Shown: one piece after another, positions 1 to 39,145 of the stretch
How the letters are laid out: every line of letters starts with the position of its first letter
How positions within the stretch are numbered: position 1 is the stretch's first letter
DNA from: Candidatus Zixiibacteriota bacterium
Lineage (GTDB): Bacteria > Zixibacteria > MSB-5A5 > GN15 > FEB-12
DNA: 39,145 nt
Direction of reading: 5' to 3'
Assembly (NCBI GenBank): GCA_049324195.1
Contig: JBMOKZ010000410.1
Span: 1 to 39,145 of the forward strand
Notes under the pieces: model-generated
The model's input: the letters and a program-made list of their open reading frames with translations, nothing else
Told to the model about the DNA's origin: nothing
Databases searched by the model: none
Made by a program: the position numbers and the translations under genes

Positions 1-2
1 TG

Positions 3-371
3 CGAACTCTGGCCGGCCGAATCGATCGCAGCTACGGCGTAATAATAAGTGTACCCGTTATGGGCGGTATTGTCGGTGTAACCGTAAATGTTGGTCGAAG
101 GTCTCGGGTAAGGGTCGACATAACCGATGGGTTCATAATTATCGATAGGTTCGTCGGAACGATACACGACATATTCATAAACATCGACATCATAAAGCCC
201 GTCCCACAACACCGTGACGGCGTTATTACCGGTAACCGAGGTTACTCCCTGGGGAGCGGTCGGGGGGACATCGACATAATGATAAGATATGATATCGTCA
301 CAGTCATCATCACAACCGCTGATAGCAAAAAAAGTCAGAACGACTATCGATAGGATAAACAGCTTTTTCAT
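3..371 (-). CDS. Lipoprotein with a fibronectin type III-like domain (3' end runs off the window; absent from the ORF track)
   Basis: Manual translation from the ATG at 371, which follows an AAGGAG RBS: MKKLFILSIVVLTFFAISGC (lipobox), then PPTAPQGVTSVTGNNAVTVLW...YVVYRS...YTDNTAHNGYTYYYAVAAIDSAG, an FN3-type pattern. Confidence 0.85.
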   Translation of the reverse strand, partial: MKKLFILSIVVLTFFAISGCDDDCDDIISYHYVDVPPTAPQGVTSVTGNNAVTVLWDGLYDVDVYEYVVYRSDEPIDNYEPIGYVDPYPRPSTNIYGYTDNTAHNGYTYYYAVAAIDSAGQSS

Positions 372-414
372 GTCAATTACTCCTTAAAATCTTTACTATT
401 TAGACAAATTAGAA

Positions 415-430
415 TCAATAAGCGTGCCCA
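415..430 (-). promoter_or_regulatory. Putative sigma54 (-24/-12) promoter of the lipoprotein gene
   Basis: Minus strand reads TGGGCACGCTTATTGA, i.e. GG-CACGCTTATT-GA. It matches TGGCACG-N4-TTGC except for C>A at -12 and the base before GG, and lies 44 nt upstream of the ATG. Confidence 0.65.
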
Positions 431-494
431 AAATGGTAACACATTATTATACAACAGGATACAGTTCGCTTCCGATTATTTTGACACATATATT

Positions 495-542
495 TGCACA
501 TTTTTTGTGCATCGAAAAAAAGAATGGCACAATTTATGTGTA
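495..542. promoter_or_regulatory. Tandem NtrC-family enhancer (UAS) palindromes
   Basis: TGCAC-N7-GTGCA (495-511, perfect) and GGCAC-N7-GTGTA (526-542), with centres 31 bp apart, upstream of the sigma54-like promoter. Confidence 0.7.
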
Positions 543-1892
543 TCAGTTCTGAGACAGATTATATTCTTTTATCTTGGCACGCAGGGTATTTCGATGGATT
601 CCGAGAGTCTCCGCGGTTTGACCGATATTCCAGTCCAGGCGGTCCAGACAGAATTTGATGTGGTTTTTTTCGATTTCACTGAGAAGTTTCAATTCCCCTC
701 CGACCGGAGCCGCTCCGGCACTGGCCAGACCGCTCAAGTCCCGGCGGGTGATATACGACGAAGAGGTTAACACGATAGCCCGCTCGATAATGTTTTCCAG
801 TTCCCTGACATTGCCGGGCCAGATGTACGAAGTCAACATCGCAGCGGCTTCGTTGTCGATACCCGTAACCGGCTTTCCGATTTTCTTGGCGTATTTTTCA
901 ACGAATTTCCGGGCCAGCAGTAAAATGTCTCCAGTTCGTTCGGCTAGCGGCGGCAGGTGTACTTTGATGACATTCAGCCGGTAAAACAGGTCCTCCCGGA
1001 ATTTCCCGTCCTTAATCAGCTGTTCCAGGTCGCGGTTGGTGGCGGCGATTATGCGAATATCAAGCGCGATTTCACTGACCGAACCCAGTCGCTCGATTTT
1101 TCTTTCCTCAAGCACGCGCAGGAGCTTGACCTGCATCGTCAGCGGCATCTCGCCGATTTCATCTAGAAAAAGCGTCCCACCCTCGGCCAGCTCGAATCGT
1201 CCCTGTTTGGCTTTCTCAGCTCCGGTGAAAGCACCTTTTTCATAACCGAACAGCTCTGATTCCAGCAGATTTTCCGGAAAGGCGGCGCAGTTGATAGCCA
1301 CCAGTCGTTTTTCCGCCCGAGAGGAATTGGCATGAATCGCCCTGGCAACCAGTTCCTTGCCGGTGCCCGAAGGTCCCGTGATTAACACCGTCGCGTCCCT
1401 GGGCGCCACCAGTGAAATCATTTTCTTTATTTCCCTGATAGCCGGAGAATCGCCGATGATTTCCGACGAGGGAAAGAATTCATCCAGTCGTCTGCTCATA
1501 ACCTGATTGTCAATCACCAGCCGGTTGGCGGCGGCGGCCTTTTCCAGTTTCAATAGCAGTTCATCGAGGTCCTCGACCGGTTTCGTCAAATAATCGTAAG
1601 CGCCCGCTCTCATCGCGCTCACGGCTGATTCCACCGAACCGAAAGCCGTCAAGACAATCACCTGGATAAACGGATTTATTTCTCTCAACCGGCTCAACAG
1701 ATCCAGACCGTTCATGCCCGGCATTTTCATGTCGACCAGGGCGATCGGCGAGAACAACTGCCGATAAATAGCCAGGGCTTCCTCAGCGCTGCCGGCGGCG
1801 GTCACCTGAAAATTCTTTTTAGTCAGGTATCCGGCCAGAAGCTCCCGCTGACCCGGTTCGTCGTCAACTATCAAAAGTTTGATGTCTTTCAT
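543..1892 (-). CDS. Sigma54-dependent two-component response regulator (NtrC/AtoC/ZraR family): REC-AAA+-Fis HTH
   Basis: LIVDDE and LVDMKMP receiver motifs; GPSGTGKE Walker A; [15 protein letters not shown]; LFLDEIGE; [10 protein letters not shown]; C-terminal [15 protein letters not shown]. Confidence 0.97.
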
Positions 1893-1930
1893 CTCCCCTG
1901 AAGTAAAACAGAACGTGAAGGAAAAAAAAC

Positions 1931-1957
1931 AAAAAAAACCCGCCTTGAAGGCGGGTT
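1931..1957 (-). terminator. Rho-independent terminator downstream of the beta-barrel gene
   Basis: Inverted repeat AACCCGCCTT-G-AAGGCGGGTT (1937-1957) followed by a T-run on the minus strand. Confidence 0.85.
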
Positions 1958-1982
1958 CGAATATTTTACCTTTGTCTCTCCA

Positions 1983-2690
1983 TCATTCGGCGCCGAAATA
2001 AACGCTCACCCCGGCATGAATATCGAAAATCATGGCGTTTTCATCAAAAATATAAGTATTGTTGTAGAATTCCTTTTCGGCGTCTTTACCGGCGGAATAA
2101 TGCATATTACACTCGAGAAAGAGACCGCTGAAATCCGAGGTATAGTAAAATATGCCGCCGCCGAAACCGAAAGCCAGATTCGGGTCATAAGAAAGAGCAC
2201 GGTAACGGGTTACACTGCCCTCCTGGTCGATCAGGGTGGTGAATTTGGCGTTGTCGATACCGATATGCCCCTTGACATAAGGTACCAATTGCGATTCCCC
2301 GAAGAAATAATATTTAAGATACAAGCTGGGGTTGTAATAACGATGAGATAGACCTTCCGGAGAAGTGCCTAAGGTAACGAAAGAAACACCGGGGATCCCG
2401 TTACTACCGGTGATGGTCGGGTCGCTGGGCACATCAATACTCAATTCGTAATAAGTAAAGTTCAAACCCAGGACGAGATTAGGCGTCACGAAATAACCGA
2501 CTTCGAGTCCCGTATTCCAGCCCAAACCGGCTCCGAGAGAATCGTGCCAGTCGGTCACGCCGCCGACCGGTAATCCCAGACCGCCGAAGACGATGACTTC
2601 CAAATCATCCTTTACTTCCTCTTCCTGCGCATTGACCACACTTAACGACAGAAGCAAAAATACCATAAGAAGTATTGATATTTTTTTCAT
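1983..2690 (-). CDS. Outer-membrane beta-barrel protein (OmpA/OmpW-like small barrel)
   Basis: Start reassigned to MKKISILL (2690, GAGGA RBS). It has a signal peptide, alternating amphipathic strands (GLEVGYF, LVPYVKGHIG, FGFGGGIFYY) and a terminal strand HAGVSVYF. Confidence 0.85.
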   Translation of the reverse strand: MKKISILLMVFLLLSLSVVNAQEEEVKDDLEVIVFGGLGLPVGGVTDWHDSLGAGLGWNTGLEVGYFVTPNLVLGLNFTYYELSIDVPSDPTITGSNGIPGVSFVTLGTSPEGLSHRYYNPSLYLKYYFFGESQLVPYVKGHIGIDNAKFTTLIDQEGSVTRYRALSYDPNLAFGFGGGIFYYTSDFSGLFLECNMHYSAGKDAEKEFYNNTYIFDENAMIFDIHAGVSVYFGAE

Positions 2691-2948
2691 TACCACATCC
2701 TCAAATTTATATCGTGCTATTTTTCCAAATCCATAAATTTCATCAAACAAAAACTGAAAATAATGAATAAATAGACTGTTTGTCAATAGATTAAATTGGC
2801 TGAATTACAATAATTTGTAATATTTAAATCGGCACGGGACAACGAGAAAGAGAGAAATCTCTCCGGGGTACAAGTTCTTTTTAAAAACTAGTTGTTCTTT
2901 GATGAATTTATTTTTAAATTTATAATTTATAGAAAAATGGGAGAAAAC

Positions 2949-4250
2949 ATGAAAATACTCGTGATCGGTTCCGGAGGGCGGGAACATGCCCTTGTCTGGA
3001 AACTGAAGCAATCAAAAAAAGTCGAGAAAATATTCTGTGCGCCGGGAAACGGGGGGATTTCGTTACAGGCCAAATGTATCAATATAAAAGTTGACAATAT
3101 CAAAACTTTAGCGGATTTCGCCATCCGCAATAAAATAAATCTCACCGTGGTTGGTCCCGAACAGCCGCTGGCGCTGGGAATTGTCGATGAATTCCAGAAA
3201 CGGAAGTTGAAAATTTTCGGACCGGAGAAAAAAGCCGCCCAGCTCGAGAGCAGCAAGGTTTTCGCCAAGCAGTTTATGCAGAGAAATCATATCCCCACCG
3301 CTCCGTTCAGAATCTTCAACTCGCACGCCGAAGCGATCGGCTTTTGCAAATCGGTCGAATACCCGATTGTCATCAAGGCTGATGGCCTCGCGGCTGGTAA
3401 GGGTGTGATTATCGTTAAAAGTTACGAGGACGCCTGCAACATTATCGAGTCCATCATGCTCAAAAACATTTTCGGCAAGGCCGGCGAACAAATCGTAATC
3501 GAATCTTTTTTGCGCGGCCAGGAGATTTCCATCATGGCCATCACCGACGGCAAGACCATTCTGCCGCTTTTGTCCAGCCAGGATCACAAGCAGGCATATG
3601 ACGGCGACCAGGGTCCCAACACCGGTGGCATGGGCGCCTATTGCCCCACGAACTTCGTCAATGACGAGATAATGGAACATATCGAAGATTTCATCCTCAA
3701 ACCCACTATCGCCGGTCTGCGCAACGAAAATATTACCTACCGCGGTGTTATCTATTGCGGTCTTATTCTAACCGAGAACGGCCCCAAGGTGCTGGAGTAC
3801 AATTGCCGCTTCGGTGACCCCGAGACCCAGGCGGTTTTACCAATGCTGAAAAGCGACCTGGTGGAAATCATGACCGCCGTCACGGACAAAAAGTTAAGCA
3901 GTGTCCCGAAACTTGAATGGCGCCGCGGTTTTTCCGCTTGTGTGGTGATGACCTCACGGGGATATCCGGGGAAATATGAAACCGGCCACCAGATTTCCGG
4001 TTTGAAAAAATCCTGGACGAACGGGAATTTCGTTTTCCATGCCGGCACCCGCAAGGACAATAACAACTTTTACACTGCCGGTGGGCGGGTTCTGGGCGTA
4101 ATCGGACTCAACAATAATCTGAAAAGCGCCATAAACAGCGCTTACAGTCTGGTAAAAAAGATAAAATACGAAGGAGCGACTTATCGCCGGGATATCGGTT
4201 TCCGGGCTTTTCAGCCGACCGAAACGGCAAACGTCGTTAATGATGGCTAA
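2949..4250 (+). CDS. purD: Phosphoribosylamine--glycine ligase
   Basis: MKILVIGSGGREHAL, APGNGG, KADGLAAGKGV, GPNTGGMGAY, EYNCRFGDPETQ, FHAGT, GGRVL. Start set at the ATG at 2949. Confidence 0.98.
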   Translation: MKILVIGSGGREHALVWKLKQSKKVEKIFCAPGNGGISLQAKCINIKVDNIKTLADFAIRNKINLTVVGPEQPLALGIVDEFQKRKLKIFGPEKKAAQLESSKVFAKQFMQRNHIPTAPFRIFNSHAEAIGFCKSVEYPIVIKADGLAAGKGVIIVKSYEDACNIIESIMLKNIFGKAGEQIVIESFLRGQEISIMAITDGKTILPLLSSQDHKQAYDGDQGPNTGGMGAYCPTNFVNDEIMEHIEDFILKPTIAGLRNENITYRGVIYCGLILTENGPKVLEYNCRFGDPETQAVLPMLKSDLVEIMTAVTDKKLSSVPKLEWRRGFSACVVMTSRGYPGKYETGHQISGLKKSWTNGNFVFHAGTRKDNNNFYTAGGRVLGVIGLNNNLKSAINSAYSLVKKIKYEGATYRRDIGFRAFQPTETANVVNDG

Positions 4251-4689
4251 AGTACTTATTATAATCGGATCGAAATCCGATATGGAATACGCCGAGAAAT
4301 GTCAAAGCCAGCTCAAAACCCTGGAGATTGACAGTGATATCGAGATATCCTCGGCTCATCGACATCCGACCAAAACAGCTGAGCTGACAGCCGGCGCCGA
4401 GAAGAAAGGCTATGAAGCCATTATTGCCATGGCCGGTCTGGCCGCGGCTCTGCCGGGTGTGGCTGCGGCTCATTCCCAGTTGCCGGTTATCGGCGTTCCT
4501 CTCCCGGCCGCCCTGGGCGGTATGGATTCGTTGTTGTCAATCGCCCAAATGCCCCCGGGTATTCCGGTGGCTACGGTCGGCATCGGCCTACCGGGCGCCA
4601 AAAACGCGGCGGTTTTGACGGCCCGTATCCTGGCTCTGAAACATCCCGATATCAAAAAAGCCCTGGAGGATTATCGAAAAACCCTGTAA
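4240..4689 (+). CDS. purE: N5-CAIR mutase / AIR carboxylase
   Basis: GSKSD, SAHRHP, AGLAAALPG, PVIGVP, QMPPGIPVATV, NAA motifs; overlaps the purD stop. Confidence 0.97.
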   Translation: MMAKVLIIIGSKSDMEYAEKCQSQLKTLEIDSDIEISSAHRHPTKTAELTAGAEKKGYEAIIAMAGLAAALPGVAAAHSQLPVIGVPLPAALGGMDSLLSIAQMPPGIPVATVGIGLPGAKNAAVLTARILALKHPDIKKALEDYRKTL

Positions 4690-4764
4690 ACTTTTTTGAA
4701 CAAACCGGTAATAAATTTGTATTAAAATGTAGGAAATTATATAAACTGATTGAAAGGAGATCAG

Positions 4765-5673
4765 ATGGTAAAATCCAGTTATCTTAAGTCTATCTGCGCT
4801 TTATCCTTACTTTTATTCATTCTGGGAAGCCTGCCTTCTGTATCGCTTGCCGAGAACGACCCCGAAAAAGCCAAAGAAATGTACAATGAAGGTATTACAG
4901 CCGTAAAAGAAGGCAACAACGAAAAGGCTATCCTCTCCTATAAAACAGCCATTCAGCTCGACCCTGAATTTCTGGATGCCTATCTGAACCTGGGAGCGCT
5001 GTATTTCAAGGAAAAAATGTATGATGATGCTCAGGAAATGTTTAAAAAGGTCGTCGAAAAGGATTCTAAAAATATCGATGCTCTGGCCAATATGGGTCGG
5101 GTCGATTTCAAACTGAAACGATATCCCGAAGCGATAGAATCCTTCAATGCCGCGATCGCCCTCAATGCCAACCAGGCCGATTTGTACAAGGAACTGGCCA
5201 AAGCTTATTATTCCACCAACAAATATACCGAAGCTGCCGGCACACTGGAGAAAAGCCACGAACTCGGAGGTGGTGACGATTACACCTATTACCTGTTGGG
5301 TAAAAGCTATCAGAACCTTGAAAAGAACAACGAAGCGGTCGCCGCTTTGAAGAAAGCTCTCGAGCTCAACGGCGACAACGCCAACGCCAACTTCGCGCTT
5401 GGTCAGATTTACTTGAGTCAGGAAAAATTCGTCAATGCTGCCGGTGCGTTCAAAGCCGCCCATCAGTCGGACCCCAATAAATATCTGGCGATGTACAACT
5501 ACGCGATTGCGGTGGAATCCAACGACCCGGAAGCGATCGATACCAACATCAAGAACTGGGAAGATTTCATCCGTCTGGCGAAAAAGAATCCGCGGGCTAA
5601 AACCGTACTGGCCCAGGCCGAACAGCACGTTAAGGAACTTAAGGACCGCAAGGAAAAACTGGATATCCAGTAA
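4765..5673 (+). CDS. Exported tetratricopeptide-repeat protein
   Basis: AAAGGAG RBS before the ATG at 4765, a signal peptide ending SLA, and about 6-7 TPR motifs (AYLNLGALY, ALANMGRV, YYLLGKSY, ANFALGQIY). Confidence 0.9.
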   Translation: MVKSSYLKSICALSLLLFILGSLPSVSLAENDPEKAKEMYNEGITAVKEGNNEKAILSYKTAIQLDPEFLDAYLNLGALYFKEKMYDDAQEMFKKVVEKDSKNIDALANMGRVDFKLKRYPEAIESFNAAIALNANQADLYKELAKAYYSTNKYTEAAGTLEKSHELGGGDDYTYYLLGKSYQNLEKNNEAVAALKKALELNGDNANANFALGQIYLSQEKFVNAAGAFKAAHQSDPNKYLAMYNYAIAVESNDPEAIDTNIKNWEDFIRLAKKNPRAKTVLAQAEQHVKELKDRKEKLDIQ

Positions 5674-5686
5674 TTCCGTCCAAGGC

Positions 5687-5720
5687 AAAAAAAAACCCTG
5701 ACCTCGGTCAGGGTTTTTTT
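5687..5720. terminator. Bidirectional Rho-independent terminator
   Basis: A9-CCCTGACC-TC-GGTCAGGG-T7, located between convergent genes. Confidence 0.92.
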
Positions 5721-5740
5721 ATGCCTGCGCCGGCCGGATT

Positions 5741-6991
5741 TTATTTGTCAAACTCTACGCGGTTGAACTCATCCCATTCCACCAGAATATCATCGCCGTC
5801 GTCCGCCGTGATGAAAATGCCCTTGTTGTCTTCATCGATATCGTTGGATTCTCTCAATGAGAAAGTTCGGCCGTCCCACAGCGTCACCTCAGCACCACGA
5901 TACGATTGTTTCTGAATTTGCTTGATGTTTCCGAATTCGATATTGAAATCTATATCCCGGCTGTTGCCGTCGAGAATCTCCCAGGAATATTCCTCGTCGT
6001 TGTCCCAGCGAATCAGACCCTTATAGGAATCGCCGTCTTCCGTATAAACCGTTCCTTTCAGGGGATGCCCGCCGTCAAACCGGTCATAGCCGATTTTATT
6101 CGGCGCTTTGTCGAAATCCAGCCTATCGAAATCGTCCCACTCCACCTGGACATCGCCGAGATTGGGATCGGAAATGACGATCCCGCGGTTGTCGTCGTCG
6201 ACATCGTTGGTGCCGCGCAAAATCATCTCATCGCCGCTTTTCAATATCACGCTGGCACCGCTGGAGCTGTAGCGTTCGATAGCCTGAATCTTGTCAAATT
6301 TAACTTTTCTCTTGCGGTTGTCATCGTTGCCGTCGAGCACGTCATCTTCAAAGAGTTCATCGATATCCCAGCAAACAAAACCGGAGAATTTCTCACCGCG
6401 CCGGGTCGTGAGCGTACCATAAAGACGTTCCCCGAAAACCGACGGATCCGTATCCGGAGCGGACATGAACTCGATACTCTCGATATCGTCCCAGACCAGT
6501 TCCATCTCTCCCTCGTCTTTATCCTCGATGACAATCTCCCGGATGCTGGTGCCGATATCAGTCGAGTTGTTTTCCAGTTCCACTTCCTCGCCCGATTTCA
6601 ATATCAAAAGCACCGCGTCGTCATCTACCATTTCCATCTGCTTGATATGACCAAATCTGATGCCCGACTGGGCGCGGTCGGAATAGAAAATGTTGTCCTC
6701 GTCGGAATCGATAATCTGCATACCGAACAGTTTGATGGATTTGTGTCTTGAGCTATAATTCTTTCGCGATTCGCGGTCCATCTCACGTAAATTATTTTTG
6801 GATAATTCTTTATCACCGTTGAGGATATCCACCCAGCAACCTTCGTTCTTATCCCACCGAATCATTCCTTCCAGAATATCACCGTCAACCGTGGTTATCT
6901 TGCCGTAAAGTCGGTCACTGTTGTCAGCTTTCGCGTCTGTCGTCGCCAACAATACCATCCCGAGTAGCAACACGATTTTATAAAATTTCAT
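5741..6991 (-). CDS. Exported acidic protein of unknown function with three internal repeats of about 110-150 aa
   Basis: GGAGGAG RBS and a signal peptide (AKA). Repeats start LYGKITTVDGDILEGMIRWD, LYGTLTTRRGEKFSGFVCWD and LKGTVYTEDGDSYKGLIRWD, and each ends in a VxWD(D/E)xxxxxF motif. Confidence 0.85.
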   Translation of the reverse strand: MKFYKIVLLLGMVLLATTDAKADNSDRLYGKITTVDGDILEGMIRWDKNEGCWVDILNGDKELSKNNLREMDRESRKNYSSRHKSIKLFGMQIIDSDEDNIFYSDRAQSGIRFGHIKQMEMVDDDAVLLILKSGEEVELENNSTDIGTSIREIVIEDKDEGEMELVWDDIESIEFMSAPDTDPSVFGERLYGTLTTRRGEKFSGFVCWDIDELFEDDVLDGNDDNRKRKVKFDKIQAIERYSSSGASVILKSGDEMILRGTNDVDDDNRGIVISDPNLGDVQVEWDDFDRLDFDKAPNKIGYDRFDGGHPLKGTVYTEDGDSYKGLIRWDNDEEYSWEILDGNSRDIDFNIEFGNIKQIQKQSYRGAEVTLWDGRTFSLRESNDIDEDNKGIFITADDGDDILVEWDEFNRVEFDK

Positions 6992-7038
6992 TACTCCTCC
7001 GCAGTCATATATTTATATTTCTTCTTTTCTATCCCTTA

Positions 7039-7065
7039 TTACGACCACGGGTAAAAAAGGTTACA
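7039..7065 (-). promoter_or_regulatory. Putative ECF sigma-factor promoter
   Basis: Minus strand TGTAAC-N16-CGTAA, resembling SigW/SigX-type AAC/CGT promoters, about 50 nt upstream of the ATG at 6991. Confidence 0.6.
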
Positions 7066-7103
7066 ATTTTTCTAACTAATTGAAGGAAAATGAAATAAAA
7101 ATG

Positions 7104-9956
7104 TTATTTCAGCAGAACCATCTTCCTCACCAGAGATACCGCTTCCGTCCTCAGACGATAAAAATAAATACCCGAGGGAGCGTACCGACCGTTGTCAAAC
7201 TGGCCGTTCCAGTCGACCGAGTATTGACCCGACGGCAGGGTGGCCGATATCAACGATACCACCAACTGACCCAGGATATTGTAGATTTCGAGATTGACGA
7301 ACGATTTCTTTGAAATTTCGAAGTTGATTTTTGTCTGCAGATTGAAAGGATTGGGGAAATTCTGAGCGAGCGTAAACCGGGCGGGAAGGGTTTCGGGATC
7401 AGTGACGACCACACCGGTGGTCACGCCTCCCTGAATTTCGCCCGGAACTATCACCGGCATAATCTGATTTCCGGAAATATCCTCGATATACACACCGACT
7501 GTATCGATTACGGCGGTATCGATAACACAAGTAAATGTACTCAACCGGGATGTGAAAAACATCTCAGCCATTAAATAGTTACCGGCCGCCAGGGCACTGT
7601 CTGTCTCGTTGCGCCGGGCTTGAAGCAACACCACCCCTTGTCCGGTGTCGATTACACTTATGAAATCAAAATAATCAGGCAGATGGCACACCAGCGAATC
7701 TACTGTCAGCGCCGCCGAGTCATAACGGAACGGCAGCGATATTTTGTCCAGAGCATTAACCACTGTCAAATCAATCGGCAGGATGGCGGCATCGCCGCTG
7801 TCAGCCTGGACATGGCCGAAAGTGACCGTATCGTAGCGGTTAAAATCAAGCTCAAGCGGTACCGTCACCGCGATATTGAACGAGGAGCTGTCGAAGACCG
7901 TCAGGCTGGCGTGGTACAAACCCGGGGCCAGATAAGCGGTGTCGAAATGGAACCAGACCGTGTCCCCGGACAAGCCCGAAGTCGGGTCGAGTATTAGCCA
8001 GTCGACCGATGAAAGCGCGTGCCAGCTCAACAGCCCGACACCTTCATTATAAACCACCATGAAGGTATCCAGGTTTTCAGGGTAAGCGCTCTGCAGAGCA
8101 AACGAGTCCGGCTCCAGCGCCAGAAACGGCATATTGTCGACAACCTCGAGCACAACCGGTACCGTATCGGGCGAGTTCATAGTACCCTCAGCGGTAAAAA
8201 CGATTTCAGCCGTATAGTTCCCGGCCGAGAGGGATAAAGCTGAGACGGTCACCATTACAGAATCACCGGCATCGCCAGTCTCGGGCGAGAGCGTCAACCA
8301 TGACGCGGTATCTGCCGCCGTCCAGGAAAATTGTCCGCTGCCGACATTGTTGACCGTCATGGTTTGCCGGTACAGTTCGTCTCTCGTCGCGTACGCCCGG
8401 AATCCGAGACTGTCCGCCGAGAGCGACATGATGGGTGCGGTAACATCGAGCCGGACAGAAACCGTCACGGAGGAATCTCTCGATTCGGTATCGACCAGTC
8501 TCAGTGACCCGTAATAAGTTCCGTAAGACAGGGTTTCGGCGGCTATAGACACGCTCAGCGTTTCGGGGGTTGTTCCCCCCGACGGCGTCATGGCGAGCCA
8601 GGGATGCGAGGTTGAAACCGTGAAAGGCAGTGGGTTGTACCCGGCATGGTTTACGACCAGAGCCTGCGTCGAAGGTGGCGCACCGCCGTACTCTATCTGG
8701 AACTGAAGCGCCTGGGGCGTCGGGATGAGCGACGGTTCGTTGTAGGTGGTTATCGAGGCATAGATATCATAATTGCCGTTTCTTTTATCCGTCCAGGCGA
8801 CATATCGTTTGCGCCCGTCGAGACTGACGGCGGGCTGAAGCTGGGCGCTGTCGGCTTCTTCGTTGACCTGAAAGTTTCTCCCCTGCAACTTGTCGGCGTA
8901 ATCGATCATCTGCCCGGTCAGGTCCCAGGACGATCCGGTGGAATCAGACCAGATAATCGCGAGGTTACCCATGCAGTCGGCGGCCACCGCCGGTTCACGT
9001 TGCGCCCGAAGGCTGCCGTCAGTGTTGAGTCGGGTATCATCATAGAGAGCCGTAAGTGAAGTGTCGAATTTGCGGTAGTAAATATCCGGATTGGCCGGGT
9101 AGTCACCATTACGCCAGTCCACCCACACGACAGTGAAATGAATGCCGCCATCGGCGGCAACAGCCGGGAAAGCCTGCCGCTTGGCGGTAGTATCGGAATT
9201 GACCTTCAAATTATCGGCGAGCGGCGCCCCCAGCGAATCGAAAAGTTGAACATAAATATCGTCGTCGTTCATCCGGTTGTCGTACCAGGTTACCACGAAC
9301 CAGCCCTCGGCCGAGTACGATACCCGCGGAGCGTGCTGCTGGGCGTAACTAGCGTCGTCGTTAATTTTAAAATTGGTTCCGACCAGGTTGCCGTTGGCGG
9401 CAATAAGTTGACCGTAAACATCCCAGTCGCCGTTGCGGTAATCGGCCCAGACCACAACCCCGTTGCCCCACATCGAGAGAGCGATATCGGGCGACTCAAT
9501 CAGTGAGTCCGGCCACTCGGTGGTCAGATTGCGATTGACGCCGATTTTTGACCCGGCGGTATCGTAACGCTGAAAATAAACATCGGGCCCAAACGGGTAC
9601 GACCCATCGCGGTAGTCCTTCCACACGGAAGAGAACTGCCCGGAAAGGTCAACAGCCAAAGCTGGTTCGCTCTGGTAAAAGCTGCCGGCGTCATCATTGA
9701 TTTTAATATTGCTACCGACCGGATTGCCGTCAGTGTTATATTTCTGGAGATATATATCGTTGTTACCTGCCCGCTTATCGATCCACGCGACAAGGAACGT
9801 ACCATCGCCGGCCACGGCAATGCGGGGATTGCTTTGCTGGGCGACGCCCCCGTCATCGTTGACGATAAAATCGCTCCTATCGGCTCGTGCGGTAGCGCCG
9901 GTGGCAAGACTGATCGAGACAACCAGCAGAATTTTTATAAAGTCACGCCGTTTCAC
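7104..9956 (-). CDS. Large secreted/surface protein: 7-repeat beta-propeller, three BACON/Ig-like domains, a cohesin-like domain and a FlgD/T9SS type A-like C-terminal domain
   Basis: Seven repeats of N-x-x-[IV]N...Q-x-x-P-x-[IV]A...VxWxDxR...D[IV]Y; three WL-x-x-x-P-x-x-G motifs; C-terminal LAQNFPNPFN...IYNILGQLV...WNG...SGIYFYRL...KMVLLK. Confidence 0.88.
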   Translation of the reverse strand: MKRRDFIKILLVVSISLATGATARADRSDFIVNDDGGVAQQSNPRIAVAGDGTFLVAWIDKRAGNNDIYLQKYNTDGNPVGSNIKINDDAGSFYQSEPALAVDLSGQFSSVWKDYRDGSYPFGPDVYFQRYDTAGSKIGVNRNLTTEWPDSLIESPDIALSMWGNGVVVWADYRNGDWDVYGQLIAANGNLVGTNFKINDDASYAQQHAPRVSYSAEGWFVVTWYDNRMNDDDIYVQLFDSLGAPLADNLKVNSDTTAKRQAFPAVAADGGIHFTVVWVDWRNGDYPANPDIYYRKFDTSLTALYDDTRLNTDGSLRAQREPAVAADCMGNLAIIWSDSTGSSWDLTGQMIDYADKLQGRNFQVNEEADSAQLQPAVSLDGRKRYVAWTDKRNGNYDIYASITTYNEPSLIPTPQALQFQIEYGGAPPSTQALVVNHAGYNPLPFTVSTSHPWLAMTPSGGTTPETLSVSIAAETLSYGTYYGSLRLVDTESRDSSVTVSVRLDVTAPIMSLSADSLGFRAYATRDELYRQTMTVNNVGSGQFSWTAADTASWLTLSPETGDAGDSVMVTVSALSLSAGNYTAEIVFTAEGTMNSPDTVPVVLEVVDNMPFLALEPDSFALQSAYPENLDTFMVVYNEGVGLLSWHALSSVDWLILDPTSGLSGDTVWFHFDTAYLAPGLYHASLTVFDSSSFNIAVTVPLELDFNRYDTVTFGHVQADSGDAAILPIDLTVVNALDKISLPFRYDSAALTVDSLVCHLPDYFDFISVIDTGQGVVLLQARRNETDSALAAGNYLMAEMFFTSRLSTFTCVIDTAVIDTVGVYIEDISGNQIMPVIVPGEIQGGVTTGVVVTDPETLPARFTLAQNFPNPFNLQTKINFEISKKSFVNLEIYNILGQLVVSLISATLPSGQYSVDWNGQFDNGRYAPSGIYFYRLRTEAVSLVRKMVLLK

Positions 9957-9971
9957 ACTGTCATTATATGC

Positions 9972-10001
9972 AATAAAAATGCCCGCTTTAAACGGCGGGC
10001 A
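9972..10001 (-). terminator. Rho-independent terminator after HU-bS22
   Basis: Hairpin TGCCCGC-N8-GCGGGCA (9980-10001) followed by TTTTTATT on the minus strand. Confidence 0.7.
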
Positions 10002-10149
10002 ATAATTATTTCACACAAACAGTAAGCTATTATCGTAAATTAAGTTCCGGAAAGCCCGAGAGCTTTCCGGATATCAATATCATCTAATATATCAAGGTGG
10101 AGGGGAAATATCTTCCTGAATGAGAGGAGATTATTTCCTCAGTTACATT

Positions 10150-10245
10150 CTACCTATTTTTCTTCTTATGACGGTCAGCGCGTCTGCGTTTTTTGCGTTT
10201 GTGAGTTTTAATTTTATGACGTTTACGTTTTTTTCCGCTGGGCAT
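10150..10245 (-). CDS. 30S ribosomal protein bS22 (AURKAIP1/COX24/mS38 family), 31 aa; absent from the ORF track
   Basis: MPSGKKRKRHKIKTHKRKKRRRADRHKKKNR with a GGAGGA RBS. It closely follows the Bacteroidota bS22 pattern MPSGKKRKRHK..THKRKKR....RHKKK. Confidence 0.92.
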   Translation of the reverse strand: MPSGKKRKRHKIKTHKRKKRRRADRHKKKNR

Positions 10246-10269
10246 TAATCCTCCACTTCAATACCTAAA

Positions 10270-10554
10270 TCATATTGCAAGTTTTGTAATCATGTTTTTA
10301 AACTCATTTGAGGGTTTAAAAACGGGAACTTTACGGTCAGGGACGGGAACCACTTCACCCGTACGCGGGTTACGTGCTTTTCTGGCTTTACGCAGTTTAA
10401 TCTTAAACGTCCCGAAACCGCGAATTTCGATATTGTGTCCACTCTCCACCGACTTCTTTATGGTGTCAAGGAATGAATCCACCACAACAGCAACGTCTGT
10501 TCTAGTAAGACCTGTTTTTTCGGCGACTTTCTCGACTAAATCAGCTTTAGTCAC
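10270..10554 (-). CDS. HU/IHF family DNA-binding protein
   Basis: MTKADLV...IEIRGFGTF...RKARNPRTGE..VP.RKVPVFKPS; GTG start with a GGGAGG RBS. Confidence 0.97.
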   Translation of the reverse strand: MTKADLVEKVAEKTGLTRTDVAVVVDSFLDTIKKSVESGHNIEIRGFGTFKIKLRKARKARNPRTGEVVPVPDRKVPVFKPSNEFKNMITKLAI

Positions 10555-10758
10555 AGCATCCTCCCTAAACTTTATATGGCGTTAATTTCAATTTCTTCTT
10601 CTAATATATATATAAAAGTAACTTAACTAATATATACGACCCCAATTCTTGTTAAGCCCTTGGGTTACAAAAGATAATAAATTTAAAACGGAAAAAAAAG
10701 GAAAATTCTTAAAATGTCCAGAAATTTTTGTATTTTTTTAAAAAAATATTTCCATAAT

Positions 10759-11661
10759 TCACTGGTAGAGATAGAGTAACTGCGGTCCGGCAAACGAATT
10801 CTCAACTTTTTGGTCAATATTCTTCAAAAAAGCCCCAAATAAGTCAAAAATTGTCGCTCTTTCCCGTTTGTAGGGCCGTACAATATGCGGTTTTTCACCG
10901 AGTTCAGCCAGTTCCGCCGCCAGTTCTACCGCTTCATTAAGCCCCCCGAGGGTATCGACCAGACCGAGATTATAAGCCTGAAGACCCGTGAAAATCGAAC
11001 CGTCGGCCAGCGAATAAACATCTTCCTTGGTCATCTGGCGGCCGTTGGCGACGACTTCGACAAATTGTTCATATGTATCCATAACCACTGACTGCAACAT
11101 CAGCTCTTCCTTGTCGGTCATTTCCTTGACTGGCGAACCGACGTCCTTCAACTCGCCTGATTTCACTGTCTCCATTCCCAGACCGACCTTATCGAACAGA
11201 CCGTAATAAGTATAGAACTGCATGATGACCCCGATTGACCCGGTGATTGTGCCGGGATTCGCGACAATCCGATCGGCGGCGCAGGAAATTAAATAGCCAC
11301 CTGATGCCGCCACCGAAGCCATCGAAACCACCACCGGTTTTTCATTGCGAAGTCGCTGAATGGCATCATAAATTTCCTGGGAGATAGCCACTCCGCCGCC
11401 GGGGGAATTGACGTGGATAACCACCGCTTTAATCGAGGAATTTTCAGCCCAGCTGTCCATCTGCTCGATAGCCTCACGACCACTGGTCTCTTCGATTATG
11501 CCGGAAATCTCGATTACACCGACATTACCACCCAGCCCGGAGAGGCCGATTTCCCCGCCGCCGGACATCAGCCCGACAAATACCAGTCCGAAAAACCCGA
11601 AGGCGAATAGAAAACTGACGATGATGATAATCGTTATTATGACATCTCTTTTTTTTGCCAT
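10759..11661 (-). CDS. sppA: Signal peptide peptidase SppA (S49, 36K type)
   Basis: N-terminal TM helix; NSPGG, AASGGY, GSIGV and KSGELKD motifs. Confidence 0.95.
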   Translation of the reverse strand: MAKKRDVIITIIIIVSFLFAFGFFGLVFVGLMSGGGEIGLSGLGGNVGVIEISGIIEETSGREAIEQMDSWAENSSIKAVVIHVNSPGGGVAISQEIYDAIQRLRNEKPVVVSMASVAASGGYLISCAADRIVANPGTITGSIGVIMQFYTYYGLFDKVGLGMETVKSGELKDVGSPVKEMTDKEELMLQSVVMDTYEQFVEVVANGRQMTKEDVYSLADGSIFTGLQAYNLGLVDTLGGLNEAVELAAELAELGEKPHIVRPYKRERATIFDLFGAFLKNIDQKVENSFAGPQLLYLYQ

Positions 11662-11671
11662 AGACCTGCCG

Positions 11672-13987
11672 TCAATCCAGATAAATTTTTAAGTTTTCCC
11701 CGACATTGAGGTTATCCGGGTCGGTCTTGCCGTTGGACGCCAGGATTCTGGAAATCGAGGTTCGGTATCTCTGAGCGATCCGGCTCAGGGTATCGCCCCG
11801 ACGGACCTTATAAATCACGTAATTCTTTTCGCTGTCGCCTTCGATCGTAAGAACCTGACCGGGATAAATACGGCTGGAGCGGCCCAGACCGTTCATACGG
11901 CGAATATTGCTGGTGGTGGTGCCGAACCGGCGCGCCAGATCCCAGAGAGTATCGCCGACGCGTACCGTGTATTTCGAGGACCCTCCGCCGGAATTGCTCG
12001 ATGAATTTTTCGCCGAGGAAGCGACGTTATCTTTTGAGGCATAAGTCATAGGTGTGGACTGGTTCTTCTCTTTCAACTTCGTAGCGCTGGAAGGAATTTT
12101 TAGTTTCTGACCGACATAAATTCGCGAGCCGCGTTCGATATAATTGACCCGCCGCAAGTCATCGACCGAAGTCCCGAAAGCCCTGGCGATATCCCACATA
12201 GTATCACCGGAGCGGACCACGTAAAGCGACTTTGAAGTTACGTATTCCCGGTTTTCCCTCGGTTTACTGTCATAATCCCGGTCGAGCGGGACCGGTACGA
12301 TCAAGCTCTTGCCGGCGTATATCTTAGAGCGGTGGCTCAGGTTGTTCGCGGCGAATATAGCGTACTGCGACACGCCGTAACGGGCCGCAATCGTACTGAT
12401 CGTCTCCCCTCGCCGGATTTGATGTTTCACCCAGCTGGTTTCTTTCGGGGAGGGCATTCCGTCAAGCGAAGCCAGGAATTTTTCCTTTTTACCGACCGGA
12501 ATTTTCAGTTTGTATTTTTTATAGTTAGGCGGTGTATAGCCCCGCAGGATTTCCGGATTGAGCTCTTTCAATTCCTCGTAGCTGCAACCGATTTCACGGG
12601 CGACCACTTTCAAATCGAGACAACGGTCAATAGCCACCTCGTCCCACCGTAACTCGTCTTCATATTCGATATCGGTAAAACCGTACTTCTCGGGTTCCTT
12701 GGCGATAATGGTGGCGGCGTAGATAAGCGGCACATAGTCCATGGTCTGCCGTTTCAAACGCATTTCCCAGAAGTCGACTGTCTTTTGCTGCTTGATAGTC
12801 TTGTTGACCCGTCCCGGTCCGCCGTTATAGGCGGCCATCGCCAGATCCCAGGAACCGAACTGTTTGTAGAGGTCCCGCAGGAAACGGGCGGCGGCATCGG
12901 TCGCCTTCTCCGGGTCCTTGCGCTCGTCAATCCACCAGTCACGGTCGAGACCGTAGAGCCGACCGGTCGAGGAAATAAACTGCCAGAGACCCATTGCCCG
13001 CGCCCAGGAATAGGCGTTGGGATTGTAACCCGATTCCACCAGCGACAGATACATCAAATCCTCGGGCAAACCATATTGCCGCAGGATTCTCAAGTACAGG
13101 GGTTTGTACCTGGTGGACCGTCCCAGCCATTTGGTGAAAGCATCGCGGGCCACGGTCTGGAAATAGATAATCGATTTCTTGACCCGGTCGTTCATGACCA
13201 CCGGCAAATCGTATTTGACCGGCTCGTTAGCTTCACCGAACACCTGCAGTGAATCCGCCCCGAGCTTGCGTTCCAGGTCGTGGAACCGCTCCAAAAGCAC
13301 CGACGGCGTGACGTCGTTTTCCAGCTGTCCTAAAGAGCGCAGGGTCACCCGGTAATCGGAAACGACGTTATCCATGATTTTATTGTATTTGACCGCTTCC
13401 GGGGTAGATACCGAATCGCTCTCGACATCGAGATTAGCCATAATCTTGAGACATTTATCGAAATAATACTGAGCCTCTTCCCAGCTGGCTTCGCGATTGG
13501 CGATCACGCCCATGGTATAATATTCCTCGGCCAGATCGAAAAGGCGCCAGATATCGTCATCCACCGCCGAGGCGGAGTCTTCGTCATCGACGTGAATATA
13601 ATATTGGTCATAGTCGCCCGGATTCTCCGTCAGGCTGTCGAACTGGTTTTCCTCGAGGGAATCGATTGACCGGTGGGCATCCTCGACCTGTTTGGTGCGG
13701 CTGAAAATATTGTCGTCAACCGCATCCTTACTGTTGCCGGTATTCTTCTCCCGGATGGTGGAACTGTCCTGGTCCTTTTCGCCGGTCGGTTCCGAAGCGA
13801 AAACATCAACCACGAGAATCGTATCTTTTATGGAATCAACATCCGGCGGTTGCCCGTATATACGGGGCGAAGACATGGACTTACTGCCGGCACAACCGGC
13901 AACTGACAGAATAAAAATAAGTGAGACAAAGAATAAAAAGGCACTTCCGTAAGTGGATAGCTTACTTTCTTTAATCATCCGTGACAT
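11672..13987 (-). CDS. mltD: Membrane-bound lytic murein transglycosylase D-like lipoprotein (SLT domain plus LysM repeats)
   Basis: Lipobox VAGC; LVESGYNP, AMGLWQF, DERKDPEKAT, AAYNGG; four clear C-terminal LysM repeats (RRGETI, RSGDTM, RVGDTL, RRGDTL). Confidence 0.93.
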   Translation of the reverse strand: MSRMIKESKLSTYGSAFLFFVSLIFILSVAGCAGSKSMSSPRIYGQPPDVDSIKDTILVVDVFASEPTGEKDQDSSTIREKNTGNSKDAVDDNIFSRTKQVEDAHRSIDSLEENQFDSLTENPGDYDQYYIHVDDEDSASAVDDDIWRLFDLAEEYYTMGVIANREASWEEAQYYFDKCLKIMANLDVESDSVSTPEAVKYNKIMDNVVSDYRVTLRSLGQLENDVTPSVLLERFHDLERKLGADSLQVFGEANEPVKYDLPVVMNDRVKKSIIYFQTVARDAFTKWLGRSTRYKPLYLRILRQYGLPEDLMYLSLVESGYNPNAYSWARAMGLWQFISSTGRLYGLDRDWWIDERKDPEKATDAAARFLRDLYKQFGSWDLAMAAYNGGPGRVNKTIKQQKTVDFWEMRLKRQTMDYVPLIYAATIIAKEPEKYGFTDIEYEDELRWDEVAIDRCLDLKVVAREIGCSYEELKELNPEILRGYTPPNYKKYKLKIPVGKKEKFLASLDGMPSPKETSWVKHQIRRGETISTIAARYGVSQYAIFAANNLSHRSKIYAGKSLIVPVPLDRDYDSKPRENREYVTSKSLYVVRSGDTMWDIARAFGTSVDDLRRVNYIERGSRIYVGQKLKIPSSATKLKEKNQSTPMTYASKDNVASSAKNSSSNSGGGSSKYTVRVGDTLWDLARRFGTTTSNIRRMNGLGRSSRIYPGQVLTIEGDSEKNYVIYKVRRGDTLSRIAQRYRTSISRILASNGKTDPDNLNVGENLKIYLD

Positions 13988-14129
13988 CCTGTAATTATAA
14001 AAATAATAATCAAAACGTTATCTATCTAAATATCGGAACAAGTATCCAAACGCTTGACCGTAAAATAGTATAACCCCATGTTATATAATAAAGAGCTTAA
14101 AATAGTGTCAAGTTTTTTCAGGGTTGTGA

Positions 14130-15050
14130 TCATTTTGGCCATATCTGCCGTATCAAAGTTTTTTTAAGGTTGTCCTTTTCGGTAAAAAACCGGCAATCCT
14201 TTTGTTTGCGAAACCAGGTCATCTGCCGTTTGGCATAACGCCGGGTATTTTGTTTTATTAATAATACGGCTTCCTCGAGAGATAAGTTCCCCTCGATATA
14301 ATCCAGCAGCTCATTATAGCCGATTACGTTGGCTTTACGGACATTTTCGGTCAGACCCCGGCTGACCAGATCCCGAATTTCCTCAAGCCAGCCTGCCTCC
14401 AGCATCAGGTCCACCCTTTTATTGATTATCTCATACAGCTTCTCCCGTTCCGGGGTCAGGCAGAAATAAATAAAATCGTATTCGCTTTGTCGATAGGTTC
14501 CGGTGACTACCAATTCCGATTTGGTTTTACCGGTCAGGTAATAAATTTCAAGAGCGCGGATTATTCTTTTCCTGTTGTGCGGATGTATCCGGGCCGCCTC
14601 AAGCGGGTCGATATTTTCCAGCTGTTCGTACATCGCAACCGCGCCCATGTCGTCCATTTCTTTTTCCAGCCTGTCACGGATAGCCATATCGTCGTTTTCA
14701 ATCTCGACCACTCCCTCGCTGAGCGCCCGCATATAAAGGCCAGTGCCGCCCACCACAACCGGACAGCGTCCCGACTCGAGAATCTCCCGGATAGCCCGGT
14801 TGGCGTCGGTGATAAACCGGAAAGCGCTGTATCGTTCCCCCGGCTCGATTATATCGACCAGGCGGGTTGGGACCCGAGTTTTTTCCTTTGCCGTAGGCTT
14901 GGCGGTGCCGATATCGAGATACTTGATGATTTGCCGGGAGTCGGCGGACACTATTTCGATGGGATGACTTTCAGCCAGTTCGAGCGCCACCGAGGTTTTT
15001 CCCGACGCTGTAGGACCGCAGATTATGGGTATGACCTGATTATCAACCAC
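14130..15050 (-). CDS. miaA: tRNA (adenosine(37)-N6)-dimethylallyltransferase
   Basis: GPTASGKT, SADSRQ, DIGTAKP, VGGTGLY, TRRYAKRQMTWF. Confidence 0.98.
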   Translation of the reverse strand: MVDNQVIPIICGPTASGKTSVALELAESHPIEIVSADSRQIIKYLDIGTAKPTAKEKTRVPTRLVDIIEPGERYSAFRFITDANRAIREILESGRCPVVVGGTGLYMRALSEGVVEIENDDMAIRDRLEKEMDDMGAVAMYEQLENIDPLEAARIHPHNRKRIIRALEIYYLTGKTKSELVVTGTYRQSEYDFIYFCLTPEREKLYEIINKRVDLMLEAGWLEEIRDLVSRGLTENVRKANVIGYNELLDYIEGNLSLEEAVLLIKQNTRRYAKRQMTWFRKQKDCRFFTEKDNLKKTLIRQIWPK

Positions 15051-16938
15051 GTCCGAACTGCCTGTCTAAATCCTCACGACTCATTTTGATGAAAGTCGGA
15101 CGGCCGTGCGGGCAAGTATAGCGGTTTTCGCAGTGAAACAGACGCCTGATAAGTCCCAACGCTTCTTCATCGGTAATGCGGTCACCGGCCATAATCGCCC
15201 CCCGGCAGGCAATCGATTCCGCCATGGCTTTTTTCATGTCGAAACCGGCCTTCTGGTACGAAGCCAGGTCATCGAGAATATGAAAGATAACTTTTTCAGG
15301 GGATTTTTTCGCGAGCACCGTCGGCACGGCCTCGATATTTATCATCTGTCCCCCGAAATGGGATACGGTAAACCCGGAGTTATTCAAGAGGTCCACGGAT
15401 TCGTCGAACACTGCCAGCATGGTCGGACTGAGCTCGACCTGAACCGGAAACAACAACTGCTGACCGACCACACTGCGCGCCTCGACCTGACGGGAGGTTT
15501 CCTCGTAAAGCACCCGCTCGTGCGCGGCGTGCTGATCAACGATAAAGAGGTTCTCCCCTGTTTTGAACAACAGATACAGGTCCGCGAATTTCCCGATCAA
15601 GCGTACGCCGTCACTGTCGGCCAGGGCGGATTCGATATCCTCGACCCGGGCGGTTTCGGGTGTGGCGGCAGGTCCCTTAACCGGCGGCTCCGCATGCGGC
15701 GGGTTCTCGATTATCTCCCCGGTGGTCGTGTCCACGCGGACAATACTTCGTTCCAGCGAGGCGTCGTTGAGAGTTCCGGGGTTATAAAGCTCTTTCAGGA
15801 AATCCTTATTGACGTTGAAATGACCCATCACACCCGGAATCACAGGCGACTTTGACGACGGTTTCCCGGACGCCGGGAATTGGGGGGTGTAACCTTCCGG
15901 TCCGGCGGCTTGCCTGTACGAAGGAATAACATTGTCCTGCCGCAGGGATTCCTTGACCAGCCGATGCACAGCATTGTATATCTGGCGATCGCGGAAAAGT
16001 TTTATCTCGGTTTTCGAGGGGTGGACATTGACATCGATTTCGTCGGGCCGCACTGTCAAAAGCAACGCACCGATGGGGTAATTACCCCGGGGGAGCATCT
16101 CGCCATAACCGGACATAAAGGCATGAGCGATTGACGCCGAGTAGATGAAACGGCCGTTGATGAAAATATACTGACCAAGACGGTTACTCTGGGCGGCGTC
16201 CGGTTTGCCTATCACACCCTCGATTTTCACTTCCTCGGTCTCGCCCTCGATATAGATAAACTCCTTGCCGGGGTTCAGCAGGGGGTTGACCCGGTCCTTT
16301 AGAGAACCGCCCGCAGGCAACGAGAAAATATTACGGCCGTTGAGCGTATAAGAAAAGCCGACCCCGAATCGCCCGATCGCCAACGCGGTAACGAGACGCG
16401 AGATATGCCGTGTCTCGGTAGCTTCGGACTTGAGGAATTTCCGCCGGGCGGGCGTGTTGAAGAACAAATCCTCAACCTCGACCGCCGTTCCCGGCGGCGC
16501 CGCCACCGGCTGTTTTGACTGAAGCACCCCGCCTTCATATCTTATCTCCATCGCGATCTCGGCTTCGGGCGGTCGCGATACCATCCGTACCCTGGCAACT
16601 GAAGCAACCGATGGTAGAGCTTCACCGCGAAAACCGTACGACACCAGCGATTCGAGGTCGCTGAAGTTGTATATTTTCGAAGTGGCGTGGCGGGAAAACG
16701 CAACTTCAATTTGCTCGGCGCCGATACCGCAACCGTTGTCGATAATCTTGATCAGTTTCGAACCGGATTTCTCGATGATTATCTCGATACGGTCAGCCCC
16801 GGCATCGAGTGAATTCTCGACCAGTTCCTTGACAACCGCGGCCGGGCGTTCGATTACCTCGCCAGCGGCGATTTTGTTTATCAGGCGCTCCGGCAGGGGA
16901 CGTATCCAGCGGGTGTTTGTTTGTGATTTGTCCACCAA
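15043..16938 (-). CDS. mutL: DNA mismatch repair endonuclease MutL
   Basis: IAAGEVIERP, GFRGEAL, DVNVHPSK; endonuclease motifs DQHAAHERVLYE, ACR and CPHGRP; clamp motif QQLLFP. The TTG start is uncertain. Confidence 0.98.
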   Translation of the reverse strand: MVDKSQTNTRWIRPLPERLINKIAAGEVIERPAAVVKELVENSLDAGADRIEIIIEKSGSKLIKIIDNGCGIGAEQIEVAFSRHATSKIYNFSDLESLVSYGFRGEALPSVASVARVRMVSRPPEAEIAMEIRYEGGVLQSKQPVAAPPGTAVEVEDLFFNTPARRKFLKSEATETRHISRLVTALAIGRFGVGFSYTLNGRNIFSLPAGGSLKDRVNPLLNPGKEFIYIEGETEEVKIEGVIGKPDAAQSNRLGQYIFINGRFIYSASIAHAFMSGYGEMLPRGNYPIGALLLTVRPDEIDVNVHPSKTEIKLFRDRQIYNAVHRLVKESLRQDNVIPSYRQAAGPEGYTPQFPASGKPSSKSPVIPGVMGHFNVNKDFLKELYNPGTLNDASLERSIVRVDTTTGEIIENPPHAEPPVKGPAATPETARVEDIESALADSDGVRLIGKFADLYLLFKTGENLFIVDQHAAHERVLYEETSRQVEARSVVGQQLLFPVQVELSPTMLAVFDESVDLLNNSGFTVSHFGGQMINIEAVPTVLAKKSPEKVIFHILDDLASYQKAGFDMKKAMAESIACRGAIMAGDRITDEEALGLIRRLFHCENRYTCPHGRPTFIKMSREDLDRQFGRG

Positions 16939-19548
16939 TTACTCCAAATCCTCTTTCAATTTCCGTAAAAACTCAAAAGCCTGTACCGGCGTCATGTTGT
17001 CCAGGTCCGCGTCCCGGAGCGTCTGCTCGATTTTCGAGGGCTGCGGGTCGAACAAAGTCGGCTGGAACTTCTCCTTGTACAGTCCTTTCCCCAGTTCGCT
17101 CTGGTTGAACTTGCCGGATTCCAGAAGTTTCAGAATTTGTTTTGCCCGGCTCAACGTCGCCCGCGGCAGGCCGGCCAGCCGGGCAACCTCGATCCCGTAG
17201 GAATCATCGCATCCTCCGGGTATTATCTTATGCAGAAAGATTACCTTATCTTCCCATTTTTTCACCGCCACCTGGAAATTCTGCACCCGCTCGTACAGAC
17301 CGGCCATCGAAGTCAACTCATGGTAATGCGTGGCGAAAATCGTCCGCGCCTTGAGCTGCTCGTTGATATATTCCACCACCGACCAGGCCACCGACAGACC
17401 GTCGAAGGTTGATGTTCCCCGGCCGACTTCATCAAGAAGGACGAGCGAACGGTCCGTCGCGTTGTTCATAATGTTGGCTGTCTCGACCATTTCCACAAGG
17501 AAAGTCGATTGGCCGCGGGCGATATTGTCGAGCGCCCCGACCCGGGTGAAAACCCGGTCGACCAGACCGATTTCAGCCTTATCGGCGGGGACATACGAGC
17601 CAATTTGGGCCAGGATAACGATCAGGCCGGTCTGGCGAAGATAGGTCGATTTGCCCGACATGTTCGGCCCGGTCAAAACGACGATACTCCTGGCATCGAC
17701 GCCTAATTCGACATCGTTGGCCACAAACGACCCGGCCGGGAGAACGTCCTCGATTACCGGATGCCGACCGTTCTTGATGACCAGCCGGGTATCGTCGAAA
17801 AATTCCGGCCGGCAGTAATTCTTTTGAACCGCGAGCTCGGCCAGCGCCGCCGCCAGGTCAGTTTCGGCCAACAGGTCGGCGGTCGCAAGAATCTCGGCGA
17901 TATGCAGGTTCAGATAATCGAGAAGTTCCTCATAAAGCTCCTGTTCGAGTTTGAAAATCTTCTCCTCGGCGGCCAGAATCAGCTCTTCTTTCTCTTTCAA
18001 CTCCGGGGTGATATAGCGTTCGGCATTGACGAGCGTCTGCTTACGGATATATTCCTCGGGAACCAGTCTGGCGTTGGCCCGGGTGATTTCGATATAATAC
18101 CCGAAAACCTTGTTGAACCCGACCTTGAGAGTGCTGATGCCGGTGCGCTCGCGTTCCTTTTGCTGCAGCGAGCCGATATACAGCCGGGCTTCCCTGATGG
18201 AATCGTTCAGGGTATCGAGTTTGTCCGAATAACCCCGGTTGAAAATATGTCCCTTGTTGATGGTCAGGGGCGGCTCCTCGGTCAGGGCGGCGTTGATGCG
18301 TTCAATCACTTCGCCGTTGTCCGGTAGCGAAGAATAGATTTTCGTCAAAAGCGGGCTGTAAGCTTGCGTCAGCTTTTTCTTAATTTCGTTTGCTACCGTC
18401 AGGGCATCCCGGATGCCGGCCATCTGGCGCGGATTGAGCTTGCCGATACCGAGCCGCCCGGCGAACCGTTCTAGGTCGGGCAGTTTTTTGGTAGCCTCGC
18501 GCACCTGATAGCACAGCTCCCGGTTTTTGACCAGTTCGGCCACTCCGGTCAGGCGGAGCTGGATCGGGGTGACGGTCTTGAACGGCCGCAGCAGATTTTC
18601 CTTGAGGCGGCGCGCCCCGGCCGCGGTGTGACAGAAATTTATGGTCGCAAACAAGCTGTTTTCATCCGTCGCGGTGTCGATATTTTTAACCAGTTCCAGA
18701 TTGCGGACGGAATTGTAGTCGAGCGCCATGTATTCGCAGTTGTCGATGCGGTTGAGCTTCTTGATATGCGCCAGCTTGTCGTGATAATTTTCTTTCAGGT
18801 ACCGGAAAACGGCTCCTGCGGCGGTCACCGCCAGGCGGCTGTCAGCCAGCCCGAAGCCCTCGAGCGTCGCCGTCCCGAAATGCTGATTGAGCTCGCGCTG
18901 AGCTGTTTTCAAATCGAAATTCCACGCTCCGAATCCGGTCATACGGCTCTCGCGCGGGTTCAGCCCCATTTGTTCGGGCAGGTTATCGCCGTTTTCATCG
19001 ACGGGATAAATTATCTCCGAAGGCTCGGCGATACGCAGGCGTTCGACTATGTCATCCACCGGACCCTCATCGACCTGAAACGAACCGGTCGCCAAATCCA
19101 GAAGGGCCAGACCCATCTGATTTTTACCATGAGACACGACCGCCGCCAATGTCCGACTGGTGCGCCCGGTCTCGGATCCTTCGATAATCGCCGTACCCGG
19201 GGTGAGAATTTCCACGATTTCCCGTTTGACCAGACCCTTGGCCAGTTTGGGGTCCTCGACCTGCTCGACCACCACCACCTTCTCCCCCTTCTCAATCAGG
19301 CGGGCCAGATAACGGTCGGCGGCATGGTATGGCACGCCGGCAAGCGGCACTTTTTCGCTGTTGCCGTGCGAACGCGACGTCAGGGCAATACCCAGTATCG
19401 GGGCCGCCTTGATGGCGTCGTCACCGAACATCTCGTAAAAATCACCCATGCGGAAAAATAGAATTTTATCGGGATGCTTTTCTTTGATGGCGTAATACTG
19501 ACGCATCAGGGGGGTGAAATTGTTTTCTTTACCGGACCCCTTGCTCAT
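16939..19548 (-). CDS. mutS: DNA mismatch repair protein MutS
   Basis: TPLMRQY, FRMGDFYEMF, TGPNMSGKST, STFLVEM, DEVGRGTST, SYGIEVARLAG, C-terminal QPTLF. Confidence 0.99.
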   Translation of the reverse strand: MSKGSGKENNFTPLMRQYYAIKEKHPDKILFFRMGDFYEMFGDDAIKAAPILGIALTSRSHGNSEKVPLAGVPYHAADRYLARLIEKGEKVVVVEQVEDPKLAKGLVKREIVEILTPGTAIIEGSETGRTSRTLAAVVSHGKNQMGLALLDLATGSFQVDEGPVDDIVERLRIAEPSEIIYPVDENGDNLPEQMGLNPRESRMTGFGAWNFDLKTAQRELNQHFGTATLEGFGLADSRLAVTAAGAVFRYLKENYHDKLAHIKKLNRIDNCEYMALDYNSVRNLELVKNIDTATDENSLFATINFCHTAAGARRLKENLLRPFKTVTPIQLRLTGVAELVKNRELCYQVREATKKLPDLERFAGRLGIGKLNPRQMAGIRDALTVANEIKKKLTQAYSPLLTKIYSSLPDNGEVIERINAALTEEPPLTINKGHIFNRGYSDKLDTLNDSIREARLYIGSLQQKERERTGISTLKVGFNKVFGYYIEITRANARLVPEEYIRKQTLVNAERYITPELKEKEELILAAEEKIFKLEQELYEELLDYLNLHIAEILATADLLAETDLAAALAELAVQKNYCRPEFFDDTRLVIKNGRHPVIEDVLPAGSFVANDVELGVDARSIVVLTGPNMSGKSTYLRQTGLIVILAQIGSYVPADKAEIGLVDRVFTRVGALDNIARGQSTFLVEMVETANIMNNATDRSLVLLDEVGRGTSTFDGLSVAWSVVEYINEQLKARTIFATHYHELTSMAGLYERVQNFQVAVKKWEDKVIFLHKIIPGGCDDSYGIEVARLAGLPRATLSRAKQILKLLESGKFNQSELGKGLYKEKFQPTLFDPQPSKIEQTLRDADLDNMTPVQAFEFLRKLKEDLE

Positions 19549-20537
19549 CGGGCCACTACCTGAAAAACCTCACCGGTGGCGGCCTCAAGCTGCGCCTTGA
19601 ACCGGCTGGCCTCGTCATAGCTGCTGAACCGGCCGATATACACCACCTGATATTTTACTCCGGAGATGGTTTTGGTCTGGATATCGGTTTTATGGTCGTA
19701 CTTATCAAATCGTTTTGCCATACTTCGGGCGTTGTCTTTTTCGGAAAACACGCCCAGTTTGACCGAATAGAAAGTTCCGGTGATTTTCTCGGCGGCGTTG
19801 CTTTCCGAGCCGCGTGAGGAAATGCCGCCGATTTTTTCGATTAAAGCGTCAAGCCCGACCGCCGAAGGATAGGCTTCGCGGAATATATTATAATAAAAAA
19901 CGGCGTCATCGGTATTCTTGCGGGCGATGGCGTCCTCGGTTAAAAGGTACAGCGCCTGCGGTGCCCCGGGACCTTTTTTCTCACGGGAAAGTTCCTTCAA
20001 AACTTTTTGCGCCCCAATATGTTTATCGTTGGCCTTTAACACCCGGGCCTTGTCCACCAAACCCTCCTGGCAGTCGGTGTTGTCGAGGGTTTCCATCAGA
20101 TACCGGTCCGCCTGTTTCAGGGCAGCATCATACCGTCCGTTCATCTGGTCGATCATCACCGAAAACCTCAGAAAATCTTTCCGGTACCGCCCCGATTCCC
20201 AGCGCGTGAAGTAATTGTTGACGATTTCGGTCAGCGAGTCGCTGGAGCCGTTCACGAAATGATAGCAGGCCAGATGATAATATATTTCTTCCTGATAAAT
20301 TGCCGCGACGGAGGCTCGAAGGGCGGCTTTCATCAAATCGGCCGCTTTGTGGGCATCCGGCTCGATTAGCGACTGGAAGAACAACACGTCGCCATCGCGC
20401 GACGCCGCTGTGGCCAACCGCGACAGGGAGTCGGCTGCCTCTTTCAGGCGTCCTTCCATAATAAGCGAATAAACGTTATCGGCAAAAGCGGGGACCGCCA
20501 GCGACAGGAAAATTATGACGAGGACGAGTATTTTCAT
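19545..20537 (-). CDS. Periplasmic TPR-like protein with a C-terminal SPOR domain
   Basis: Signal peptide (AFA), a helical repeat region, and C-terminal YSVKLGVFSEKDNA...YQVVYIGRFSSYDEA, which is a SPOR pattern. Confidence 0.85.
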   Translation of the reverse strand: MKILVLVIIFLSLAVPAFADNVYSLIMEGRLKEAADSLSRLATAASRDGDVLFFQSLIEPDAHKAADLMKAALRASVAAIYQEEIYYHLACYHFVNGSSDSLTEIVNNYFTRWESGRYRKDFLRFSVMIDQMNGRYDAALKQADRYLMETLDNTDCQEGLVDKARVLKANDKHIGAQKVLKELSREKKGPGAPQALYLLTEDAIARKNTDDAVFYYNIFREAYPSAVGLDALIEKIGGISSRGSESNAAEKITGTFYSVKLGVFSEKDNARSMAKRFDKYDHKTDIQTKTISGVKYQVVYIGRFSSYDEASRFKAQLEAATGEVFQVVAR

Positions 20538-20572
20538 AAATATTCATAAGGTTTAAAAAAACTTTGACGATT

Positions 20573-21664
20573 TTAAACGGGCGCGGTTTTGGCTGTTTTC
20601 TCGAGTGACGCTTCTTTTTGTTTTTCCCAGCGGCGCTCCAGAGTGCGAAATAAAATATCGATTTTCTTGCGGTCGCCCTTATCCAGATAAATCCTGGTCA
20701 GTTCAATAACAGTGGCATAATCGTCGGGGTGGTCGTCCAAAACCTGCTCCAGTAGTTCGCGAGCCAGGTCAAGGTCGCCCTTCTTTTCGTAGAACTCAGC
20801 AAGGGTTCGCCGGGCTTCGATATTACGCGGCGAATGTTCCATGATATTGTGGCAGATTTCCATGATATCGCCGAACCGCCCCAGCTCGAACAGGGTCTTC
20901 TTGAGCCGTTCGATCACCCGGTGCGCCTGGTCAGGCACGGAGGCGATCAGTTTATTCCAGAAGTTAATGGCGTCTTCGAGCCGCTTCTCTTCGTAATAGG
21001 AATCGCCGATAGCCAGATAGGCGGGGACATACGAGGGATCCAATCCAATCGCTTCTTTATAAAAAATACGGGCTTTGTGATATTCACGCTGCTTATATAG
21101 CTGCTCGCCTTTTTTAAATTTAAAACGGGCCAGGGGTTTTTTGGACTTGGTTGATTCCAGTTTCAAAAGCTGCACCGCCGTTTCATAGGCATCGTCCCAT
21201 TTCTGCCCCTGTTCCTGGATTTTCAACAGATTGGTGTAAGCCCAGTGATTCTTGCCATCGAGATCAATCAGTTCTTTGAGGGCGTCCTCGGCCGTCTTCA
21301 ATTCGTTCATTGCCAGATAATCCGACGCCAGATGATAAAGGATATCGAGTTTATCTTGAAGCGACAGGTCGGAACGAAGAGTTAAATTTTTATGCACCTG
21401 CAATGCCCGGTCGGGTTTATTATGCTCGCGCAGAATCTGACCCAGGCGCAAGTAGGCGTCGATATTGTTCGGGTCCTCGGTAACCACCTGCCGAAGTTTG
21501 GAGAACGCGGCTTCCTGCCGACTGTTGAGCAAATCTTTCAGGGCGGAGAGATAGATAGTGGAGGTCTTTTTTTCCGGGGTCATGAAGAACCGGTCATAAA
21601 TGAAGTAAAACGAGATGGCGCCAAAAATCAGGACCAGTAAAATCAATATAAAGTCAAACATCAT
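20573..21664 (-). CDS. lapB: LapB (YciM)-like membrane-anchored TPR protein lacking the C-terminal rubredoxin domain
   Basis: Start reassigned to MMFDFIL. N-terminal TM helix; YLSALKDLL, AYLRLGQILRE..KPDRALQVHKNL and LASDY match the LapB N-terminus; lies directly after lapA. Confidence 0.8.
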   Translation of the reverse strand: MMFDFILILLVLIFGAISFYFIYDRFFMTPEKKTSTIYLSALKDLLNSRQEAAFSKLRQVVTEDPNNIDAYLRLGQILREHNKPDRALQVHKNLTLRSDLSLQDKLDILYHLASDYLAMNELKTAEDALKELIDLDGKNHWAYTNLLKIQEQGQKWDDAYETAVQLLKLESTKSKKPLARFKFKKGEQLYKQREYHKARIFYKEAIGLDPSYVPAYLAIGDSYYEEKRLEDAINFWNKLIASVPDQAHRVIERLKKTLFELGRFGDIMEICHNIMEHSPRNIEARRTLAEFYEKKGDLDLARELLEQVLDDHPDDYATVIELTRIYLDKGDRKKIDILFRTLERRWEKQKEASLEKTAKTAPV

Positions 21665-21665
21665 T

Positions 21666-22028
21666 TCAATCCTTATTAAAAACGGACTTATGCGCCGTGT
21701 TCGGGTTGTCGGCGTCTTTAATGAGATCCGCCGATTCGTCGATGGGTCGGTTGCGCAAAATAGCCAGTTCGGACTCCAGGGCTTTAATTTTCCGGAAAGC
21801 CGCCCTGACATTAACCGACTGTTTGATGAAGTTGGTAATAAAAAGAAATATCGAGAGCAGGGCGCCACTTACAAAAGACCAGAAAACCACGGTTAAAAGC
21901 GGAACATCCGCCCGGTCTTCAAAAAAAGGCATCAGGTTGATGTCGATCGTCTGAGTCAGGTTATTGAAAGCGAAAAAGACCATGCCCAGAATCAAAAGCA
22001 GTATTAAAACCGCCCATATAGCCCACAT
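21666..22028 (-). CDS. lapA: LapA family membrane protein
   Basis: Two TM helices with FAFNN and PLLTVVFWSFVSGALL, then a coiled coil ending LESELAILRNRPI; GGAGG RBS. Confidence 0.85.
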   Translation of the reverse strand: MWAIWAVLILLLILGMVFFAFNNLTQTIDINLMPFFEDRADVPLLTVVFWSFVSGALLSIFLFITNFIKQSVNVRAAFRKIKALESELAILRNRPIDESADLIKDADNPNTAHKSVFNKD

Positions 22029-22096
22029 AGGCCCTCCATATTTAAAGGATAAGTCAGCAAGTTAAAATAAAAAGCTCTTTGGCTCCGGTCAATAAT

Positions 22097-22123
22097 AAAA
22101 AAAGGCCGGCAGAACCGGCCTTT
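22097..22123 (-). terminator. Rho-independent terminator
   Basis: AAAGGCCGG-CAGAA-CCGGCCTTT with a T7 run on the minus strand, just after the stop at 22139. Confidence 0.85.
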
Positions 22124-22138
22124 CAAATCCACCCCGGA

Positions 22139-22813
22139 TTATTCCATCCATCTCATGGTATTTATCATTCCGATCATTTCGTTGAAAATCGAATCGAAAT
22201 ATTGATATTCACAAATCATATAGAACAATACGATGGTGTTGCCGTTTTTGGTGGCCACAATGGCGCCGCCGTAGGAACCGTAAACGCGCTTACCGCCGGC
22301 GGCCGAAGCGCTGGTGGCGACTTCCTTCATGTATTTGGCCTGGCCGAGCCATTGCACCCCCTTCAGCTCGTTCTCGACCGTCCCCAGCGACACCGGTTTC
22401 CGTCCCTTGGGAATCAATTCCTGTTCGGAAAGAATTTCGAATTGTTTTAAAATCTCTTTTTTCTGGTCGGTTTTGTAAGTTTCGCTCACCAGAGAATCGA
22501 TGAAAGTCAAAGTGGGCATGCTCGAAGTATCGGCGAAAACGACTATGCGCGGCACCTGAGTATAATCCGGAGCATCGGCATAGTCCATCGGAATATCGTA
22601 TTTCTTTCGAACACAAACAACCCGGTCGTTATCTTTTTCCTTGTTGATATTCGAGGACCATTCATCATTTATTTGGAACTGGAAATTATAGGCAGCATCC
22701 GTATAGACCCCGTCTTGATCAACTTCGCCGGCCATTTTAATCTTCCGCCGGGCATCCGCAACGTCAGGAATAATAAGGATTAAAGCTGTCAAAATAATTA
22801 TTAGTTTCTTCAT
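22139..22813 (-). CDS. Exported hypothetical protein, possibly PsbP/DcrB-like fold
   Basis: AGGAGG RBS before MKKLII (22813); signal peptide (ADA); YTDAAYNFQFQINDEW near the N-terminus and a terminal helix-strand FDSIFNEMIGMINTMRW. Confidence 0.75.
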   Translation of the reverse strand: MKKLIIILTALILIIPDVADARRKIKMAGEVDQDGVYTDAAYNFQFQINDEWSSNINKEKDNDRVVCVRKKYDIPMDYADAPDYTQVPRIVVFADTSSMPTLTFIDSLVSETYKTDQKKEILKQFEILSEQELIPKGRKPVSLGTVENELKGVQWLGQAKYMKEVATSASAAGGKRVYGSYGGAIVATKNGNTIVLFYMICEYQYFDSIFNEMIGMINTMRWME

Positions 22814-23018
22814 AATTCCTCCTAACAACCAGCATTACTTCTCTTTTATAGTTTTAACATTATACCCGTAATAATCAAGGATTAATTCATTTTTTTTCGT
22901 TAAATGATGGTCTTAAAACAACACCCTAACCAACCGAACAGACTTAATTACATAAACTTAGGTATAGAATAAACGAGAAAATTAAAGTAAAGCAACTAAA
23001 ATCAACCGGCTGGAGGAA

Positions 23019-23888
23019 TTACCGCTCGAAACCTATTTTCCTTTTGGTTTTCACGGCGATATAATCTGCGGCGTTGATGAAATCGAAATCGCTTAACAGA
23101 CGTTCCAGTTTGTACTTGAAAAGAGAAGTGGAACCGTAGGTCCGAAATTTCTGCACTGGTGTCAGGTTTTGGATTCGGGGCAAGTCCGGGTCGATTTCCC
23201 AGGGATGCAGATAAATCATTACCGGCTGCCCGGTCTTATTCAGTTTTCGAATCATCATCTTCATGTACCAGTAGGGAGAATGGCGCAGATAACCGCCGCC
23301 GGAGACAGGGATATTTTTGCCGAAAATACGGAGAGTCGAGGACGGAATCTCATACAGAAAATTACCGTTATCGAAAGACATCTTGAACATCTGGCGCGGC
23401 CCGGAAGGCATCCCGTACAGGTCATGCTTGATGGGGAAAATGGAACTGTCATAAGTAAAACCCATTTCCGCCAGAATCTCGAAAGCCCACGGGGTATCGG
23501 CGCTGAGAGACCAGCTCGGCGCCCGGTAGCCCATCGGCCGGATATCCACCGCCTTCACGATCGCCGCGACCGCCCGTTCGGTATCCTCGCGAAACTCTTC
23601 CGGTCCCATTTTGTCGACACGCACGTGCTGATAACTGTGACAGCCGATTTCATGGCCATAATCGCTGATTTCCCGGATTAGTTCGGGATAACGCTCGGCT
23701 ATCCAGCCAAGCACGAACCAGGTCGCGCGAACGTCTTTTTTGTGAAAAAGCTCCAGCAGACGATGACAGTTTTTTACCACGGTTGAGGGTAGCTGCGGCC
23801 ATTCGCCGACATCGTAACGCCCCGTCAAAATTTCGACCACGAACCATTCTTCGAGATCGACCGTCAAAATATTAAGGTTATTGCTCAT
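23019..23888 (-). CDS. Polysaccharide deacetylase (CE4; XrtA/PEP-CTERM-associated type with DUF3473)
   Basis: LTVDLEEWF, ATWFVLGWIAE, HEIGCHSYQH, GYRAPSWS, YDSSIFP, GGGYLR, YLHPWEIDP. Confidence 0.93.
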   Translation of the reverse strand: MSNNLNILTVDLEEWFVVEILTGRYDVGEWPQLPSTVVKNCHRLLELFHKKDVRATWFVLGWIAERYPELIREISDYGHEIGCHSYQHVRVDKMGPEEFREDTERAVAAIVKAVDIRPMGYRAPSWSLSADTPWAFEILAEMGFTYDSSIFPIKHDLYGMPSGPRQMFKMSFDNGNFLYEIPSSTLRIFGKNIPVSGGGYLRHSPYWYMKMMIRKLNKTGQPVMIYLHPWEIDPDLPRIQNLTPVQKFRTYGSTSLFKYKLERLLSDFDFINAADYIAVKTKRKIGFER

Positions 23889-23913
23889 GAGAGGTTTAAT
23901 AAAAAACGCGACT

Positions 23914-24720
23914 TTATTCCGGTTTCGGTGAAATCTTATCCTGAGTCGGATCGTTTCTTTTCTTTTTATCCGGCGTCGAATTCCCGTGAGGCGATTTCAT
24001 CCGGTCATCCTTACCTGACAGGCCGGGAGGTTTTTGCTCGTAATGATAACCGTAATACGAATAATCGTAATAATAAGGCAGACTTCCACTCATATTGTTC
24101 AGAACAACACCCAGCAGTTTGAAATGATTGGTCTTGAGAATATCGACCGCCCGCTTCACCACCTCGCGCTGGGTTTCTCCAGCCTTGATGACCAGGACCA
24201 CCCCGTCGACTTCGTTGGCCACGAACAGGGGGTCGGAGACGGGAATGATAGGGGCGGAATCGATGATTATCTGGTCGTAATAGAATTTCATTTCCTCGAT
24301 CAGGCGGCCGATCGCCGGGCCGTTGAAAACCTCGGCCGGATGCGCACTTATTTTCCCGGCGGTGATGACGTCGAGATTGTCCAGGCTGGTTTTCTTGATA
24401 ACACTCTTGGCCGCGGCTTCATCCGCTAGAATCTCGTGCAGACCCAGCTGACGCTCCAGTTTGAACAGCTGATGAATAACCGGACGCCGCAGGTCGCTGT
24501 CGATAATTACGGTCTTGAGCCCTTTCTTGGCCGCCGTAATCGCCAGCAGCGAGGTAATGGTGGACTTCCCCTCGGAAAGCATCGACGACGTAACCATGAC
24601 AGCCTTCATCTCGCCATCCTTTTCACTTTCCTGAAGGTTGTAAAGAAGCCTTCGGAACTCGGCGGCGAAAGCCGTTTCCAGACTGAAATAATCGATGATG
24701 GATATCTCGTTGTGCGTCAC
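23914..24720 (-). CDS. CpsD/CapB family bacterial tyrosine kinase (soluble, no transmembrane part)
   Basis: Walker A SSMLSEGKST, A' IIDSDLRRP, Walker B IIIDSAP, GVVLN, and a Tyr cluster YYYDYSYYGYHY. Confidence 0.95.
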   Translation of the reverse strand: MTHNEISIIDYFSLETAFAAEFRRLLYNLQESEKDGEMKAVMVTSSMLSEGKSTITSLLAITAAKKGLKTVIIDSDLRRPVIHQLFKLERQLGLHEILADEAAAKSVIKKTSLDNLDVITAGKISAHPAEVFNGPAIGRLIEEMKFYYDQIIIDSAPIIPVSDPLFVANEVDGVVLVIKAGETQREVVKRAVDILKTNHFKLLGVVLNNMSGSLPYYYDYSYYGYHYEQKPPGLSGKDDRMKSPHGNSTPDKKKRNDPTQDKISPKPE

Positions 24721-24725
24721 GGGGA

Positions 24726-25847
24726 CTACCCTTTCTCGGATATTTTTTTCAGAACCAGGTTCATATCTTCATAAATGCTCGAGGCATCTTCCAGAGCAAG
24801 TTTTATTTTGGAAAGGGAGGGATTGGACTCGTGGGTACTGCGGTATTCATCGACCCCTCTTTGCCAGTTCAAACGACCCTGTTCCAGATAACAGCGAGCC
24901 AGGTCGGAATGCAAATCCACATAGGTCGGATTTTTCTTCAGCTCTTCTTTCAGGTAGGCGATCCGTTCCGCCAACGCTTTTTCCGAAATCCATTCCGAAG
25001 TCAGGGCGAATTTCATATAAAATCCTGAAAACTGTTCGCGGCTGTTTTCTTTCTTGGTTTCCCTGATTTTCCTGAAGATATTGAGGGCTCGTTTCAGTTC
25101 CCGGTTATTGAGCGCTTTCAAACCCTCGTCGAACGCCTGCCCTTTGAAAGCGGTATATATCAGGGTCGCTTTATACAAATAGTCGGAAATTTTCGCCAGG
25201 TAGCCGGGCCATTGCTGCCGGTCCTGATTTTTGAGAGCCTGATAAATGTAAGCCAGTCCCAAATTGAAATAAGCGTCGCTGTAATACAGGTTGATATTCA
25301 CCGCCTGCTGAAACTGCTCCACGGCGTCATCGACCAGATCGTCGGCCAGCAGGGCCTCACCCAGATTGTTGCGGTAATCGGCAAAGCCGGGCTTCTGGTT
25401 CACGGCCTGCCGGGCGGCGGCGATAGCCGCTTCGATATTGCCCAGCGCCAGTTCCGTCAGACCGAGCTGATTAAGCGACTGATGGTGTGCCGGGTCGAGA
25501 GCCACGGTGTTTTCAAACAGCGTCCGCGCCTCCTGATAAAAGCCCTTAAAATAAAAAGCTGTTCCGAGATAATATGACATCCGGACATCGCCGGCGTTGA
25601 CAATCTTGCGATAAGCTTGCAGAAGATTTTCCAGTTCTTTTTTCTTATCCTCGTGGGTCATTTTGACCAGCGAGAGAATTTCATTGGGACTGATATCGGT
25701 CGGGTGGAGGTTATTGGACGTTTCGGTCGGCACGCCGTTGATAAACACCGTCGTGGCGACCGTTCCCAGATTGGAATCGTTTACGGTTTGAATCAGATAT
25801 TCCGTATCCTTTTCACAAAGCCTGCTGCTTAAACGATAAGTTTCCAT
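24726..25847 (-). CDS. Cytoplasmic TPR protein with an uncharacterised N-terminal domain of about 75 aa
   Basis: GAGGAGG RBS; no signal peptide or TM helix; TPRs YYLGTAFY, LNQLGLTEL, PGFADYRNNLGEAL, YSDAYFNLGLAY, PTYVDLHSDLARCY. Confidence 0.88.
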   Translation of the reverse strand: METYRLSSRLCEKDTEYLIQTVNDSNLGTVATTVFINGVPTETSNNLHPTDISPNEILSLVKMTHEDKKKELENLLQAYRKIVNAGDVRMSYYLGTAFYFKGFYQEARTLFENTVALDPAHHQSLNQLGLTELALGNIEAAIAAARQAVNQKPGFADYRNNLGEALLADDLVDDAVEQFQQAVNINLYYSDAYFNLGLAYIYQALKNQDRQQWPGYLAKISDYLYKATLIYTAFKGQAFDEGLKALNNRELKRALNIFRKIRETKKENSREQFSGFYMKFALTSEWISEKALAERIAYLKEELKKNPTYVDLHSDLARCYLEQGRLNWQRGVDEYRSTHESNPSLSKIKLALEDASSIYEDMNLVLKKISEKG

Positions 25848-25874
25848 TGTCCTCCTCTATCGCCCTTGAATTTA

Positions 25875-26876
25875 TCAGTCGCCGGCCACGGCGGTTTCGG
25901 TGGTTTCTTCCGGCTTGATAAGTTCATAGAGCACCACCGCCGAGGTTATCCCGCCGATTAACGTCACCCAGGTGGTGACCCCGCCGCTGAAGAAGCTCTG
26001 TCGTCTTTCCGGAATGACGAAGGTGTCCTCGTTCTTGAGAATATATCGGGCCGGGCGACCGGTCTCGGTATATTTCTCCAGATTGACCTGATACGATTGG
26101 GCGTAATTGCCGTCTTTGGTAAGGATTTTCACCTTTTTCAGGTTAGCCTCTGGGGTCGGACCTCCGGCCAGGGCGAGCACTTCCATGAAGTCGATATTTT
26201 CCTCGTATTCTACGGGGCCGGGTTGATTGACCGCTCCGACGACATAAATAACGTTTTTCTTTTCGATATTCCGGCTGATATCCCCCGCGGTCAGTCCGAA
26301 GAGCCGACGGGGAATCTCGATGGTATCCTGCCGGCGGATTTTGGGCAGGCTGCTGAGTCGTCCCGAAGCGATCGCCTCACTGACATTGACCACCTCGACC
26401 TGACCGGCCTGGTCCCCGCCCCGGATGACGGTCACCCGCGACAGGTCGGCAAACTCGGTCACGCCGCCGGATTCGTTTATAATCGACCACAGGTCCGGTA
26501 TTTCCTCGAACGTTCTTTTTCCCGAGGTTTGAATCTCGCCGATAATATAGACATAATTGTAATTGTAAGTCGTGACTCGCACCACTGCCTGAGAGATATT
26601 CTTGTTCAGTCGTGACATATTGCGGACGATATCGGTCTGAAGTTCCTCCGTGGTCTTGCCCTCGGCCTGAATCTGACCGATTATATCCAGCGTTATCATG
26701 CCGTCAAGACTGACCCGAACGGTCGTGTTAAGTTGGGGGTCCTGCCAGAAGTTGATTTCCAGGACATCTTCGGGTCCTATTTTATACCCCTGAGCCAGGG
26801 CGGAAACAACGATTATAAGGGATATCAGAAGACTTATCCGAATTGTCTTCCATGACAAAAGCTGATTATTTTTCAT
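25875..26876 (-). CDS. wza: Polysaccharide export protein (Wza/OPX family, Poly_export plus SLBB repeats)
   Basis: YKIGPEDVLEINFW, VSLDGMITLDIIGQI...GKT, VYIIGEI, IYVVGAVNQPG, LALAGG, and a C-terminal amphipathic helix. Confidence 0.92.
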   Translation of the reverse strand: MKNNQLLSWKTIRISLLISLIIVVSALAQGYKIGPEDVLEINFWQDPQLNTTVRVSLDGMITLDIIGQIQAEGKTTEELQTDIVRNMSRLNKNISQAVVRVTTYNYNYVYIIGEIQTSGKRTFEEIPDLWSIINESGGVTEFADLSRVTVIRGGDQAGQVEVVNVSEAIASGRLSSLPKIRRQDTIEIPRRLFGLTAGDISRNIEKKNVIYVVGAVNQPGPVEYEENIDFMEVLALAGGPTPEANLKKVKILTKDGNYAQSYQVNLEKYTETGRPARYILKNEDTFVIPERRQSFFSGGVTTWVTLIGGITSAVVLYELIKPEETTETAVAGD

Positions 26877-26999
26877 AACTATGTTTTTCCGTTAAATAAG
26901 TTTATACCTTAAAAATCGGATAATATTTGATTTTATTAAGAAAAATAATATAGAGGATACTCAAATGAGTGTAAAGAATAAAAACACGACTAAAAAAGA

Positions 27000-28646
27000 C
27001 TATTCAAGGACGGCTTCTTTTTCACCGAACAGCAAAAACTTGTTGCGGCCGGCTTCCTTGGCCTGTAAAAGGGCCATATCCGCCGAAAATATCAGCTTTT
27101 CGGCGTTATCGGCATGGTCCGGGAAGATGGCTCCGCCTTGCGAGATGGTGCAGTTTAAATCCCGGTCGAGTTCGTTGATACGGAATTTAGAGTTCGAGAT
27201 TTTCAACTGGAGACGGTTCATAAAACGCTTGCAGGTCGCCTGATCGGCCTCGGGCATGATTACACAGAACTCATCGCCGCCGTACCGGGCGATGATATCG
27301 ATAGCCCGGATGGAACTACGCAATATCTGACCCAGTCGCTGTAAGGTGGCGTCGCCTGCCAGATGACCGTAATTATCGTTGATGCTTTTGAGGTCATCCA
27401 TATCGAAAATAATCAAAGCCAGAGACCGCCGGTAACGTTTGGCACGGTCGATTTCCTCGTTGAGCCGCTTGCTGAAATACCGATGGTTAGCCAGACCCGT
27501 CAGGTTGTCGGTATAAGACATCTCCTCGATTTTTTCATAAGATTCAGCGTTCTCAATCAAATATCCGGCCTGGGGCTGCGCCAGGACCAGTCGTGCGACA
27601 GTCGCCTGCGGTTCTCCCCCGCCGCTCCACGCAAGCAGACCCGCCTGACGGGAATTGAGCGAGAACGGCATAACAAAACGAAGTCCGGCTTTTTTTAGAT
27701 TTTGATTCAGGATTTCTGCACCGCAGTCGTCAATGGCAAACTCATCGAGAGACCGGTACCCGTTCTGACCCAGTTTCGCCAAACAAGTTTTAAACGCTTC
27801 CGACGAGGGCGTTTCCAGACCGCCGGTCACCCCCTGCTTGATTATGTTAAGAATCTCCCGCTGACGACTCTCGTAAATGAAAGCTACCTGATTCAAATCA
27901 AGGTCCTTGGCCAGAGCGTCGATTATTTTGGGTACGATGGTTTCCGAGTTGCGGTGTTTGACCAGTTTTAAAATATTCATGCCCGTAAAGCCCGTAACTT
28001 CCCTGGTCACCCGCGGCGCCGGGCGGGTCTGCTGTATTTTCTGCTCAAGTTTGCTATAGCGGGATTCGTGCCATTTGATATGGTAGGCCGCCGAAAGGGA
28101 CTGCGCCAGAGCTGCCAAGAGGAGATTGAAAGAAGGGGTTCTGGTCTCGAAAGTGCTTCGGATAAAATAGACCCCGTAAAGGTTCTCTCGCCAGAAAATG
28201 GGAAAATAAACATCGAAACCCATGCTCTCCAGCCGCTCGTAAACCGTTCCAGGGATTTGTTCTTTAAGGCGTAGCAATTTCTGCGGCAAAAAAGTCGTCT
28301 TGAAAAGAACCGCCAGTTCATCGCTGAATTTAATACGGAAATCACTGCGATTGAAACGATTGATACCGTGATAATAATTCAGTTCGAGGAAATTCCTTTG
28401 TTTTCGTAAAAAGACAATTCGTTGGCATTCAAACACATTCTTCAACAGGTCGGAAACTTTCCCAGCCACCTGTAAAATTGTACCCTCAACGCTGTTGGTT
28501 TTCAGAAACTCGGAGAATTCCTCCAAATTCATGTTTTTAATTATTGATAGATATTTTTTCTCATGCCGGATTCTGAAGATCAATAAAAAGGCCAGGGCGA
28601 CAACCAGGACAACCAGGGTCGCCGTAATAAAATTTTGGTCAAGCAT
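27000..28646 (-). CDS. Membrane-anchored diguanylate cyclase with degenerate GAF-like region(s)
   Basis: One N-terminal TM helix; TDNLTGL, DMDDLKSINDNYGHLAGD, I-site RAID five residues before an intact GGDEF, ADMALLQAKEAGRN. Confidence 0.95.
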   Translation of the reverse strand: MLDQNFITATLVVLVVALAFLLIFRIRHEKKYLSIIKNMNLEEFSEFLKTNSVEGTILQVAGKVSDLLKNVFECQRIVFLRKQRNFLELNYYHGINRFNRSDFRIKFSDELAVLFKTTFLPQKLLRLKEQIPGTVYERLESMGFDVYFPIFWRENLYGVYFIRSTFETRTPSFNLLLAALAQSLSAAYHIKWHESRYSKLEQKIQQTRPAPRVTREVTGFTGMNILKLVKHRNSETIVPKIIDALAKDLDLNQVAFIYESRQREILNIIKQGVTGGLETPSSEAFKTCLAKLGQNGYRSLDEFAIDDCGAEILNQNLKKAGLRFVMPFSLNSRQAGLLAWSGGGEPQATVARLVLAQPQAGYLIENAESYEKIEEMSYTDNLTGLANHRYFSKRLNEEIDRAKRYRRSLALIIFDMDDLKSINDNYGHLAGDATLQRLGQILRSSIRAIDIIARYGGDEFCVIMPEADQATCKRFMNRLQLKISNSKFRINELDRDLNCTISQGGAIFPDHADNAEKLIFSADMALLQAKEAGRNKFLLFGEKEAVLE

Positions 28647-28679
28647 TGTGTTCCACCAATACTAACGGCTTATATATAT

Positions 28680-28707
28680 AAAATAATGCGAATCCTGATT
28701 GTGTCAA
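28680..28707 (-). promoter_or_regulatory. Putative sigma70 promoter upstream of the diguanylate cyclase
   Basis: Minus strand TTGACA-N16-TATTTT, 34 nt before the ATG. Confidence 0.45.
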
Positions 28708-28720
28708 CTAAAAGTATGAA

Positions 28721-29404
28721 TTAAAATTGCTTACGGGCGTATTTAAAGCGGGATTTCTTTTTTAAAAGACCTTTTTTCTTAAGAATCGAAAAAATCCCCC
28801 ACCAGCCGATGTTTCTTTCGGCCCCATGATTATTGATTTCCTGCTTGATTTCAAAGATAGACATAAAGGGGTCCTGCCGCACCAGTCGCATTACCTGCAT
28901 TTCGATATTGCCGGAATCACCGTCGGTGAATTCCCCCTGACCGTCATATAACTGGTGAGTACCTCTCGAGGAAGACCCGATTTCGTTAACGACGGTGACG
29001 CGGGTTATTTTTTGGTCTTTTTTTTTTAACACTCCCGCTTCGACAAGCTGAGTTTCGAATTTGTCCCGAGCCGCATCCACGGAGTTATACGCCTGCAGAA
29101 CCTTGTCGAATTCCAGAAGTTCGTAAATCTCGTAGACGTTGGGAATCATATTCGCCAGCTTGATATCACCCCCGTTTAAGCGCAGGTCCTTGATATGCGA
29201 GATGAAAATTCCCCATCCGGCGGAAGAAATGTAATCCACCCCGGCCAGGTCGATGACGATATTATAGCGCTGCCGCTTGACCAGCGAATCGATGACTTCC
29301 TCGAGTTCACCAGCGGTCAGGGTATCTATAACACCGTCGATTCTAACCTCGGAAACGGTATTATTGATTCCGCATTCGGAAAGAGAAATGCTAATATTTT
29401 CCAT
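28721..29404 (-). CDS. STAS anti-sigma-factor antagonist with a C-terminal HTH-like extension
   Basis: GVIDTLTAGELE, IVIDLAGVDYISSAGWG (phospho-acceptor Ser motif), GGDIKLA. The tail VRQDPFMSIFEIKQEI...IGWWGIFSILKKKGL resembles an HTH. Confidence 0.9.
   Translation of the reverse strand: MENISISLSECGINNTVSEVRIDGVIDTLTAGELEEVIDSLVKRQRYNIVIDLAGVDYISSAGWGIFISHIKDLRLNGGDIKLANMIPNVYEIYELLEFDKVLQAYNSVDAARDKFETQLVEAGVLKKKDQKITRVTVVNEIGSSSRGTHQLYDGQGEFTDGDSGNIEMQVMRLVRQDPFMSIFEIKQEINNHGAERNIGWWGIFSILKKKGLLKKKSRFKYARKQF
29018..29027 (-). repeat. A10 homopolymer (coding strand) at the STAS/tail junction
   Basis: GTG TTA AAA AAA AAA GAC on the coding strand; T10 on the plus strand. Confidence 0.9.
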
Positions 29405-29474
29405 AATTTAAGCCAATAACTGTTGTAATTATTCGGTAAAAAAGAGAAAAAAAGTGAATCTCGCAAGTAAATTA

Positions 29475-31529
29475 TTATTCGTCGGATTTTTTGACCGAGG
29501 AGTTCTCGATATTCTGGGTGTCGATGGTCTGGCTGATTTCCCGGGCCGTTTCGGTATCTTTTTCGGTCCCTGACAGAACCGACCGGGCCAGGATAAAAGT
29601 GATATCGTCGGTCTGTTTCATGAATCCGGCATAATTGTCGATTTCCTCAACAATCGCCCGGGACAAGTCGGATATCTTCTGGGGATACTGATGGCTCAAC
29701 TGGCCATGCATGAACTTGCCTAAAGGCTCCATCCCGTACTGGTTGCCCTCGCGGTCGGTGGCTTCAGTGATACCATCGGTGTACACAAAGAAAACGTCCC
29801 CTTCTTCGAGTTCCAGACTGACCTCCTCGAGACTTTCCTCGAAGGTCTGGACGAGCGTCACGGGAAACCCGAGCGGCATCCCGGTCGGGTTAATTTGGGA
29901 AATCTTGCCGGTCCGGTACCGGTACAACAGCATGGGGTTGTGCCCGGCCGAGACGAAATTCAATTTTCTATCCGAGGCATCGTATATCGCCAGCAGCACC
30001 GTAATAAACATTCCCGGCGGGATATTCTTTTCCATGTAATCGTTGACCAAAATCAGCGTTTCCTTAGCCGAGACGGCTTCTTCGGATTTGATGCGGATGA
30101 CCGTCCGAATCATGGACATCACCAGCGAGGCCGGGACCCCCTTTCCGGATACGTCGGCCACCACCAGACAGTACCGGTTCGAGCTGATTTCGAAAATATC
30201 ATAAAGGTCACCGCCGACCATCGAGGCAGCGCGGTAAAAAGTATCGACCTCAAGACCGGGGAGATGCGGCAGTTTGCGGGGCAGCAGGGTCTTTTGAATC
30301 TGCGAGGCGACCTCGATTTCCTTGGCCATTTTCTCCCGGGCGACGACATTTTTACGGTCGCGACTCAGCCGGGTCATCATATCGTTGAGAGCGCGGGAAA
30401 TCTCGAAAAACTCGTCGGCGCCCTCGAGCGGCAGTTCCGTTTCAAGGTCGCCCGAGGTAAACTGCCTGACCCGGTGAGTTATCCGGACAATTGGTTTAAC
30501 GAAATAATTGGAAAGGATATATATACCCAATACTCCTACCAGCAACAGAATGCCGGTCAGCGCCAAAAACCGCATCCGGGCGTCGTTCAGCTTCTTGTAG
30601 ATGGGCGCCGAGGAATAGATGATGAAAGCTCTGCCCAGCATCCGTTCGCCCACTTTAATCGGCACAACCAGATAATTTTTCTGGCTTCCGTCAACGATAA
30701 AACGCTGAGTAACGTTGAGCATCTGAACATCGATATAGTTCGGCGGGATATACGGCTTGCGCAGGTTAAGGATATCCTCACTGTGAGCCAGGATAATACC
30801 GCTGGAATCGGTCAGGACAATCAACTGCAGAATCGGGTTGGAACGCAAATAGCTCTGAATCAATTCATCGAATTCTACATCGCTGCGGCTGTTGATGATA
30901 TACCCGGCAACCTGTTCGGCCATGGAAGCGGTCAGCGCCTTGACGGTGTCGTCGAGGTGGGCATAGACCTCTTTTTTGGTGCGGTCGTTGATATAATAAA
31001 AAGTTCCGCCGATTATCAGACAGACGATAAACATGGTCCAGAACGAGAATTTGACCCTCAGGGTAAACATCCGCCGGAGAATCGACGGGGAGTCGCCGGG
31101 GGCGCCGTGAATGCGTTTGATCATCCGCAATTCGTTAAAGCCGGCGGCCGATATATATTCCACCGAATTCATAATCCGTTGAATCATGTAAAAGCCCAGC
31201 CCGCCCTTGCGGCCCGACTCGACCAGCCGTTCCAGGTCAATTTTTCCCGAGCCGTCCGGCTGGAACGAACGTCCCGAGTCAATCAACGAAAAAGCGATCA
31301 TCTTTTTATAGATAACGATTCGGAGCCGCAGGGTGCCCTTCTCGTAGAGATAGGCGTGGCGGATAATGTTGGTCGCCCCTTCCTCGATGGCCAGAAGCAC
31401 CGCCGAGACATCCTTACGCGACATCCCTGCCGTGGTGCAGCTTTCCTTTACGATCTGACGGATATTATCGAGGTATTTTTCTTCGGCCAGAAACTCGGCA
31501 TCGATTTCTTTTATCGGGCGATGAAACAT
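29475..31529 (-). CDS. Bifunctional membrane sensor: RsbW-type Ser/Thr kinase, TM, Cache-like periplasmic domain, TM, HAMP, SpoIIE/PP2C phosphatase
   Basis: Kinase motifs EEGATNIIRHAY, IDSGRSF, GGLGFYMI. TM helices FWTMFIVCLIIGGTFYYI and FLALTGILLLVGVLGIYIL. HAMP KPIVRIT...GDL...DEFFEISRALNDM. PP2C motifs VGGDLYD, ADVSGKG, SAGHNP, YTDGITE, DDIT. Confidence 0.93.
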   Translation of the reverse strand: MFHRPIKEIDAEFLAEEKYLDNIRQIVKESCTTAGMSRKDVSAVLLAIEEGATNIIRHAYLYEKGTLRLRIVIYKKMIAFSLIDSGRSFQPDGSGKIDLERLVESGRKGGLGFYMIQRIMNSVEYISAAGFNELRMIKRIHGAPGDSPSILRRMFTLRVKFSFWTMFIVCLIIGGTFYYINDRTKKEVYAHLDDTVKALTASMAEQVAGYIINSRSDVEFDELIQSYLRSNPILQLIVLTDSSGIILAHSEDILNLRKPYIPPNYIDVQMLNVTQRFIVDGSQKNYLVVPIKVGERMLGRAFIIYSSAPIYKKLNDARMRFLALTGILLLVGVLGIYILSNYFVKPIVRITHRVRQFTSGDLETELPLEGADEFFEISRALNDMMTRLSRDRKNVVAREKMAKEIEVASQIQKTLLPRKLPHLPGLEVDTFYRAASMVGGDLYDIFEISSNRYCLVVADVSGKGVPASLVMSMIRTVIRIKSEEAVSAKETLILVNDYMEKNIPPGMFITVLLAIYDASDRKLNFVSAGHNPMLLYRYRTGKISQINPTGMPLGFPVTLVQTFEESLEEVSLELEEGDVFFVYTDGITEATDREGNQYGMEPLGKFMHGQLSHQYPQKISDLSRAIVEEIDNYAGFMKQTDDITFILARSVLSGTEKDTETAREISQTIDTQNIENSSVKKSDE

Positions 31530-31572
31530 AAGTACAGTTTAGGCAAGAACGGTTTCAGAAACTATTAAAAAA

Positions 31573-33408
31573 TTATTTTTCGGTTTGACCACCGGGGTTC
31601 AAGCGCAGTTTGGCCTGCTCGATATTATGCAGCGTGTTGACATTACCCGGATAGACTTCGAGCACCTTCTCCCAGGCGTCAATCGCTTTCTGGTATTCCT
31701 TGTTACGCATATAGCGGATTCCCTCGAGATAGAGGTTCCAGATTTCCTTGTCTTGCTGGAGTTCCTCGAGGGTCGAGGCCTGGGTTTGCGCCTTTTCGAT
31801 CTTGTCGATATAATCCAGCGCCACCGGTTCGAGACTGTCGATTTCCAGCACCTGCTCAAACCGCTTGCGAGCGTCGTCATATTGCCCCTTTTTGAAAAGG
31901 GAGATACCCAGGTTAAGCTGCTGCGACAAATCCAGAGTGTTCAAAGCTCTTTCCCTGGCTGTCGAGGCGGCTTCGTTGTACGGGTCCAAATCGAGAATAC
32001 GGTTATAAGCTTCGATTGCCCCCATCATACGACCCTCCGTTTCCGCCGCCCGCGCCGCATCCCAGTTCAAGGCAATCTCTTTCGTCACGGTTTCGGTAAT
32101 CTCTTTTTCAAGGCTTACCGCCCGAACATCGTGCGGCTCGATTTCAAAAATAAGGTTCAGCATATCCAGGGCAGCGGCATAGTATTTCTTGCGGTAAAAA
32201 TCTTCGGCCTGATTGTAATACCGGTCGATAAACTGCTGATAGCCCTGGCTAGCCTGATTGATGCGCTCCTGCTGTTCCATCTCCACTTTCATGGCTTCTT
32301 CGATGGAAACGATCGTTTCCATTATTTCTTCGTTGCCCGGGTCGACCACCAGCGCCTGCTGGTAATAGACAAGGGCTGAATCGAGCTGGAATTGACGGAA
32401 GAAATAGTCGGCCTGGGTCTTGAGCCGCATGAATTCCCGCTGTTTTTCATCGATTTCGACCGGCGGCAGCGAGGTCGCTCCGATATCTTTTTGCGCCATG
32501 CGGTCGGCGGTCGAGGACCCGATAAAGAACGACAGCGAGAAGTTATGAATATCCTCGATAAAGTCCATGACCTTATAAGCATAGTCGAATTTCAGCCGGT
32601 GAAATCGCAAGCCGGCTCCAAAGGACAAATTGTCGCGGTCGTAACCTGTCCGCAGGTAATAGGCGTCGTAAAACGCCACCTGAATCCCGCCGTGCAATTT
32701 GAACGAACGCTGCTCGTACTTCTCGAAATCCAGCGAGGCGGTTACCGCCAGACGGTCGGATATTTTCAGGTCCTGATACGAGAGTCCGCCCATCAGCGAG
32801 CTCGGGACGGTTTCCTCGTAGGTGTTCAGCTTTATTTTGGCGGGGACAACATCCCGAGCCATCAAGCCCAGCGAAAGGTTTTTGTACAGCCGCATCCGTA
32901 CGGCGGCATCCAGTCCGAAACCGTAATCGGAATAATCATCGAGCGACTGGTTGACAATTTTGGCGTTGATGCCCAGCGCCAGGTTACGCCCCAGTTTCTG
33001 TCCGAAAGATATGAGAATCTGGGAATAAGTATAATCGAAAAGATACTGTTCTTCGAAATTAACGGTTTTCAGAATGTCATCGGTTCCGACCCGCATAAAG
33101 CCAAGCCCGATCCCATTTTTATCCGAGAAGGGATACACCCAGGAGGCATAATCGTAAATCGTTCCCTCAAAAAGAACGGTGTGCATAACCGACAGTTCCT
33201 GGAAATCGAGATAAGACAGACAGGCGGGATTGTAATAAACAGCCGAGGCGTCGGCGGCCAGCGAAGTATACCCGCCGCCCATTCCCAGTGCCACAGCGCC
33301 GGCGCCATGTGAAAAAACCGACTCCTGCCCGGCGTCATCAGCCGCCACCGAAACCGCGAGCAGCGCCCAAAAAACAAGCACCGGAATTATCAGTCGTCTT
33401 GTCGTCAT
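31573..33408 (-). CDS. PorV/PorQ (UPF0164)-like outer-membrane beta-barrel fused to a C-terminal TPR region
   Basis: Signal peptide; GAGAVALGMGGGYTSLAADASAVYYNPACL; last strands LRTGY...FGAGL...FDYAY...HNFSLSF; then about 300 aa of TPR/helical repeats (AYNRILDLDP, FEQVLEIDS, WEKVLEVYP). Confidence 0.85.
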   Translation of the reverse strand: MTTRRLIIPVLVFWALLAVSVAADDAGQESVFSHGAGAVALGMGGGYTSLAADASAVYYNPACLSYLDFQELSVMHTVLFEGTIYDYASWVYPFSDKNGIGLGFMRVGTDDILKTVNFEEQYLFDYTYSQILISFGQKLGRNLALGINAKIVNQSLDDYSDYGFGLDAAVRMRLYKNLSLGLMARDVVPAKIKLNTYEETVPSSLMGGLSYQDLKISDRLAVTASLDFEKYEQRSFKLHGGIQVAFYDAYYLRTGYDRDNLSFGAGLRFHRLKFDYAYKVMDFIEDIHNFSLSFFIGSSTADRMAQKDIGATSLPPVEIDEKQREFMRLKTQADYFFRQFQLDSALVYYQQALVVDPGNEEIMETIVSIEEAMKVEMEQQERINQASQGYQQFIDRYYNQAEDFYRKKYYAAALDMLNLIFEIEPHDVRAVSLEKEITETVTKEIALNWDAARAAETEGRMMGAIEAYNRILDLDPYNEAASTARERALNTLDLSQQLNLGISLFKKGQYDDARKRFEQVLEIDSLEPVALDYIDKIEKAQTQASTLEELQQDKEIWNLYLEGIRYMRNKEYQKAIDAWEKVLEVYPGNVNTLHNIEQAKLRLNPGGQTEK

Positions 33409-36374
33409 TTCATCACCGCCACTTTCAGCCGGGCTTCCTGGCCGGTCGCATGAATAGTAATCTGGGCGATATAAACCCCGTTATAAACCAAATCGCCATC
33501 GTTGTTGCGGCCGTCCCAGGTGATTTCGTTCAAATCATCAACCAAGCCCTCGCCCGCCGGGATATCGAGCGAGAAAACTTCCTCGCCGATCAACGTGAAA
33601 ATCCGGAACTCCACCCGGCTTTCCTGCTCGAGATAATAGCGGAAACTGGCCGGGGCATCGTACGGGTTGAAGGGATTGTTTTCGATTCTGAAAGACTGTT
33701 CCAGCGATTTGCCGGAAGTCACATAGAGCTCCGACAGCAGGGTCGAATCGCCGGTAGGCGAACTCACGGCGACATTGTCGCCGGCCATGATGGCGTCGAT
33801 AAACCGGGCGTTAACCACATACTTGTCAAGATTTACGGTGAAAGTTTCCGGTAAGGTTTCTACCAGCATGGCCTTGAAATAGATCGTCCGGGTCTGCGAA
33901 GCCGGTATTATAAAATCGGAGAAATAAAGGGTAATCTTGTTTTGTCCCGCGACAGCCGTAGTGACCTGTTCGTTGTCTTCGTAAAACCCGGAATTGCCCA
34001 CTTCCAGCACGGAACGCACCGCCAACGGCTGCCCCTGAGCATCGCTCAAAGTTACCGCGATATGTTCCAGAAGCATATCGGTCAAGGACGAGGTCCCGGT
34101 GTTGGTCAAGTCGAGATAAAACAGGTTCACCAGGTTACCCGCCGCAATCAGATGGTCGGATTTCTCGGGTCGTACGAACAATTCGGCGTCGAGAGAGGCA
34201 AGGGTAACCCCGATATCAAATGCCGTATCGCCGATTTCCGCCGGCAGGGACGTATTCAGCTCGGTCGGCTTCTGAATGATATCGAACGTGAAAAAGGTCA
34301 CGGTATCGATTTCCGGTCCGACCAACGTAAACCGAAGCGGCACGCCAACGACGATATTCCCCTCGAACGGATCCGGTATGCCCATCTCGACACCGCCGGT
34401 CGAAAAACGATACCGCCCGATAGTCGTCTCCGCTTGACCGTAATTGGTCAGATTGACCGTCAGGTAAACGGTATCCCCCGGTTCGATGATGCCGTCAGAC
34501 AAACCCTGGGAGTTATAGGACAAAAGAAGCAGCGCCGGTTCCTCGATAACGATCAGCTCGATATCGTCCAGCGGCTCGAGCTGGTTAAGATTATTGGAAA
34601 CGATTTCAACCTGTAAAACTTCGTTACTGTTGGTTTCCTCTGCTGCCGTTATATCATAAAGAATCTCGACCGTATCCAACGGCAGAATCTCGTCCACAAT
34701 CTGCTCGGAATTGAAAACGGAGGTACCGTTGCTCGTCAGGTTCAAAGTCATACCGGTTACCGGGTATTCGGACTGGTTGGCGATCCGGCAAAGCAGTTGA
34801 AACGCCTGACCGACATTGATCCGGGGGCGGTTCGGCATCAGGGCTCGGAGTTCCAGAATCTGCACGGTCGGACGCTCCAGCACCGTAACTTCCTGCCCGT
34901 TGAAATTGGTTTCATACTCGATATAATTGGCCGCCCCGGTTTGTCGGTAATGAATCGAGGTGGACATTTTCAGGCTGGCTCCGACCTGGTCGAGAGGAAT
35001 GAAGATCGGGTCGGTAACTACCGTGTTAACTCCCTCGTTTAGCATGTTGTCAGCGACCGACAGGTTAACGGTGGCGGAATAACCCTGTCCGCTGAGAGTG
35101 AAAACCGAAAGGTCAGGATCTATTTCCAAAGCCGGCACGCCGGTCAGAATCAAATCGAAACGGAAAGGTACATCGCTGCCCGCATTTATCTCCAGCGGTT
35201 CTAAAGAACCAGCCGCATAGGTGAGAGATGCCGGGGCGAGCAGTTGAATCGAGTCGGGATAGGCATTGTCCAGCGTAAAAATATTGCCGCCGGAAATAAG
35301 GTGATAATCCAGTTTTACCATGTACGGCCCCGGGGTCAGCCCGGCCAGGGTATCGATTTCGGCTGTCAGGCTGTCATAGCTGATAACACCGCCCGAAAAC
35401 GAGTGATACGACGGTGAACCGGTGTAAATGGTTGCCAATTCCGCGCCATTAATGCTGTCGCAAAGCTTGATGGTCAACGAAGTGCTGTCAATCTGACCGG
35501 GGAAATCCGTAGCGGCAACGTCAAAGGAGACTTCAAACGGTACGCCCTGATAAACCGTATCCGGCAAAAACGAGCCGGGGACGACATCGAATGAAGCCAG
35601 CGCGTAAACGGTTACGGGAATGTGATACTCAGTGAAAGCCTCAAGCAAAATCTCGTTTACCAAATATTCACTGGTCAACTCCAGTACCATGGTATCCTCG
35701 CCCGGGTTCAGATTGGGGGTTTCCAACTGAATAGGGAGAGTGTCGATAATACCGTTGGCCTGCGGCGCGTAAAAAATATATTTGATTGACCCGCCCCCGG
35801 ACCGGAAATAAGCTTTTATCGTAGGTTCACTGTTAGCCTCCCGGGTACCCCGGTTTTGGACCGTAACGTGAATGGTCGTCGGCAGGTCAGAATAAATCTG
35901 GCTTATGGGATTGCCTATGAAATCGAAGGCGTTCAGAATATCATAGCCGTTGAAGGAGACGATAACGACCGAAGAAGAAATCAGGCCGTCGGTGACATAA
36001 ATTTCGACGTTTCCGGTCGGCCCGAGATAGCGCACGCCGGCGGGACGGAGGTCGATGACCCCGCCGTTGAACAGAGCCGGGTCATCCAGCACTCCGGGAA
36101 CAATTTCGCCGATACTGGACACCAGCGAAAGTGGATGCGTGGAGAGGTCAAATTCGGTCAACTGGACACTGTTGCTGTCGAGCAAAATTATACGGGCCTC
36201 GGTGATAAATGTCTGCCCCACCACCTGGGTCGAGGAAATGGTCAAAACAATCTGAGCCAGGTCATCTTGCGCCTTCTGAACCGTCTCTCTTTCGGGTGCA
36301 ATGAAATCAACAGAGAATCCCGTAAAGGGAAGTAAAAAAAGAAAGGAAAATATAAAAAAACAGTATTTTCTCAC
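33405..36374 (-). CDS. Large acidic Ig-like secreted/surface protein with a FlgD/T9SS-like C-terminal domain
   Basis: GTG start and a signal peptide; beta-rich CARDB-like segments (VTVQNRG, IEPGDTVYLTVNLTNYG, LDLTNTG); C-terminal NNPFNP...RIFTLIGEEV...WDGRNNDGDLVYNGVY...KVAVMK. Overlaps the next gene by ATGA. Confidence 0.85.
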   Translation of the reverse strand: MRKYCFFIFSFLFLLPFTGFSVDFIAPERETVQKAQDDLAQIVLTISSTQVVGQTFITEARIILLDSNSVQLTEFDLSTHPLSLVSSIGEIVPGVLDDPALFNGGVIDLRPAGVRYLGPTGNVEIYVTDGLISSSVVIVSFNGYDILNAFDFIGNPISQIYSDLPTTIHVTVQNRGTREANSEPTIKAYFRSGGGSIKYIFYAPQANGIIDTLPIQLETPNLNPGEDTMVLELTSEYLVNEILLEAFTEYHIPVTVYALASFDVVPGSFLPDTVYQGVPFEVSFDVAATDFPGQIDSTSLTIKLCDSINGAELATIYTGSPSYHSFSGGVISYDSLTAEIDTLAGLTPGPYMVKLDYHLISGGNIFTLDNAYPDSIQLLAPASLTYAAGSLEPLEINAGSDVPFRFDLILTGVPALEIDPDLSVFTLSGQGYSATVNLSVADNMLNEGVNTVVTDPIFIPLDQVGASLKMSTSIHYRQTGAANYIEYETNFNGQEVTVLERPTVQILELRALMPNRPRINVGQAFQLLCRIANQSEYPVTGMTLNLTSNGTSVFNSEQIVDEILPLDTVEILYDITAAEETNSNEVLQVEIVSNNLNQLEPLDDIELIVIEEPALLLLSYNSQGLSDGIIEPGDTVYLTVNLTNYGQAETTIGRYRFSTGGVEMGIPDPFEGNIVVGVPLRFTLVGPEIDTVTFFTFDIIQKPTELNTSLPAEIGDTAFDIGVTLASLDAELFVRPEKSDHLIAAGNLVNLFYLDLTNTGTSSLTDMLLEHIAVTLSDAQGQPLAVRSVLEVGNSGFYEDNEQVTTAVAGQNKITLYFSDFIIPASQTRTIYFKAMLVETLPETFTVNLDKYVVNARFIDAIMAGDNVAVSSPTGDSTLLSELYVTSGKSLEQSFRIENNPFNPYDAPASFRYYLEQESRVEFRIFTLIGEEVFSLDIPAGEGLVDDLNEITWDGRNNDGDLVYNGVYIAQITIHATGQEARLKVAVMK

Positions 36375-36420
36375 ATCGATAAATTCATGTTTAACGAATT
36401 AATATTTTGCTAAATAATAA

Positions 36421-36436
36421 AGCAAAGAATATGCCT
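36421..36436 (-). promoter_or_regulatory. Putative sigma54 (-24/-12) promoter for the surface-protein/signalling/EPS gene run
   Basis: Minus strand AGGCATATTCTTTGCT = GG-N10-GC with GGCA and TTGCT, 47 nt upstream of the GTG start. Confidence 0.65.
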
Positions 36437-36668
36437 TCTATCTTAATGTCGCTCAAATAAATACGGAAAATATTTCCTGTCCGGGGTACCCTCCGTCACA
36501 CAGCTAACTAACTAATTTTAAACAGATTAGGAATGTAATAAGATTTTATCGTTTACAAGGTGCAGACTTGAAGAATATTTATAAGTACGAGCTAATAATA
36601 TTTATTAAAAAAGTGTGTAACCGGTTGCAACTATTCAGAAACAAAATATAACCAAAACCAATCTAATC

Positions 36669-37550
36669 TTACTTTGCCAGTTTTTCCGCGGCCGTAACGG
36701 TATTGACCATTAACATCGCGATAGTCATCGGTCCTACCCCGCCCGGCACCGGGGAAATATAAGAAGCTTTCTGCGAACAGGTGTCGAAATGGACATCGCC
36801 GACATTGCGATAACCTTTTTCGGTCGTTTTGTCTTCAACCCGGTTGACACCGACATCGATTATCACCGCACCTTCCTTGACCATATCCGCGGTGACGAAC
36901 TCGGGTTGGCCGATAGCGGCGATTAAGATATCCGCCCGGCGAGCGACCTCGGCCAGATTTCTCGTTCGGGAATGCGCCACCGTCACGGTGGCGTTCCCCA
37001 TCGGACATTTCTGCATTAACAACGCCGCCAGGGGCTTCCCAACAATATTAGAACGCCCGATTATTACCACCTCTTTGCTTGCCGGGTCAATCTGGTAATA
37101 TTCCAGAAGCTTGACAATACCGTTAGGGGTACAGGGAAGGATATTGGGCTGTCCGATCAGCATCAAGCCGACATTGACCGGATGAAAACCGTCCACATCC
37201 TTTTCCGGCCTGATGGCCAGCGTAATTTCCATTTCATCGAGCGGTTTCGGCAGTGGGGACTGAACCAGAATACCATGAATTTTGGGATTCTCATTCAGAT
37301 CTTTCACGATTTGCAGCAGTTCCCTCTGGGTCAAACTGGCCGGTTTCTTGATGACCTCGGAATAGAGATTCAGGTTTTCACACGCTTTGGCTTTACTGTT
37401 GACATAAGTAGCCGACGCCGGGTCATCACCGACCAGCACCGTAGCCAGACCCGGAGTAACGCCGTTTTTTTTCAGCGCTTCGATACGCGGTTTCAAACCC
37501 TCTCGTACATTTTTAGCAACTTCTTTTCCGGTAATCAGTTTTGCGGTCAT
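36669..37550 (-). CDS. folD: Bifunctional methylenetetrahydrofolate dehydrogenase/cyclohydrolase
   Basis: PGLATVLVGDDPASATYV, HGILVQSPLP, KDVDGFHP, PCTP, GRSNIVGKP, PVPGGVGPMTIAML. Start reassigned to MTAKLI (37550). Confidence 0.98.
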   Translation of the reverse strand: MTAKLITGKEVAKNVREGLKPRIEALKKNGVTPGLATVLVGDDPASATYVNSKAKACENLNLYSEVIKKPASLTQRELLQIVKDLNENPKIHGILVQSPLPKPLDEMEITLAIRPEKDVDGFHPVNVGLMLIGQPNILPCTPNGIVKLLEYYQIDPASKEVVIIGRSNIVGKPLAALLMQKCPMGNATVTVAHSRTRNLAEVARRADILIAAIGQPEFVTADMVKEGAVIIDVGVNRVEDKTTEKGYRNVGDVHFDTCSQKASYISPVPGGVGPMTIAMLMVNTVTAAEKLAK

Positions 37551-37563
37551 CTTAAAGTACCCC

Positions 37564-38388
37564 TTAAATATCTTTTTCTTTGAGAGCCTGATAATCGTTA
37601 ATGTCAAAATCGATTTTAATTCTCTCGAGACTTTCGGCGCGACCGGTTTCCGAATCAACCTGGAGAACGACCCCGCAGAGTTTGATATCTTTCGAGGCGG
37701 TCGTAAACCTTTTGGGCATCCCGGTAAGGAAACGACCCAACGAGGGTCCTATTTCCATGCCGATTACCGACTCGTGCGGGCCGGTCATGCCGGCGTCGGT
37801 CAGGTAAGCGGTACCGCGCGACGTAATTTTTTCATCGGCGGTCTGGACATGGGTATGGGTCCCTATAACCGCTGACACTTTCCCGTCCAAAAAATACAGC
37901 AGCGCCTGTTTTTCCGAGGTCGCCTCGGCATGCATGTCAATGAAGATAATTTTAACATCTTCACTGAGCTGCCGCAGCACCCAGGACACCGTCCGGAAAG
38001 GACAGTCGATATCAGCCATGAAAGTCCGCCCCATCAGGTTGATAACGGCTATCCGGATGTTATTGCAGGTGTCCACGTAGAACCCGGCCCCGGGAACATC
38101 GGGCGGATAATTCGCCGGACGGAGGAGTTTCGGGTTTTCCTTGAAATAATCGAGAATGTCAATGCGGTCCCAGATATGGTTGCCCGAGGTTTGCATGTTG
38201 ACCCCGTAGCTGAAAATTTTCCGGGACATTTCCGGGGTAATGCCGAAACCGCCGGCGGCGTTTTCGACGTTGGCGATGACATAATCGACGTGATATTGTT
38301 CGCACAGGGGTTTAATCATGTGGGCGGCCGCCTGGCGGCCGGACTTACCGCAGATATCGGAAATAAAGAGAATCGTGAATAGTGACAT
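37564..38388 (-). CDS. ymdB: YmdB-like (TIGR00282) metallophosphoesterase
   Basis: NVENAAGGFG, TSGNHIWD, RPANYP, DMHAEATSEK, GTHTHVQTAD, TDAGMTG. Confidence 0.96.
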   Translation of the reverse strand: MSLFTILFISDICGKSGRQAAAHMIKPLCEQYHVDYVIANVENAAGGFGITPEMSRKIFSYGVNMQTSGNHIWDRIDILDYFKENPKLLRPANYPPDVPGAGFYVDTCNNIRIAVINLMGRTFMADIDCPFRTVSWVLRQLSEDVKIIFIDMHAEATSEKQALLYFLDGKVSAVIGTHTHVQTADEKITSRGTAYLTDAGMTGPHESVIGMEIGPSLGRFLTGMPKRFTTASKDIKLCGVVLQVDSETGRAESLERIKIDFDINDYQALKEKDI

Positions 38389-38459
38389 TCCTTTAACTTT
38401 CTAAGATGGAAAAGCAAGTTTTCGGCCGTCTCCATCAAAACGGCTCAGCTTATAACAAT

Positions 38460-38487
38460 AAAGTGGAGTTTAACCAAACTCCACTTT
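38460..38487 (-). terminator. Stem-loop after rny (terminator or processing/stability hairpin)
   Basis: Perfect 12-bp inverted repeat AAAGTGGAGTTT-AACC-AAACTCCACTTT; the U-tract is weak. Confidence 0.6.
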
Positions 38488-38520
38488 CGACGCAATCAGA
38501 ATTTTAATTTTAATCGCGAA

Positions 38521-39144
38521 TTACTTCGCATATTCCGTCGAACGGGTTTCCCGTATGACCGTCACTTTGATCTGTCCGGGATACTGCATCTCCCCTTCGA
38601 TTTTGGAGGCGATATCACTGGCCAGAATCGAGGCTGCCAGGTCGTCAATCGAGGTATGCTCGACTATCACGCGTATTTCGCGGCCGGCCTGGATAGCGTA
38701 GGCCTTGGAAACACCTTTGAAACTGTCGGCCAAATCCTCGAGCTGCTGCAGGCGCTTGATATAAGCCTCCAAAGGCTCACGCCGGGCGCCGGGTCGGGCG
38801 CCGGAAATTGCATCGGCCGTCTGCACCAGAATCGGGTAAGGACTGAGCATCGGCACATCGCCGTGATGAGAAAGAATCGAATTGACTACGATTTCATCTT
38901 CTTTATAGCGGCTGATAAAATCCGCTCCGATTTCCGTGTGAGTGCCCTCAGTTTCACGGTCGATGGCTTTCCCGATATCATGCAACAGACCGCACCGTTT
39001 GGCCAGGACAGCATCGAGTTCGAGTTCGGCCGCCATCAAACCGCACAACATAGCGACTTCCTTGGAATGGGCCAGGACATTCTGGCCGTAGGAAGTGCGG
39101 AAGTTCAATTTGCCCAGCAACTTGATTACATCCGGATGCATATT
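38521..39144 (-). CDS. rny: Ribonuclease Y, C-terminal HD-domain part (5' end outside the window)
   Basis: [58 protein letters not shown]. Confidence 0.98.
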
Positions 39145-39145
39145 G

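What the first reader, a model, noticed from the sequence alone, without database searches (positions are those of the whole stretch)
23019..36436. Candidate trans-envelope partner-switching system linking a surface protein to c-di-GMP and exopolysaccharide export
Seen: nine co-oriented genes with short gaps (overlap to about 125 nt), in the order Ig-like CTD cargo > PorV-like barrel+TPR > kinase/sensor/phosphatase > STAS+HTH-like tail > GGDEF > Wza > TPR > CapB kinase > deacetylase. Established: partner-switching modules control polysaccharide or c-di-GMP in Vibrio fischeri SypE/SypA, Pseudomonas aeruginosa SiaABCD and HsbR/HsbA/HsbD, and Sinorhizobium meliloti Bgr. Inference: gene order traces a path from surface to outer membrane, periplasm, inner membrane and cytoplasm. 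The cargo/barrel pair could signal through TPRs to the sensor, set STAS phosphorylation, and gate the cyclase and EPS export. I know of no described system that joins a T9SS-like cargo/PorV pair to such a module, and no sigma factor is encoded here.
Basis: partly seen in the sequence, partly recalled or inferred. Interest (0 to 1): 0.88.

Follow-up and report, generated by a model that had tools for sequence, protein, structure and literature searches.

The report
Zixibacterial envelope-spanning partner-switch gene cluster
A gene cluster kept throughout the uncultured phylum Zixibacteria puts a secreted surface protein and its outer-membrane barrel next to a membrane kinase/phosphatase, a phosphorylatable switch protein, a c-di-GMP synthase and polysaccharide-export genes, which suggests an undescribed route for passing surface signals into the cell.

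Summary
Nine co-oriented minus-strand genes (23019-36374) have the stated domains, with spacing from a 4-nt overlap to a 123-nt gap. The genome is a Zixibacteria MAG with a type IX secretion system.

The cluster is not a synteny accident. Outside the window's order the housekeeping flanks (folD, ymdB) are gone (0 of 14 loci), yet the cargo and full barrel+TPR genes remain next to the kinase/sensor/phosphatase gene in 11 of 14. Three lineages keep only a signal-peptide TPR protein beside the sensor. A paralogous cluster (cargo / barrel+TPR / sensor phosphatase / kinase / STAS, ending in a histidine kinase) lies elsewhere in this genome and in 8 of 8 relatives checked.

A fold of the barrel's TPR arm with the sensor's periplasmic domain gave weak support (0.53; best control 0.00).

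New here: the STAS tail is a helix-turn-helix-like domain. The STAS gene carries an invariant A9-A11 run at the junction. The tail is in the -1 frame in 34 of 47 distinct loci with the run, which points to programmed slippage giving two isoforms.

The signalling direction, STAS phosphorylation and cyclase control are all inferred.

The parts
33405..36374 (-). A: 989-aa secreted surface protein with a signal peptide and Ig-like/CARDB-like repeats
   Evidence: ORF. The hydrophobic N-terminus is at residues 4-22. Atlas neighbours carry FlgD_ig, CARDB and Por_Secre_tail; these are leads only.
33408..33668 (-). C-terminal domain of A (about residues 903-989), of the T9SS type-A CTD kind
   Evidence: Searches give weak hits in the window's protein. 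Among the C-termini of 30 orthologs, 25 match the CTD end of the PorU model, 20 match PorZ and 16 match TIGR04183, all at E<=0.01. A2's C-terminus is 30% identical over 109 aa.
32527..33312 (-). B, N-terminal part: PorV/PorQ-family outer-membrane barrel (residues 33-294), preceded by a signal peptide
   Evidence: NF033709 scores 95.5 bits against a cut-off of 90 and 96.8 bits 'over cut-off'. The equivalog models are not reached: PorV2 104 of 325, PorQ 53.5 of 220.
31576..32511 (-). B, C-terminal part: about 310-aa TPR arm, inferred to be periplasmic
   Evidence: TPR families. TPR-only homologs with signal peptides lie directly upstream of C in L025, L036 and L037.
31116..31490 (-). C, residues 14-138: RsbW/SpoIIAB-type serine kinase domain (cytoplasmic)
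   Evidence: HATPase_c_2 scores 73.7 bits. The N-box (E49, E50, N54, R57, H58) and the G-boxes (D84, G86, R107, G109-G112) are invariant in 35 sequences.
30570..30989 (-). C, residues 181-320: periplasmic Cache-like sensor domain between two membrane helices
   Evidence: Hydrophobic segments lie at about 159-180 and 321-339. sCache_3_2 scores 24.2 bits, below its cut-off. PF17203 is precomputed on many orthologs.
29583..30515 (-). C, residues 339-649: HAMP domain and PP2C (SpoIIE) phosphatase (cytoplasmic)
   Evidence: The invariant residues include D441, D444, D459, G462, G464, D585, G586, D641 and D642.
29069..29404 (-). D, residues 1-112: STAS anti-sigma-antagonist domain, with Ser60 and Ser61 invariant
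   Evidence: STAS scores 63.8 bits. DLxGVDYISSAGWG is invariant in 18 sequences. Ser61 aligns with the Ser of the DSAG motif in TM1442. The fold matches SpoIIAA, RsbV and TM1442.
29018..29027 (-). A10 run (T10 on the + strand) at the STAS/tail junction: the candidate slippage site
   Evidence: It is one of only 9 A/T runs of 10 in the 3.36-Mb genome, and none is longer. A second assembly agrees with no differences.
28724..28918 (-). D, residues 163-227: four-helix HTH-like tail
   Evidence: pLDDT is above 90 in the model. Atlas structure matches give TM 0.81-0.86 to clusters carrying HTH_28, HTH_23 or HTH_29. hhalign against the HTH region of long C proteins gives probability 49%, E 1.7e-4.
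27000..28646 (-). E: membrane-anchored diguanylate cyclase (one TM helix, two GAF-like domains, GGDEF)
   Evidence: GGDEF scores 157 bits. G456, G457, E459 and F460, and the RxxD site (R447, D450), are invariant in 20 sequences. Model. The top solved matches are bacteriophytochrome-cyclases. GAF is hit in 2 of 20 orthologs.
25875..26876 (-). F: Wza-type outer-membrane polysaccharide export protein
   Evidence: Poly_export and SLBB hits. The XrtA/PEP-CTERM exporter model scores 128.8 bits, below its cut-off of 180.
24726..25847 (-). G: 373-aa TPR protein with no signal peptide, always found with H
23914..24720 (-). H: bacterial tyrosine autokinase with a C-terminal Tyr cluster
   Evidence: TIGR01007 scores 173.8 bits against a cut-off of 108.
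23019..23888 (-). I: XrtA-system polysaccharide deacetylase
   Evidence: TIGR03006 scores 315.2 bits against a cut-off of 276.2.
22139..22828 (-). J: 229-aa secreted protein of no known family; possibly the last gene of the unit
   Evidence: No family hit. It follows I in 12 of 20 in-order loci.
22100..22124 (-). Terminator-like hairpin (11 pairs, then a T-run)
   Evidence: It is the only strong minus-strand terminator-like site between 22000 and 37000. This is a consensus match only.

Best explanation
This is a phylum-wide Zixibacterial signalling cluster built around a partner switch. Each step below is marked as shown or inferred.

1. C is an inner-membrane protein. It carries a cytoplasmic RsbW-type serine kinase, a periplasmic Cache-like sensor, a HAMP domain and a cytoplasmic PP2C phosphatase. 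The kinase and the phosphatase set the phosphorylation state of Ser61 in the STAS domain of D. The domains and catalytic residues are shown; the activity is inferred.

2. The sensor is fed from the outer membrane. A is a T9SS-exported Ig-repeat surface protein. It is held by its C-terminal domain on B, a PorV/PorQ-family barrel, in the way PorU sits on PorV and PorZ on PorQ. B's periplasmic TPR arm touches C's periplasmic domain. All of this step is inferred, from conserved adjacency, TPR-only variants, a paralogous module and one weak fold result.

3. D has two likely outputs. One is the neighbouring membrane-bound GAF-GAF-GGDEF cyclase E, as in HsbA-HsbD and SiaC-SiaD. The other is DNA, through D's own HTH-like tail, as in CapS. 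Both would tune c-di-GMP levels and expression or activity of the adjacent Wza / TPR / tyrosine-kinase / deacetylase export genes. These genes belong to an exosortase-type polysaccharide system whose other parts lie elsewhere in the genome.

4. An invariant A9-A11 run between the STAS domain and the tail makes two isoforms, STAS-only and STAS-HTH, by transcriptional or ribosomal slippage. In this genome the full-length form is the in-frame product. In most relatives it needs a -1 shift.
For: Domains and conserved catalytic or acceptor residues.

Distribution. Matches to C at E<=1e-70 occur in 233 of 285 genomes of the phylum (170 of 198 high-quality genomes). Record titles name Zixibacteria.

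Neighbourhood in 34 loci from 34 genomes:
- A adjacent in 29.
- Full B in 30, TPR-only B in 3, none in 1.
- D in 26.
- E in 28 of 33.
- F and H each in 26 of 33.
- The folD/ymdB flanks are present in 20 of 20 in-order loci and in 0 of 14 outside the order.
- In L038 and L045 the F-I block is inverted but still adjacent.

Where D is not adjacent, it is kept elsewhere in the genome: 5 of 5 f3 genomes, and G013, G266, G268 and G276.

The TPR-only B homologs carry signal peptides and sit directly upstream of C.

The paralogous module on G000:C138 reads: 2174-aa CTD protein / PorV-like+TPR / sensor PP2C / STAS-kinase / STAS / histidine kinase. It has the same order in 8 of 8 other genomes. B2 is 25% identical to B over 621 aa, and C2 is 26% identical to C over 502 aa.

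The genome has the T9SS parts: PorU at 669 bits with a PorV gene beside it, SprA pieces, and 7 PorV-family barrels over the cut-off.

PorU:PorV and PorZ:PorQ sub-complexes, and substrates that accumulate bound to PorV, are described in PMC5562754 (abstract and passages read).

Fold of B 300-611 with C 181-320: weak support. The score is 0.53 (runs 0.57, 0.53, 0.49) and the best of 3 controls is 0.00. The mark was reached by 58 of 80 solved complexes and 2 of 110 mismatched pairs. At 0.60 or under it was reached by only 7 of those 80 and by both mismatches that passed. The runs agree in at least 58% of contacts, and the partner's pLDDT is at least 82. My own alignments were used, so these counts hold only roughly.

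D tail.

Precedents: HsbA-HsbD interaction (PMC5085249, abstract); SiaC-SiaD (PMC8457831, listing and start of abstract); CapS, a STAS-wHTH repressor released on phosphorylation by CapK (PMC13373217, abstract and passages).

Slippage:
- 47 of 47 distinct D loci of families f1 and f4 carry A9-A11. The tail is in the -1 frame in 34, +1 in 4, and in frame in 9.
- The 16 D loci of other families have no run of 8 or more and are in frame.
- In the 15 split loci examined there is no start codon near the junction, and the peptide right after the run is conserved in the shifted frame.
- The run is the only invariant nucleotide block in a diverged linker.
- dnaX of Thermus thermophilus and mxiE of Shigella are precedents for both configurations (PMC1088944, passages).
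Against: - No experiment and no RNA data exist for this organism.
- The one fold test is weak by the tool's own calibration.
- A is missing next to C in 5 of 34 loci and the barrel in 4 of 34, so the switch can work without them.
- Adjacency is equally expected if A and B are co-regulated products rather than inputs.
- D is unlinked from C and E in 8 of 34 loci.
- No complex of D with E, or of D with the kinase domain, was folded.
- The window's A does not reach any CTD model's cut-off. C's Cache hit is below threshold.
- The tail's HTH assignment rests on predicted structures and a 49% hhalign probability. No Pfam HTH model hits D.
- The window's cluster lacks the Wzz-type activator that tyrosine kinases of this split type normally need; the nearest copy is 27% identical, on contig C78.
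- No c-di-GMP riboswitch or any other Rfam family is in the window.
- No conserved RNA structure flanks the A-run, so the level at which slippage happens is open. Replication slippage (phase variation) is not excluded.
Confidence: 0.55

Rival explanations
1. The cluster is a co-regulated biofilm-matrix operon. A (an adhesin) and B (its dedicated outer-membrane anchor) are products made together with the regulators and the EPS export genes. They are not the input to the sensor. C's Cache-like domain senses a small molecule or an envelope state on its own.
For: - No strong terminator lies between A and J, so co-expression is plausible.
- Cache domains commonly bind small ligands (recalled).
- The switch persists without A and the barrel in L025, L036, L037 and L039.
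- Cargo genes next to their own barrel genes are known for T9SS type-B cargo with PorP/SprF-like proteins (recalled, not checked here).
Against: - When the barrel and A are lost, a periplasmic TPR-only homolog of B is still kept directly upstream of C, in 3 separate lineages.
- The A-B-C order is kept in a paralogous module whose output is a histidine kinase, with no EPS genes.
- The fold of the TPR arm with the sensor domain scored 0.53 against 0.00 for controls, which is weak support.
Confidence: 0.25
2. Signalling runs inside-out, as in the Lap system. The cytoplasmic state (c-di-GMP, phosphorylation of D) changes C's periplasmic domain. That domain then acts through B's TPR arm to keep A on the cell surface or to release it.
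For: - The parts have the same topology as LapD-LapG-LapA (recalled).
- HAMP domains can transmit in either direction (recalled).
- A, B and C are tightly linked.
Against: - C's cytoplasmic parts are enzymes that act on a STAS protein, which is typical of an outside-in sensor.
- C has no c-di-GMP-binding domain.
- No periplasmic protease is encoded in the cluster.
Confidence: 0.1
3. The neighbourhood is inherited synteny with no functional link between the A/B pair, the switch and the EPS genes.
For: Within the window's order the whole stretch from rny to mutS is syntenic, housekeeping genes included.
Against: - Outside the order the housekeeping flanks are gone (0 of 14), yet A-B-C-D-E stay together in most loci.
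- The F-I block stays adjacent after inversion (L038, L045).
- There is a paralogous module with the same order.
Confidence: 0.05
4. For the A-run alone: it is a replication-slippage (phase-variation) switch or tolerated gene decay, not programmed recoding. On this view, -1 lineages make only the STAS-only protein.
For: - Runs of 9-11 are hypermutable (PMC1088944, discussion passage).
- All three frame states occur among species.
Against: - The out-of-frame tail keeps its conserved residues (DPF, GWW, SRFR) in the 15 split loci printed, and it matches the tail profile in the two split loci tested with it (L019 at E 4e-22; G013).
- The frame states are skewed (34 at -1, 4 at +1, 9 in frame), not spread evenly.
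- The conserved peptide begins right at the run, with no start codon.
Confidence: 0.2

Closest known systems
HsbR / HsbA / HsbD of Pseudomonas aeruginosa (PMC5085249, abstract read; PMC6482189, listing only)
   Same: A protein that fuses an RsbW-type kinase with a PP2C phosphatase acts on a STAS antagonist. The antagonist in turn binds a diguanylate cyclase encoded nearby.
   Different: The input to HsbR is a receiver domain fed by HptB (recalled). Here the input is a transmembrane Cache-like/HAMP sensor. HsbA has no HTH tail. There is no T9SS cargo or barrel and no EPS export genes alongside.
SiaABCD of P. aeruginosa (PMC8457831 and PMC7647112, listings and starts of abstracts)
   Same: A membrane HAMP-PP2C phosphatase, a kinase, a phosphorylated switch protein and a cyclase activated by that protein, all controlling biofilm.
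   Different: - C scores 69.7 bits on the SiaA model against a cut-off of 700, and E scores 146 bits on the SiaD model against 290.
- SiaC is not a STAS protein (recalled).
- In Sia the kinase is a separate protein.
SypE / SypA of Vibrio fischeri (recalled; no paper read)
   Same: One protein with an N-terminal RsbW-like kinase and a C-terminal PP2C controls a STAS protein that governs polysaccharide production.
   Different: The central domain of SypE is a receiver. Here it is a membrane-spanning sensor. No outer-membrane partner is known for SypE.
CapK / CapS (PMC13373217, abstract and passages read)
   Same: A STAS domain followed by a C-terminal (winged) HTH, phosphorylated on a conserved serine by an anti-sigma-type kinase. 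Phosphorylation controls DNA binding.
   Different: [quoted passage not shown]
- D has a long variable linker, a different HTH type (HTH_28/29-like by predicted structure), a dedicated phosphatase and a membrane sensor.
- Homology of D to CapS beyond the STAS fold was not tested.
T9SS attachment sub-complexes PorU:PorV and PorZ:PorQ of Porphyromonas gingivalis (PMC5562754, abstract and passages read)
   Same: A surface protein with a CTD is held non-covalently on a PorV/PorQ-family barrel. The C-termini of A orthologs match best the CTD ends of the PorU and PorZ models.
   Different: None of the PorV-, PorV2- or PorQ-specific models is reached by B. A periplasmic TPR arm on such a barrel is not known to me from described PorV or PorQ (recalled), and neither is known to feed a signalling protein. 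B is one of 7 such barrels in this genome, and the canonical PorU-PorV pair lies elsewhere, on contig C379.
Cell-surface signalling by TonB-dependent transducers (FecA-FecR-FecI type; recalled)
   Same: An outer-membrane barrel with a periplasmic extension passes a surface event to an inner-membrane regulator, which changes a cytoplasmic switch.
   Different: The barrel family is different, the arm is a TPR domain rather than an N-terminal signalling domain, there is no TonB box, and the cytoplasmic switch is a STAS protein rather than an ECF sigma factor.
Slippage on A-runs: Thermus thermophilus dnaX and Shigella flexneri mxiE (PMC1088944, passages read)
   Same: A run of 9 or more A/T inside a gene gives two products. 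The in-frame run with a shorter slipped product (dnaX) matches the window. The out-of-frame run that needs slippage for the longer product (mxiE) matches most relatives.
   Different: Here the gene is a STAS antagonist, and one gene family shows both configurations. The level (transcription or translation) is unknown.

Membership tests
Partner-switching system (RsbU/RsbV/RsbW type) | STAS antagonist with a conserved phosphorylatable serine | tested here: met
   STAS scores 63.8 bits. S60 and S61 are invariant in 18 sequences. S61 aligns with the serine of TM1442. The fold matches SpoIIAA and RsbV.
Partner-switching system (RsbU/RsbV/RsbW type) | GHKL serine kinase of the RsbW/SpoIIAB type with intact N- and G-boxes | tested here: met
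   HATPase_c_2 scores 73.7 bits. The RsbW models score 48-58 bits, below their equivalog cut-offs. The box residues are invariant in 35 sequences.
Partner-switching system (RsbU/RsbV/RsbW type) | PP2C (SpoIIE) phosphatase with metal-binding aspartates | tested here: met
   SpoIIE scores 152.7 bits. D441, D444, D459, D585, D641 and D642 are invariant.
Partner-switching system (RsbU/RsbV/RsbW type) | A target that the kinase or the antagonist binds in alternation (a sigma factor or other) | not testable with these tools
   No sigma factor was found among the 22 window ORFs I scanned. The candidates are E and DNA (through D's tail).
HsbR/HsbA/HsbD | Receiver-domain input on the kinase/phosphatase fusion | tested here: not met
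   There is no Response_reg hit on C. Two membrane helices, a Cache-like domain and a HAMP domain stand in its place.
HsbR/HsbA/HsbD | STAS protein paired with an active GGDEF cyclase | tested here: inconclusive
   D and E are adjacent in the window and in most loci. The GGDEF and RxxD motifs are intact. Binding was not tested.
SiaABCD | Equivalog-level match to SiaA and SiaD | tested here: not met
   C scores 69.7 bits against 700 on NF038263. E scores 146.2 bits against 290 on NF038266.
T9SS type-A cargo | C-terminal sorting domain recognised by TIGR04183/PF18962 | tested here: inconclusive
   The window's A has no TIGR04183 hit at E<=0.001. 16 of 30 ortholog C-termini hit it at E<=0.01, and 25 of 30 hit the CTD end of the PorU model.
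T9SS type-A cargo | A T9SS in the same genome | tested here: met
   PorU scores 669 bits. SprA fragments score 224 and 209 bits. There are 7 PorV-family hits over the cut-off. The GldKLMN genes were not searched.
PorV/PorQ family | Score over the curated cut-off of NF033709 | tested here: met
   95.5 bits and 96.8 bits, against a cut-off of 90. The equivalog models PorV2, PorQ and PorP/SprF are not reached.
Wza (OPX) exporter | Poly_export plus SLBB domains | tested here: met
   69.7 and 65.2 bits, over their cut-offs.
Bacterial tyrosine kinase (split, CapB type) | P-loop kinase domain and a C-terminal tyrosine cluster | tested here: met
   TIGR01007 scores 173.8 bits against 108. The motif YYYDYSYYGYHY can be read.
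Bacterial tyrosine kinase (split, CapB type) | Adjacent Wzz/CapA-type membrane activator | tested here: not met
   There is no gene between F and G in the window. A Wzz+GNVR gene sits there in L042, and a gap of about 1.5 kb is there in several other loci. The nearest copy in G000 is on contig C78, at 27% identity.
XrtA/PEP-CTERM polysaccharide system | System deacetylase TIGR03006, and an exosortase in the genome | tested here: met
   I scores 315 bits against 276. An exosortase lies on contig C199: PF09721 scores 246 bits, and the XrtA model 203.6 bits against 208, just under. An EpsI gene is beside it.
CapS-like STAS-HTH regulators | STAS domain followed by a DNA-binding (w)HTH | tested here: inconclusive
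   The tail is a confident four-helix domain whose predicted structure resembles HTH_28/29 domains. No Pfam HTH model hits it. DNA binding is untested.
Programmed slippage on a homopolymer (dnaX/mxiE type) | Conserved run of 9 or more A, with a conserved coding continuation in another frame | tested here: met
Programmed slippage on a homopolymer (dnaX/mxiE type) | Heterogeneous RNA, or two protein products | not testable with these tools
   No RNA holder is listed. Only contigs could be laid.

The most novel reading that the evidence does not exclude
Zixibacteria use a T9SS-exported surface protein, docked on a PorV-like barrel, as an external antenna. The barrel's periplasmic TPR arm relays the antenna's state to an inner-membrane kinase/phosphatase, which sets a STAS-HTH switch protein. 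This would be a new class of cell-surface signalling, built from secretion-system parts. It has been duplicated with different outputs (c-di-GMP/EPS in one copy, a histidine kinase in the other) and is tuned by programmed frameshifting that sets the ratio of the two switch isoforms.
Probability: 0.35. Interest if true: 0.85.

Novelty: new variant of a known kind. Interest (0 to 1): 0.72.

Why it matters
Partner switches that control c-di-GMP and polysaccharide production are known, but what feeds them is mostly unclear. Here comparative genomics gives a concrete candidate input for a whole phylum: a PorV-family barrel with a periplasmic TPR arm, plus its CTD-bearing surface protein. The same input is seen twice, in paralogous modules. 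If it is real, T9SS components would have a role beyond secretion, as parts of a trans-envelope signalling path. It would also give a handle on surface sensing and biofilm control in an uncultured, widespread sediment and biofilm phylum.

The conserved A-run in the STAS gene would be a rare case of recoding inside a signalling gene. The family shows both the dnaX-like and the mxiE-like configuration, which makes it a natural test set for how isoform ratios evolve. The STAS-HTH architecture connects this system with the newly described CapK/CapS logic.

Tried and rejected
- The look-up of sequencing runs listed no RNA holder. Co-transcription and RNA-level slippage could therefore not be examined. 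Read laying gave only one DNA contig of a run that may be the source sample. It agrees with the window over 28500-29600, including the run, and is not independent.
- Rfam: no match at E<=0.1 in the whole window, so no c-di-GMP riboswitch.
- RNAalifold on 47 junction regions found no conserved pairs, so I see no stimulatory structure. This does not decide between transcriptional and ribosomal slippage.
- The search for homologous proteins with C returned only close Zixibacterial relatives among the 120 listed. It says nothing about other phyla. The Atlas rows that name Eiseniibacteriota (a 731-aa kinase/HAMP/SpoIIE cluster) and Krumholzibacteriota (A-like proteins) are leads I could not follow.
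- Foldseek on the D and E models was dominated by the STAS and GGDEF domains. The tail's fold assignment therefore rests on the Atlas structure search.
- Pfam finds GAF in only 2 of 20 E orthologs. 'GAF-like' rests on these hits, on the model's secondary structure, and on the long alignments to phytochrome-cyclases.
- I considered whether the split D gene is two genes with their own starts. I rejected this because no start codon lies near the junction and the conserved peptide begins at the run.
- I considered assembly error in homopolymers. I rejected this because the -1 state recurs in 34 distinct loci from many assemblies, and the tail stays conserved wherever I looked: in the 15 split loci and in the profile hits.
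- Literature searches found no paper joining partner switching with type IX secretion in one system (3 papers hold both terms, 2 were listed, and judging from their titles and abstract openings the co-occurrence is incidental; I did not open them). 'Zixibacteria' with 'T9SS' gave 0 papers. 'T9SS' with 'SpoIIE' and 'STAS' gave 0 papers. Subscription journals are not covered, and supplements were not opened.
- GldK/L/M/N, the periplasmic and inner-membrane T9SS parts, were not searched.

Full report
OBSERVATION. The window holds nine co-oriented minus-strand ORFs between 23019 and 36374. I call them A to I.
- A is 989 aa.
- B is 611 aa.
- C is 684 aa.
- D is 227 aa.
- E is 548 aa.
- F is 333 aa.
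- G is 373 aa.
- H is 268 aa.
- I is 289 aa.
Spacing runs from a 4-nt overlap (A/B) to a 123-nt gap (E/F).

- B passes the PorV/PorQ family cut-off (95.5 bits against 90) and has C-terminal TPRs.
- C has HATPase_c_2, a sub-threshold single-Cache hit, HAMP and SpoIIE.
- D has STAS plus an unassigned tail.
- E has GGDEF.
- F is a Wza-type exporter.
- H is a tyrosine autokinase with a C-terminal Tyr cluster (sequence).
- I passes the XrtA-system deacetylase model.
- A has only weak C-terminal hits.
The flanks are housekeeping genes: folD, ymdB and rny upstream; a 229-aa secreted protein (J), a LapB-like TPR protein, SPOR, mutS, mutL and miaA downstream. None of the 22 window ORFs I scanned is a sigma factor.

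ORGANISM AND DISTRIBUTION. The window is contig C410 of a 3.36-Mb, 421-contig assembly. Related contigs are titled Zixibacteria, Zixiibacteriota or GN15. Some carry other labels ('uncultured Ignavibacteriales', Calditrichota, plain 'bacterium'), which I take to be bulk or mistaken labels.

High-scoring matches to C (E below 1e-100; most span the protein, a few are cut by contig ends) occur in 39 of 41 genomes of the same order. At E<=1e-70 they occur in 233 of 285 genomes of the phylum set, and in 170 of 198 high-quality ones. Five families have none.

IS THE NEIGHBOURHOOD MORE THAN SYNTENY? Inside the window's order, the whole stretch from rny to mutS is syntenic (20 loci). That alone proves little. 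I therefore took 14 loci from ten other families.
- There folD and ymdB are absent (0 of 14, against 20 of 20 in-order), yet the cluster persists.
- Over all 34 loci, A is adjacent in 29 and a full barrel+TPR B in 30.
- D is adjacent in 26 and E in 28 of 33 evaluable loci.
- F and H are each adjacent in 26 of 33, and I in 23.
- In two loci of one family the F-I block is inverted but still adjacent.
- Where D is not adjacent, it is kept elsewhere in the genome: 5 of 5 f3 genomes, and four more genomes.

Three lineages (L025, L036, L037) lack A and the barrel. They keep a 266-307-aa homolog of B's TPR arm, with a signal peptide, directly upstream of C. One locus (L039) has neither. The constant neighbour of the sensor is therefore the periplasmic TPR module.

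A SECOND, PARALOGOUS MODULE. Contig C138 of the same genome carries:
- a CTD protein of more than 2174 aa;
- a 674-aa PorV-like+TPR protein;
- a 532-aa membrane-sensor PP2C with no kinase domain;
- a 260-aa STAS+kinase fusion;
- a 118-aa STAS protein;
- a 563-aa histidine kinase.
B2 aligns with B over 621 aa (25% identity). C2 aligns with C's sensor and phosphatase over 502 aa (26%). A2's last 109 aa align with A's C-terminus (30%). The same order is found in 8 of 8 other genomes from three families. So the trio of cargo, barrel+TPR and PP2C sensor has been kept in two old paralogous lines with different outputs. This is the strongest comparative argument that the pair belongs to the signalling path.

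THE PARTS.
A has a signal peptide. Its Atlas neighbours carry FlgD_ig, CARDB and Por_Secre_tail domains; these are leads only. Of 30 ortholog C-termini, 25 match the CTD end of the PorU model, 20 that of PorZ and 16 TIGR04183, all at E<=0.01.

The genome has a T9SS: PorU (669 bits) with a PorV gene beside it, SprA fragments, and 7 PorV-family barrels over the cut-off.

C has two hydrophobic segments that bracket residues 181-320. This puts the kinase, HAMP and PP2C domains in the cytoplasm and the Cache-like domain in the periplasm. The kinase N- and G-box residues and the PP2C aspartates are invariant in 35 sequences.

D's STAS motif DLxGVDYISSAGWG is invariant, and Ser61 aligns with the acceptor serine of TM1442.

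E is predicted as one membrane helix, two GAF-like domains and a GGDEF domain, with invariant GG(D/E)EF and RxxD motifs.

The genome also has an exosortase with EpsI and sugar-nucleotide genes on another contig. F-I therefore look like a detached part of an exosortase-type polysaccharide system. The window's lineage lacks the Wzz/GNVR gene that sits between F and G in L042, where several other loci have a gap of about 1.5 kb. The nearest copy in this genome is 27% identical, on contig C78.

THE TAIL OF D. With an 18-sequence alignment, the model gives a confident STAS domain, a disordered linker and a four-helix domain at 163-227 with pLDDT above 90.
- The Atlas structure search aligns 63-67 residues of the tail at TM 0.81-0.86. 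The matches are clusters carrying HTH_28, HTH_23 or HTH_29 domains (N-termini of IS481-type transposases).
- The same search also matches the C-terminal region of 963-aa Zixibacterial C-type proteins.
- In other orders C is about 945-1054 aa. In the one long form I scanned (L042) it has a Pfam HTH_23/HTH_28 hit after the phosphatase, and a ParA/MinD-like gene lies between C and D.
- hhalign of the D tail against that extension gives probability 49%, E 1.7e-4.
A STAS-wHTH repressor controlled by an anti-sigma-type kinase (CapS/CapK) was described in 2026 (PMC13373217). A direct DNA output is thus a real possibility.

A SLIPPERY RUN IN D. In relatives, D often appeared as two ORFs in different frames. 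At the junction every such locus has a run of 9-11 A that reads KKK in both frames.

After removing identical copies, 64 distinct D loci remain:
- 47 loci, all from families f1 and f4 of the window's order, carry A9-A11. The tail is in the -1 frame in 34, the +1 frame in 4, and in frame in 9.
- The in-frame loci include the window and its genus.
- 16 loci from other families and orders have no run of 8 or more and are in frame.
- One locus is cut.

Further points:
- In the 15 split loci examined, no start codon lies near the junction.
- A conserved peptide (I/V-T-K/R-L/V-T-V-V) begins right after the run in the shifted frame. The tail's conserved residues persist in these -1 loci.
- The run is the only invariant nucleotide block in a diverged linker, and no conserved RNA structure flanks it.
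- In this genome it is one of 9 A/T runs of length 10, and none is longer.
- A second assembly of the likely source run agrees.
- In the window, gain or loss of one or two A gives STAS-only products of 131-138 aa.

This matches the two known uses of such runs. In Thermus dnaX the run is in frame and slippage gives the shorter product. In Shigella mxiE the run is out of frame and slippage gives the longer product (PMC1088944). My reading is programmed slippage that sets the ratio of a STAS-only isoform to a STAS-HTH isoform. The level at which it happens is open. Phase variation is a rival.

DOES THE TPR ARM TOUCH THE SENSOR? The verdict was weak support.
- The score was 0.53 (runs 0.57, 0.53, 0.49), and the best of 3 controls was 0.00.
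- The mark was reached by 58 of 80 solved complexes and 2 of 110 mismatched pairs.
- At 0.60 or under it was reached by only 7 of those 80 and by both mismatches that passed.
- The runs agree in at least 58% of contacts, and the partner's pLDDT is at least 82.
It adds a little to a guess that the comparative data had already made plausible.

MECHANISM.
- Shown by sequence: the domains, the topology, the conserved catalytic and acceptor residues, the gene order and its conservation, the paralog, and the run.
- Inferred: A is exported by the T9SS and stays docked on B through its CTD, as PorU does on PorV and PorZ on PorQ (PMC5562754).
- Inferred: B's TPR arm contacts C's sensor domain.
- Inferred: C's kinase and phosphatase set Ser61 of D.
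- Inferred: D acts on E (as in HsbA-HsbD, PMC5085249, and SiaC-SiaD, PMC8457831), on DNA, or on both.
- Inferred: these outputs control EPS export.

The only strong terminator-like site on the minus strand follows J. One long transcript from A to J is therefore possible, but this is a consensus match only.

COMPARISON AND NOVELTY. The core is a partner switch of the RsbU/V/W kind. It is closest in wiring to HsbR/A/D and closest in protein layout to SypE (recalled), but it is a member of neither. It has no receiver domain, and the scores on the Sia models are far below their cut-offs.

What I found undescribed in the searched literature is:
- the input side, a PorV-family barrel with a TPR arm plus its CTD protein;
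- its duplication with another output;
- the STAS-HTH protein with a recoding site.
I rate the finding as a new variant of a known kind. All function is inferred, in an uncultured phylum.

Noticed in passing
window 29018-29027 (minus strand), and D loci in L013-L090: There is an invariant A9-A11 run at the STAS/tail junction of D. The tail is in the -1 frame in 34 of 47 distinct loci that carry the run, +1 in 4, and in frame in 9. D loci of other families have no such run. This is likely programmed slippage giving two isoforms.
   Followed up: yes
G000 contig C138 (L091:2092-17594) and L094-L101: A paralogous cluster: giant CTD protein / PorV-like+TPR / sensor PP2C / STAS-kinase fusion / STAS / histidine kinase / 805-aa TPR protein. 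The first six genes keep their order in 8 of 8 other genomes; the 805-aa TPR gene was matched in only one of them (L101).
   Followed up: yes
L042:7902-11586, and L033, L034, L038, L039, L043-L046: In other orders C is about 945-1054 aa. In L042 it carries an HTH_23/HTH_28 region after the phosphatase, and a ParA/MinD-like (AAA_31) gene lies between C and D. The other long loci show a gap of matching size. Both features are missing in the window's order.
   Followed up: partly
window 25847-25875; L042:15173-16720; G000 contig C78:100-1608: The window has no Wzz/GNVR chain-length gene between F and G, although L042 has one there and several other loci have a gap of about 1.5 kb. The nearest homolog in this genome is on another contig, at 27% identity.
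   Followed up: partly
L102:6201-14525 (G040): In family f3, D has moved about 460 kb away from C. There it sits after a sigma-54-dependent response regulator and before a CTD-bearing subtilase and a second CTD-bearing protein with only a weak, sub-threshold PorZ-propeller hit. An EF-G paralog lies upstream there, and one also lies upstream of A in L042.
   Followed up: partly
window 7104-9956 (minus strand): A second CTD protein in the window: 950 aa, TIGR04183 46 bits, with weak, sub-threshold beta-propeller repeat hits. It is unrelated to the cluster.
   Followed up: no
window 29895-31568 (plus strand): A 557-aa open frame antisense to C. I take it to be a shadow of the real gene.
   Followed up: no
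G000 contig C199 (L092:660-10701): An exosortase (XrtA model 203.6 bits against a cut-off of 208) with an EpsI gene, sugar-nucleotide genes and a protein with a weak, far-sub-threshold hit (61 bits against 400) to a c-di-GMP phosphodiesterase response-regulator model. This is probably the rest of the polysaccharide system to which F-I belong.
   Followed up: partly
window 22100-22124 (minus strand): This is the only strong terminator-like hairpin on the minus strand between 22000 and 37000, and it lies just after J. The unit may therefore run from A to J.
   Followed up: no

Follow-up and report, generated by a model that had tools for sequence, protein, structure and literature searches.

A single open reading frame at positions 29475..31529 of the minus strand, within the 39,145-nucleotide stretch of DNA analysed here (the window), which comes from an uncultured Zixibacteria bacterium, encodes a fusion protein of 684 amino acids. 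From the N terminus it comprises an HATPase_c_2 kinase, a first transmembrane helix (TM1), an sCache-like periplasmic domain, a second transmembrane helix (TM2), a HAMP domain and a SpoIIE-type PP2C phosphatase. M1 is nearly invariant, and the alignments of relatives begin at residue 1.

The fusion gene is part of a longer cluster, all on the minus strand. Directly upstream is a 611 aa PorV/PorQ-like β-barrel and TPR protein (31573..33408; NCBIfam PorV_fam, 95.5 bits with a cut-off of 90; Pfam TPR), and its start is overlapped by 4 bases by the gene for a 989 aa surface protein with a weak FlgD_ig-like C terminus (33405..36374). Downstream lie a 227 aa STAS protein (28721..29404; Pfam STAS, 63.8 bits), the presumed substrate and the STAS neighbor that an earlier note on this DNA had named, and a 548 aa membrane-anchored, GAF-like GGDEF diguanylate cyclase (27000..28646; GGDEF, 157.4 bits), the presumed output. 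These are followed by polysaccharide genes (23019..26876), identified by Pfam as a Wza-like Poly_export/SLBB protein, a TPR protein, a ParA-like ATPase and a DUF3473 polysaccharide deacetylase.

This order, from surface protein through PorV/TPR, fusion, STAS and GGDEF genes to polysaccharide export, is recurrent in Zixibacteria. All 20 wide Zixibacteria loci have a GGDEF gene downstream of the fusion, 18 of them with a STAS gene between the two; the STAS ORF is absent from this position in the other two, which belong to one family (L119 and L120). The PorV/TPR gene is upstream of the fusion in 19/20 Zixibacteria loci and in Calditrichia loci L001 and L003, and a homolog of the surface protein is upstream in 18/20 as well as in L002 and L003. 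A Wza homolog follows the GGDEF gene in 18/20 loci. A promoter and terminator scan was uninformative, with 11 terminator-like sites against 12.3 expected, none of them between the genes of the cluster. Elsewhere in the window, a sigma-54 activator gene is found at 543..1892.

Domains, topology and catalytic residues

The Kyte-Doolittle profile of the fusion contains exactly two hydrophobic segments, at residues ~158-181 and ~319-342. TM1 (30987..31058) coincides with the first peak and with a helix of the AlphaFold2 model, residues 157-212, that continues into the sensor; TM2 (30504..30575) is the strongest peak and falls within the modeled helix 308-358. The mean pLDDT of this model is 84.6, rising to ~90 for the domains, and the pTM is 0.47, so that the relative placement of the domains is unreliable. 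Directly after TM2 comes the HAMP domain (Pfam match at residues 339-389, 44.1 bits), whose proline P346 is invariant in relatives; together with its output helix it occupies residues ~343-395 (30345..30503; modeled helices 308-358 and 372-415). Two transmembrane segments and a cytoplasmic HAMP domain place the N-terminal kinase on the cytoplasmic side, the same side as HAMP and PP2C. Both enzymes are thus inside the cell, as judged from the hydrophobic segments, the model and the position of HAMP, in agreement with the topology assumed by the earlier note.

The ~137 residues between the two transmembrane helices include the LIVLTDSSGIILAHS stretch and match the extracytoplasmic Cache-like domain of roughly 135 residues proposed previously. 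This sensor (residues ~182-318, 30576..30986) is modeled as a long helix and a β sheet with a pLDDT of ~90. Pfam scores sCache_3_2 at residues 195-318 with 24.2 bits in the whole fusion, below the cut-off of 28.4, and with 28.6 bits when residues 180-320 are searched alone; one relative, P0129, reaches 44.6 bits. Pfam finds no Response_reg domain in the fusion, and a TM-sCache-TM-HAMP module at its center instead points to an extracytoplasmic signal as the input.

The N-terminal domain (residues 14-138, 31116..31490) is an RsbW/SiaB-type serine kinase, with 73.7 bits for HATPase_c_2 against a cut-off of 27.4. It aligns with the B. subtilis RsbW structure 6m36 (E = 3.6e-8), and the N-box E/N/H residues and the D-x-G and GGLG boxes agree between the two. 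The C-terminal PP2C serine phosphatase of the SpoIIE family (residues ~400-650, 29580..30332) scores 152.7 bits over residues 450-649, against a cut-off of 25, and its matches in the PDB are Rv1364c, SpoIIE and the “putative serine phosphatase” 6k4e; its Asp motifs agree with those of SpoIIE and Rv1364c. The RsbW-like HATPase and the HAMP-PP2C with metal-binding Asp motifs described in the earlier note are both confirmed by these assignments.

When opposing enzymes are fused, one activity is often lost, and either enzymatic domain might accordingly be degenerate and kept as a scaffold only. We found no positive evidence for this reading. In 41/41 diverse relatives, only 25-58% identical, E50, N54, D84 and G112 of the kinase are invariant, and so are D441, D444, D459, G464, D585, G586, D641 and D642 of PP2C. 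Conservation of all ATP-binding and metal-binding residues over this range makes a pseudo-enzyme very improbable, and we rejected that possibility; both domains of the fusion appear, from their sequences, to be catalytically competent.

Linkers, register and the probable regulated arm

Between the kinase and TM1 is a variable linker (residues ~139-157, 31059..31115), delimited by its length variation across 41 relatives and by low pLDDT. The segment that starts at the invariant N132 and ends at L157, immediately ahead of TM1, ranges from 16 to 47 residues and takes 15 different values in these relatives. The linker is poorly conserved, basic or Gly/Pro-rich in composition, and modeled as disordered, with pLDDT <50 at residues 143-148. 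The opposite arm keeps its register: in 41/41 relatives, 26 residues separate R320 of TM2 from the HAMP proline P346 and 37 separate E404 from D441, while the intervening span from the HAMP proline to E404 is 56-65 residues long, with a mode of 58 in 20/41. A variable, disordered linker on one side and a TM2-HAMP-PP2C arm of fixed register on the other suggest that PP2C is probably the regulated arm of the fusion and the kinase a tethered antagonist. Kinase-less homologs also exist, 27 of the 150 best cluster representatives having two hydrophobic segments before PP2C, which indicates that the sensor-phosphatase core can stand alone.

The earlier note had coupled TM1 to the kinase and TM2-HAMP to the phosphatase, so that one signal would act oppositely on the two enzymes, with the kinase turned off through TM1 and the phosphatase turned on through TM2-HAMP, or vice versa. 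Such a reciprocal switch accords with the fusion architecture, shared by 93/150 best cluster representatives, in which a single sensor always has the kinase on its N-terminal side and the phosphatase on its C-terminal side. It accords too with the L157-D182 span over TM1, a constant 25 residues in 41/41 relatives that leads as one helix into the sensor, and with a short, partly conserved basic motif visible just before TM1 in the alignment of relatives. Mechanical coupling, however, normally needs a helix in fixed register, and that helix is present on the phosphatase side instead, the kinase being joined through the little-conserved, disordered linker of many lengths. We consider the reciprocal model unlikely, and its route from TM1 to the kinase is not supported by these statistics. 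What remains of the proposed one-component transmembrane switch is a single membrane polypeptide with a sensor and two apparently active enzymes. SypE has the same domain order, and its central REC domain is reported (PMC3610818) to bias both activities and to decide which of them prevails. A regulated kinase is therefore possible in the fusion as well, and by this analogy reciprocal control might operate differently, for instance by docking or occlusion.

The STAS protein and the cyclase

In the STAS protein, a variable linker joins the STAS domain (residues 1-115) to a small C-terminal domain that is helical and HTH-like (residues ~161-225). Alignment to known acceptors predicts phosphorylation at Ser61 (codon at 29222-29224), which corresponds in the alignment to the Ser of TM1442 and SpoIIAA; the 1tid sequence has Ala there. 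Both S60 and S61 are invariant in 30/30 relatives. A run of 10 A's (29018..29027) lies between the STAS and C-terminal domains. Of 50 scored loci, 35 retain such a run with 9-10 A's and encode the C-terminal domain in frame 0 or -1; in 22/50, that domain and STAS are not in the same frame.

The C-terminal domain is modeled as a confident four-helix module (pLDDT >87). Its nearest folds in VIA are winged-helix or HTH DNA binders, with Z scores of 5.4-7.5, although values below 8 can reflect a common arrangement; Atlas gives TM scores of 0.78-0.83 to the HTH_28/23/29 clusters, and Foldseek returns nothing from the PDB at E <= 0.001. An HTH domain of this type is present in long-form relatives too.

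The C-terminal domain could itself be the main output, through transcription or docking, in place of c-di-GMP, with the cyclase a lineage-specific addition. The fold of the module is consistent with this, as are the Calditrichia loci L001 and L003, which keep the fusion and STAS-HTH pair with no GGDEF gene following, such that the cyclase is not a universal output. The fold matches are nonetheless weak, the domain is out of the STAS frame in the 22 loci noted above, and the GGDEF gene is adjacent in every wide Zixibacteria locus. An output centered on the HTH-like domain is, on balance, unlikely.

In the cyclase, the GG(D/E)EF motif and R447-x-x-D450 are invariant in 17/17 relatives. Its N-terminal region is GAF-like by Atlas, which we treat as a lead only, and has no Pfam match at E <= 5. 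A complex prediction for cyclase residues 30-548 with the STAS protein gave a score of 0.00, which counts neither for nor against binding.

A broader reading would join the envelope genes, the A run and the HTH-like domain into one ancient, envelope-sensing cassette of FCB-group candidate phyla, with the fusion as its signaling core. The Cache domain would sense the state of the PorV-like/TPR outer-membrane protein and its large surface cargo rather than a small molecule, and HAMP would gate the phosphatase and, by docking, the kinase in opposite directions. Slippage at the A run would yield two STAS forms that divide the signal, STAS alone serving c-di-GMP synthesis and STAS-HTH an output mediated by the HTH domain. 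As a joint proposal, this is rather improbable.

Comparison with known systems, proposed model and distribution

The Vibrio fischeri protein SypE targets the STAS protein SypA through a kinase at its N terminus and a PP2C at its C terminus (PMC3610818). On that description, SypE shares with the fusion an N-terminal RsbW-like kinase of ~140 aa, a central regulatory module and a C-terminal PP2C, in the same order. The likeness extends to the conserved kinase Asn (N52 in SypE, N54 in the fusion), to a STAS protein as the target and to a gene in a polysaccharide locus (syp in V. fischeri) (PMC3610818). SypE is soluble with a REC center fed by a phosphorelay, whereas the center of the fusion is TM-sCache-TM-HAMP.

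In Pseudomonas aeruginosa, SiaA and SiaB set the phosphorylation of SiaC, which switches the cyclase SiaD and acts on it in the unphosphorylated state (PMC7278518). SiaABCD resembles the fusion locus in having a membrane HAMP-PP2C and an RsbW-like kinase that set the phosphorylation of a small switch protein, which governs an adjacent cyclase and aggregation (PMC7278518); the gene orders are similar. SiaA and SiaB are separate proteins, whereas the kinase is joined at the N terminus in the fusion. Against the SiaA equivalog NF038263 (NCBIfam) the fusion scores 69.7 bits with a cut-off of 700 and only HAMP-PP2C covered, and against the SiaD equivalog NF038266 the adjacent cyclase scores 146.2 bits with a cut-off of 290, for the GGDEF domain only. 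Unlike in SiaABCD, the substrate next to the fusion is a canonical Pfam STAS protein with an extra HTH-like domain, and the cyclase contains both a TM and a GAF-like region.

HsbR is a soluble protein of the order REC-PP2C-kinase, with the kinase at its C terminus. The HsbR/HsbA/HsbD system of P. aeruginosa resembles the fusion locus in that a fused PP2C and kinase act on a canonical STAS protein, HsbA, that binds a diguanylate cyclase, HsbD; the form bound is phosphorylated HsbA, the opposite of SiaC (PMC5085249). The best solved-structure match of the fusion PP2C is M. tuberculosis Rv1364c (PDB 3ke6, E = 9.8e-14), a multidomain partner-switch fusion whose C-terminal part weakly matches the kinase region. 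Rv1364c is soluble, carries the phosphatase before the kinase and has no membrane sensor or HAMP. The published descriptions of SypE, HsbR and SiaA/SiaB bear out the earlier note's choice of these systems for comparison.

Proteins of the RsbW type combine kinase activity with antagonism by binding, a dual role that accords with the RsbW-RsbV complex 6m36. In a classical partner switch, the RsbW-like domain would be mainly a membrane-tethered anti-factor that holds a partner (the neighboring cyclase, an HTH domain or a sigma factor) and gives it up on displacement by dephosphorylated STAS, STAS itself remaining off the output. The membrane anchoring of both fusion and cyclase and the HTH domain of long-form relatives fit such an arrangement. 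The invariant ATP-binding residues argue for catalysis and against an anti-factor, and both published cyclase precedents act through the STAS-like protein itself (PMC7278518; PMC5085249). No sigma-factor domain occurs in the 25 window proteins scanned, and we consider a classical partner switch quite unlikely. Its sigma-factor form, of the RsbU/RsbV/RsbW-sigB type, was rejected on the lack of any sigma-70-family domain in these 25 proteins.

Considered together, and by analogy with these systems, the locus is best read as a SiaABCD-like phospho-switch in the domain order of SypE, with TM-Cache-TM-HAMP taking the place of the central REC domain. The fusion, as a homodimer in the inner membrane, would set Ser61 phosphorylation of the adjacent STAS protein. 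Its N-terminal domain would phosphorylate the STAS protein with ATP, being held on a flexible, length-variable tether and probably always on, and the C-terminal PP2C would take the phosphate off. A ligand on the periplasmic sCache-like domain would act through TM2, HAMP and the fixed-register helix on the regulatory helices of PP2C, so that net STAS phosphorylation would follow the outside signal. The STAS protein would in turn act on the adjacent membrane-bound cyclase, its small HTH-like domain possibly extending this action to DNA or a partner, with an end effect on c-di-GMP and the downstream polysaccharide-export genes. The fusion system thus probably controls c-di-GMP and slime production. 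To the whole reading, from homodimeric sensor with regulated PP2C and tethered kinase to c-di-GMP and polysaccharide output, we assign a probability of roughly 0.6.

As a rule, partner-switching systems keep the kinase and the phosphatase as distinct soluble proteins, which receive their input from other sensors. With both enzymes in one transmembrane receptor, an outside signal could become a STAS phospho-state with no intermediary, a design close to a minimal bidirectional receptor for serine phosphorylation and comparable to a bifunctional histidine kinase. The fusion would also offer a simple system for studying HAMP control of PP2C and the need to regulate a tethered antagonist enzyme.

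The architecture is present in 172/201 Zixibacteria genomes and in 78/81 genomes of the phylum Calditrichota; at least two candidate phyla have it almost universally and a third frequently, and the rarity implied by the earlier note was mistaken. In Zixibacteria, Calditrichota and at least one further candidate phylum, the same neighbors are conserved throughout, which makes the fusion a likely main regulator of surface polysaccharide and biofilm behavior, and it is likely to matter in abundant uncultured bacteria of sediments and biofilms. Common as the architecture is, searches of the openly accessible literature found no published description of it, and it appears to be a widespread, uncharacterized rearrangement of known parts. 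In a contig search, most of the whole-query matches listed are either individual RsbU/RsbV/RsbW genes lying side by side or PP2C-kinase fusions whose kinase is C-terminal; among the matches listed, only L001, L002, L003 and the cut L004 have the N-terminal-kinase architecture, which gives no frequency. The same genome as the window has three other clusters, in each of which a stand-alone kinase adjoins a STAS gene.

Domain organization and topology of the fusion

The fusion is a single open reading frame of 684 amino acids at 29475..31529 (−), in which Pfam recognizes an N-terminal HATPase_c_2 kinase domain (residues 14–138, 73.7 bits), a HAMP domain (residues 339–389, 44.1 bits) and a C-terminal SpoIIE-type PP2C domain (residues 450–649, 152.7 bits). 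The intervening region matches sCache_3_2 at residues 195–318 with 24.2 bits, under the cut-off of 28.4, and reaches 28.6 bits when residues 180–320 are searched in isolation; the related protein P0129 scores 44.6 bits for the same family. By Kyte-Doolittle hydropathy there are exactly two hydrophobic segments, TM1 (∼158–181) and TM2 (∼319–342), and TM2 runs directly into HAMP. Because HAMP adjoins TM2, and two membrane crossings put both termini on the same side, the kinase, HAMP and PP2C domains are predicted to be cytoplasmic and the ∼137-residue Cache-like domain periplasmic. The flank preceding TM1 holds four Lys/Arg versus one Asp/Glu, and that following TM2 four versus none.

The kinase domain aligns with the solved structure of B. 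subtilis RsbW (6m36; E = 3.6e-8), with matching N-box Glu/Asn/His, D-x-G and GGLG boxes, and in alignments of the PP2C domain the Asp-containing motifs match those of Rv1364c, SpoIIE and a putative serine phosphatase. In an alignment of 41 relatives, 25–58% identical to the window protein, kinase residues E50, N54, D84 and G112 and PP2C residues D441, D444, D459, G464, D585, G586, D641 and D642 are all invariant, so that either domain is unlikely to be a pseudo-enzyme. The earlier note had proposed a fused, transmembrane, two-enzyme design, with intact N, G1 and G2 boxes and metal-binding Asp motifs flanking an extracytoplasmic Cache-like domain of ∼135 residues; domains, conservation and topology bear this out, with the kinase predicted on the cytoplasmic side rather than outside.

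An AlphaFold2 model built from the 41 relatives has a mean pLDDT of 84.6 and a pTM of 0.47, the latter making relative domain placement unreliable. Its kinase domain is compact, followed by low-confidence residues 143–148. A single long helix extends from residue 157 through TM1 into the helix-plus-sheet sensor, another from residue 308 through TM2 into HAMP, and a further long helix (372–415) leads to PP2C.

The probable regulated arm

Landmark spacings across the 41-sequence alignment differ markedly between the two sides of the sensor. From L157, before TM1, to D182 there are 25 residues in 41/41 sequences; R320 to P346 of HAMP is likewise constant (26 residues, 41/41), as is E404 to the first metal-binding Asp, D441 (37 residues, 41/41), with 56–65 residues between P346 and E404 (mode 58, in 20/41). 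The distance from N132, at the end of the kinase, to L157 takes 15 different lengths between 16 and 47 residues. This linker is little conserved, basic, often contains Gly/Pro and is disordered in the model. A conformational relay needs a fixed helical register, such as that from TM2 through HAMP to PP2C, and a tether of variable length is unsuited to one. The suggestion that TM1 is a signaling wire to the kinase is therefore probably wrong. From these spacings and the model we infer that the phosphatase would be the signal-controlled arm, with the kinase a tethered, probably constitutive antagonist, the role that has been proposed for SiaB relative to SiaA (PMC7278518). The kinase may instead be controlled through docking or occlusion; SypE, whose central domain is reported to bias both activities (PMC3610818), offers a precedent.

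The relatives named earlier, SypE, HsbR and SiaA/SiaB, are apt. SypE shares with the fusion the order of kinase, regulatory center and PP2C, but its center is a REC domain, in contrast to the TM-sCache-TM-HAMP of the fusion; SypE targets SypA, a STAS protein, within a polysaccharide locus (PMC3610818). The parts of SiaABCD, a membrane HAMP-PP2C, an opposing RsbW-like kinase, a small phospho-switch and an adjacent cyclase (PMC7278518), are mirrored here, although the fusion and the neighboring cyclase fall far below the NCBIfam cut-offs for the SiaA (69.7 versus 700 bits) and SiaD (146.2 versus 290 bits) equivalogs. HsbA and the cyclase HsbD provide a STAS-cyclase pair: the canonical STAS protein HsbA binds HsbD in its phosphorylated form (PMC5085249), the opposite phospho-state to that of SiaC (PMC7278518). 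Because HsbA and SiaC differ in this way, these precedents allow either sign for the STAS switch in the window.

Distribution of the architecture

The earlier note implied that the architecture is rare, which is wrong. HATPase_c_2, HAMP and SpoIIE occur together in all 120 best 90%-identity clusters; those with a name belong to Zixibacteria/GN15, bar a few labeled "bacterium" or Deferrimicrobium. At the 50%-identity level, 93 of the 150 best representatives begin with the kinase, followed by one or more hydrophobic segments and then by PP2C; a crude threshold counts exactly two segments in 80 of these. Another 52 lack the kinase, 27 of which have two segments and so a SiaA-like layout, three are fragments with the kinase alone and two are soluble kinase-PP2C fusions. 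Within the window's phylum, 172 of 201 genomes have a match at E ≤ 1e-77 and the remaining 29 only domain-level matches (1e-31 to 1e-49); 144 of the 150 places listed begin at query residues 1–7. The protein of the Calditrichaceae locus L001 finds matches at E ≤ 1e-60 in 78/81 genomes of its phylum, and that of L002 in 48/81, 40 of these from residues 1–15; the similar protein P0148 has the label Krumholzibacteriota. An Atlas cluster of 311 members, mostly labeled Eiseniibacteriota, carries SpoIIE in 100%, HATPase_c_2 in 90% and HAMP in 77%. Other genome-contig matches, among those listed, are separate RsbU/V/W genes or C-terminal-kinase fusions. Full-text literature searches, covering the main text of openly accessible articles, returned no description of this architecture, and the two papers that name HATPase_c_2, SpoIIE and HAMP together do so only within domain lists. 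The architecture is a widespread, conserved variant on a known design, set in an envelope and polysaccharide cluster.

Most two-segment representatives (62 of 80) exceed 750 amino acids, and in the seven long forms scanned PP2C is followed by HTH_23/28/29, by three STAS domains or by TPR repeats. STAS domains are fused in five of the 150 best representatives. Giant chains (P0148, P0158, P0174, P0193, P0196 and L002:5956-10215) run kinase-TM-TM-HAMP-PP2C-HTH and then two or three STAS domains, placing the enzymes and their presumed substrates in one protein; other relatives, up to 2253 amino acids long, have TPR repeats at the C-terminal end.

The conserved cluster and its STAS protein

The STAS gene (28721..29404 (−), 227 amino acids, STAS 63.8 bits) lies 70 bases downstream of the fusion. 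In alignment, Ser61 of its product falls on the Ser of TM1442 and SpoIIAA that we take to be the phospho-acceptor, where the 1tid sequence has Ala; 30/30 relatives retain both S60 and S61. The next gene encodes a 548-residue GGDEF protein (157.4 bits) with an N-terminal hydrophobic segment, whose GG(D/E)EF and R447-x-x-D450 motifs do not vary across the 17 sequences compared. Its N-terminal 335 residues (27552..28559 (−)) have no Pfam match even at E ≤ 5; Atlas feature and structure searches offer a tandem GAF-like fold as a lead only. Further downstream are genes for a Wza-like exporter, a TPR protein, a ParA-like ATPase and a DUF3473 polysaccharide deacetylase. Directly before the fusion (31573..36374 (−)) are genes for a 989-residue surface protein and a PorV/PorQ-like barrel with TPR repeats (NCBIfam PorV_fam 95.5 bits, cut-off 90), overlapping by 4 bases.

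All 20 wide loci, drawn from different genomes of Zixibacteria, have a GGDEF gene after the fusion; the STAS gene intervenes in 18, a PorV/TPR homolog precedes the fusion in 19 and a large surface protein in 18, and a Wza homolog follows the cyclase in 18. Among 30 narrow loci, window included, the start of a cyclase homolog is seen downstream in 26; L099 and L101, two of the remaining four, stop at a contig edge. The Calditrichia loci L001 and L003 retain the order surface protein, PorV/TPR, fusion and STAS-HTH (upstream pair at L001:24-5941), with DUF4159 and DUF4175 genes in place of the cyclase. Because the surface protein and PorV/TPR genes directly precede the fusion in both groups, the arrangement hints at a link between its sensor and an apparatus of the outer membrane or cell surface. 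The two STAS exceptions, L119 and L120, are one family with no STAS ORF of at least 70 amino acids in the ∼150–230 bases between fusion and cyclase; the substrate may be encoded elsewhere. Zixibacteria families with a ∼950-residue long form have a ParA/BcsQ-like ATPase (AAA_31, 134.7 bits) between fusion and STAS gene (L123:7738-8583, same gap in L124–L130).

The C-terminal end of the STAS protein is a conserved ∼65-residue module (28724..28924 (−)), separated from the STAS domain by a variable, low-complexity linker; it has no Pfam family and is predicted as four helices (pLDDT >87). Foldseek gave no match at E ≤ 0.001. A wider VIA search found a putative nucleic-acid-binding protein (Z 7.5, rmsd 2.8 over 67 residues) and winged-helix DNA binders at Z 5.4–6.6, values that may reflect only a common arrangement. 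Atlas structure searches gave TM 0.78–0.83 over 66–70 residues to HTH_28/23/29 clusters, and likewise 0.78–0.83 to the HTH region of long-form fusions. The predicted module is HTH-like and resembles the HTH_23/28 domain that follows PP2C in long-form relatives. Several genomes encode it as a small ORF of its own (L111:7206-7457, L112:7535-7798 and others).

Just after the STAS domain and before this module, the gene contains ten A's (29018..29027 (−)). We surveyed 54 loci, leaving out four lacking a STAS match. Of the 50 scored, a run of 9–10 A's is retained with the module in frame in 12 (11 loci and the window, all with ten A's), in the −1 frame in 22 (15 with ten A's, L084 and L111 being the same place, and seven with nine) and in the +1 frame in one (ten A's). 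Thirteen loci, from other Zixibacteria families and Calditrichia, have no run and the module in frame; in two there is no run and the module was not found. Since the run is kept while the frame varies, the sequences would fit slippage yielding short and long STAS forms.

Genome-wide, four HATPase_c_2 domains exceed the cut-off, and STAS and SpoIIE have eight matches each. As three of its partner-switch sets are conventional clusters of separate genes (contigs C87, C138 and C358), the fused module is one among several sets, all of which have a STAS gene of their own close by. The 25 window proteins scanned yielded no sigma-factor domain, and Pfam gave no match at E ≤ 0.001 for the ORFs at 5741..6991 (−) (416 amino acids) and 22139..22828 (−) (229 amino acids). 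A 950-residue protein at 7104..9956 (−) combines BACON domains with a C-terminal sorting domain of type IX secretion (Por_Secre_tail, 30.1 bits); together with the PorV-like gene, it suggests that the genome encodes a T9SS-like export route.
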